From Octopus vulgaris (Eukaryota): a DNA stretch of 64,000 nucleotides. Within the stretch, counting starts at the first letter, position 1; every line of letters begins with the position of its first letter. A model generated the notes under the pieces. That model saw nothing but the letters and a program-made list of their open reading frames with translations. It had not been told where the DNA came from and did no database searches. Both the position numbers and the translations under genes were made by a program. The stretch spans positions 23,932,001-23,996,000 of the forward strand of contig OX597823.1 of NCBI GenBank assembly GCA_951406725.2, given 5' to 3'. Shown here piece by piece: positions 1 to 64,000 of the stretch.

Positions 1-92
1 TCCTCTAAATCTTGGCCTTGTTTCTCTATTTCAATGTATTGTTGTTGTTATTGGTATATTTCATTGCCTTAAATTTTATTTTTTAATTCTAG

Positions 93-332
93 ATTCTCAG
101 ATCCATTTTGTGAAAATAAAAGATGCAGCTCTGGATGAAACAGGGAAAACATTGTGGAGTAAGAAAAAAGTAACACCAGATGCATGTGCTGAAAAATGTT
201 TTTCTGACAAAACTTGTTTATCATTTGAAATAACTAAAGGAAGTGGACTCTGTTACTTATCAAAGCAAACTGCAGCTTCCTCCAAGAAAATAAAAACAGA
301 CAAAAGCAGAGATTACTACCAACGAGTAAAAT
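93..332 (+). CDS. Exon A1, PAN/Apple-like domain
   Basis: ttctag|AT TCT CAG ATC CAT TTT GTG ... GTA AAA T|gtaatt; 240 nt; C-x3-C-x5-C-x11-C (CAEKCFSDKTCLSFEITKGSGLC) and DYYQR. Confidence 0.88.
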
Positions 333-3300
333 GTAATTATTGTTTTTGTACTTTATTATTGGATTTTTCTGAATTTGTGATTCCATTTGTACTTCATAGT
401 ATATAGACAACTATTTGTGTGAAGACATTGACAGGTTAAGAATGTTATCCATAGAAAACCCTGAACAAAAACCTTGAAAAAAAATAGCCACTTCAGTTTC
501 ATTGCTACCCAGAGCAACCCTGAGAATATCAATACACTATCCTACAAATCCTCTTGCTCAGGTCAGGTTTGACATAGCATACTATATCTGAAATCTTTAA
601 GATTAAGTGAGATAGTGTAGCCCATTCTTTTTAATACTTTTGAGTATTATTGAAGGAAAACTTAATCCATCCAGAAAATTATGTTTTAGCAAAAGACTAT
701 CTTCTCAGAATAAATAAGAATTCTGGTACATCATGAGACATACATGAATGCTCACCTGAATATTTTGGTTGTACATAGTGCTTTTGTACATGCATCTTTC
801 GATAACATGCATTTATTTAATACTAGTCCAACCCATGCTAGCATGGAAAGCGGACGTTAAATGATGATGATGATGATGATGATGCATGGCCATTACCACA
901 ACACATGATACATTGATTAGCCATCTGTTTAATGGGGTATCAACCTTAATGTTGCCAGTATGTTTGGAGATGTTCTACCTCTCTCTCATGAATTCTTAAA
1001 AGAGTGTCAGTTTGTGAATCAACTATTTCTTTCTTTTACTTTTTAATTGCTCTATAAGACTTTGCAGCCATGCTGGGGCACTGCCAAAAAGAATTTTGGT
1101 CAAATGAGTTAACCCCAGTAGTTGTTTTTTTTTTTTAAGCCTGGCACTTATTCTAACAGTTTCTTTTGCCGAACTGCTAATTTATGGTGACATAAGCACA
1201 CCAACATAAGTTGTCAAGCAGTGATAGGGGATACACACATACACATGCACAATGAGCTTCTTTCAGTTTTTGTATGCCACTCATAAGGATTTGGTTGGCC
1301 CAAAGCTATAGTAGAAGACACTTACCCAAAGTGTCACGCAGCAGAACAGAACCTAGAACCATGAGGTTGAGGAGCAAACTTCTTACCACTCAGTCACATC
1401 TATGCTTGTTTATAATGAATTTTTCATTTGCAAAATTATGTTTCAAATGCTTTAAAATATTTAATACATGCTAAGATGTGTTAGAATGTAGTTGTTTTCT
1501 TTTTTCTGTATTTTCAGCTGACAAGCCTCTTCAAATTAAGAGAGTTAGTATATTAGAGAAGGAAACTTTTGGAAGGCTTATGAATGTGAACTTAAAGACG
1601 TGTAATGAAGCTTGCTTTCAATATCCGGATTGTAATTCTTATGAGTACAATGAGAAAGATAAATTATGTGATCTAAGCAGAGTGACTCGGTTGACTGATC
1701 AATTTAAACCCAACTATGGAGTTTGGGATTCATACACAATCACCCCAGGTCAGTAGAGCATTTCCGTTTAATTTCTTGAGTGTATATATGTCACCCCCCC
1801 CCCCCCACACACATACATACATATCTGTGTGCCAATATCTTCTGATTGTTTCACTCAGTATCTTTTATTCTAAATCTGTCATTATCTCTTCATTCTCACC
1901 CTCTTCCTAATATGTACACATCATTGATATCAATTTCTCTTACTCACTTTAGTTTACATGAAAATTGATTGTGGACCACCGAAAGATATTGCTGACACAT
2001 CAAAATCTTACAATACCACCACCTATAATTCTGAAGTGACCTATACTTGTCCAGGGGGAGAGAAATTTAAATCGATATGTAAAGAAGATGATAAATGGAC
2101 TCCAGTGGTAACTAACTGCAAAGGTAATGTATATAGATTATCTCTTGCTGCCTTTACCTAGGTAATTTTGTTTTATATTTTTGTTAAAGAATGGCTGACT
2201 CTTTGAAAATTTCCTGTGTTTGTGGCTGCCTAAAGAAAGAGTAGAGGCTATTCTCAGTCCAGAGGCATTCTCAAATGCTTGCAAAAGAGAGTACTTTATT
2301 AAAGCTATCCTATGGCCAGGTAGTGTCATTAATCTGTGTGACCAATTAAGTCTGCCTTACAAGAACAAGAAGTGTGGAAGTACTTTCCCTCCAGCAGGCT
2401 TCAACATAGTTTCCACCCATCAAATTTCATGAATAGTGCTTAATCATGAAGCAAATTTTTAACCACATTGCTCAAAATCTCCCCAATACCAGATCGTTGT
2501 TAAGTGGATTTATTACCATCACAGTTATATCTCAGCACCTCTTGATTGTTTTTCTCTTAATTTCTAATTTGACTTTTCACATGCATACTTTGTCATCATA
2601 CAAAACTCTCAACAGTACAATGCTCTGAGTCTTTTACTAAAACTTAGTAATTTTTTGAAATTTCTGATGTTCTAATGATCATCCATTCCACCATCCGAAA
2701 TTATGATAATACAAATAATAATGATGGTTCCTAATTCGGGCAAAGAAGCCATGAGTTTTTGATAGAAAAGGATTAATCATTATCTTTGACCTCAATACTT
2801 GACTGTCGTTTTATGTTACTGCTCCCAACACTGCTAGAATGAAAGGCAAAATTGACATTTGCTGGATTTGAACTGAACACATGAAGAGCCTGAACAAATA
2901 CTATAAAGCATTCCTTCCCATTCTCTAATTAGTAATCATTTCTACATTTAAAATAAAGGTGATAATGACGATGCAGTTCTCCTGAGTGATGAAGAACCTC
3001 TATCTAACTGCAGCTGAACATCATCATAAACTCCAAGAACAAGTGTCCTCTTCAATTATTGTTCTCTGATTTGCAGGTTTATGCTCTGTGGTCCCCATCT
3101 ACCCTCACTATTTTTTGCGACTCTCTCCATCTTCACCTTCTTCACTAGTGAAATTTTAAATGCGCTGACGTCCAAACAGAAATGTCACCATTGTCAGACC
3201 TTTCAACTTCATCCATTGTACAACTTTTTTTGTTTCAACTACAAGAAAGAAGAAAGCTACCGTCTCTGCTAAGTTAAAGGAGAGTCTGTGACAATCACTA

Positions 3301-3921
3301 TGATTGATTCAGCTGATAGCCAGATCTATCTCCCGCATATCACCTACTGGTTCTGGACAATATTTGGTCAACATTGATATATTATTATTATAACAATCAC
3401 TGAGAGTGACCCACAGCCATTCAAGCTGCATATGGACCACCTGAATCTCACAAGTGTAGGAGGGGTGGGTGGCCTCAGAATTTCATGACATTACTATTTC
3501 CCATTCTGCCATGAGTAACATAGAACAAAATTAAAGTACCATCTTATTCTAATCAATTATTACATAGACAAACACTATAAAAGAAAGTAATGGGATTGTG
3601 TGATTTATCACAGTCTCATTGTCTTTCACAAGGGCACTAACTATGTGAAGTGAATCGACTTAGACTGAGAATTAAACTCATATCATAGACTTACATCATC
3701 ATCAGTTTAACATTGACTTTTTCACACCTGCATAGGTTGGATGAAATTTATAGATGCAGATTTTATACAGCCCGATGCCTACATATTTCCAAGCAAAGTA
3801 TTATTTCCCTATAGTCAAACATGTTTTTGCAGAAGATTGGACATGTATGTATAAAGGAGACAATCATTTTACAACCATCACACAATGTCAAGGCAAGATG
3901 ACTCAAAGACATACTCCTCTC

Positions 3922-4008
<87 letters not shown>

Positions 4009-4207
4009 ATGTGTGTGTGTGTGTGTATGTGTGTGTGTGTGTATTTATAGAGAGACAGACAGACAGACAGAGAGTGTGTCAAACAAGTGAGATCCAGAGA
4101 TGTTCAATATAGAAAACATGTAGCAGTGCTCAAATTATTTGAACTTACACACTGAAATCTGTAAGATAAATCCAGGTGAACTGATATGGAGATAATGGAG
4201 TAGATAA

Positions 4208-4250
<43 letters not shown>

Positions 4251-5506
4251 AGCAAAACCTGAAAATATTCAGAAGATGGACACTCATGTATATGAATATG
4301 GAGATTTATATATTTACAGAACAAATTTACATGGACTACCAACAGATACTGAAAACTAATGGAGGAAGGCATAATATTTCACGTTTTACAGCTTTTTCTG
4401 GGATATCAGAATTATGTAATAGTTATAATGTTCATAATGGCAGATGATGTGTGCAAAATGTCAAAGATATGCAATCAGAGTGGATGCATATAAACATTAC
4501 TGTAAAATCAGCTTCCGTTGTCAGGGTGGAAAGATCTTGTGCTCCATATAAATTTGTTCTGTAAAAATATAAATATCTATATGCATACACATGAGTATTC
4601 ATCTTGCAATTATTTTCAGCTTATGTTTCTCTCTACTTTTATCCCTACACATATTTTTACATGTGTATATGTATGCATATTTTACATATCAAATTCAAGC
4701 ATGTTTATCTACTTTCCTTTCTCTCTCTCCCTCTCTCCATATATGTATGAAATTGGCTAGAGTGTAACGAAGTAAGTTGTTCTTTTATATGTTGCTATCA
4801 TTGTGCCTTTTGTGTTGTGAAGCATCCTGATGAGGGGAGTGTCTGTTTCATTAAAATATGAAATTCATATCATATTATCGGACATATCTCCGAAACAGCC
4901 CATCAATGGAACATTATCTTCATGTATTAGTATGTCCTTTTAATGTTGTATAATTTCAAATTTTCCACTGGACTCCGTGTTGTAACTTGTGAATCTTTAT
5001 TACCTTGTATCTTATCATGTGAATTAATAATTATCATGTGAATTATTAATTCAATAAGTCTTATATTATGTTGATTATCTTTTGCCTGCATATTTATATT
5101 TGAATATTTTTAAATACCTACGAGTTTTTATCTTATTTCATATCGACGTTTTTTATATATATATATCTATTTTTTATATCTATTTATCTATTTATATATT
5201 TTTAAAATATCAACGTATTTTTAAATATTTGCGTATATTTAAATATCAAATATTTATATGTTTATATACTTGTATGTTTTTAATACTGTATTATTTACAA
5301 CTTTATACTGATTTATTAATGTCCAATGAAAGTACACATATATATTGAATTTTCTATTGGATAATAGATCATGTTCCTCTAGTTTTCTGCTGGTATTGCC
5401 TTCATTCAAACTATAAATTGGAACTTAGCTCAATTTGTACACTTTGATTCTAGCTTGTTTCTGAGCATTTTTAAAGTTAACAATATCTACATAAAATTGT
5501 ATAATT

Positions 5507-5538
<32 letters not shown>

Positions 5539-8500
5539 TATATGATGGGCTTCTTTCAGTTTCCACTTACCAAATCCACTGATAGCATTTGGATGACCAA
5601 CAGCTATAGTGGAAGACACTTGGCCAAGAAGCCTTGTAGAGGATTGAACACAGAGCCATGTAGTTAGGAAGTAAATTTCTCAGTACGCATCCATGTTTGT
5701 TTCACTCAGTCATATTTGTTCTAAAAGAACAACTAGGAAAAAATGCACCAAGTTGCATCCAGCATGGAGAACTATTAGTAATGTAGCTAATTATTGAACA
5801 GAGAACTGATTGATTAAAAGTTATTAACATAATAATTTCACCCTCAGAATGTGGTAGAATTGTTTTGTGAATGACTTTTTTCTAGATTGGAAATTCAGAA
5901 GAGACAACCTTATAAACATAATCACTATTCTTTTGCATCTCACTTAAAGCGTACTTTGAAGAATAATAATTTTTTTGCTTGTTACATAAAGTTGTGAGTG
6001 TCTACATTTATTAACTATTTACTCAGTAGATGATGATGGTGAAAGTAAATTTATTTTAGTTTTCCAAGGTAAACATTACTAAATCTATAAAGTGATGTGT
6101 CTTCTCATGAATAGACATATTTAGTTACTTCCTTTTATGTTCTGAGTTCAAATCCAATCTGGATGTACTTCATTGTTTCATATTTCTGAGGTTGATAAAA
6201 CAAGCACTAGTCAAATACTGAAGTCATTTTATTTTCATGTGTCCTCATAGTAGCATGTATAGCATTGTTTTTGGAATTAGGAAATATCATTAATATTGTT
6301 TCCATCAATAATAATTATAAGTATTCTTATTGTGACGGGCTATGGCTTGACAGAATCACTCAAGTACCAGACAAAATGTGCTATGGTATTTATGTATTCA
6401 ACTTTTGTGTTTAAGTTTAGCTGTGGTTAACTTTACCTTTCCAGGGCCAGTAAATAAAACTGCCAGTCAAATGTATAGACCAATTTTAATCAGTCAATTC
6501 TTTATTTAAAGTTTTAACTTTCATTCAATATTAGAAATTACTATTATTGTTATTGTGGTTGTTTTTCATTGGTCTAAATTTTACTTTGACTCTAGATACT
6601 CATATTACATTTATGAAAATAAAAGATGCAATTCTGGATGTATCTGGGAAAACATTGTGGAATAAGAAAAATGTGACAGCAAAAGCCTGTGAAAAAAAAT
6701 GTTTGTCTGATGAAAATTGTTTATCATTTGAAATAAATGTAAAAAGTAGACAATGTTACTTATCAAAGGAAAGTGCAGCTTCTTCTGAGAAATTAAAGCC
6801 AATCAAAGGCAGAATTTACTACCAACGATTAAAATGTAATTATACTTTGTATTTTATTATTGGGATATGCTTTTCCTCTTTGTTTAAAGCTTGTGATTAC
6901 ATTTGTATTTCATAATATGAGGGTGAGTTGAAAAGTTCATAGGTTCCCTATGAAGGAATTTTACTAGAGCTGTGAAATCTTGCATGCATTAATTTCAGCT
7001 CTTCTTATTAATAATTGCACAGTTTCTTTCGGGTAAACTGACATCTGACTGTTCAAAAAAGACTTCAGAAGTAACAAGTAGTGATGTCTCTTGAAAGTGG
7101 ACAAAATTTAGCACCATGGTGTTATCAAGTGCCTGCAGAAAACATGTTTAGCCACCCCCTAGGACATTTATGCTCACACAGTTGCTACATAAGGGTATAA
7201 TGCTCCAGCTTTATCAACAGTACAAAAGTGGGTGGCTGATTTTGGAGGGGAAGGGAGAGTCTTGAAGATGACTCAAGGTCTGGATGTCCTGCATCTGTCA
7301 CCAGTGAGGAAAACTGTTATAATGTGGATTCTTGTTCCCTTGCATATTATTGTCAGCACTGTAATATTCTTGTTGCCACTAATATGTTGTGGCTGTATTC
7401 CATGTCTTGCTTTCTGTGACTTGTCTATCATGCTATTACTGATAACTCCACAAGACAGTGACTTTGAAACATCTACCTTGACGGTAACTCGAACTTGTAT
7501 ATATCACGTAACTGACACTGACTCCAACTGAAAACTCGTAGAATGAGTGTACTACTACTGACCTCCTACAACAGCTGATGCCTGATTTTACAGTGGCCAA
7601 CTCATACCACTTGTCACTTGGGCAAGGGTGTACCATTTCACTATATCCCCACTTTTCATTTTGTTTTCTTTGGGAAGCAAGTAATCTTTTACCTTATTCA
7701 TTCCACCTCCCTTTTTCAGCATTTTTTTTCTATAAGTTTGTCCTCTTATTAGGGAGTGCACTTGGTGAGTAAGCTTCAGGTTATACTGGGCAGATCATTT
7801 TCCAACTGACTCTTCACTGTCTCTTTAAGCTTCCTTAACTTCAGACTGGTATGCATCACTGAATTGTTTTAGGTCAAAGTTGAATGTAACTAGCTACTTA
7901 CATATGTTGGTTTACACACTCATAACCCAGGAAGGACTTTGTATTCACCAGCATCTGTCTATCCTATTTCTGATAAGAATATAGTTAATCTGGCTTCTGT
8001 GCCCACCACATTGATAGATGATCAGGTAACTGGCTGGTTTCTTGAAATTTGAGGCGCAAACAACCAGAACATTTGCATCGCAGAACTCCAAGAGACTTCT
8101 TCCCACTTCATTTCTAAGACCAAAACCACAGACTCCATATATTACATGTAATTCATTGGATTGGTGTCCAACATGTCTCTGAAAGTCACCAGCAAGAAAT
8201 ATAAGGTCACTATTATTTGTCATGAAGATAATCTACAAAATAGCCTTGCAAAATCAGTCTGTTTTCATGTATTACTCCCAACTGAGGTGCATATGCAGAG
8301 ATAAATGTATTTTTTACTGGAGAATTTAAAATTTATTTACTCTACCACGATGTTTGTGTGCCACAATTACCTTATCTACCCATTTCTCTGCCCAAAAAGT
8401 TCCTACACCTCACACACCATCACTATTGTCCACCCTAAATAATTTATGCCTTTATTCTTTTCGATGAGAATTCTGGCTGAGGCTCCTCTCCATCTTGCTT

Positions 8501-9404
8501 CTTGTACACAACACACCTCTATGTACCTCCACTCTGTCATTTCAACAATTTCATCAATCCGACCTTTCATTGTCCTTGCATTGACTGTGACTGTCTGCAG
8601 GTCATGGAGTAGACTCTGAAAATAAGAAGGCTTTTCGAAGCTTTGCCTCAGGGCAGAGGGCTCTTACATATGTCCAAATAATGATTATGTTGTGGTGGGT
8701 GTCCCCAGGTGAGAAGTGGGCTGGTCCACTTCTAATAAAAAGTGGACAGACTCAGTAAGTAGTGTCACTCGGTGAGGTACGCTGTTTGGGCCAGTCACAC
8801 AGACGACGAAATGTGTCGTCATAATGTGGGACATATCAGTGGGGATGAGGATTCAGAACTCATGCAGTGGTAAAATGTTAAAAATTCCAAGATGTGATTT
8901 GAACTTCACACGGTGAAAAATATATAAAGAAAGATTTCTGAAGAAAAAAATGTCTGATGAAATTGGAACTCTAACACAGAATTGAACTACATACAGTGAA
9001 AAATATATATAAAAAGGATTTTGGGGATAAAAATGTCTGATAAAACTGGAACTCTAACACAGAACTGAACAGTGAAAAATAAAAATAAGTCCATGCGAAG
9101 GATTTAAGTCAGGTCGTTATATGTAGTAGCGCTACCAATAAAAAATGTAGCCTGGTACTACCTGCAGCATTTGGGAAAAAATATGGTTCTGTGTGGAACA
9201 AAGAAGAAGAAGAAGAAGTTGTCATCGTCGTCCGTGCGAAGGATTTAAGTCAGATTGCTATATGTTAATAGCACTACTGGTGAACAGTGTAAACTGGTAC
9301 TATCTGTGGCATTTTGAAAAAAATAATAATAATCTTGTGTGGAACAAGAAAAATCTAAATCAGAAGAAAAAATAATTCTGGTAAGAAGAAAAAGAAATGA
9401 AATA

Positions 9405-9473
<69 letters not shown>

Positions 9474-12400
9474 AATAAGCAACAAGGATATCCAGAGGTA
9501 ATGCTGTATGATCGTTTCATGTGACTCCATTTAATTGAACAATGCAAATATTACATCAATTTAAAATGTAGACCAATCTTCAGCTGCATAAAAATATAGA
9601 ATTTAGTTAAATTTGAAGGATTCATTTGTATAGTTTTCTTATTATCCAAAAGCATAAAGAGGAAAAGTAGATAGACAAAGAACATGTTTTATCAACAACA
9701 TCACAGTTGTTACATCAACAGTTGTAAATAATTTTGTGTTCTTTTAACTGCTATCAAAATACACAGTTTCATAATTGCAGAAATAAATTTCATTAACAAG
9801 TTGAAGAACGAGAAAATAATTACTACATTATTTTATTTATGTATATTTAACATCTATGGTACAATTGGAAAGTAAAGTCATTTTGTCATGGAGAATTATG
9901 ACTTAAAATTCACACTATTTAATCCTTCATACTAACTACTAGAGTTCACAACAATTCAAATAAGTCTTGTTGGATTTTTATCATGGACATGGCATAAAAA
10001 AATAGCCAATATCTCAATGAGTGAGTGTCATAGAGTTTAGTAACATCCAATGAACACTGATTAATTTCCCCAAAATCAGGGTTTTTATAACTGCCCATAC
10101 CTGAATTCTAAGAACCGTATTTCATGAAAGAATTCTCTTTGACTAAAGTTTAGAATTCAAATATGGGCAGTAATTTTAACCAATGGGATACCAACAATTA
10201 TGTTTGTTCGGGCAAACAGCCATTATGTCATATTGCTGCCTTTTATGACTTGCTACATCATAAGACATACTCAAAACTTTGTGTGAATGTTTCCATTTTA
10301 GATCTTTTCATATATCCCTCTTTTGATGTGTGTTTTTGATTATGATTGAATAGCCATAGCAACAGACATGTTGATTGATCTGTTGAAGAGAATTTTCACC
10401 CTACATAAGCATACTTCAAGGAAGGGATGTACAAATGAGTTATTTGCAGCCTCAGTATTGAGAAAAGGTTCCAATAAGTCTGAAGTTCTTCAACAACTCA
10501 CATGAATTCTTGCTAGAGCTTCAATTTGTAAATGAATTATTTCTATAAAATATATTTTCCGTTTACAGACTCATGCACCATATGCTTTATAATATTAAAT
10601 ATATGTGTGTCTGAATATAAAATGTATTTCTTGCTTTCTTTTTCCTTCCAGTCGATGATGAGCATATAATATTTAAAAATGTTAGCTTACCAATGAAGGC
10701 TACTTTTGAACAGCTTACGAATGTGAACTTAAAGAAATGTAATGAAAGTTGCCATCGACGGGAAAGATGTACTTCCTATGCATATAATGTTAACAATAAG
10801 GTCTGTAATTTGAGTCATGTGACTTCATTCACTACTGATCTTAAACCCAACGATGGAGGCTGGGATGTATACATAATTAATCCAGGTAAGTAGAGTGTTT
10901 TATCTGAGTCATTGTGTGCATGTTTTTGTGTATAAATATGTGTGTGTTTGTGTAAGAACTGCTATGATATGTGATAATGAGACATGGGCATTGAACACAG
11001 AGGACATGAGAAGATTGGAAAGAAATGAAGTTAGCAATCTACATTGGATGTTCAATATAAGTGTGTATGAATGATATAGTATAAATATGCCAAGTGAAAA
11101 ACTGGGCAAAAGAGAAATCAGTTGAAGTATGCAAGCGAGAAGGCTACATTACTGTGGACAAGCAGTGTGTATAGTTCAGAACAGCTGTACAGAGAAGTGC
11201 TAATCCCTAAATATGGCAGGGCTGGTGGATGAAAGACACATTGGACAAATTGGTGAAGGTTGATTTCAGGGTGTTGAGCATTGCAGAAGAGATGTCTGGC
11301 AATACATGACTCTCAAGAAGAACCACATATTGCATGACAAAACTAACTTCTGGAAGCACTGTTCATCATTTAATGATTGTTGCCCATGCTAGCATGGGTT
11401 GGATAGCGTAACCAGAGCTGGCAAGCTGGGGGAAGCACAAGACTCCACTCTGATTTCGTATGGTTTCTACAGCTGGATACCCTTCCTAATGCCGACCACT
11501 TTACAGAGTATGCAGAATGATTTTACATGGTACTGCATAGATTCTTTTTGGTACTGGATGGGTGTTTTTACATGGTATCACATAGGTGTTTTTACGTGAT
11601 GCTGCATGATCGATTTTACAATTCACAACAGGAATGCCTTTATGTGCCACTGCACAGGTGCTTTTATGTGTCGCCACACAAGAGCTTTTATGTGTCATTG
11701 CACAGGTGCTTTTACATGGCATCACATAAAAGCTTTTACATGGCACCACTACAAGTGCTTTACGCAACCAGAAGGATTGGTCTTAACATTTCTGCTGTGT
11801 TGTATGAGACATCTTGAGTACAGCCATGTGCCAGGCATCCCAGCCCTTTGTCATCTCACCTGAAAGGTTCAGCTTCCTGGGGTTGTTCTTCAGTATTTCA
11901 TTCCATGTCTTCTTGCATCTCCCACTACCACATGTTCCATCCACTTTGAGAGATTGGCACTTCTTTATGGAGCTCTTGGCATCCATTCACATCACATGAC
12001 CAAACCAGTACAGCCTCCTCTCTTGCACACAACAACAAATTCCTCTTATGCCTAATTTCTCTCAAAGAACTCTGGTGCTTTGTTGAACATGTACACTTAC
12101 ATTACACATCCAGTGGAGCATGCTAGCCTCATTCTTTTATAATCTTTGCATGTCCTCTGCATTCAAAGCCCACATCTCACTACCATGTAGAATTGTTGTG
12201 TGTATACATGCATCATACAGTCTTCCTTTCACTTGGAGAGAGAAACCTTTCACAACATAGTAACACCTCTCTGAATTTCCTCCACCCTATTCTTATTCTA
12301 GCTAGCATACTCTCTCTGTATCTTCCCCCACTAATGATTTGGTCCCCCAGGTAGCAGAAATTATCTACTACCTCTATTGAGCAACCAGGACATTTGAGAG

Positions 12401-15400
12401 AATCAATTTCCTGAGTCTCTAAAGTTTTTAAGGATTCTGTGCATCTTTCACATACAGGAGCTGTCTTCTCTGATAACTTTCCAATTAATGCACTGCACCT
12501 GTAGTGTGTCCATAGCTTGTACTGGGTACACCGTATGGAGTTCTGCCTACAACTTTCCTACAAATCAGGGCCACCTACCTCAGTGGGCTAAGGTCCTGCC
12601 AGTTTTCTTGCTTACTAGAACCTTAGTCTTTGCTAAATTAACCATAAGGCTATAAGATTCCAGATTTTACTTTCACACCTGGAATTTTTCTTCTACTCTG
12701 ATATGGAATCTGCTATGAGGGTAAGATCATCAGCATATAGCAGTTCCCAGGGCTGCTGGTCTTGAATTCCTCTGTTATGACCTGAAGGACAATGATAAAA
12801 AGGAGGAGACTAAGGACTGAGCCTTGATGAAACACAACTTATACACCAAATTCTTCGCTGTACCCATGGTTAACTCTCACCTACTGACAACATCTTTGTA
12901 AATTACCTGTACAGCTTTCACCAGCTGCTCATCTATCCCAAGCCTCGTAAGAGCCCACCATATCACACAGCAGGGCACTCTTTCAAAGGCTTTCTCTAGA
13001 TCAATGAATGCTAGGTATAATAGCTTATTCTTAGCTAAGTACTTCTCTTGCAGTTCCCTGACTATGAAAATAGCATCAGTAGTGTTTCTTCCATGGACAG
13101 AGCTGAACTGCATTTCATTTAGCCTATTTCTGCTCCTAATTAATTGGGCAATAACTCTCTCTCTGTGTAACTTTCATCACCTGATCCAAGTGTTTGATGT
13201 CTCTATAGTTGCTTCTATCTAATACATCATCCTTAACCTTGTAGCAGTTAACAATTATACTGCTATGCTAGTCATTAGTCATTACACCTTGATGACTTGA
13301 TTGATTATACAGGTGACTGGCCCATATCCTATCTTACTGGATATTATGAGCATCTTAGCAGTGATTCCAGATGGATGAGGAGCTTTCCCAGTTTTCATGC
13401 TTTTAATTGTCTTATCTACCATACTGCTATCCACTAGGATAGCTGGTCCCTCTGTTGGGCTCACATGATGGAGATTCCCTTTATCTCATTCATTCTCTAC
13501 ATCCAACAGTCTTACATAGCAACTTTTCCATGCCTCTTTCTTGTCCACATCATTGAATGCAACCATATCATTATACATCTGCACACACTTCTCTCCTATA
13601 AAATCCCAATTTCCACTGACACACTGTCTGACAATCTAGAACACTTAAAGTCTCTGATCATCATGTTGTAGGACTTTGGCAAACCTCTTCTTTTCTGCTT
13701 CTATCTTAGCTAGATAGACCTGACATTTAGGCTCCCTTTTAGCCTTCTGATAAGATTCTTTGTCACCACCCCTCTTTTCCACACTTTCTAGTCTGTCTTA
13801 TGGCCCTGTCACTCTTGGTCTGGCAAAGACTTTGCTCCAACCATGTCACTCTTGGTCTGGACTTTGCTCCAACCAGAAATTCTGCTCTTAGTAGATTGTT
13901 CTGTAGGAACCTCCAGTTGTCCTCTATGTCATATATCTCTATCTCTCCCTCCTTCTCATCATAAGCCTCATTGAGGATATCTCTAAATCTTTGCCCTGTT
14001 GAGAGATCCCTGAGCTTCCACAGCCACATTTTCCATATTGGCTTGTATCTCAGGATCTTTTTGGCCCTAAGCCTGAAGTCACTAATCACTAACTTATGTT
14101 AAATAGGACATTCTTCACCTGGGAAGGATTTTGCATTTACAAGCATGTATCTATCCCTGTGTCTGATGAGGATGTAGTCAATCAGGTTGGTGTGTCCCCC
14201 AGATTGATAAGTGATCAGATAGTTGGCATGTTTTCTGAAGTTGGTGTTGCAGACCAGTAAGCCATGAACATCGCAGATCTCTAGCAGCCTTGTCTCCCAC
14301 CTCATTTCTGGAGCCAAAGCCATAGCTACCATGTACATCCTGAAATCCATCAGTGTTATCTAACATGTACATTGAAGTCCCCTGCCATGATGAGAACATC
14401 TTAATCTTTCGGTAGTCCCCAAAAGAGATTTGTAGAAGTCGTTCTTCTGAGCATGTGAGTCTGGGGTGCAGAGTATATGCAGAGATAACTGTCACAGTTA
14501 CATCCGACAAGGCTATTCTTAGTTTAATAATCCTATCACATATATCATGATTACCTCAGTCACCTTATCCACTCATATCTCTAGTAGTAGAATACCTATG
14601 CTACTTAGGCCTTCATTGTTGCCTTTGTATCTCTGCCCTTTGCCCGTAAGTAGTCTAGCTGAGGCTTTCTTCCATCATACTTCTTGGACACAGCACATGT
14701 CTACATGTTTCCACTCAAGCATCATAGTGCCAACATTGATTGTGCCAGCTCTGAGCTTGTGGAACTGGGGGAAGGATAGTGGTATATATGTGTATAGCTA
14801 TGTATATAACGATATCACCTGCATTGACCAGACCATCATCAGTTCTTGTCAAATACCACTTGTGACATTGTGCATCCTATTCTATCTTCATTGTGCCATT
14901 CTTTTCCATCTTGGCCCAAATTACTATTCTAATTTGTCTTCTCACCATTGTGAAAGTCTTTGAAGTGACTTTTTTTTATCTCTTGGATACCACTCAATAA
15001 CTGCACAGTCCACCTGTTGTCTATGAATCTTGCATCATGTCCAACCCAGCTGAATTTCTACTTTCAGTATTCTACAATCATATATTTCACTCAACTTCAT
15101 TCTTATATCACCTCATTTTGGATATATTCTTGCAATGATACTCCTAGCAAGGATCTTTCCTTAGCCCTTTGTGTTGTAGTAAACTGGTGTTCTTTTTTTT
15201 TTCATAATATCCCACACCTCACTTACATATAAGAGTGCTGGTAGGCTTGTGCTGTCGATGGGATTGACATGTAAAGTCTTGTTCAATACTACTTTGTGCA
15301 CATCTTATATCAAGGTAAATTTCTTCCATCCTGTGCTTATTTTTTATCAAGATATCAGTGTCAGTGTCTATAGTACAATGGATTACACCATCCACTCTAG

Positions 15401-18400
15401 CACAGCTTATAGAACAAGTGGAAGAATAATAGCTGCCTCTGTGTATCACTTGCATTGAGTTTGAAAAGGTCTTCGATAGCACTGGGATGAATGCAGTGCT
15501 GAAATATCTGGATATGCAAGGATTCAAGACAAAAAACTACTGAGAAATACAAACTCTGGATGCAGTACCAATATAATTCTGCTATTGCTACCAGTAAGGG
15601 TTCCAATTGGGAAAGTCATTTACAAGGAGATACTATCTCTCCAAATCTCTTCACTACATGCCTAGAAATGGTGAACAAAGACCTTAACAGGTAAGGTGGT
15701 GTAAAAGTCAATGGTGAGCTACTGATACACCTCTGATTCACAGATGATATTGGACTTATTACCAAAACCCCAGATAAAGCTGCTGATCATGCTTAAAGAT
15801 ATGGCCATCCATAGAGCAGGCATACAGTGAAAGCAAAATAATAAATGTGGTCCAGTGACATAGAACTGTAGCGCTTAGTGAAATACATTATCTATCTTTG
15901 CAAGACAACAATACTGACACTTATAAACATTTTTACAGTGTATATTCCAAAGAGATAATCTCTTTGTAGTTCTGTTTATTTTGGTATCTTTCCTGCTACA
16001 AAAATCCAATGCATACACACAAAAGTCTGCAACTGTTTGAGACAACAATGTAACCCATAACTTCTTTGTTGATGACATGAAGATTTATGCTAAAAGTGTT
16101 TACAATACCAAAAGCAGCTGGAAGTAATTACAGCATTTTCAGTTGACAGAGGAATGGAATTTGGCCAAAAGAAATTTCATATTTGATTGTTGAATATAGA
16201 AAATTAGTCCCACAAACTCAAAAGCTGAGCATAAATGGTCTCTCTATCTCTCCTGTTTCAGAAAAAGAATGCTACAAATATTTAGCCATTAATAAAAACA
16301 TCATATGCATGGGTTGGGATTAAAGTTTGCATAACCTGAGAATATTACACCAGACTTAGAAAAGTATGGCAGTCAGAACTCTCTCCTTACAAGTCATTCC
16401 ACAACGCATTGGTATTACAAGTGCTGATACCAATGTTTGGGATACTTAGCTTATCTTTAGAGGAATTCCACTTCATAGACATTAAAACCTTCATGATGTT
16501 GACATAACTAGAAATCTTCACACAAACAATATTGACACAATCTACCTAAGGAGAGATGAAGGAAGCAGAGGCATGAGATCAGTATAAACAGCCTTTGAAT
16601 GTCATATAGTCTCTTTGTAACAACCTCTGCTAAATAACAGCAGCAAAAGTAAATATATAAAACTAGTGCTGAAGAGCAAAGTAGACAACATGTCACCTAC
16701 TGACATTGATCTGAGGAAGCGCTCTAACCCAGAACAGCTAGACTGAAATATATCAAAGAAGACCTGGATGTGAAACACTCAGCTTTGAATATGTTTTCTG
16801 AACACTTGAAAATGACAGTAGTATCCCACATAAAGTGCAGCCTTTCTGAGGCTCATGACAACTACATAACATTACACTTTGAAGCCTATGCATTTGCAGT
16901 CTGAGGGTGGGAGATTGCTACAAAATTCCTAATAAAAGGATGCAACCAAAAATATTAATTACATCACATTTCTATAGTGTACATCACAAATGATCAGCAG
17001 CTGTCCAAAAATGACAAAAAGGTACCATCTCCCAATGCAACTTGACACTGTTGCTAAAACAATATATAATGCTAATCAAAAACAAAACTATCCTGTGATA
17101 ACTATAGAACTCCACCTCTTACTATTGAAAAGATACAAAAGCATTAACACATATAATATCAGTAAAACATTCCCATCAAATCTTCCAATGAATGCAAACA
17201 TAACAGGCTGTACATCATTTTTGGGAACAGACAAGAAATTGTGCGAACTGTTAAAGAAATCAGTTAGATTATTGATGTGAATATATCTTTGACAATCAAA
17301 GAAAAAGAAGATAACTCTGAACAATTGCTTTGAAACTTCCATCTTCTTTACCATATAATAAATTCACATTTCTACCAACAATAACTAGTGTACTTAATTT
17401 TATGAGTAACTGACTATATGACTATTTGGATAAGTTGGGGTTTTCAGAAAACTAAATCAACCAGCTAACACACACATTATAAATGCAAGGGGGTACCCAA
17501 AAGAAACCAAAATTTTGCAATATTATTTTATTCACCTAGTTTTTCATGTTTACACTCTTATCAAATTCAAAGCATTCTCCATTTGTAGCAATACATTGTT
17601 CCAGATGTGTTTTCCACTATTGGAAGCAGTCTGGAACTCTTGCGAAGTGAAGCCTTTTAATGCCTCCATCATTTTTTTCTTCACCTCTTCCACATCTGCA
17701 AATTCCGTAGTACCAGCTTTTGTCACCAGTGATAACCTTCGAAAAATGGTCTACATCAATTTCCAACTGTTCTTTAAGTTTATGACATGCATTCAGTTGT
17801 CACTGCTTTTGATCTTCTGTGAGTAAGTAAGGTACAAATTTTTCTGCAACTCTTTTCATTTGTAATTCCTTGCTCAAAATTCATTGAAAAGAGCTTCAGG
17901 ACACACACCAGCCATATCAACAACTACATCAGTTGTTTGTTGATGGTCCTCTAAGATCAGTTCATGAATTTTCATGATGATTTCATATTATTCCTAAAGT
18001 GTGAAAATCACTTGTAAACTTGTGTTTTGCTCATGACAGTGACCTTGTAAGCTGTTTGAAACATGACAACTGTTTTGGTTGCTGTTTTTCCCAGCAGAAA
18101 ACAGAATTTCACAGAAGCATGCTGTTCTCTCTTATCAGCCATTGCAAAAATCAACAAACAGGGGAGAAGCACTACAAAACAAAAATACCCCACATGGCAG
18201 TATGACCCTGCTGGACAACAGTTGGCAGACTGATACCTGAGGGGCACATCAAGTGGCTTCCAGAAGCAGAAGCCTGAACTACAACTGGCTTGTCTTATAG
18301 AGAATGCTTCCAGTTACTTTTGGGTACCCCCTCGTACAGTATATCAGCAGAACTGTAAAAATATGCAAGTCATTTTTCAAGTTCAAAATTTGAATTTCTT

Positions 18401-21240
18401 TTTGTTATTTCCATTCCTACAATTTTCTTTTGTATCATTGTGAGAAACCAGCTCCTTCCTCAAAGAAAGACTTTAAATAGTTAAAAATAGACGAGTACAC
18501 ACACATGCATACTAGCTTACATGCATGCATCATGCAGGTATATATATATTTTTACCAGTGTACAAATTTCTTCAAAATGTTTCACTCAGCATTTTTATTG
18601 TAACATTGTCATTATCTCTTCCTTCTCAATCTTCTACTAACATAAAAACACCAATGATATCAGTTACTGTTTCCATTTCCAGTTTACATACAGATTGACT
18701 GTGAAACTCCAAAAGATATTGTTGGTACATCAAAGTCTTACAAAAATACCACCTATAAATCTGAAGTAACCTACATTTGTCAAGGAGGAGAACAACTAAA
18801 GTCAATATGTGAAAAGGACAATAAATGGACTCCAGTAAAGTCTAAGTGTAAAGGTAATGTAAATGGCTTCCCTCTTGTTACTGTCTAGATACTTTTATTT
18901 TATTTTTTGCAGTTAAATGTCTTTGTAAGAGAAGGCTTGGTTGACTCCATGATAATTTCCCTGGTGTTTGTCGCTGGTGGGAGACAGAGGGTAATCCAAC
19001 TGTCATGCACTTCTGTACTTCCTTTAGGGACATGAGGCACTCATTCTTTGTGCTCCTACCCCCTGCTTCCCAAAACAAGTTGCAGGCAAAACATTTTTCA
19101 AATGAACCCTTCTATTTATTTTCTGAATGCATCCTTTGTTTACTCATGTGACAGGCATGCAGTATAGTTATTCCTTTGAGCCCTTTTCATATTGCAGCTT
19201 GCTTTGAGCTTACTTGCATCAGGTGCCAAACTGGTATTTTTATTGGACTCAAAAATATGTATACTCTAGATAAAGATAGTTATGGTCGGTTTCATTTCCA
19301 TAAAGCACTTAGCTTTACATATGACTCATCAGATCCTAATGGCCAGTGGCCTATAACCACTCTTCAAATTGGAGGGAGAAAAGGCCTCATTGTAAGTTTT
19401 TGAACACACAGGCAAAGAAGAAATGTCTTGTGCAAGTGATTTCTTAAATTCCAGGACGGAAGACTTCAGATCCTGCTTACACTTCAGTTGATTCCTACTG
19501 ATATTTTGGGGCTCACAAGCTGACTGGGTGGATTCTGGATAGTGGTCTAAGGGAGACAATCCCATATGCTTGACCTTTGTGTTTTCAAAATCTAGCCATG
19601 AGACCTTTTTTCCTTCTATTTTGACGAGAGGTTATAGGTCACCGGTTGTTAGGACCTGACACGATATATGTAAAACTAAGCACTTTATGGGTTCAAAACC
19701 CTGGGTAACCCTATGAACTATCTTTCATCATCATCGTTTAACATCCACCTTCCATGCTGGCATGGGAGGGATGGTTTGACAGGAGCTAGCTAGGCACAAG
19801 CTTGCACCAGATTTGTGTGACTGTTTTGGCAGGATGTTTACAGCTGGATGCCCTTCCTAACACCAACCACCCAGCAGAGTAGACTTAGTGCTTTTTACAT
19901 GGCACAAGCACAAGTAAGATCAGTTTTGGCAAGGTTTTTACAGCTGGATGCCCTTCTAAATACCAACCACTTTACAGTGTGGACTGGATGCTTTTTAAGT
20001 GGCACCTACAAGGCAAAGATCTTTTGAGAGGAAAGGGAGCATTAGAGGAGGTGATCTTGTGTCAGATGATAACAGGTTATAATATGACAGAGAGACAGAA
20101 ACAGGTGCCTTGCTGTAGAGGAGGTTCAAGGTAACCCGGTTAGAGAGTGAGAGAGAGAGAGATCAAGAATGATGACAGAAACAGGTGTGTTGCTGCAAAG
20201 GAAATACATCGTTACACAACCTGAGGGAAGTACAGGAGAAGGAGAGAGAGATAGGGGCAAAGTGCCAGGCATACTCACAAGGAACAAGGATCAGAATATA
20301 AATGGGATGGTCAAGTAAAGGCAGAGAGATACAGATGGTGGCAAGAGCCAGGGCATACCCTTGAAGTTTGAGGGTCATAATATAAGTGGCAGGATATTGC
20401 CTAAGAAACATGATTAGTGAGTGGGGAGGGGAAGTGAGTGATGAAAACCTGGGTATATAGAGTGGGTGGTGGCTACTGGATAGCAATGATATAGGGAAAC
20501 AGGGCCGTGAGGACAGGATTGGGGAGTGAGAGGTAGGCATAGTGCATGAAGGAGGAAATGCGAGGAAGAGAAGAGATAGATTGGTTTGTTGGGGTAGGGC
20601 GCATGAAAAGTTTTCTTGTTGTGTATGGGTGGAATACACAGGTCAGGGGCTAACAGATAGCAATGATAGAGTGAGACAGGGCCAAGAGGACAGGATTGGG
20701 GAGTGGGAGGTAAGCATTGTGCATGAAGTGGAAATGTGAGAACAGAAGAGATGTAGTTTGGTTTGTTGTGGTAGGATGTGTGAGAAGTTTTCTTGAGACA
20801 CACAGTGCTTCTAGAACTCAGTTTCACTGACATGGGTAGGACTTCTCAAGAACCTCATATCGCCAGACATCTCTGTCCATTGTCATTTCTTCCATGAGGT
20901 CTAACATCCTGAGATCATTCCATACTACTTCAGCCCATGTCTTCTTGGGTATCTCTCTTCTGTGGGTACCATCCACTTTCAGTGATCACCACTTCTTTAT
21001 GCAGCTGTCGTCATGCATATCTTTTGCATGTCCAAACCAAAGTAGACTTCTCTCTTGAATGCTACATATAATTCCTCTTATGCCCAACTTTTCTCTCAAT
21101 ACATTTGCACTTTGTCATACATGCACACTGATGTTGCACATCCAATGGAGCATACTTCCTTCATTTCTTCCTAGTCAATGAATGCCTTCTGCATTCAGAG
21201 CCCATGTCTCCCTACCATGGAGTATAGCCATGTGCACAAA

Positions 21241-21274
<34 letters not shown>

Positions 21275-24200
21275 ATAGATGCATGGTTAGTAAGAGCTGT
21301 GCAAGCAATGTACAGGGACACTGTCAGTAAGGTGAGGGTTGGCAATGAGTACAGTGAAGAATTCCAGGTAGAGGTAGGGGTCCTCCAAGATTCAGTCTGC
21401 AGCCCCCTCCTATTTATCATAGTCCTCCAGGCAATAACAGAGGACTTCAAGACAGGAAGCCCCTGGGAGCTCCTCTATGCTGACGACCTTGCTCTAATTG
21501 CTAAGTCACTATCAGAACTAGAGGAGAAGTTTCAGGTGTGGAAACAAGGATTAGAATCGAAGGGCCTTAGAGTCATCCTAGCTAAAACCAAAGCCCTAAT
21601 AAGTAGGAAGGCAGGTAAACCACAAGTCCCTTCAAGTAGATGGCCCTGTTCAATCTGTAGAAAAGGCGTAGGTAGAAACTCTATAAGATGTACCCAGTGT
21701 AAGCTATGGACACATAAGAGGTGCAGCAATATCAAAGGATGGCTAACTGGGAAGATAGTTTTTGTATGTGGCAGATGCTCGGAAGCAATAAATAACACTG
21801 AAAATGTGCAAAGAACAACTTACACCACATTCCAGGGAGAAAAACTAGTAGTAGTTGATAGCTTCCATTACCTAGGTGACCAAGTCCGTAGCGGGGCAGG
21901 GTGCACTGAAAGTGTAGCTGCTAGAATAAGAATAGCCTGGACAAAGTTCAGAGAGCTCTTACCTCTGCTGGTGACAAATGGCTTCTTGCTCAGAGTAAAT
22001 GCATGTGTACGAACAGCCATGCTACATGGCAGTGAAACATGGGCCATAACTGCTGAGAACATGTGTAAGCTCACAAGGATTCAGGCCAGTATGCTCCAAT
22101 GGATGTGTAATGTCAGTATGCATACACGACAGAGTGTAAGTACCATTGGACCTAAAATGCATCAAATGTGGTGTGCAAGAGAGACGACTGCACTGGTATG
22201 GTCATGTGGTGAGAATGGATGAGGATAGCTGTGTGAGGGAACCTGTGGAAGAGGTAGACCCAGGAAGACCTCACTGAGGGAATGACTAATGACCAAGACC
22301 TTTGGAGATATGCTGTGCTTGAGAAGACCCGGCAAGCCAAGTGAGCCCATAACCTTGTGGCCTATGCCAGGGGTGTAACCAGCCCACTTATGCATACCTT
22401 TCCTTCATTTGACACTAAACTCTGCTTGCGAAGACCTGTTGAGGCAAGTGAAATCGAAATTGATGACTGGCATCCATACTAGTGGAATGCTAAGAGCACC
22501 ATCCGAGCCTGATCATTGCTAGAGCAGCTAACTGGCTTCTGCGCCAGTGGCACGTAGAAAGCACCATTTGAGCATGAGCGTTACCAGCATTGCCTCACTG
22601 GCACTTGTGCTGGTGACTCATGAAAAAACATTCGAGTGAGGTCATTGCCAGTGCTGCTGGACTGGTTCCTGTGCAGGTGGCATGTAAAAAACACCATTTG
22701 AGCATGCCAGTACCACCTGACTGGCCCTCGTGCCAGTGGCACGTAAAAGCACCCATTACACTCTCGGAGTGGTTGGCGCTAGGAAGGACATCCAGCTGTA
22801 GAAACTCTGCCAGATCAGATTGAAGCCTGGTGCAGCCTTCTGGTTTGCCAGTCCTCAGTCTAATCATCCAACCCATGCTAGCATGGAAAGCAGACATTAA
22901 ACGATGATGGTGATGATGATGATATATATATGTCTTTGTACCTATTTCTTCATTTTGTTTCACTCAGTGTTATTATCTTTTCATTCTCATACTCCTAATA
23001 TACATACACTATTGGTATCAGTTTCTGTTTTCAATTTCAGCTTTTGAAGATATTGACTGTGGAAATCCAAAAGACATTGCTGGTGCAGCAATGTCCTACA
23101 AAACCACTACCTATAAATCTGAAGTAACCTATACTTGTCCAAAGGGAGAGCAACTAAAGTCAGTATGTGAAAAGAACAACAAATGGACTCCAATAGCTTC
23201 TACCTGTAAAGGTAACATGAATAGCTTCTCTTTTGTTGTCTTTCTCTATGTAATTTAGTTTTATTTTTGTATTAAATGTTTGTCAGAAAATTCCATGATA
23301 ATTTTATGTACAATATTATATCCTGAGTCTTTCATTACTAAAATTTGGCAATCTTCTGGAAGTGACTTCTGATGTTATCTTCCAATCACCACCTTTAATT
23401 ATGATAATACTACTTATAATAATGATGATTTCTGATTTAGACAAAAAGGTAACAAAAGTGTTTTGTCAATATCAAGAACCTGATTGACACATAAATTATT
23501 GACCCCAGCAAGTGTGAAAGACAAAGTTGTCTTTGGTTTGATTTCAATTAATTTCAAGTCAGATAACCAGAATACATACTGTAAGGCATTTCTTCCATTT
23601 TTCTAAGTAGTATACTTGTCCTCCTCCCTCCTCTTCTTCACATCCTCATCCTCCTAATCAAACATTCATTTTACATACTGGCATGAGTTGGACATTTTAA
23701 CAGAGTACAATGACCTACAGAGCTGCATCAGGCCCAAATGTCAGTTTTTGCATGGTTTCTATGGTTAGATAACCATCCTAATGCCAACCACATCGCAGTA
23801 TGTACTTAGTGATTATTGTCATGACACTGCCCCTAGTGAGGTCAACAAGTAACATGAAAAACAAAGTAAAGGAAAAGAAAGAGAAAGACCCCTACACTAA
23901 GAGGGAGTGTCTTACCACAGAGATATATGGCTACCCCACATCATGTGAGGGTGGGCGACAGTAGCTGGAAGGGAGAAAAAGGTGGTGATGATATTTCTCC
24001 ACTAATCCTCAATTGATTGCAAGAACAGAACATCCACGAATTCCATTGTCCAGGTCCTGCATACTATATTTTCTGAAGTCCATCGGATTACATTAGATAA
24101 TCCTGTCTACCCTTTTGAAGAGAGTTGGGCGTGACTGAGAGAGATTTTAATATTTCTAACATGTTGAGTGTCTACGTAAGGGCTTCCACAGCAGTTGATC

Positions 24201-26749
24201 TACAGTAACTGTGGAACTTAGTATTGCAGGTTAACTGATATGACAAGCTTTTCCTCTGATATCATCTGTTGCCTGATTCAGAACAACCCCCATGTCCTTT
24301 AAATAGCCATGGCAGTGATGATGGGCGATGTTAACATAATTATTGCTAAAACAAACACTGTCATTGACCCACAGATTTACTCAGGCTTGATATGGACTGT
24401 TTTAATGACACAAGTGTAGAAGGGTGGGTGGCCTCAGAATTTCATAACATGGCTGTTTCTGTCATGACTAGCTTATTAAAAAAAATCAAAATAACATCCC
24501 ATTGTAATCAATTAGAAATTCATCGTTTATGTACTTAGTCAAATGTAATTATGGAAAGCTATGAGATTGTATGGTATTTATGTCATTCTCACAAGCACTA
24601 ACTTCAACAAAAAGTGAACTGACTTCAACTAAGATTCAAACCCGTATTTAGTTACCTCCTTTTACATTCTGGGTTCAAATGCCAACAGGATATAACATGC
24701 CTTCCATACTCTGAGGTTACTTTATTTTTGTGTATCCTCACTGAAGAATGTGTTGAATTAAGCCTAAATTAAGAGTAATTATTATTAATATTGTTACTAG
24801 CATCATTTTAATTATATCTGCAGTTAAGTGTGATATATTTGCAAAATGTGTTGTATTTTTTCTGGCATTTTAACTTCTGAGTTAAAATTCTACTGATGTG
24901 AACTTTGCCCTGTAAAATAAAAAGTTAGTCAAGTTTGTGTAGGGGCAGTTGCAATTTTATTCAAAAATTCACCCCTCAAAGTTTTGGCCTTATTTCTGTT
25001 AGAAATTAAATTATATTGCTGTTAATTTTCATTGGTATAACTTTTACTTTAATTTCAGATACTCAGATGCATTTTGTGAAAGTAGAAAATGCAATTCTGA
25101 ATGTAATGGGGAAAGTTTTGTGGAATAAGGAAAATGTAACAGCAGACGCTTGTGCAGAAAAATGTTTTTCCGACAAAAGTTGTTTGTCATTCGAATTAAT
25201 TAAAAGCAGTGGAAAATGTTATCTATCAAAGCAAACTGCAGCTTCCACTGAGAAATTAAAATCGGACAAAAGCACAGATTATTACCAACGAATAGTTTGT
25301 AATTATACTTTGTGTTTCACTATTGATTTTCTTTCCTTCTTTTTCTGAAATTTGCGATTCCATTTTTACTTCATAGTATATCGATAACTATTTCTGTAAA
25401 GAAATCAACAGCTTTACTTATGAAGAGAGATATAAACATATTCCTGCAAAACAATTTTTAAAATCAGTATTAGGAACTGTACCTACTGCTGAGGCATTCT
25501 CATACAGTATTTGTTCACCTTGAACTCATTAATGCATGTTCTAATTCTTTTTATGCATTTCAGTTATGAAGTGCATTGAAAGATTCATTCAAAGAAATCA
25601 GTCTCAGTACTCTTTTAAGACCTCTTACTTATTATCTAATTCTGTTTTGCTGGGATATAAACAAACTAACACCTGTTGTCAAGAAGTTGTGGAAGTCAAA
25701 TCCAAACACACACACATTGAGCTACATGTACATATACATACCTATACATATTATATTGTTGTTAAATGCAGTCTCCTGACACCTACACAACTAAAACAGC
25801 CAAGTCAGCAGCTAGGAAACCACAGGCAAGCCCAGCAAGCCAACTTGCTTAGAGTGTAAGAAGTAGTCATACCCAGCTGGATGTCTTGCATAATGTGGTT
25901 CTTTGTCACCTGGTTCACTTCATCTTTTCTCCAACTGTCTTCATTACCAACTTCACACTGACTGTAGTCCCTGGTCACCTGCCTTCACACCAACTGTTCA
26001 CATTGCCAAACCCACACTATGTGTTCACCCACTAGTTTATATAGTCCACCTCACAGTAAAAGTTCACAAAAAGAAAGCATGCAGCATGCTTTAAATCAGT
26101 CACGTGATCAACATTGTTTCTCATTAGAGTTAATTATTGATCCATTATTGGTTTTGTTTTGTATAGCTAGAGAGCAGTATTTTGAGTTGTACCATATAAA
26201 ATTATATTTATCAGAATATTTTCTTTCATAACACTACCCACTCCTTAGACCTTTGTCAACCTGACAAAAGTATGCAACATTTATAACTGCAGTCCTTATA
26301 GTGATTGTCTTGCCCTTTTTCTTCTTGGTCTTCCCCAGTACCTTTGTCAACAGATGTATCCAACCTCCCAAGGAAGTCCCAGCTGAACTGGCTAGGCCCA
26401 TAGTACTTTCATAGATGATTCACATTCACAATCTTAGGATGAGCCCTCTTGCCTCCTCGAATCCAGTATGATATGTCAAACAGGCAATTCAACACTGTAT
26501 AGTGTCTTTCTCATAGACTCTGCAGCTTTGGTGACAGCTTCTTCTTCCACTGGAAATTATGTAGCCACACTTCATCTCCCTCCTTAAAGTTTATCTCACT
26601 AGTCCTGACATCATGCCAACGTTTCATCACTCCACCTGAAAATTTCAGAGCTCAATAATCCATACAGTACTTCATTGAACTGTCTTTCTTTTGACACCAA
26701 AACATCTGCTGCTGGTCAGGGACTGCCTGTTTCATTTTATCCTTTTTGT

Positions 26750-26784
<35 letters not shown>

Positions 26785-29700
26785 ATACATACATACATAC
26801 ATACATACATACACACACTTATATATAATGATGGAATTTCCCTTTGAAGATGACGTATGAGAGTTCAGTTTTTGATGAACAACCTAGATGAAGGATTTGT
26901 TTGTAGTGATAAATGCATGTGCCATACATTAGTTCACTCCCTCAATCAAATTGATATTGCTTGTACAGGTGCATAAGTGTGCACACAATAGATATTGAAA
27001 TGATCACAGAGCAATGTGAATTGAAGAGTTTTGTTTCTTTTTTTATCATTCAAAGTGCTCCTACAACCACTGGTATTATAACTGTCTTAAGCAAATCTTT
27101 ATATTTTTGTTCTTGTCAAATTCTTTTGCTGAGATATTATGATCACAAGGAATGCTCATGTCAATCAATAAACGAACCTTATTGTTTTAGTCTTTCACAA
27201 CAATATTTGATGGTTTTTGTCTGTATGTACTGGAAAGTCCAAAGGAATCTTTACATTTTCTCCATCAGTTACAGCCTTGGGGTAGTGCTTATACCATTTG
27301 TCAGTAGTTTTGATTTTATAATGCTGACATATTAGCCAACTCTGCCATGTTTTTGTTTATACTTTATAGGTGCTAAAACTTTACATCCAGTGTTTAGGTG
27401 ATCCACTGTTTTAATCTCATTGTTGCAGTATCAGCACTTTGGATCTTCTCCATTTTTCATCATATCAGCTTAGTAGTTCCAGGTCAATAAGCTTTGATCT
27501 TGGGCTGCTAAGATAAAAAGCTTTGCTCTCTGCCTTTAGCCCTGAGCTCTGTAACCACTGATGGATGTGCTTCTGGTCTACATCTGCTTGTTTGCTATGA
27601 GCCACATATTTGCCATGCAGAGGTTTTTGTTCCCACCTATCAGTTCACACACTTTTTTCTTTGCCATTTATTTCACCTTCTTTACAACAACAGTTGCTGC
27701 ACTTCCATCATGCTGTCTTGTCTGGGCATTATTCATGAAATTAGTAGCAAACGTTTTTCTCCTCTTCATAACAGAATGGAATTTCTTATGTCTCTCCATG
27801 ATTTTCAATGAGTTTTAGCATCAAGTCATTAGATGTTTCAAAATGTTTGGCCAGTCCAATTGTTGTGGTTCTGTAAGAGATTTCAAATTGGATCAAGCAA
27901 AAAATCCTGGGGCTTTGGGAAAGTAAAGGTGACCCACATCTGCCTTTGGAGGTGCATCTTACTGCACATTGCAGCTATAAATAAGAAATGGAACTGCTCA
28001 GGAATTTATGGCTAACAACTTGTTACATGCATTTATCTCAGATTTCAGGACTACTCAAGCTATCCTGTAACATTCCTTCGTGATCTTCTCTTTCATGCTT
28101 GCATGCTGAATGCCAGAACCTTCATTATCATCATCATCATTATTATTATTATTATAAATAGCCAACAAATAGTGGGTTTCCATAGTAAAGGAATACCCAT
28201 CCATAGGTGCAAGGATAAGCTGAACCACAATCACAAAAATACCAATAGCTTAATTTAATATCTTAAGAAAGTTATTACCCTATTGATCTGAGTGGCATAA
28301 AATGTGTCATAATGCATCTTAACAATTTGAACAGAACAATAAAAGAATTATATCTAGCAATCGACAGACATATTTGTCCAATCCCAGGCAAAGTCAAAAA
28401 TTATCATTGTCTCCCTTGTGATTCCATAGCAAAATCAATAACTAGACCCAAATTACATTCACACATCCCTTGTAAATAGCTGCTGCTTCTTTTATTTTTA
28501 AATCCTTTTTTTTTTTTTAAAGTCCTTTCCTTCAAACACTCATATTAAAATCGACTGGAGTGACCATCATAATAATTCATTACATATTTTTAAAATATTA
28601 GATAATTATGTAGAAGTACCAGGAGTTAAAATTTTGAATAACGTATGAGAAAGTCCTTTGGTGCATTGTTGTATCAGCAAGCAACATATAATAAAACACA
28701 ATCCATCAAAAATTATTTTTCAGCATAAGATATCCTTCTCAGAATTCATGTGAATTCTAGTACATTACAAAGCATATTCAGAACCTTACCTCAATATCTA
28801 AGTTGCAGATATTCCATTTGTACTTTCCTCTTCTGATGATGCGCTTTTTTTTGAGACTGAATGACTGTAGCAATACTTGACACATTGGTTGATCACCTGT
28901 TTAAGGAAGAATCAAACCTGTAAAAGCATACCATTAGAGAAGAGATGTACAAATAAATTATCTGCTGCCTAAATACCAAGACAAGGTTTCAAATAAGTCT
29001 CAAGATTTTCTACATCTCACATCAATTCTAATTAGGGTGTCATTTTGTGAACCAGTTGTTTATAATTAATTTTCCATTTACAAAATTATGCTCTACATGC
29101 TTTACAATATTTGATAAACAGTGGGGGGAAATAAATATTCGTAGATGTCAAAATTCTTTATTTATTTAATTTCTAATGCACATAAATGGGATATACCAAT
29201 ACTATATTTGCATACACATGCATAAACTAAGAATATGCAAAAGAAACTAATAGATTAGCATAGAAAATCATACATTTATTCTGTATGAATACCTTTTTCA
29301 CCCCTAAATATTTATAATTGTATATAAATTTATTAGTTACTATAACTTATTAGTTTCTTTTGCATATTCTTAGTTTATACATGTGTATGCAAATATAGTA
29401 TTGGTATATCCCATTTATGTTCATTAGAAATTAAATAAATAAAGAATTTTGACATCTACGAATATTTATTTCCCCCCATTGTATAAACGTAGTGTGTGTG
29501 TGTCTGTGTGTTTCAGTTGGTGAATGAGTACAAAATGTATTCCTTGTTTCCTTTTTTATCTTTTCAGCTGACAAACCTTTGAAGCTACGTAAAATTAGCC
29601 TACCACCGAAAACTGCTTTGATACAGCTTCAGGATAAAACTGTAGCAGAGTGTAATAAAGCATGTTATCAATATCAACAATGTAATTCTTATGAGTACCA

Positions 29701-31760
29701 TGAAAAATCTAAATCATGTGTTCTGAGTAATGTGGATCAGTTGACTGGTGATCTTAAACCCAATGTAGGAAACTGGGATGTTTATATCACTAGCCCAGGT
29801 CAGTACAGTATTTCCATTTTATCTGTATGTGTGTGTGTGTGTCGGGGGGGGGGGGCATTTTAATCATATAAATCAACACCGGTACTTATTTCTAAAGCCT
29901 GCTACTTATTCAGTTGGCCTGCTTTGCTGAATATTAAGATGTAGTGCAACAAAATAGGAACTGTGTGGTTGGGAAGTAAACATCTTACAAAGCATAAATG
30001 AATAAATTCTAAACAGTAACATAGCCCTAAATTTAATCAATAAAAATTTCTCTAGAACATTCTCCATAACAACCCATTCTAAAATCTAATTACTATTCTG
30101 CTCAAACCCATACGCCTAAAGAAGATTTTTAACTTAACAATAACAAGTCAAGATTAACTTCAGTGAAACACAGTCTGAACTTCGAAGTCCCTGTCACTAA
30201 CATTCTTGTTTAAGAATAATATCTGTGTATGTGAATGATAAAAATTGATGAATTGGTTATCTGGCATTGCTAGAATTGTTTGATTAATGTTTTTAGTGTC
30301 AAGCAAGTGAGCATTAACTTGTTGATTAATTAATCAACTAGCCAGTTCTCACTTGTTTATTTAATAGCCTCATGAGATGGCAGTTATGCAGCATATCACA
30401 CAATCTAAATTATTATGCTTATGTCACAAGAAAAACTCCTAATGAAACCATTGTAGTAATACTAGATAATCCATCCATCTGTTTTTGATATGTTCGTACA
30501 CCAATCCATTCATCTGTTTTTGATATGTTCATACACCAATCCATTCATCTGTTTTTGATATGTTCGTACACCATACTTAAGTTTCCATTCATCATTGGAT
30601 AATTTTGGATACTATGGGATTTGTGGATTATCAAACAATCATGAACTGACTAAAGATAATAGATTATTTAACTGTTTCTTTTGCATCATTCTGTGTAGGT
30701 AATTTGTGTCACTCTTCATTTTAATATGCCTTGATCCTTTATGGATACCATATGCATGTGCGCATGCACACACACACACACACACACACATACACACACA
30801 TGATATTAAGGATATACAAAAAATGTAATTAACTTCTTAGGTTTTATAAAAGCGCCACCTGTTTAAATAAATCAACTGACAAGATTACATAATCAAATAT
30901 GTGGTGGAATATAGGGTGACAGAGGTGTGTGGTAATGGCCATACCCTCCCCTATATATTTAGGTAGACACAGGTATACTCTCATAGACACTCACAGCCAT
31001 AGAGTTATACACACTATAGAGAGTAAGGATGGTAAAATAATAACCCCAAATCAATGTAGAAACAGTGGCAATGGCAAAAATGGCCCCAATAACAATAATA
31101 ATTGTAGCAATATTTACTTCAGCATAAACAGCTTCTGTCACATATAAAAGGTGAATGGAGATAGTTGCTGCCTTTGATGGATTTATAATATCAGCTTCAA
31201 AGAACTTGCTCTTAGGTAGAGAAAGCAGGCATTCAGAAATATTTCTGTGGTCACAAGGGAGTGATATATAGTGTACCACCCACCCTGACATCCTTCCAAT
31301 CGCATGTCCATCATCACACACATACAGTTAGATATACATGCATGCAGTGTTAAACCCATATGTGATGTAATCCACACACATAATTACATGCACACACACT
31401 CGTGTCTGTCGATGAACCCATACACACATATACATACTATATACTCAATCACAAATACCCACCCTTACTATCATTCCATAGAGCAACCAAACTTCTTAAG
31501 TAATTAAGTGTGCTCTTTTTCTGTGGATGCCTATAGAGTGTAGCAGATTCCAAACCTTGAATCTGCTACACTCTATATATATTCCCTACTGGGAATGACC
31601 AACTTTTAGAGAATCTTACATTGCTTATAAACTCTATATCTGGATGGACTCATATTAAACATTGTTGGACTTTGGGATTTTACTCAAAGGATATTGGAAT
31701 ATTACACATATATACCATTATGCCTATAAAACAAATTTACGAATTCAATAACCATACATA

Positions 31761-31798
<38 letters not shown>

Positions 31799-34700
31799 CT
31801 AGTAATAGGCAGCATTCAACTTTTTTCCATCCATGGGTTTTTTAATCCAATTTTCCACAGCTGTTCTTTAAGTTTCACTGTTAAAAAAACTACTATGGTT
31901 TATCTTATATCTTTCAAAGTATCTTAAGTTTTTGTGGTGTAAACAGCATACAGTTCTTACTGTTAAGTACAAAGATTCTAAAAATGTAAGGTAAAAATCT
32001 GAAGTATTTTTTGGTATAATGGTAATGTTCACAAGACACGAGGGTTCACTTCCTACTGTAATCTTCAACATGTTTTCATCACAAGCTTTTTTTAACCTAA
32101 CATTTTACATACAATTATTTATAATTTTATGTATTTCAAGTTTCACTGATAAAAAAAAGTTATTTATTTTATATACATATATATATTTATATATATATTG
32201 ATACATGGTGATTTTTAATCTGTATGCTTCAGGTCTCCTCCTCCTCCTCCTCCTTCTTCTCTCCTCTCCATCATCATCACCATCCTCATCATCATTATCA
32301 TCACTTAACATCTGCTTTCCATGCTAGCATGTGTTGGACAGCTCAATAGGAACTGGTAAGATGAGGGGTCACACCAAGTTCCATAGTTTGTTTTGGCTTG
32401 GTTTCTACAGCTGGATGCCTTTCCTAATGCCAACCACTATACAGTGTACAGCATGGTTTTTATGTGGCACCAGCACCAGTGCTTTTTATGTGGCACCAGC
32501 ACCTATGCCAATGCCTTTTATGTGGCACCTTGGTTTTAGGGTCTCAGTTCTGTTGTGGTAGGTGGGTCTTCTCAAGTACAGTTATGTGCAACAAGGCCCA
32601 GTCTTCTGTCATCTCGTTTGTAAGGTTCGACATTTTGAAATCAGCCTTCAGTATTTCATCCCATGTCTTCCTAGGTCTCCCTCTTCCACAACTTCCCTCC
32701 ACTTTAAATGACTGGCATTTCTTAATGCAACTGACCTCATCAATCTATCTCACATGACTACACCAGTACAGTCTCCTATCTTGCACACTGCATCTAATTC
32801 TTCTTATGCTCAACTTATCTCTCAATACATCAATGCTCTGTTGCACATGTTTGCTGATATCACAGATCTAGCAGAGTACACTGGCTTCACTCCTCTCCAG
32901 CTTTCACATGTCCTCCACATTCAGAGCCCACATCTCACTACCAAACAGCATTGCATCATACAATCTTCTCTTTACTTGGAGAGATAGAGAAACCCTTGGT
33001 TGCCAACAGAGGTAGAAGCTTTCTGAACTTTCTCCATCTTATTCTTCTTCTGTCGATTACACTTGCTGTACAATCCTCCTGTCTGTTCATTGGTTCCTCC
33101 TCTTTACTCCTGTCTGTTCATTAGTTCCTCCTCTTCCCTCCTGCCTGTTCATTGGTTATCACACCATTTGTTTGGCAGTGGTCTTGGAGAAACATATTTG
33201 GACAGCCTGTGCATAGTTTGTACATAACATTCAGGTATGTTATAGGTCTATAGTTTTTAACCACAATCTTGGTGATTAAAGTAGTGAGGGTTATAAGTTT
33301 TCCTATGAGTGTTTCTTGGTAGCAGTTCCCATACAATTTGGAGAACCTAACATACAGTTATAGTTGGTGATTCATGAAACCATTTGTAGCATTGCATTTG
33401 ATGATAGTGTCCTACTGTCCTACATTCTTCCTGAGTCTGTGGATGTTATTTTGAAAGGAGGTAATCCATCGAACTTTGGATACTGGTAGAATGTGTCATA
33501 TAAAACATCTTTTACTCTTAGTGTTGTTGTGAAAAGTTTTTATTTTCAAAGTTATTTTGTGTTAAAGTTGTCGTATTTCAGTAATTTCAATCAATCAATG
33601 ACGTGTATTCAGCTGAATAAAATTACTGCTGTTGTTTGTCAACAACAACTATCAGTGGTGTATATTTCATTTGTCACTGTTATCATAATGACATCGTTCA
33701 TGCATTTGTACTAATTTTAGCTTTAGGATTTTAAGGTTAGGGTTAGGGTTGGGGTTTTAGAGTTAGAGTTACAGAAGAAAGTGAAAAATGAAGAAATTGG
33801 AGGGGAAGGAGGAGGTGGGGGCAAAAATGTCTTTCTGAAAATAGTAGTTGAAAAACTAAAAAAACTAAAAGCAGTAGAAATGTCCGAACGATTAGGGTGG
33901 TGACATGCTTCAGATACACTCATTTATTCATACAAATGTAACTGAGATGAAATATGTCATAAATAACAGTGACAAACGAAATATACACCACCGGAAGTTG
34001 TTGTTGACAAACAACAGCAGTAATTTTATTCAGCTGAATACACATCGTTGATTGGTTGAAATTACCGAAATACGACAACTTTAACACGAAATAACCTTGA
34101 AAATAGAAGCTTTTCTCAGCAACACTAAGAGTAAAATATGTTTTATATGACACATTCTACCAGTGTCCAAAGTTTGATAGTGTTTAGTTATCAAAAAGTA
34201 ATTTCCCGATCTTCTGCTGAAAGGGAAAAGATCCCTCTTACTCCCATCTGTTGGTGCACAGTTATGGCACAATATAGCAGGACACTTATTGTCCAAATTT
34301 GTGAGTTGGATTTGAACTACTTGTTCTCACAATTTTGTCAATCAGAGATGACATCAAAGTCAGTGGGTTTTTTCCAAACTTGTGTCAGTATTGTTCTTTC
34401 ATGTAGTGCCTTATGTATATAAGTGAAGTATAAAAGTGTATATAGTGGAGTTCTATTTGAACTTTGATGCAAGCTGTGATTTTAATATTCTATATTCCTC
34501 ATTTGTTTTTGTGGGATCATAAGTAGTTGCCAAATGTCTGTGTAGTGGTGGTGGTTTGTTACTATTGTGTTCATCTTGCTCGTGTTTCTTATAGTTCACA
34601 GTCTCTTCATGGAAAACGTTTACTGTGTTGTTAATACAAGTATTATCATTTGTGCATGTTGGCTAAAATGGTCCTATTTGGTATGGAGACATATTTTTGT

Positions 34701-37193
34701 TCAACGAATGTAACTTGCTAGTGTAATTGTTTTGTTGAAAAATTTGAGAATGTTGGGTGTTTTTTATCCCAGTATTCTTTGTCTCTTCATGTAGCTTATT
34801 GAGGTGTCTTCCCTAGCCTTTCTTTAAAACTGGTGTAGGTCTTGGTTCAGTTCAAAAGTCCACTGGAATTTTTCTCAGTAGTTCCATGAACTGCAGTTGC
34901 TGACTCTGGGTTCTTTCATTGTCATGGAATATGTATAGTAATTTTTCCATATGGTTTGTATTTTACTGTTTGATTACTGCTTTGATCTTTTCAAAAAAAT
35001 GTTGTTTGTTTGCATTCACTCAAAGAAAATAAACATTTCTTTTACCAGGCTTGCTTTAATAGCGAAAATTATAGGGGATAGTATTCCTTACCCAGGGCAA
35101 TGAATAGACCTCTCTGCTAATGTGTTTGTGTTCAACACTATATATGTATGCATGCATACATATAAGTAAATGAAAGCTAAGACTAGACTTGTATAATGTA
35201 ACAGTGATACTTATCTTTGCATATTCTCCACACTCTGGCCTAGCAGATGAACAGGAAGACCATTTGTATGAGAACCTTCTGCAATATATATATATACATA
35301 AATACTTACATACATTTATACACACAAAATACATATGTATGTATGTATTTTACATATGTATGTATTTATATCTGTATGTAAGTTTCTTCAGTTTCTTTCA
35401 TTTAATATCTTTTATTTTAATTTTATCATTATCTTTTCAATTTCACCCTCCTCCTTACATACACTTGCCATTTATATCAATTTCTCTTACCTACTCCAGT
35501 TTTCACAAAAGTTGACTGTGGACCACCAACACAGGTTGTTGGTGCAGAGAAATCTTACACTACCTCCACCTATAAATCTGAAGTGACCTATACTTGCCCA
35601 GAAGGAATAATGTTTACGTCAGTATGTAAAGAGGACAATAAATGGTCTCCAGTAGTGTCTTCTTGTAAAGGTAATGTAATTAGGTCCTCTCTTGTTGCCT
35701 CTGTCTATGTAATTTTATTCTGTTTTGTGTAAAATGTCTTCACCAAAAGAAGAATGACAAATTCCATGACAATTTCCATGGTGTTTGTGGCTAGTGAAAG
35801 AGAGAGATAGAAAGCTATCCTTAGATCAAAGACATTCTCATCTATACATTGTGTCAAACCAAACACTGTACAGTACAATGTACTGAGTTCTTCTACACTA
35901 GAATTCAGCAATAATCTGAAACAGATTCCTGATGCTCTTGTAATCTTTCAATCCACCAACCTAAATTATTATAAAACAGGTTATGGTAATGATACTTTCT
36001 GATTTGGGCAAAAAACCCCAAAAGTTTTGTTAGAAGTGTTTTAGTCACTATCATCAACTCCAGTACATGACTTGTTTGATGTTATTGACCCTCACAGGAA
36101 TGTAAGTCTAAGGTGTAACATTGACTGGATTTGAAATGAAAACATGAAGAGCCTGAATACATGTCAAAAAGCATTTTTTTAGTTCTTCTAAGTAGTATAC
36201 ATGTATATACTTAAGATAAAGATGAAGGATAATGCAATTCTGTTCTATGTAGAAGATCATTTTCTTGGACCAATTGAAGACCACCATAAACCTCAAGGGC
36301 AAGATCCTTCAGAGGAATATGAATTATTTTCATGAATCATCTCAGAAGAATTTGTGGCCCTGTATCTAAGTTAGGAACTATTATCATTATTATTGTTACT
36401 GTCAAAAATAATTATAATAATTCTTGTTGTTAAGAATGATATATTCACAGAATCATTAGAGCATCAAACAAAATGTATAATGATATTTGTTCTGGGGCCC
36501 ATAACTTCTTAGTTCAAATCTGGCTGATGTCAACTATGCCTCTCTAGTGTCAAGAAAATAAAATGCTAATCAAGTGTAAAAGCCAATTTAATTGATTACT
36601 TCTTACCTCAAATTGTTGGTCTGCTTTGTATGTTAGAAATTATCATTATTATTGTTCTTGCTGTTTCCATTTGTCTGAATTTTACTTTAATTCTAGTTAC
36701 TGTAGTCCATTTTGTGAAAATAGAACATGCAATTTTGAATGTACCCACGAAAACATTGTTATACAAGGAAAATGTAACAGCAAGTGTCTGTGCAAAGAAA
36801 TGTTTATCTGACATTACTTGTTTATCATTTGAAATAACTAAAGAAAGTAGAAAATGTTACTTGTTAAAAGATTCAGCTTCCTCAAATACAATAAGAACAA
36901 GCGAAGACAGAGATTACTACCAGCGAATAAGTAATTATTTTTGTATTTTATTATTGCACTTCCTTTTTCTCTTTTCTGAAATTTGTGATTTCATTTGTAC
37001 TTCATATTATATAAACAACTATTTCTATAAAGATACTGAGGGGTTTAACTGATAAAGATGTGTTCCTGAAATAAGCAATATCAAGACCTGTAAATGTTGT
37101 TAGGGCATTTTCATAGAGTATTTGTTGAACTGCATGTTTCATTGTATTGTTTTTGTATATGTGTAAGAAAAGAAACATGTTATTTTTTAAACC

Positions 37194-37266
<73 letters not shown>

Positions 37267-40200
37267 CAAATTTTGGCACATTCACAGCAGGTTTGAGGTG
37301 AGTGCAATTTGATTCCATCAATGCAAGTTCTTGTCTGGTATTATATTGTATCAACTGCAAAAGAGATGAATAGCAAAGTTGACAGTAGTGGAGTTTGAGC
37401 TCAGAATGTAATGGGGTGGAAGAAGTACGAGGGACATTCAATAAGTAATGCCTCTGACCCACTTGCAGTTGTTTGATCTAGCTGAAATTTTGCATGTGCA
37501 ATCATTTAAATCTCTATAGAGTAAGTGGCAAATTACAGCTCTGAATTAATTGTGGTTTCTGATTTACAGGTGTTTGAACCGAGTCAAGTGTGAAATGGAG
37601 TCTGTTGAGTGTCAAGCAGTGATCCGGTTTTTGTATTTGAAAGGACGCACACCACGGGAGACTTTTGATGAAATGAAAGTAACTTATGGTGATGATGCCC
37701 CATCATATGACCTTGTAAAACGCTGGCATCGTGAATTCAAACATGGTCGGAACTCTGCGGAAACAGCTCCCAGATCTGGTTGCCCCCTTCTGCCATTGAT
37801 GAGGCATCTGTCCGTCAAGTTGAGGCTGCCATTTTGGAAGATCGACGCATAATTATTCGCCAAATAGCCCATGAGGTCAAGATTAGTACCGGGTCTGTGG
37901 AAACTATCATTCATGACCATTTGCATATGCAAAAGGTGTCTGCCAGATGGATTCCCAGGTTGCTCACACCTTTCCAGAAGCAAGAACGCGTCGAGTGCTC
38001 GAGGGTGAATTTGGAGATGTGCCAAGAAGATGAGTCAAAATTTTTCAAAAGACTGATTACACAGGATGAAACCTGGGTCCATCACGATGATCCAGAGACC
38101 AAAGCCCAGTCAATGCAGTGGAAGCACCGTGACTCACCCCCTCCAAAGAAGGCAAGGGTGCAGCCCTCCGCTGGCAAGGTCATGCTCACAGTCTTCTGGG
38201 ACCAGGACGGAGTAGTGATGACAGATTTCCTGGCAAAGGGTACCACAATTGCAGGAGCCTATTATGCTTCACTTTTGAGGAAATTAAGAGAAGTTATCAA
38301 AATCAAGAGGCGGGGCAAGATCAGCAAAGGCATCCTCCTCCTGCAGGACAACGCTCCGGTCCACAACTCGCTTGTCGCCAGATCAGAAGCACAGGCGTAT
38401 GGCTATGAACTCCTCCCCATCCCCCTACTTTCCTGACCTTGCACCCTCTGATTTTCACCTCTTCCCAATCATGAAGTTGTTTTTGAAAGGAAAGTGTTTC
38501 CCAGATGATGCAGCCTTGATTTCTGAAGTCACGTTGAGGTTGGAGGACCAAGCTGGGTTTTTCTACAAAAACGGTCTCCAGAGCCGCATCAAACGATGGG
38601 AGAAATGCGTAACTCTGGGTGGTTCCTATGTAGAAAAAGACTAATAACTGTGCCAAGTTTCATTGCTCTACTGCTATGGGAAGTGGGTCAGGGGCATTAC
38701 TTATTGAACGCCCCTCGTAAGTACAGTATCTAACTACTCATTGCTATCCTTCATAATCTGATACACAAAATAAAAGAAGTAATGTTAGTCTATGAATTTG
38801 TGAATCTTCTATATTATGGTATGACTATTAGAAAAGGGTGCCCTTCCTATCACCAACTATCATACCACATATAGAGTACATTTTCTTCTACTACTCGAAT
38901 TAGATTGTCTGCTGGGACTAAGAAATCCTCTGAACATAAGTTCGTAATCAGAATAGTCCCATGGATTTAAAAGTATACCAGCCAGCACTTTCACTCACTT
39001 TCATCTCAAGGATTTTGTCATTTCCTGACAGAATCTTTTCTTCTTGGAGCCCTGGAAATCTACTGCTATAATAACTGCAATGTTAGAATAATCATTAAAG
39101 CTAGGATGGCATTGCCATCATGATGAATTTTATGAGTAAGAAAGAAAGACGATATTTTTCTGTATATATGAGGAACATTACCAAGCCAAAATCATAGACC
39201 TTGCTGCAACATTTATCCTACATACACTCAAAACATTCAAGCACATTTGTAGATAAGGTTTATAAAGGGGCAATCATCTAGCAACTTCATGTTATGTGAA
39301 TAGCCAAAACATGAATAGATTCAGAAAGAAGTTTAGTTTAAATGTAACAATTATTTCCGGTTGAACTACATGCAACTAATTGGATATTACTTTAGACTTG
39401 AAATCAAGTACAGTGATCCCTTGTTTATCGCTGTAGATTGATTCTGAGACCGGCCAAAATAACTGAATTTCTGCAAAGTAAGGTCACCATATTTACAGTA
39501 TTTATTTAACGTGTGTTTGGACTTTTAAAACCCTCTCTGTACTGTTAACAACCCACCCATTACAGTAGTCTATTAATAACAAGGACAACTGTTAAGCAAT
39601 AACACTTTAGATTTAAAAAAATAAATATTCTTACACGAAAGAAGTTGAAGTAAAATTTGAATGATGATGGTGATAAATTTGCTGTGCAGTTGAAATGATG
39701 ATGATGAAGCTGATGGTGGTGCCCTTTCCTGGGACACCTCTTCTACTTCTTCTGAAGGTGCAACTGTAGTAGTAGCAGCAGGAACTGGTTCTTTTTTGCG
39801 AGGCTGCAAAAACATTGTGATAGGAAGTTGCTGCTGCTTCTTTTTCTGTTAAAAGAGCATCTTGTAGGGATTCATGCCTTCATTGACCTTGTTGCAAAAT
39901 TGCACTGAGCGAACCATATCGTCATCCCATTTCTGTAACCCCTCTTTCAATTATTTAGCCAAGTTGTAGAACTTGGCCAGCCATTCCAAAGTCAAGCCAG
40001 TTTGGTCGACAACTTCTTACTTTTCTTGCTGCATTTCTTCTTATTCTTCTTCGCTGGCCAACTTTGTCAAGTCTTCGAGGTCTGCGTCGGTTAGCGGCTG
40101 GGAATGGCAGTCTAATAACGCATCGATGTCTCCCATGGTCATGTCTGCAAAGCTGTCACCTCCAATGATTGCAGCCAACTTGCAAAGCTTTCTGTACTGT

Positions 40201-43200
40201 GGATTGTTGCATTTCGGCAGGTGTAAATCCTTTGTCATCGTAAATAACCTCGGGCCACAAGTTTTTCCACCTTGCTTTAATGGCGGCGGGCTTCATTTCT
40301 TGCAACACCTTCTGGATATTTTGGAGGCATGTAGCAATTGTGTACTGCTGCCAATATGCCGTCATGTTAAAATTTTCGTCTTCATCTTCTTGGGCGCATC
40401 CACAGAAGCAACCAGTTTCACCAGGACATTCCTCGTGTATAGGGCTTTGAACACCCTGATAACTCCCTGGTCCACTGGTTGAATAAGTGACGTAGTGTTG
40501 GGCAGCAGGTACTCAGTCTGAATGCCCTCATGCGACAGATCAGTAGTGTGGCCACCAGAATTATCCATAAGGAGAATTTCGAAAGGCAAGCCCTTCTCTA
40601 GTAGATACACCTTGACTTGCATGATAAAACACTGGTGGAACCAGTCGAAGGTCAGCATCTTCGTTATCCATGCCTTTGGATCGTGCATCCAATGTATGGG
40701 TAGCAGATTCTTGTTTTTGTTTTTTAAAGCCCTTGGGTTTTTAGACTTGTAATTAATTCCTGGCTTTAACAAAAATCCCGCAGCATTGCCACACATCACG
40801 AGGGTCACGTAATCCTTGTATACTTTAAAGCCAGAGGCTTTTGATTCATCTTTGAACAGGAAAGTTTGCGACAGCATTCTTTTCCAAAACAAGCTCATCT
40901 TGTCCATATTAAAAACTTGTTCAGGCTTATATCCACCTTCGGAGATAATCTTTTTGAAAGTTTCATTCACATATGTTTCAGTAGCGCTCTTGTCAGCAGA
41001 AGCAGCCTCACCATGCAGGGAAACACTTTTTAGGCCGAAGTGTTTCTGAAACTTAACAAACCACCCTTTGCTAGCAGAGAAAGGATGTTTTTTAGGTTAT
41101 GAATCACTGGACGTCCCTGGTTGCTGATCTTCTACATCGTCTTCATCTTCTTCGTGGTCACCACTGTCATCCTCAGATTCCTTAGCAGCGAAAGTCTTGT
41201 ACAGGCTCCTAGTCTTTGTTTGGATGATGTTCGTATCCAAGGCTATGTTCTTCTTTTGGCAGTCAGCTATCCATACGGCTAAAGCAGCTTCCATACGGAT
41301 GATAGTTTTATTACGAGCCATAACCACTCTCTTCTCTGACTTATTAAAAGTGATGGCAGACATCTTCCTAATGTTAGCCTCATCCTTCTTGATGTAGTGA
41401 ACGGTGGATTCATTCATGCTAAAATGGCAGGCTATGGCAGTGGAAGTTCTCCCTTCCTTCTACAAATCCAGAAGTTTCACCTTCTCAGCAATCGTCATCA
41501 TTCTTCGTTTGTGTTAAAACTCAGTACCAGCCTTGGAAGAAGCAGCATGCTTGGGAGCCATTGCAGGGGATGAAAATGCAAAGAAACAAAAAGAAATCAC
41601 ATACAGCGTAAAGTAGTGCAGTGAACCACTTGGCCGTGAGTACAGCAAACCAAATAGCCGTGAGAGAGAGACAAGGGAAGATGCTGCAGATCTGAGCATC
41701 GGTCAAAGCACCAATCCCAGGCCAGATTACAAAATAGGAAGCTGTGATTCGTCGTCTCTCTCCATTGCGTCAATCACAGCCCATCTTAAGTTCAAATACC
41801 CCTGTATATGCTTTTTTGATATTTTACGCTTGTTTTGTTGTTCCTAGGCTAGGAAATAATATTTATTATTAATATTTTAATGGATTTAATGAAAAATTTT
41901 AGGTGTTCATATATATATATTTTTAAAATCTGCGATAGTTGAACCGCAAAGTAGTGAGGGATCACTGTATCAGACAAGTATTACTCCAACAGAAAGCCTA
42001 ACAAGGAAAACAGACACCTTCAAAGAAATTTCATATTCCTAGTAACTAGCATAATTAAAAGAATCTTGAATTTGTCCTCAAATAGAGGCAATTTTAACAG
42101 CATATTTTTTCAGTACATTGCTGCAGGCAATGTTTTTTGTGGGGTCTGGGGACAGCAAACAGAAGCAGCATACCTCCATGCATGCATCCATTCATCCATC
42201 CACACATACAAACATACAATACAGTACAGTACAGTAGGTTAGAATTGACTTAAATGAGAAGTTAATATAAACAGTTTGCTCCAGTTCCAAAGTTGAAAGA
42301 GGTTAGAGAGATAATAACTTGAGTGAATCTTCCCTTCAATTTAATATCTCCATGAATGTAGCAAGAAAATTTTTATCTTGTGTTAGACAACATTTTTGAA
42401 GCACATGTAAATATCACAGATTTATGAATGTGGAAAGAGTTTAAGTTCATTACTGCTGTCTAGATAACATGACTTCCAGCATTGTATGTTACTATAGGAA
42501 AAGTATATATTTATCGAGCCTTTATCCCTGACACCCACCTGTAACTGTCAAATTCAACCCACCTCAACAACTGAGAGAATTATGCCTATCTAAATCAGCA
42601 CTTGATTGTTTTTGAATTAATTACATGGGACTTAAAGCCAATGACTTTAAGAAAAGCTTTAAGCAGCACTTATATTTCTTCAAGTTCATCTACAGGGTGA
42701 AGTTCACCTCCCCATCCTGTTTTATCTGGAGACGTTAGGAAAAGGAAAATGATCTATCCTGCATAACCTCGAGCTTACTCAACAAACTCACACCTTTACT
42801 AGTGCATGTATTTCTCTTGTAATTTTATTTTTCTATATAAAAATTAATGTTTATATGTGGAGTTATTACAACAATTTTATATTAAACTAAAGAATTACTC
42901 AATACTCCTTATAGAGTACATATCTATGATTCTATATTACATATATATTATTCATTAACATAAGTATTGTTGACAATGACTTTGAAGTTTCAACCTGCTT
43001 AGCCTTCATCCATAGGTTGAAATTTTGGAATCACTGTGAAAGAATCTTATATGTTATATGTGTGGTTCCATTCTCGGATTACACTGCCTCTGTCTTCAGG
43101 GTAGAATTTCCAATTTGAGGTGTTGACAGGATGGAGTTTAAAGATGGAATACTATTTTATATGCACAAACATGTACATTTTTTGTATTAAATGTATTTAA

Positions 43201-43250
43201 TTTTCTGTGTAAATCATCTTGCCTACCTTGCTTGCTCTTTACAGTTATTC

Positions 43251-43344
<94 letters not shown>

Positions 43345-43859
43345 GTTGATTCGTTAGCTACTGCACGCATTTTTTTTCTCTCCTTCTTTCTGTGTTTTTT
43401 TTTTCTCTCTGTGTATCTTTCTGTTGAAGAGCGTAGGCTCAAAACGTTAAAGACTTGTTTTATTTATATTTTCTGAGCGCCATACTAATACAATTGTTCG
43501 TTTGTTTTCCACCTGCCTTCGTCTTTTGTCTATTTTCATAAAGCTTCCCGTTATATATATATATATATAAAATTAGAAAAAAACACCTTTTATCAACTCA
43601 AAATGAACAATTAAATTACACCATCTAGAAAATTACATATAATAGAAATATTAAAATTAAAATAACAATAAAATGTCAATGATTAAGTAAATTGCGAAAA
43701 AATAATAATTACGTATATAATTTCTAGAATAACGACATGTATTTCGTGGCTATATTTAAGAAATGATTATAGTAGTAGAGAAATCACTTCGATATAAATA
43801 TAGTCACTCATCAGGTTAAAAATGAACTAGAACAATAAAATAATTAATTAATAAATATA

Positions 43860-43912
<53 letters not shown>

Positions 43913-46900
43913 ATACTAAATATACATAGGTGAAAACTAAAACAATACTTAAATTATTAAATACTTTAAAATTAAATATAATACACAAAGCTAGTACAAG
44001 TCATTAAATTGTAATCAAAATAAGAAATGGTTCAATCATCATCATCATCATCGTTTAACGTCCGCTTTCCATGCTAGCATGGGTTGGACGGTTCAACTGG
44101 GATCTGGGAAGCCTGAAGGCTGCACCAGGCCAGTCAGATCTGGCAGTGTTTCTACAGCTGGATGCCCTTCCTAACGCCAACCACTCTGTGAGTGTAGTGG
44201 GTGCTTTTTATGTGCCACCAACACAAGTGCCAGACGAGGCTGGCGAACGGCCACGCTCGGATGGTATTTTTTACGTGTCACCGGCACGGCGGCCAGGCGA
44301 GGCTGGCACGGCCACGATCAGATGGTGTTTGTTACGTGCCATCAGCACAGAGGCCAGTCGATGCGGTACTGGCTACGGCCATGTTTGGATGGTTTTATGT
44401 GCCACCGGTACTGGTACCACAAAACTACAAATTCCATTGATGTTGATCGAATTCGATTTTGATTTGATTCTTTGATTTTTGATTTTCACTTGCCTCAACA
44501 GGTCTTCACAAGTAGAGTTATGTATCCCAAGAAGGAAGGTATGCACAGGTGGACTGACCACGTCCCATGTAGGGGCCATGGGTTATGGCCTCACTTGTCC
44601 TGCCGGGTCTTCTCATGCACAGCATACTTCCAAAGGTCTCGGTCTCTGGTCATTTCCTCGGTGAGACCTAAAGAGCAAAGGTCGTTCTTCACCACCTCGT
44701 CCCAGGTTTTCCTGGGTCTACCTCTTCCACAGGTTCCCTCAACCACTAGGGTGTGGCACTTTTTCACTCAACTATCTTCATCCATTCTTACTACGTGTCC
44801 ATACCAGCATAGATGCCTCTCTTGCACACCACATCTGATGCTTCTTAGGTCCAACTTTTCTCTCAAGGCACTTACACTCTGTCGGGTATGAACACTGACA
44901 TTACACATCCAACGGAGCATACTGGCTTCATTTCTTGCGAGCTTACACATATCCTCAGCAGTCACGGCCCATGTTTCACTGCTATGTAGCATGGCTGTTC
45001 GCACACATGCGTCATACAGTCTGCCTTTTACTCTGAGCGAGAGGCCTTTTGTCACCAGCAGAGGTAAGAGCTCTCTGAACTTTGCAAATATAGACAAACT
45101 CCTTAAGTAAGCTAACCATATAATAAATATACATATGTAGTATCTATAGATTTAATATAAGAATCTATAACAAAGTTGACTAAATATCAAATAATATAAT
45201 ACCTAATTAACTTAAAATTTAATATTACAAATAAATAAGCCACCTAATCATTAAATGATATATTGTCTGACAAAATTAATTCTTAAATTAAATTAAATGT
45301 AATTCGTTAGAGACCTTTATATATAAATATATATATATATTTAAAAAAGAAAAAATATAGGAATTAATATCTATTGTAACTTATATCTATCAATATATAT
45401 AAAAAGATATAATAGTGAGAATAATATGTTAATGGAAAGTAAGAAAACCTATCAACCCCAAAATTAAAGAAAGGTGCAAAAATGTTAGAACCAAAAAACA
45501 ATACGAAGACACCCAACTAAAACTAACAGGCACCTATTAATATATCAATAACAAAATTAACCACAGCTAAACATTAATCCCAAAATAATACAAAATCCAA
45601 ACGAAAAGGAGAAAAGAACATCGCTAAGTTAGTTGAGAAGATATCGCTAGATTATAAAAGTAAATAATAGTTCTTAGCATCTATAAGAAATAAAACTTGT
45701 GGAGATGTTGCATGGAAAAATAGAATAAAACTATAAATGAAAAAGGCTAAAAGGAATTTATTAATGAAATACGGGAATAATCTAAACTTCATGAATCAAA
45801 TAAAATGAAATAAAAATAGTAAAAATAGTATATTAAGTATTACTTGTTCAACAACACTACCCGGACCCTACAACAAGCCGTACACGATTATAAATATTAT
45901 TATCATTAATATTATACTTATCAACATAATTATTAACATAGCCCTTATTACATCGTCTTCCTTTATATTGATGTAATCAATCATCATTGCCTCTGATTTT
46001 ATATCTGCAGTGGTAAAGAAGTCAGTTGGATTGCTGACTTGAAAGTGTCCTAGGGGTGGACTGAAAATACTTTTCAATTACTCATTTAGTATTTCACTTA
46101 TCCCCATTGGATTTGCTGTGAGTGTACCATCTTTTTTGAGTAGTGGCCCTATCCTGCAGTGCACCAAAGCTGTTTCTATGGCAAACTTGTAGAAAGCTGT
46201 GGGGTTAGATTTTATATTGTCTATAGCCCAGGCTTGTTTGTCTGATCTTTCTTTTTCATGGGAGAGTTGCAGACTTTTTTCAATTTCCAGCAGTTTTATT
46301 ATGTATATATGTCAGTAGGCCTGCTGCTTCTGGAAAGGTAGGTCCATGGTGTCCAATAGCATTGTAGAGTGCTGGACTGAATGACTACTTAAATTGTTTG
46401 TGATCTGCTTTGGTCTAGATATCCAAGTGGAGAAGAAATGGAATGAGATGATAAACAAGGTGGCCAGAAATGAGCTGAGACAAAACCAAGCCTGAAAGGC
46501 CAGGCAGAAGTGGCACACATTACCTTTATCATATACTACCACTTGGCTGTCATGTCTGGATGGAATGGAACATCTATTCATCTGCTTTTTGTGGAACTGA
46601 TGTGTTTCACTAGTCCAGTGCTCCATTTCATATCAACACCCATTGAATGGAGGAATGAGCATGCCATGGATGATGATGCACAGACATGCTCTTATGCTAC
46701 AATATCTCCAGCAATTTCTTGTCACTGTTTGTCTGATGTGCATTTTCACTGTTTATCTCTTTGATAGAGCTACTGTTTTACATCAAGCAAATACAGACAG
46801 GGTGCTTGGGTCTGAAATGATGTCAAGCACTTACAATTCACTTCCAGTTGAGGAATGTGGTTACTGGAAGTTTCAGATTAACATTCTTTAATAGATTGTG

Positions 46901-47629
46901 GAGGGCAAGAATGACTACATTCTCAAGAAATCTCTGGGTTTGAAGAAAAACTGGTTGGTCCATTCTAGAGGACTTTCAGTCTGGGGTTCCATGGATAATT
47001 TCCTGAAAACTCTGGTCTGGCAGTGCTGCCTGGGAAAAATTGTCAGTTTAAGATGCATGCCAAGTGATAGAACTGTTCTGCATGTATTTGTCCTGTACTT
47101 GTGCATTGCTGAATTGTGGAGTTAAAATTTGAACTCTAGTTGTCATATGTAGCACAGATCAAGCTGCCATCTGAGTTCGTTGCAAAGACTATCCCACCAT
47201 TTTCCCTTTGCTGGGAAGGTCAGGTAGCCTTTATCTGTCCAGTGGCTTTAGCAAAGTAGACTGAAAGGGCTGAAGATAGATGCCTTTCTCTGTGATCAAG
47301 TTTCCTCTCAGGAAACTTGTTGAAAAGTAGAAGAAAGTGGAGAGTGTTGTCCAAGTGAAAAGGTCTCTGCTGCACACACATCTTTAAATTGGCGGGCTAC
47401 TGGAATAGGGCACTTACCTTAGTGGTTCGGATGACATTGCTTTTGTAGAGTTTTCATCTGTAACCATTAAAGGTCTGTCCTCATTTAGGGAATTATTATT
47501 TGAATTTTTTGTTTTTTGTTTTTGTAATTTTACACTTTACATACTCTTTTGTGTAATTCCACATTGTATCATTCTGTACCAACCCTACCTTTTGTCAAAC
47601 CTTAAAAGTAAATAAACATTTATTATTTT

Positions 47630-47668
<39 letters not shown>

Positions 47669-48615
47669 ATTATATGCTTAAAGCATTAGAAGTATCATGT
47701 TCTAGAAAGTATGAATAAAATTTTCGAAAGCCATTTAATTCAATATTTGTATATGGACAATTTATTTTAAAATTAAAATCCATTCACAATAATATTATTG
47801 GAAGTAAGATACCCTGCTCAAAATTAAAGTAAATTCTAGTACATAGTAAGATCTAGCGGAACCTCATCTCAATCATTAGGTTGTAGATAATCCATTTTTA
47901 CACCCACCCTCCGGTGGTGTACTTAAGATTAAATGACCATGAACTCTTCACACTCTGGTTGACCTTCTTTTGAACACTATTTAGAGCCTACAAATGCACA
48001 ACAATTTGTAGAATTCTGTACAAATTAAATTATATGCAACTTAAATTTTGAAACAAGTTTTCAAATTGGTCTCAAGATATGCTGCAGCCCATATGAATCT
48101 TGACTAAGTTGTCATTTTGTGGATCAATTATTTGTTTATAACAATTTATCCATTTAAAACAAATTATGCACCAGATATTTAACAGGTGTATCTATGAGTA
48201 TGCAATGTATATCTTGTTTCCTTTCTGTCTTTTCTAGCCAATGATCCCATATTTTCATTTAAAAGATGTTCCATAAAAGGGCAAGATGTTTTTGAACGAC
48301 TGAATAATGTAACCTTAAAGGAATGTGAACAAGCCTGTCGTAATACTCCAGAATGTCACTCTTTTGAGTACCAGGAACAATACAATTTCTGTGATCGAAG
48401 TAATGCGACTCACTTGACTCATCAACTTCAACCCAGTGCATGGGGCTGGAATCTTTACATCATTAACCCAGGTTAGCAGAGTGTTACATTTTATTTCATG
48501 TGTGTGTGTTCACATGTATATTTGCATGTGAGTTTGCATTTGTGTGTTTTTATGCATTTTGAAATATGTACATGAATGAGCATAATGTCTGTCTGTCAGT
48601 CGGTCTGTCTATCTA

Positions 48616-48705
<90 letters not shown>

Positions 48706-49058
48706 CAAAATAAGCAACAAGAATAACTTCGTAATTTGGTACGATCGTTTCATGCTACATCATTTTATTAAATGTTGTAAGTATTACAACAGTTTTAAAA
48801 TGCTGAGCACTCATCAGCCATTAATAGAGGTTTTCCATTAATACATAATTTTCATATCAATTGATAACATTATAGAGAAGGTAGATATATAGACAAAGAT
48901 GTGGATTTAAATTTTAAGAACATTTAAGGTAGTGGAGTTTATCAACTGACAGAAGAATATTCAGTTGTTTTCAACTGCTAGAAGGTTTTGAGAAGAATGA
49001 CCAATTGAAAGGTGACAAGAAAGATTTTCTATTTATAGAAATAGGGGTGCAAATGTAC

Positions 49059-49103
<45 letters not shown>

Positions 49104-52100
49104 CATACATATGTACCCAGTGTAAGCTATGGACACATAAGAGGTGCAGCAATATCAAAGGATGGCTAACTGGGAAGATAGTTTTTGTATGTGGCAGATG
49201 CTCAGGAGCAATAAACACTGAAAATGTGCATATGGATGATGTGCATATGTATGTGTGCATATGGATGATTGGTGAACATGACTATGTACATTCCTGTATT
49301 TATATGTGAACATATGAATGTGCACATTTTTGTCTGGAAGAACATGTATGCTTGTATGTGTTTTCATCTGATGTGCGAGTGTGTGTAGATATATAATCAT
49401 GCTTTTGATATTTATAGAAGTGAGCATGACTACTGTATGCTAGTGTGTTTGCAACAGGATTGCTGCGAGGGGGCCTTTTGCATTGAATTATGGTTGCGTA
49501 GTGTTAGGGAGAGAAAGAAAAAAGAAGAAAAGCATACTTACATAGATGTGTATGTGTGCACCATATATATGGAGACAAACATAGGAGATTACAAGGGCTG
49601 CAACTAGTTGGAAGGTCAGTTTAGAGTCTGCATTGGCATTAGTGGTTAGGAACCCTGTCCTTGGTTGTGGAACAACCAGTTTTGAGGTTAAAAGCCAGGA
49701 TAGAAACCATGTTGTCTAGAAGCCATGTTAGGTGCCCTGATATCTAAGCAGAGATAGCTCATAGAAGCTTGGACCATCCTCTCTCACTGTAATGAGAATC
49801 CTAGTTTATTTTGTATTTATGTGTGAGTGATATGCCTAAATATTTATTTTTAGTGAGCTCTGCCAATTAATCTTAACTCACTGATTTTATGCACTTTTAC
49901 TTATAGGCCTAGCAAGAATATGTTGAGGAAAACTTGCTGTTGCCCAAATATATGAAGGTCAGCTGAAAAATTCATAGAATGACTAAGATACTCTTATGGA
50001 ATGTGATCAAATGAGGATTTTTCTTCCTTCTGTGTTGCAGTGATTGGATCTCATTGCTGAAGAAGCTTTCAGCTTGTTGGTCAAAAAAGTCATCAAGAGC
50101 AGATATGATGTCATCATCACTGTGATACTGGTTCTCAGCCAAGTGTCTTTCCTGTTGGAGAACAGATGGTAGTTAAATGGGGCCAAATCAAGAGAACAGG
50201 AATGGTGATCAACTAGTTCGAAGCCACAGTCATGCACAACAGCCATTGAAACCAAGGACTTGTATACTAGAGCATTGTCCTGATGAAACAAGACCCCTAT
50301 CGTCAGTTTTCCTGAGCATCTGATCATGATAATTTTTCATAACTGACTCAATAAGTTAGCATCTATTGATGGTTTGTTCCTTTTGAAGATAGTCAGTAAA
50401 CACAAAGTCTTTTGTATTCCAAAAAGCTGCTGCCATCACCTTCCCTGAAGATGGAATTACCGTAGCTTGCTTTGGAGCAGGTGAGAAGGGCTGTACCCAC
50501 TGCATGGATTATCTCTTGCTCAAAATGATGATGCCAACACTAATTATGGATTAAGGAGACCAAATAGATCTGCCTCAAACAATGTCAGATTTTACCATGT
50601 TGTGATCAGCTTGGAGTGTTTTTGATCAGGTGTCAGATGACATGGCACCCACCAAGCAGAAACCTTCATCATGCCAAGTTCATTGTGCAGAATATTCTCA
50701 ACTCTCTTATTCCATACAACTTTCCAAAGACATGTTTTGAATTAATATGTGTAGAAGAAGTTGTTTTTAGCCATGGTGTTGACTATTTTCAATTTAGTTT
50801 TTGGATTTAGAATTCTTATAAAGTATTCATCATATGCATTTCATAGTTGATCATTTTCCTGTTTATTTTCTAAAAAGGAAATATTTTAAATTTTCCATTT
50901 GCACAGATCTCTAGGTGTTTATTCTATAGAACATTTCTAAGAAACGAATCTTTAATTTGCTGTTTGTCCATGCTTATGTGACTACTTATTTTTGTATCTG
51001 TTCCCCCAATTAATTCTCTTTGCTCTTGGTGTGTGATGCAATATATGAGATTTTTTGTTTTACAATTCATGTTTGCATTCACTTTCACTTCCTTTCCATT
51101 CTTGAATCTTTTGATTGTTCCTTGCTCAGTTAATTCACTTGTCCCACAACAAGGTTCTCCACAGTTTTTTACCTGTATTATTTCTATCTCTGATATGAAT
51201 CTCACCTATATTAGGAGTCTCTTTAAATTTAGTGGTTGTCTTTGGCTGCTGATGATTTGTGATTTTTAATTATTTGTTAGAGATTTTATGATTGATGTAG
51301 AACTGGGAGATATTGTTTGGCTGAATGTAGGATGTTGTGGTTCCTAGGATTCTGTCACTACATTTGGAATATCTATATTTGTATTTTTGTTTTCACCCTC
51401 AGTATGTGTGTTTCTCTGTAAATGGCATGATTTATAAAGTTTTGAGAATTTTCTGCTTTTGAAGAAACATATTTAGTTCTACTTGTTGTTTCTGTTCAAT
51501 GTTGGCATTTTTAACTAATGAGCATATACATCTTGCCATATTGAATGGTATGTTACTTTTTATATGGAAGGGTGTCAAGATCTCAAATTTAAATATTGGT
51601 GTGTGTCGTTGCAGCAGAAATTGTTTGTAACTGTCACATTTTCTTTAATTATTAGACTACCCCGAAAATGGCAGTCTAATAATTAAAGAATCATCCAAGA
51701 ATCTTTTCCAGTTCCCTATTAGCTAGGAGAAAAGCAGAAGGGAAAGTGTTTGCCAATATTCTACTGCACAACAATGAAATGTTCAGGATTGTAAGACAGA
51801 GTATCAGAGAGAATCAGGAATTTGTGAGTGCTTGCAGATAGATAATAGTACATATGCACTTAGTGATGCTGGAAAATAAGAAACACGGAAGTGCTGGTAT
51901 GAAAGGCAACTAAATGTGGAGAATGCATAAGAAAAAGAGGGTGTGCCAAACATGCCAATAGTGGACCAGCTATCCCAGTTGACAGTTGTTTGATAGATAA
52001 AGCAGTTAAAGATATGATAGTAATGCAATCAGGAATCTCTGTTAAGATGCTTAAAATATCTAATAGAGTAGGATAGCCACCAGTCTAGTTAATCAGGTTG

Positions 52101-53566
52101 TACAAGAAGGTATAATACTGAATAACTGGCATTATAATCAACACTTACAAGGACAAAGAAGACACCTGAGAAAGAAATAATTACAGATATATCAAATTCA
52201 CCAGGTTATGGAAGTTAGAGAAAGAGTTATAGTGCTGTTAATTAGGAAAAGAATTATGTTAGAGAAGATTCAGTTTGGTTTTCTGCCTGGGAGAAGTACT
52301 GCTGGTGCACACTTTCTAGTAAGACATATACAAGAGAAGCGTTTAGCCAAAAGAATTCCATTGTATTTGGCATTTAATAATCTGGAGAAATCCATTGACA
52401 TAGTACCTCACTATGTGATTTGGGGGTCTCTCAGGAAGCTAGCTATTAATGAATAACTATTGAAAGTCATTTAAGCCATGTACAAGAGTACTGTCAGTAA
52501 GTTGAGAGTACAACAATGAAATTAGTGTGCCAGCAGGAATTCACCAGACTTCTGTTCTTAGTATTGTTCTAGTTGTCACAGTCCTCTAAGTTGTAATGGA
52601 AGAATTTAAGACAGATTGTGCTTGGGAACTACAATTTGTTATTGACCTTATTCTTAATGCAGACTCTAAAATAGAATTAGAAGTGAAATTCCACATGTGG
52701 AAGCAACATTTGCAAACAAAGGGCCATAAAAGTTAACTAAAGTTGTAATTAGTAGGAAATCAGACAGTTAAATAGAATTATGCTTCTCATGGTAATGAGA
52801 AAAGTATACTAAATGCAGAGGACATGTGAAGATTGGAATAGAATGAAGCTAGTATACTTCAATGGATGTTTAACAGGAATCATATGTCGTGCAAAAGAGA
52901 GAAAACTGTGCTGAAATGGCCATGTGATACATATGGATGAGAACAGTTGTATAAAGGTGTTAAATGAGTATGTCATGAAAGAGGAAAGCCCAGGAAGACA
53001 AGAAACAAAGTATTGAAGACTGATGAGCTTCACAGAGGACACAGATGACTATCAATTTGCCATGCTACTGATTAGGTCCCTTAGGTAGTAGAAATTATTA
53101 ACTAACTCTAAATAGTCTCTGGAGCAATTGAGAAAATCAATTTCCTGAGTAGCTAGTTTTTTTTTTTGTTCTTATGTATCTTCCACATATGAACACTATT
53201 TTCTCTGTTAACCTTTGTATTGTTCCACTGCACCTGTTGATTGTCCAAAGCTTGCACTGGGTGTGCTGTATGGGATGCCTGTCTACACCTTATTTATATA
53301 TTGAGCAGGGCCTTTTACCTGAAGTGAGTCCTGTCTGTTTTCTTGCTTACTAAAATCTTAGTCTTTACTAAGTTAACATTAAGGCACTTAGATTCCAGGT
53401 TTTGCTTTCATACCTGGAATTTCTTTTCTAGTTCTGATATAGAATCTGCTATGAGAGCAAGGTCATCAGCATAAATGCTCCCATGGGTAGTCATTCTTGA
53501 ATTCTTAATAACTAGAATAAGAATAGGAAGGAGAAACTTCAGAGAGATCTTACCTCTTTTGGTAAA

Positions 53567-53616
<50 letters not shown>

Positions 53617-56600
53617 GGAAGCAAGAGTATGAACAGCAACTGTACAGAATTATTAATGCCACTCCCTCTGTTGAAGAGGATTGGTCTGGAAGAGTCCTGT
53701 GCTGGTCTCACATAAAAATGTTCCCGTGCTGGAGCCGTGTAGAGGCACCCATGCCAGTGCCATATTAAGAGCATCCAGTACACTCTGTAAAGTGGTTGGC
53801 ATTAGGAAGGGCATCCATCCGCAGAAACTAACCCAATCAAACTGGAGCCTAGTGCAGCTCCCCTGTTTGTCAGCTCTAGTCAAATCACCCAACCCATGCC
53901 AGTGTAGAAAACTGATATTAAATGATGATGATGATGATGATGTGCTAATCTTTTATGCAATCTATGTAGTAGGCAATTTTTCTAGTACATCTGGAGTCAT
54001 GTTTTTCTGCATTCTCATTTATTTTGTATCATGCAAGCAGCATTAGTATACATTTCTCTTATCAATTCTAGTTTACTCAAAAATTGACTGTGGACCTCCA
54101 AAAGATGTTGTTGTTGGTGCAGAAAAGTCATACAAAACCACAACCTATAAATCTGAAGCTAACTATATTTGCCCAAATGGAGAACGACTAAAGTCAATAT
54201 GTGAAAAGGACAAAAAGTGGACTCCAGTAGCACCTTCTTGTAAAGGTAATGTAAACAGGTTTTCTCGTCTTGTCACTGTTTTGTTTATTTCTGTGTTAAA
54301 TATCTTTGTCAGATGAAGACTGGCTAACTCTATGTTAATTTCACATGGTGTTTGTGGCTGATGGGAAGGAGAGAGTAAGCTATCCTCAGACAAGAGTCCT
54401 CCTCAAATGCTTGCAACAGAATGGACTCCATAATTACTACCCAATGGCCAGGTAATGCTATTAAAAGTCTAGCAGCCTAGAGCTGGAAGCATTGAAACTT
54501 GCTCTTCTCTTGCAGGTTTCCACATAGTTCACATCCACCAAATTTCATCTGCAAGGTTTAGTTGTGAAGGAAATTTTAAACAATGCAGAAAAATACTCCA
54601 CTCTATACCTCGTTGTTGTTAAGTAAACTTGTTTGTCCATAGCTATGCTTCAACTCATCATGGTAAATTTTCTCTTAGTTTCTAACTTGACCTTTTTCAT
54701 CCACACTTTGTGTCATCATCCAAAACTGTACAATACAATGTTTCAGTTCTCTATAAAAACTCAGCAATCCTCTGAAACAGGCTTCTGATCCTTTGGTTTT
54801 CTTGCAGTCTATCACTCTTATTAACAACAATACTAACAATAATAATTTCTGACTTAGGTTCAAAGCCAGCAATTTTTGATGGGAGGTGTTTAGTCAATAC
54901 CATCAACACTACTATTTGACTGGTACTTTATGATATTGACACCCACAAGAATGAAAGGCAAAATTGACCTTGTCTTGATTTGAATCAAAAGAGTCTGAAT
55001 ACACACTCTAAAATATTTCTTCCAATTTTCTAATTACTATATGTGTATACATTGAAAATAGAGATGTAGATGATGATACAACCCTCATGAGGACCTATTG
55101 AAGAATCCTACCTTTGAAGACCATCCTGAACTCCAGGGACAAGTGTCTTCTTCAGTTGTTGTTCCCTGACCTACAGCTTTATGCACTGTGGCCCCAATTC
55201 ATTCTTGCACTTCTTACCATTTTCACCTTACCATCACTAAAATTTTCCTTAAGGCCCATACCTTCCTCTCCATCTTCATCTTCTTACAAGTGAAACTTTA
55301 AAAATGCAGATATGGATTGACCAAAGTGGAAGGTTTCTATCATCCAATCTTTCAAACTCATTTGCTATAATTACCAGACAGAGGGAAAATGCTTATTCTT
55401 CCAGTTTAAAGGAGGGTGTGAGGCAATTACCAGGATGGGCTTGGCTGATGGCTAGATTCATCCTACACACAATAGCATCTGTTTGACATAATGCTACAAC
55501 TCAGCAATGCATGGACAGTGACTAAGTACATACAAAATGATTTTGGTTTCCTGGAGACATCTTGGGAAAACCTGTCTCTTGGCACTTCCATGAATTCAGA
55601 TTTTATATTGGATCAGTAGAACCCTTTGGTAACACAGACATACCAAGGATTTCATAAAGTTACCCTTAGTATTCTCTGACCAAATGTCTTCCCAAACGAA
55701 CTTGTCAGTTCACTTTTCATCAATGCTCACAACTCTGAGAATGTCAATACCCTATCCCTCCACTAACCCTCAAAAGATTGTTATAGTGGAACATCCACCA
55801 ACCCAATCACTTAGATCAAGTTTGATTCAGTATACTATATTTTCTGAAATCATTAGGATTACATAAGATAATGTAGCCTACTCTTTTTAAGGTGTTTGGG
55901 TGTGATTGAGGGAGATTTTGTTTATAAATCTTATGTATTTGACATCCACATAGGAGTATTGATAGTCGCTTGTCCATGGTAAAATTTGAACTTAATATTG
56001 GAAGCCAACAGATCTAAGGTATCCTCTGGTATAGTCTACTGTCTTGTTCAATACAACCATCTGGCCCTTCAGGTATTCATGGCAAATACTGTAGACAACA
56101 CTAGGTCCAATGTTAATATATTTACTTCGAAAACATTGATCCATAGTTACTCATCATAGATATGGAACACATTAATGCTACAAATATAAGAGGGATGGTG
56201 GCCTCAAAATTTCATGACATTACTGTCTCTGCCATGACTAGCTTGCTGAATAATAAAAATACCACTTAATTTCAATCAATTATATATTCCTTGTTTAGAT
56301 ACATGGCCAAACATAATTAGAGAAAGCTGTGAGGTAGTTTAATATTCATGACTTTCTCAAGAGCACTAAATAGCTATGTAAAGTGAACTTAGACTGAGAA
56401 TCAAACCCAAATCACTGACTCACACCAGTCAATCTATATTTATATTAAAAGAACAACTTGGGGAAATATATACTCAGGGTCACATTATACATGGAAAACA
56501 ATAAAGTGGCTGGTTATTGAACAAAGATATTTTGATTAGTTAAAATTACAGTCTGAATGGCTGGTAAAATCATTGTTATGATTTCAGAAGAGACAACCTC

Positions 56601-59600
56601 GAAAGATTATTTTTTTTACCTTTTACATCTCACTAAATCATTAAAAGTTTTAATTGTTCCCATTTACTATAATATTTTTTATTAATTCATTAATTTTGTT
56701 TCCAGGGCAAAAGTCTGAAAAATTAGTAAAATCCTTGCATTGGTTAAGCATATTCAGTTAAATACTTTTACATTCTGGATTCAAATCTACCACAGTATAC
56801 TTCACCTTTCATACATCTGTGGTTAATAAAATAAGCATCAATCAAAAACTGATGTCAGTTTATTTCCATATATACTCACTGCAGAATGTATTTAAGGCCT
56901 TGTATTTAAGTTAGGAACCTCTATATTTCTATGTTAGAATTTGTTATTGTAATTTTTCATTTGTCTAAATTTTTCTTTAATTCCAGTTGCTCAGATCTAT
57001 TTTGTGAAGATAAAGGGAGCAGCTCTGGATGTATCTGGGAAAATTTTGTGGAAGCAACATGTATCAGTAGATGCCTGTGCAAAGAAATGTTTTTCTGACA
57101 AAAATTGCTTAGCATTTGAAATAAATAAAAAAAGTAAAAAATGCTACTTATCAAAGCAAAGTGCAGCTTCCTCTCGACAATTAAAATCAGACAAAAACAG
57201 CGATTACTACCAGCGAGTAAAATGTAATTATTTTTTGTATTATGTTATTTGCATTCTCTTTGCTTCTTTTTCTGAAATTTGTGATTCCATTTGTACTTCA
57301 TAGTATATAGACGAACAATTCTGTGAAAATATCTACAGGTTTACCTATAAGGAGAGACATAAATATGTTGAAAACAAAAGTAATACTAGATACTGTGAAT
57401 ACTGTCTGGGCATTCCCATGCAACATTTGTTTGTCTTGAATACTTACATGCATACTTTCAGTTGTTTTTTTTTTATGTGAGAAAGGAAAGTTCTGTTATT
57501 TTCCTCAAATAGAACAGTGAAGGCAGTGGCTGCAAAACCATCATTGCCATCAAAGCATGAGCAGTAAAAACAACAGCTTTCTTTTCATTTCTACAAGTTA
57601 GCATAGCTTAGACAGTGCTATTACTACACAGTGTCTTATCACTAGTTTTTGTCCTATGTGCAAAATAACAGAAATACTGCCAATGTATATAGTCATGTAT
57701 TTTTTATATTTTGGCATGGTTATTATAGCAAGATGTTGTTCCTCTCAACAGCCATTGCACCACATGAATATAGTGCATTTTGCCATGCTACTAGAATTTG
57801 TTTGCTGGAAGTAAAGAATCCTCTCAGTGCATAATAAGTTCCTATTTAGAATAGTTCCATTTTATGAGAACAAAATAGCCAAGAAATTTATTTTGCTGCT
57901 AAAATACTCTCTTCTTGAAACCAGGGCAAATTCACCAGGTTTAGTGATCCCAAAATTAGAAGACTCATGAATACTAAGATGTCAATATTGTAATGATGAA
58001 TTTTTTCTGAGTCAAAAAGGAAGTCGAGCCATTTCTCTGTATATGTATGTGGATCTTCAACTGGGCTGAAGTTGCAGGCTCCATTGCAGTGTTTATCCTG
58101 GGCAGATCAGGTTTTGTACAGAGACAATTGCCTTGCAATTTCAAGTAATATGAACACCTATGTCATGAATTCATTAGGAAGAACTCAACAATAATCTTCA
58201 AGAAGTTTAATTTCAATGTAATGATCACCACTATTTTAAACACGTTCAGTGAAATAGACATTATTTGAAGATTGAAGTCAAGGATTGGACAAATAATACT
58301 TGTGCTGAGAACCCACCAAGGTGAATAAACACGTTCATGGGAATTACAGAGAAATGTTGGACCTAAGAAGCATCAAATGTGGTGTGCAAGAGAGACGACT
58401 GCACTGTTATGGTCATGTGGCAAGAATGGACGAGGACAGCTGTGTGAAAAAGTGCCACACCCTAGCGGTTGAGGGAACCTGTGGAAGAGGTAAACCCAGG
58501 AAGACCTGGGATGAAGTGGTGAAGCACGACCTTCAAACTTTAGGCCTCACCATGGCAATGACTAGTGACCGAGACCTTTGGAAATATGCTGTGTGTGAGA
58601 AGACCAGGCAAGCCAAATGAAACCATAATCTCATGGCCTATGCCAGGGGTGTAACCAGCCCACTTATGCGTACCTTTTCCTCCTTTGGACACTAAAACTC
58701 AGCTTGCAAAGACCTGTTGAGGCACGTGAAATCAATCAACCAATCAAAAGCAAAATCAAATTCGATGACTGGCGTCGGTGCTAGCAGGGTGCAAAGAGCA
58801 CCATACGAGCATGATTATTGACAGCAGCTAACTGACTTCCATGCCAGTGGCACCTAGAGAGCACCATTCAAATGTGGTCATTACCAGCGTCGCCTTACTG
58901 GCACTTGTTCCCGTGCTAGTAGAGTGCCAAGAGCACCATCCGAGCATGATCATTGCCAGAGCAACCAACTGGCTTCCATGCCAGTGGGCACGTAAAAGGG
59001 CACCATTCGAGTGTGATCGTTACCAAAATCGCCTTCTGGCACCTGTGCTGGTGGCATGTATAAAAGGATTCAAGCGAGGTCATTGCCAGTACCGCCTGAC
59101 TGGCCCCCATGCCGGTGGCATGCAAAAGCACCCACTACGCTCTCGGAGTGGTTGGCGTTAGGAAGGGCATCCAGCTGTAGAACCTCTGCCAAATCAAGAC
59201 TGGAGCCTGGTGAAGCCATCTGGTTTACCAGCCCTCAGTCAAAACCGTCCAACCCATGCTAGCATAGAAAGCGGACGTTAAACGATGATGATGATGATGA
59301 TCTCCAAACTATAATACAAAATGTAGCAGCTAGCATTGTTAAAAGAATCTCTGCATAATCCTCAAATTGAGATACTTTTGACAGCATTTCTTGCAGTACA
59401 AGATATTATTTAGGGTTGGCTTCATTGAGAAATTAGTATAAATAGAACATTCTCCACCTCCACACTTGAAGAGAATTAGGATAATGAAATTACTTAAATC
59501 AATCTTTCCTTCAACCTAAATGTCCTCATGAACATAGCCAGAAACATTTTATCGTGTATAAGTAACATTCCTAAGTACCAAAATCGTATGAATGTGGATG

Positions 59601-60032
59601 CAGTCAAGGTTTCTTACATCTATCTATATAACATGACTTCCAGCATTATGTACTGCAATACTAAAAGCATACATTTATCCAGCTTATATTTCACCCACCC
59701 ACCTGTAACTGACAAAACTAATCCCATTCTCTGCTGTGAGAATTATGTCTTTCTACAACAGTGATATACAGAGCAATTAATTACATGGGAATCAAGCCAA
59801 CATCTTTAAGAAGAGTTACTGTCTGTATATATGCTCCTTCAAGTTAATGTACCAGAATAAGTGTCGACCTCACTGTTGTTTTATCTGCCAACTTCAGAAG
59901 CAGCAGGAAAAGGATCTACTGAGTATAACCTCAAGCATACTCACCAATCAACTCCCCAGAAAGAAGACAAATTTTATCTCTGACTATGCCTCAGTAAAAT
60001 ACATGTCTGTAAATATACCAGTGGGGGTGCTT

Positions 60033-60098
<66 letters not shown>

Positions 60099-62381
60099 AT
60101 ATAGGTGTGTAGTTATGCATGTCCCTATGCATTCATAGATGTAGTGTATATGACTTTTCAATAATGTTTCAATATGAGTGACATGTTAGCTATTGAACTA
60201 ACAATTTTAAAATGCATATATACATATACACACTTATGTGCACACACATATACATTATATATATAAAGCTGCAAAAACATCACAAAAATATTGCAAAAAA
60301 CTGCTACTCAGAGTTTCACATTCCCATTCTGGATCACAACTGCCTGCCCAGAATGGATCACAACTGCCCTGCAAACAGGAGCATGAAACTCTGAGTAGCA
60401 GTTTTTTGTGATGTTTTTACAGCTTTAATAATAGAGTATATTACTCTGCCTCTGGTATTCGAGTACTATTTTTTCCCATCTTGTTTTTATATACATGTAC
60501 ATACACATACACAAATGCTAAGAGGAAAATACCTAATTTCTTAACATGACAGCTATTTCAAAAAGCTCAAAGTTGTGTAATAATTGTAATATTCAAAATT
60601 TGCATAGAGAATATGCAAAAAGTCTTGTGTAAACCACTGGCAAACACTCCCTGAGTTTGGCTCTTTTCATCAAGAGAAAGTTGGTAAAAGCAGTTCACAT
60701 AGTAGTGCTAGAGATTTAAACAGTTGACAGGAGCGAAGAAGAAAAATAAGAACAAAAGGCAAGAAGAGGAAGGACAACATATGCAATGCAGGAAGGCAGA
60801 ACAGAGATGGAAAAGAAGAAATGAAAGGCGTGGAAAGGGGGGAGGAATTCTATTACATAGGTGGAATGAACAGATATTGAAAGGGGTGAAGATAGAACAC
60901 CTTCCTCATGAGCCAAGTTTTCAGTAACCTTTTCACATTTTACAGGAAAAAGAAGTTGAGTGCTGAGAGGGAAGTGTGGTCTTCCAGAAAATTTGTTGAA
61001 TGTAAATGAGAGTGGTAAGCATGGTCTAAATGTACAGGACAGGTCTGAGCATATGCCTGTAGATTGGAAGCAGACAACATTTGCCTTTGTAGTCATGGTA
61101 ACTATGACTTTGCGTGGTGTCCATGAGTAATCTTCAGATGTCTCCTATTCTTTGGGGAAATTTTCTTTGTTTGAAATCTTTGTTTCTTTGTTATTTTATG
61201 TTTCACATGTTCTTTAACATAGTCCTACTTTATATCTTCATTTATCATCCTCAATGTTCTCATCTATCTTTAGAGATCAATAAAAAGAATATTATAATTA
61301 ATATTTTATAGGTAATTTTAAATTACATAAGATTATCCGTTATTGAAATTTTGAATAAACCATGAAAAAGCCATCTGGTGCATTTTAAACCGTAATCCAT
61401 TCCCAAAATTATTTTTTAGCATAAGCCAATCTTCTCAGAATAAATGTGAGTTCTAGTACATCACAGGACAGACACAAAATATTCACCTGAATGGTTCAGT
61501 TGTATATAATCTATTTGTAGAATGGTGTGCATTTCTTTGATATTGAATGGCCATAACAACACTTGAAACATTGGTTAGTAACCTGTTTAAATGAGTACTG
61601 ACACTACAATATTGCACCATTAGAGGAGAGATATACAAATGTATTGTCTGGAGCTTAAGTAGCGAGACAAGGTTTCAGATAAGTCTCAAGATATTCTGTG
61701 ACTCACATGAACTCTGATTATGGTTTCATTTTGTGGATCAATCATTTATTTATAATAAATTTTCCATTTACAAAATTATGCACCAAGTGCTTTACCATAT
61801 TTAATATATACTACAAAAATAGGTGGTAAACTGGCAAGTTTCTTAGCATGCCAAGCAAAATGCTTAGTGGCATTTCATACATCTTGACATTCTGAGTTCA
61901 AATTCCAGTGAGGTCAACTTTGCCTTTCCTCTTTTTGGTGTTGATAAAGTAAGTACCAGTTGAGCACTGGGATTGATGTAATTAACTAACCCACTCCCCT
62001 GAAATTGCTGGCTTTGAGCCTAAATTTGAAACCAATATATGCTAGAAGATATGTATGGTGTTTATTTGTATGTTTATGGTGTATGCATGTGCTCAGGTGT
62101 GTGTATGACTTAACAATGCATTTCTAATTTTCTTTTGCTTTTTTCAGCCAATGGTGAGCCTTTTGTATTACTAAATGTTACCTTACCAGAGAAGAATCAA
62201 ATTGGAAGGCTTAAGAATATGAACTTAAAGAAGTGTAAAGAAGCTTGCTATGTGTATCCAGTATGTAATGCCTTTCAGTACAACAAGAAAGCTAAATTTT
62301 GTGATCTAAGCAATGTGACACAGTTGACTGAAGGACTTAGACCTAGCAGTGTAACTTGGGATGTATACATAATTTACCCAA
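93..62381 (+). CDS. Partial multi-exon gene encoding a large modular extracellular protein of repeated PAN-PAN-Sushi units (15 exons in window; extends beyond both ends)
   Basis: 15 paralogous exons in three classes. Each has a pyrimidine tract+AG and a GT donor, a length divisible by 3, phase 1-1 and no stop. They join into 1071 codons. Confidence 0.88.
1056..1405 (-). mobile_element. tRNA-derived SINE (octopus-type)
   Basis: 'gctatagtagaagacacttacccaaagtgtcacgcagcagaacagaacctagaacc...cttaccac' recurs at about 5540-5700; reverse complement has a B-box-like ggttc motif. Confidence 0.6.
1518..1748 (+). CDS. Exon B1, PAN/Apple-like domain (second type)
   Basis: ttttcag|CT GAC AAG ... ACC CCA G|gtcagt; 231 nt; CNEACFQYPDCNSYEYNEKDKLCDLS...WDSY. 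Confidence 0.9.
1953..2123 (+). CDS. Exon C1, Sushi/CCP domain
   Basis: ctttag|TT TAC ATG AAA ATT GAT TGT GGA CCA CCG ... TGC AAA G|gtaatg; 171 nt; IDCGPP..YNSEVTYTC..C..KW..C. Confidence 0.9.
3916..4070. repeat. Compound microsatellite (CT)n(AT)n(GT)n(GACA)n
   Basis: Direct reading. Confidence 0.95.
4240..4635. repeat. Imperfect inverted repeat (arms about 4240-4370 and 4510-4635)
   Basis: tttacagaacaaatttacatgga versus tccatataaatttgttctgtaaa; mirrored ORFs 4145- and 4518+. Confidence 0.75.
4823..4908 (+). ncRNA. Degenerate minimal (type I) hammerhead ribozyme motif
   Basis: CTGATGA (4827-4833), stem II ggggagtgtctg/cggacatatctcc, then GAAAC (4892-4896); stem III and cleavage site decayed. 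Confidence 0.55.
6596..6835 (+). CDS. Exon A2, PAN/Apple-like domain
   Basis: tctag|AT ACT CAT ... TTA AAA T|gtaatt; 240 nt; CEKKCLSDENCLSFEINVKSRQC. Confidence 0.88.
6917..7320 (+). mobile_element. Mariner 5' fragment (decayed)
   Basis: TIR-like tatgagggtgagttgaaaagttcatag followed by a decayed transposase N-terminus; TIR resembles that at about 49950. Confidence 0.6.
7860..9370 (-). mobile_element. RTE-clade LINE 5' part (AP endonuclease remnant and putative 5' region with tandem monomers)
   Basis: ORF 7945..8223: AGDF..HVG, GFGLRNEVGRSLLEFC, SQINYIL. Confidence 0.75.
9412..9470. repeat. (TA)n microsatellite (similar tracts near 21243, 43865, 48675, 49065, 60035, 62455)
   Basis: Direct reading. 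Confidence 0.95.
9502..9588 (-). ncRNA. Degenerate minimal hammerhead ribozyme motif
   Basis: Minus strand: tgcag CTGAAGA [imperfect stem II] GAAAC GATC ATA cagca; homologous to the 48737-48820 copy. Confidence 0.6.
10652..10885 (+). CDS. Exon B2, PAN/Apple-like domain
   Basis: cttccag|TC GAT GAT GAG ... AAT CCA G|gtaagt; 234 nt; CNESCHRRERCTSYAYNVNNKVC. Confidence 0.9.
10970..11330 (+). mobile_element. RTE LINE 3' fragment (old)
   Basis: Similar to the ETWAL..RLERNE..W segment of the other RTE copies. Confidence 0.6.
11364..14760 (-). mobile_element. Near full-length decayed RTE LINE (endonuclease, RT, Cys/His finger, 3' UTR with about 23-bp minisatellite at 11520-11770)
   Basis: ORF fragments GRNTTDAIFIVRELQEKYL..FIDLEKAFERVP, NLIDYILIR, GTCGSGRCKKTW; many stops and frameshifts. 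Confidence 0.88.
14820..15790. mobile_element. Fragments of a second RTE-like LINE family, in both orientations
   Basis: + strand caaggagatactatctctccaaatctcttc (QGDTISPNLF) and a decayed F.DDI RT motif. Confidence 0.55.
15900..17460 (+). mobile_element. Decayed R4/Dong-like non-LTR retrotransposon fragment
   Basis: THNFFVDDMKIYAK (about 16050), GMEFG, YKYL, DTVAKTIY motifs. Confidence 0.6.
17486..18334 (-). mobile_element. Internally deleted mariner
   Basis: TIRs caagggggtacccaaaag / cttttgggtaccccctcg|ta; MADKREQHASVKFCFLLGKTA transposase N-terminus. Confidence 0.8.
18683..18853 (+). CDS. Exon C2a, Sushi/CCP domain (not in ORF track)
   Basis: tttccag|TT TAC ATA CAG ATT GAC TGT ... TGT AAA G|gtaatg; 171 nt; YIQIDCETPKDIVGTSKSYKNTTYKSEVTYICQGGEQLKSICEKDNKWTPVKSKCK. 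Confidence 0.9.
19726..21240 (-). mobile_element. RTE LINE 3' end with long 3' UTR and (GAT)n tail
   Basis: catcatcatcgtttaac tail; LHGRETWALNAE motif at about 21180-21240. Confidence 0.7.
20480..20795. repeat. Direct duplication, period about 177 bp
   Basis: gatagcaatgata...gaggacaggattggggagtg...aagttttcttg occurs twice. Confidence 0.85.
21271..22922 (+). mobile_element. 5'-truncated young RTE LINE (RT C-terminal half, Cys/His finger, 3' UTR, (GAT)n tail)
   Basis: ORF 21182..22222: GVLQDSVCSPLLF, LLYADDLAL, CSIC..CTQCKLWTHKRC..CGRC, FHYLG. Confidence 0.92.
23041..23211 (+). CDS. Exon C2b, second consecutive Sushi/CCP domain (not in ORF track)
   Basis: atttcag|CT TTT GAA GAT ATT GAC TGT ... 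TGT AAA G|gtaaca; 171 nt; FEDIDCGNPKDIAGAAMSYKTTTYKSEVTYTCPKGEQLKSVCEKNNKWTPIASTCK. Confidence 0.9.
25059..25298 (+). CDS. Exon A3, PAN/Apple-like domain
   Basis: atttcag|AT ACT CAG ATG CAT ... ATA GTT T|gtaatt; 240 nt. Confidence 0.88.
27040..28060 (-). mobile_element. Decayed R4/Dong-like retrotransposon fragment
   Basis: Degenerate RT C-terminal and zinc-knuckle-like sequence on the minus strand. Confidence 0.4.
29119..29481. mobile_element. Tc1-type MITE with 134-bp TIRs
   Basis: 29119-29252 is the near-perfect reverse complement of 29348-29481; terminus cagtggggggaaataaatatt; right flank TA. Confidence 0.85.
29568..29798 (+). CDS. Exon B3, PAN/Apple-like domain
   Basis: ttttcag|CT GAC AAA CCT ... 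AGC CCA G|gtcagt; 231 nt; CNKACYQYQQCNSYEYHEKSKSC. Confidence 0.9.
30469..30573. repeat. 35-bp minisatellite, three copies
   Basis: atccatYcatctgtttttgatatgttcRtacacca x3. Confidence 0.95.
32270..33070 (-). mobile_element. RTE LINE 3' fragment with tail
   Basis: Same 3' end and GRPRKTW-type coding remnant as other copies. Confidence 0.75.
33100..34950 (-). mobile_element. Decayed R4/Dong-like retrotransposon, interrupted by a foldback element
   Basis: KNYRPITYLNVMYKLCTGC..NEQAGGKR (ORF 33121..33336). Confidence 0.6.
33468..34178. mobile_element. Non-autonomous foldback DNA element with about 230-bp inverted arms and an internal TTAGGG-like tract
   Basis: 33468-33705 is the reverse complement of about 33950-34178 (mirrored ORFs 33493+ and 33920-). 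Confidence 0.8.
35500..35670 (+). CDS. Exon C3, Sushi/CCP domain (coding frame not in ORF track)
   Basis: actccag|TT TTC ACA AAA GTT GAC TGT ... TGT AAA G|gtaatg; 171 nt; FTKVDCGPPTQVVGAEKSYTTSTYKSEVTYTCPEGIMFTSVCKEDNKWSPVVSSCK. Confidence 0.9.
36697..36930 (+). CDS. Exon A4, PAN/Apple-like domain
   Basis: ttctag|TT ACT GTA GTC CAT ... CGA ATA A|gtaatt; 234 nt (two codons shorter, frame kept). Confidence 0.88.
37195..37263. repeat. (TAG)n(TTG)n microsatellite
   Basis: Direct reading. Confidence 0.95.
37428..38717 (+). mobile_element. Full-length mariner transposon, 1290 bp, TA target-site duplication
   Basis: ta|cgagggacattcaataagtaatgcctctgacccactt ... aagtgggtcaggggcattacttattgaacgcccctcg|ta. 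Confidence 0.95.
37595..38644 (+). pseudogene. Mariner transposase with two frameshifts (near 37785 and 38425)
   Basis: WIPRLL, TQDETW, LLQDNAPVH, YFPDLAPSDF spread over three overlapping ORFs. Confidence 0.92.
39411..41967 (-). mobile_element. Full-length pogo/Tigger-like transposon, 2557 bp, TA TSD, disrupted transposase starting at 41561
   Basis: ta|cagtgatccct ... agggatcactg|ta; MAPK start, CENP-B-type HTH, QVFNMD..LFWK, LLMDN, PNTTSLIQPVDQGVI. Confidence 0.93.
43251..43345. repeat. (CTAT)n microsatellite
   Basis: Direct reading. Confidence 0.95.
43416..43453 (+). ncRNA. Degenerate very short hammerhead motif
   Basis: tcttt CTGtTGA a gagc gtag gctc aAAAC GTT aaaga: stems I and II pair; two core substitutions. 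Confidence 0.55.
43730..43818 (-). ncRNA. Minimal type I hammerhead ribozyme, near-intact
   Basis: Minus strand: taac CTGATGA gtgactatattta...taaatatagccac GAAA t acat GTC gtta; stem I taac/gtta, long stem II, GUC triplet. Confidence 0.78.
44036..45085 (-). mobile_element. Young 5'-truncated RTE LINE
   Basis: KFRELLPLLVTKGLSLRVKGRLYDACVR; intact 3' UTR and (GAT)n tail. Confidence 0.9.
45900..46500 (-). mobile_element. CR1/L2-like LINE fragment (region between endonuclease and RT)
   Basis: Minus strand reads IKSNPTAFYKFA..GPLLKKDGTLTANP..SEILNE..KSIFS. Confidence 0.55.
48238..48471 (+). CDS. Exon B4, PAN/Apple-like domain (not in ORF track)
   Basis: tttctag|CC AAT GAT CCC ... AAC CCA G|gttagc; 234 nt; NDPIFSFKRCSIKGQDVFERLNNVTLKECEQACRNTPECHSFEYQEQYNFCDRSNATHLTHQLQPSAWGWNLYIINP. 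Confidence 0.88.
48737..48820 (-). ncRNA. Minimal type I hammerhead ribozyme, intact core
   Basis: Minus strand: tgg CTGATGA gtgctcagcatttta...taaaatgatgtagcat GAAAC GATC GTA cca; palindromic stem III ACGATCGT, GUA triplet. Confidence 0.82.
49111..49230 (+). mobile_element. Isolated 120-bp internal RTE fragment
   Basis: Near-identical to 21688-21810. Confidence 0.85.
49950..50710 (-). mobile_element. Mariner 3' fragment (decayed)
   Basis: LFHQDNALVY..FELVDH..SLDLAPFNYHLF; TIR at about 49950. Confidence 0.8.
50780..51680 (-). mobile_element. Penelope-like element fragment (RT C-terminus and GIY-YIG region)
   Basis: NCKTKNLIYCIT (ORF 50924..51205) and LPF..LII..DTHQYLNF near 51590-51675. Confidence 0.75.
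51840..53040 (+). mobile_element. Decayed RTE LINE RT fragment
   Basis: QFGFLPGRSTAGAHFLVRHIQEK..LEKSIDIVP. Confidence 0.8.
53070..53500 (-). mobile_element. RTE LINE fragment, inverted
   Basis: Minus strand YADDLALIA and Cys/His finger region. Confidence 0.75.
54072..54245 (+). CDS. Exon C4, Sushi/CCP domain (not in ORF track)
   Basis: attctag|TT TAC TCA AAA ATT GAC TGT ... TGT AAA G|gtaatg; 174 nt (one extra GTT codon). Confidence 0.9.
56987..57223 (+). CDS. Exon A5, PAN/Apple-like domain
   Basis: ttccag|TT GCT CAG ATC TAT ... GTA AAA T|gtaatt; 237 nt. Confidence 0.88.
58345..59302 (+). mobile_element. Young RTE LINE 3' end
   Basis: GVQERRLHCYGHVARMDEDSCVKKC..GRGKPRKTW; (GAT)n tail. Confidence 0.9.
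60362..60403 (+). ncRNA. Degenerate hammerhead motif within an inverted repeat
   Basis: aactgc [decayed core] ... GAAAC TCTGA GTA gcagtt; 6-bp stem I, stem III ACTC-T-GAGT. Confidence 0.45.
61820..62035 (+). mobile_element. tRNA-derived SINE (family also found, decayed, next to A and C exons)
   Basis: ttctgagttcaaattcc (B-box-like) ...gtcaactttgcctttc...gttgataaagtaagtaccag. Confidence 0.65.
62148..62381 (+). CDS. Exon B5, PAN/Apple-like domain
   Basis: ttttcag|CC AAT GGT GAG ... TAC CCA A|gttagt; 234 nt; CKEACYVYPVCNAFQYNKKAKFC. Confidence 0.87.
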
Positions 62382-62453
62382 GTTAGTAAAGTGTTTTCAT
62401 TTAATTTATTAAGTGTGTGTCAGTGTGTATTTAGATATATGTTTATGTGTGCA

Positions 62454-62498
<45 letters not shown>

Positions 62499-62519
62499 CA
62501 TATACTTATACACAAGGGG

Positions 62520-62940
62520 ATTAGATACCTCAAATACCCAGAAAGTCCCTCAGGGTTGTTGATAGATTCTCTTTCTGAGGTGACCAAATTAGCAATAGTG
62601 TGAGATGTTCTGAAAGTATTGATGCAAGAATAAAAATGGGTGGAAGAAGTTCAGAAAGTTATTCTGTTGGCAACAAAAGGACTCTCTCTCAGAGAAAAGG
62701 CAGATTGTATGATGCTTGTGTATGTCCATAGTAGTCTAGATATGAGCCCTGAATGCAGAAGACATACATAGAGATTAGTGAGGAATGAAGCTAGTATGCT
62801 CCAATGTATATGCAACATCAGTTTGCATGTATAAGAAAGTGCAAGTATGTTAAGAGAAGTGTTGGACATATGAGGAATCAGATGCAGCATGCAAGAGAGA
62901 AGACTAGTTGGTTTGGACATGTGATGTGCATGAATGAAGC
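62520..62940 (+). mobile_element. RTE LINE 3' fragment (old)
   Basis: Similar to the KGLSLR..GRLYDACV segment. Confidence 0.65.
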
Positions 62941-63019
62941 ATGTGGCTTCATTTTCCTCCAGCCTTCATTTGTCCTTTGTAGTCACAATTTATGTTTTAC
63001 AGACATGTAGCATAGCTGC

Positions 63020-64000
63020 TTATGCACAAGCATCATAAAATTTACATTTCGCTCTGAGGAAGAGACTTTTTGTTACCAACAATGTTAATAACTGTCTGAA
63101 TTTTGCCCAGCCAGTTCTTATTCCAGCAACTACACATTCAAAGCATCCTCTCCCACTGCTAATTTGGTCACTTAAGTTGCAGAAACTATCTACTATTTGT
63201 AAGAATCTCCCTGGACATTTGAGGAAATATATTTCATGTACATTCTTAATGTTTATTGTACCTGCACATCTGTCGCACAAAGACTACTTTCTCTACTAAT
63301 TTTCCTGTAGCAGTTGCACTCTTATGTGTCCCTATCTTGCACTAGGTACAACTTATGAAATTTCTACCTACACCTTTTTTGCACATTGTGCAGGGCCACC
63401 TTCCTGAAGGGATTAGTAATTTGTCTACTTTCTTACTCACTTAGATTTTGATCTCTGCTAAATTAACTCTAAAACCCTTTAATTCCAGACTTTGCTTCCA
63501 CACATGAAATTTCTCCTCTAATTCCAGCAGAGATTCAGTATTAAGAATAAAATTATCAGCATAGAGGAGTTCCCAAGAGCAACAAGTCTTAAATTCCTGT
63601 ATTATTATCAGATCTATGATAAACAAGAGTGGAGCTGATACGTAGTCCTTTGTTAATTCCTACCTACACACTAAATTCATTGCTATACTCATTGCCAACT
63701 ATCAGCATCCATGAACATGACATGCATGGCTCTCACCAACCACTCATCTAACTCTAGCTTCCACATTGACTACCAGACAAGGGAACAAGGGACACTGTCA
63801 AAGATTATCTCCATGTTGACAAAATCCAGGCACAGATGTTTAATTTTACTAAATGGTTCTCTTGCAGTTGCTTTACTAAAATGATAACATTAGTGCTACT
63901 CCCTGACACAAAAGAAAGCTGCACCTCATCTCTTCCTAATTAGTCGAACTATGGCTTTTTCTGTAACTTTTATGACCTTGTTCAGCAACTTGATACCTCT
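63020..64000 (-). mobile_element. RTE LINE RT fragment running off the window
   Basis: WELLYADNFIL; GWAKFRQLLTLLVTKSLFLR. Confidence 0.8.

Follow-up and report, generated by a model that had tools for sequence, protein, structure and literature searches.

A six-frame scan combined with a splice-site search of the window (the whole stretch of 64,000 nucleotides of Octopus vulgaris DNA that was analysed) identified 15 cysteine-patterned exons on the forward strand, from position 93 to 62381 (Table 1). All 14 introns between them had GT-AG boundaries and phase 1-1, and the spliced frame of 3,213 nt comprised 1,071 codons with no stops. The exons were of three types, with lengths in bases of 240/240/240/234/237 (A), 231/234/231/234/234 (B) and 171/171/171/171/174 (C), and encoded ten PAN and five Sushi domains. 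All ten A and B exons passed the Pfam cut-off for PAN_1 (PF00024; 28-50 bits vs 21.4), and all five C exons matched Sushi (PF00084), three of them above the cut-off of 20.7 and two just under it (20.2 and 20.3 bits); the four cysteines and one tryptophan of the Sushi/CCP signature were invariant in the C exons. The splice sites and Pfam bore out the exon positions and lengths, the rule of one domain per exon and the intact frame proposed in an earlier sequence-only reading of this DNA. Its five copies of a three-exon module did not survive: the order was A1 B1 C1, A2 B2 C2 C2b, A3 B3 C3, A4 B4 C4, A5 B5 (ABC, ABCC, ABC, ABC, AB), such that the five C exons include one doublet (C2/C2b) and the C exon of the fifth module lies beyond the window end. 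With tblastn and nhmmer, no additional exon of any of the three types turned up in the window, and Rfam and tRNA scans returned no matches. Classical apple domains have an extra disulfide linking their N- and C-terminal ends; the window PAN exons carried four cysteines in nine of ten cases and five in B4, ruling out assignment as classical six-cysteine apple domains.

Table 1. Coding exons of the PAN-Sushi array in the window, with the evidence for each.
Exon	Type	Position	Strand	Evidence and matches
A1	A-type PAN, basic	93..332	+	PAN_1, 41 bits; 86% to O. bimaculoides LOC128248839 657-734; truncated in CAI9728790.1
B1	B-type PAN	1518..1748	+	Splice sites, PAN_1; 100% to CAI9728790.1
C1	Sushi/CCP	1953..2123	+	20.2 bits, just under cut-off; 100% to CAI9728790.1
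A2	A-type PAN	6596..6835	+	PAN_1; skipped in CAI9728790.1; 86% to LOC128248839
B2	B-type PAN	10652..10885	+	PAN_1; skipped in CAI9728790.1; 75% to LOC128248839
C2	Sushi, first of doublet	18683..18853	+	Sushi; 89% to LOC128248839
C2b	Sushi, second of doublet	23041..23211	+	84% to LOC128248839; nearest to second-of-doublet class
A3	A-type PAN	25059..25298	+	Splice sites, PAN_1, matches in both species
B3	B-type PAN	29568..29798	+	Splice sites, PAN_1, matches in both species
C3	Sushi	35500..35670	+	Splice sites, Sushi, matches in both species
A4	A-type PAN	36697..36930	+	PAN_1; skipped in CAI9728790.1; 78% to LOC128248839
B4	B-type PAN	48238..48471	+	Splice sites, PAN_1, matches in both species
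C4	Sushi	54072..54245	+	20.3 bits, just under cut-off; matches in both species
A5	A-type PAN	56987..57223	+	PAN_1; truncated in CAI9728790.1
B5	B-type PAN	62148..62381	+	PAN_1; array runs on past both window ends

Sequence comparison placed the window, as a small slice, in the interior of a tandem array that comprises about 300 PAN and Sushi domains in octopus. The feature first noted is genuine, on a far larger scale than described, and it is conserved across octopus species. A profile search with the A exons returned 11 proteins, ten of them named as Octopus records. Residues 657-1726 of O. bimaculoides LOC128248839 matched all 15 window exons in the same rank, doublet included, at 72-89% identity. 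The O. vulgaris model CAI9728790.1 contained ten of the window exons at 100%, with A1 and A5 truncated and A2, B2 and A4 skipped. It is one of seven O. vulgaris models (CAI9728789-793, 795 and 796; near-consecutive accessions on a contig of equal size, CAI9728794 not included) totalling 20,402 aa and 299 domains (72 A, 97 B, 129 C and one GON), with a summed mass of 2.3 MDa, 13.5% Lys, a pI of 8.8 and 233 N-glycosylation sequons. All long array proteins used here are gene predictions, and their adjacency and strand were taken from accession order, the equal-sized contig and collinearity rather than from coordinates. Seven O. bimaculoides models held 11,348 aa and 158 domains, and 149 of their 151 domain transitions were AB, BC, CA or CC, i.e. 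(A-B-C[C])n; AB accounted for 44 of the 151 and AC for none, so that PAN domains are directly paired. As B normally follows A, the O. vulgaris models probably lack approximately 25 A exons, a shortfall that would put the array total above 22,000 aa; the locus would span ~1.2 Mb if extrapolated from the 4.15 kb per exon of the window. The encoded protein is very probably much longer than the 1,071 aa visible here, and the sequence-only reading, which had placed it above that figure, was right in direction and understated the size about twenty-fold. Its suggestion of lineage restriction held up, with array matches confined to Octopus among named records: no comparable array outside Octopus was found among the best 150 matches of a phmmer search of 1.84 billion representatives, where a relative more than 50% identical could hide in a cluster.

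Databases already contain the array protein, split into fragments that are uncharacterised or misnamed in three octopus annotations. PAN and Sushi domains preceded a terminal GON domain in CAI9728796.1 (GON E 1.5e-32, lying outside the window) and in O. bimaculoides LOC106869402. The name SVEP1/polydom given to O. vulgaris models was rejected for want of vWA, EGF and pentraxin domains (Pfam scans of five models, precomputed Pfam lists for the others). The ADAMTS20-like name of CAI9728796.1 was likewise rejected: the GON was present, and metalloprotease and TSP1 domains were absent from the five scanned models. A C-terminal GON is common to the array and to ADAMTS9/20/GON-1; unlike those proteins, the array had no disintegrin domain. 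Neither an enzyme or pore-forming domain nor a ZP domain was found in the five models scanned, and the terminal model ended in the GON without a hydrophobic stretch, i.e. without a PAN-ZP/Dumpy-type membrane anchor. Membership in a molluscan PAN-Sushi-GON group applies to the window exons only if the array is one gene.

Within each type, exon lengths differed only by three or six bases; of the 106 gaps in 17 paralogous intron segments, 91 had lengths not divisible by three. When neutral drift was simulated at 0.05 changes per site, all exons remained stop-free in none of 2,000 runs. Together, the drift result and the restriction of multiple-of-three lengths to exons indicate that the reading frame and the cysteines are under strong constraint, and the four cysteines were kept in 276 of 277 full-length O. 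vulgaris copies. Residues other than the cysteines were less constrained than the frame: pooled paralog dN/dS was 0.60 for A, 0.61 for B and 0.42 for C, and exon DNA identity (73%) was the same as in the best-preserved intron segments, a set with a favourable bias. The purifying selection claimed from exon lengths therefore stands for frame and cysteines, and at the level of residues (dN/dS 0.42-0.61) it is modest. Gap counts from unconstrained DNA alignments between pairs of exons were discarded as a test, as 25 of 44 gaps were not multiples of three although the net lengths are; we read these as compensating misalignments.

Introns of the same type were mutually homologous, showing that whole exon-plus-intron cassettes were duplicated. 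For 92 O. vulgaris B domains, the closest paralog most often lay four modules away (18 of 48 best matches with identities of >=70%), revealing a higher-order repeat with a unit of 13 domains (~910 aa). Copies of this unit were up to 98% identical, and expansion has thus been recent in places. B was the most variable type, with a median paralog identity of 0.46 vs 0.59. Many short signal-PAN-(Sushi)-GON proteins of 280-430 aa were recovered by phmmer, among them proteins of Lottia, Patella and Sepia and the GON-Sep-2 cluster. Sepia CAE1175485.1, GON-Sep-2 R4FJA6, Lottia V4AAD3 and Patella KAK6175368.1 show the same arrangement of parts, ending in GON; such short relatives, at 290-425 aa, carry one to three modules before the GON, in contrast to about 298 in the octopus array. 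The Sepia domains scored best against the octopus profiles, and the octopus GON was 53% identical to that of a Sepia PAN-Sushi-Sushi-GON protein and 45% to that of GON-Sep-2. A GON tree of 36 rows, chosen from our own matches and including no ADAMTS GON, placed octopus with the Sepia GONs at a support of 90/89, below the starred level. The probable origin of the array is a short signal-PAN-Sushi-GON gene, of the kind present in cuttlefish and limpets, in which the front cassette was multiplied. The sequence-only reading had recognised the architecture from no characterised protein; its parts and their order are in fact known in short molluscan PAN-Sushi-GON proteins, for which we found no characterised function, and the array is an extreme octopus-specific expansion of that known molluscan architecture.

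The same A-then-B PAN pair was present in Argonauta GAB1601772.1 (ABAB) and GAB1605714.1 (AB-VWD-C8-TIL-VWA) and in O. bimaculoides LOC106869731 (AB-WSC), and A-position domains formed one clade (SH-aLRT 98, with long branches). Unlike the array, these cephalopod proteins lack Sushi domains, contain just one or two pairs and have signal-like N-termini and different C-terminal domains. The pair has been reused ahead of VWD-C8-TIL-VWA in GAB1605714.1 and ahead of WSC repeats in LOC106869731, and P0039 also falls in this group; we found no description of it as a cephalopod supra-domain. Long PAN-only arrays of ~20 domains in the annelid Dimorphilus (CAD5122242.1) and in P0036 were distantly similar and are probably independent expansions.

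Domain types differed in mean net charge, at about +7 for A, about 0 for B, +2.5 for C and +15 to +17 for GON. An AlphaFold model of a B-C-A-B piece of the relative P0011 (mean pLDDT 67, pTM 0.35, 15-sequence alignment) folded each domain and left the linkers at low confidence, which fits beads on a string, though the low linker confidence may reflect the shallow alignment. Domains of this model matched the apples of factor XI and prekallikrein, SML-2, MIC4 and the HGF N-domain (the last with an rmsd of 2.5 A over 82 columns), and the best PDB sequence matches of the B profile were the MIC4/SML-2 apple lectins (E 1.3e-5 to 0.005), covering the cysteine core only. Numerous CCP modules aligned to the Sushi domain of a cuttlefish-type relative, the best with a Z of 6.5 and an rmsd of 2.0 A over 54 residues. 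A Sushi-GON relative of the GON-Sep-2 cluster (P0023) gave a confident fold (pLDDT 89, pTM 0.82), for whose GON there was no Foldseek match at E <= 0.001; weak rows to fibrinogen-globe and collagen C-propeptide folds appeared, and the wide search was filled by Sushi. Sequence hints tie the first 50 residues of GON to COLFI, and ESM Atlas matches, all under 0.9, serve as leads only.

We predict, at evenly balanced chances, that the array encodes one giant secreted protein, or a few, acting as a flexible, multivalent, cationic, glycosylated scaffold that cross-links glycans or matrix proteins extracellularly; the sequence-only reading had proposed a multivalent recognition or adhesion protein, and a multivalent binder, here a secreted one, is also our best guess. 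Secretion is suggested by the disulfide-rich modules, the many sequons and the signal-bearing relatives. Under this model, the exons would be spliced into one mRNA together with a putative signal-peptide exon yet to be seen. The roughly 100 A-B PAN pairs, with basic A and variable B, would serve as binding heads, and the Sushi domains as spacers between them, giving a chain that would be about one micron long. Anionic glycans or matrix proteins might be cross-linked by avidity, with the single terminal GON as a possible assembly or secretion/export module, and a secreted gel, cement or matrix would be the likeliest setting. Toxoplasma MIC4, with six apples in three close pairs, binds terminal galactose according to PMC8247436, and PAN domains of the octopus array are also paired, as A-B. 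MIC4 and SML-2 differ in having no Sushi or GON (MIC4 has 580 aa), and sugar binding by the octopus domains is predicted only. The HGF N-domain was crystallised with heparin in the PDB entries listed, and octopus A-type domains are basic; HGF, factor XI and prekallikrein have kringle or protease domains, whereas the octopus array has neither, and four cysteines per PAN domain. In scale, the array resembles Drosophila Dumpy, a protein of ~23,000 aa of repeated modules with EGF, DPY and ZP domains. PMC4539345 presents Dumpy as a gigantic, modular, extracellular and transmembrane protein, and the likeness is an analogy of scale, not homology. No Dumpy-type transmembrane segment, EGF, DPY or ZP domain was found in the octopus array, which belongs to neither the MIC4 nor the Dumpy family. 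The GON domain of ADAMTS9/GON-1 is reported in PMC3338439 to act inside the ER in secretion.

Whether the whole array is a single ORF is a close call that leans slightly towards no. Of the flanking exons that the sequence-only reading had proposed looking for, a C-terminus was found as the GON of CAI9728796.1, and the signal peptide was absent from all 13 array models in a hydropathy scan and, by eye, from five later ones. None of the seven O. vulgaris models begins outside the array, and CAI9728793 and LOC128248841 have tails similar to what reading on into the intron would give after a C or an A exon of the window. Model breaks partly differed between species: the O. bimaculoides breaks 837/838, 838/839 and 9390/9402 lie within single O. 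vulgaris models, and two of six O. vulgaris breaks were spanned by another species' model, although one prediction spanning the break of another is not expression. Given the lack of signal peptides and these differing breaks, the models resemble pieces of a single gene or of a small number of genes, with ends that look artificial. Only the GON end was conserved between species (86% over 222 aa); one repeat family runs through models 793, 795 and 796. On the other side, the O. sinensis model across 795/796 jumps ~21 domains. A scan of the window for signal exons gave two candidates on the coding strand vs three on the other, none repeated per module. No RNA run was listed for window positions 60-2200. 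In two presumed-RNA runs over positions 22700-37150, none of the 15 joints listed (there were 912 more) connected two exons, and three contigs of these runs that touch exon C2b with differing letters could be paralogs or DNA; these observations count neither for nor against expression. An unlikely alternative, though one of some weight, divides the array among two to four very large genes of ~2,000-12,000 aa apiece, every one having a separate end and a signal exon missed by annotation, and GON only on the last. It gains from the four of six O. vulgaris breaks that are unspanned and from O. vulgaris and O. bimaculoides breaking at about the same two places (790/791 and 791/792), which could be true gene ends and which are flanked by the models most diverged from the rest of the array (791 and 792). 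Against it, the domain register carries over from model to model (A at the end of 789 is followed by B at the start of 790, and likewise from 792 to 793), a single conserved C-terminus was seen, and neither a signal nor a terminal exon was found in the window. Somewhat more tentatively than for a single ORF as such, at a little under even chances, we propose one ORF of more than 22,000 aa and more than 320 exons over ~1.2 Mb, encoding at least 2.3 MDa with a single GON end, still growing by 13-domain duplications and making a multivalent glycan cross-linker about a micron long.

Other readings of the locus are less probable. That all exons are phase 1-1, so that any subset stays in frame, that B domains are the most variable type and that short relatives have only one to three such domains before the GON would all suit a pool of optional cassettes, from which alternative splicing or intronic polyadenylation might produce shorter PAN-Sushi(-GON) isoforms as a diversified recognition or immune repertoire. 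In Dscam, like exons are grouped in mutually exclusive clusters. Here the exons are interleaved as ABC and not grouped by type, which rules out a mutually exclusive array of the Dscam type; order and doublet are also kept between species and introns were copied along with the cassettes, leaving the broader cassette pool improbable. Marginally less probable again is a secretion of the posterior salivary (venom) gland that carries or spreads venom components, as in cuttlefish relatives. GON-Sep-2 reportedly comes from a salivary gland transcriptome, that of Ruder and colleagues in 2013, and the octopus GON is nearest the Sepia GONs by the identities and unstarred support given above; however, the cephalopod venom papers examined contained no whole-word mention of GON or of a PAN/apple domain, the five Pfam-scanned models contained no enzyme or pore-forming domain, and a megadalton size would suit a matrix better than an injected agent. 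The modest dN/dS of 0.4-0.6 and the equal identity of exons and the best intron segments could be taken as signs that the duplication is silent or decaying, or that assembly produced an artefact, but this is very improbable given 15 exons with no stops or frameshifts, the near-universal retention of the four cysteines, the matching exon order of O. bimaculoides and the bridging of window positions 23112-26107, with 13 differences, by a 2,997-nt contig of run X2.

In the searchable literature, which excluded subscription journals and the supplements of bioRxiv papers, we found no account of either the architecture or the accessions, and among the matches listed for 'GON domain' none was a molluscan study by title. 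The accessible portions of the supplements of PMC7693380 (salivary gland) and PMC10138644 (skin mucus) held no accession or motif match, nor did the supplement of PMC10142993 (ink). 'PAN domain' is among the labels of the octopod expansion heat maps of a genome comparison (PMC7656900, Fig. 1) and goes unmentioned in the main text, as far as the available part of that paper extends. A single gene spanning the array would explain part of the octopod PAN-domain expansion in that figure, and its product would be a secreted protein on the scale of Dumpy, among the largest known in animals, hidden as misnamed fragments. A molluscan gene of 300 residues would have grown about seventy-fold by cassette and higher-order duplication with its frame kept. 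The array is also a testable candidate for an octopus-specific secreted material, and offers a non-protease setting for studying the GON domain, for which no clearly related solved structure emerged here.

Introns of the window bore transposons, as the sequence-only reading had described, with fragments of RTE-type LINE, mariner and pogo elements and Pfam matches in five of 15 intronic ORFs scanned. The longest ORF of a decayed RTE-type LINE at 21182-22219 (+) had a reverse transcriptase domain and a PHD-like finger, and similar pieces lay near 11800-13700, 32300-33050, 44035-45150, 51700-53500, 58300-59300 and 62550-63900. The A4-B4 intron held a broken mariner-type transposase at 37550-38433 (+; HTH_48, Transposase_1) and a broken pogo/Tigger-type transposase at 40044-41459 (-; HTH_Tnp_Tc5, DDE_1). 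A 234-bp inverted pair at 33468-33701 and 33947-34178, with 91% identity and high read depth, is likely of MITE type. Hydrophobic frames upstream of A exons were considered as signal peptides and rejected as polypyrimidine tracts, with an in-frame Met only at A4. Upstream of A4 (window 36570-36696) the frame is open for 42 codons, with that Met and an Ile-rich stretch mimicking a signal peptide, a feature absent at the other four A exons. On exons A4 (36697-36930) and C2b (23041-23211), up to 12 contigs of DNA runs were piled, with a summed depth of 100-210 vs 4-10 for long near-identical contigs, as expected from the many paralogous exons.
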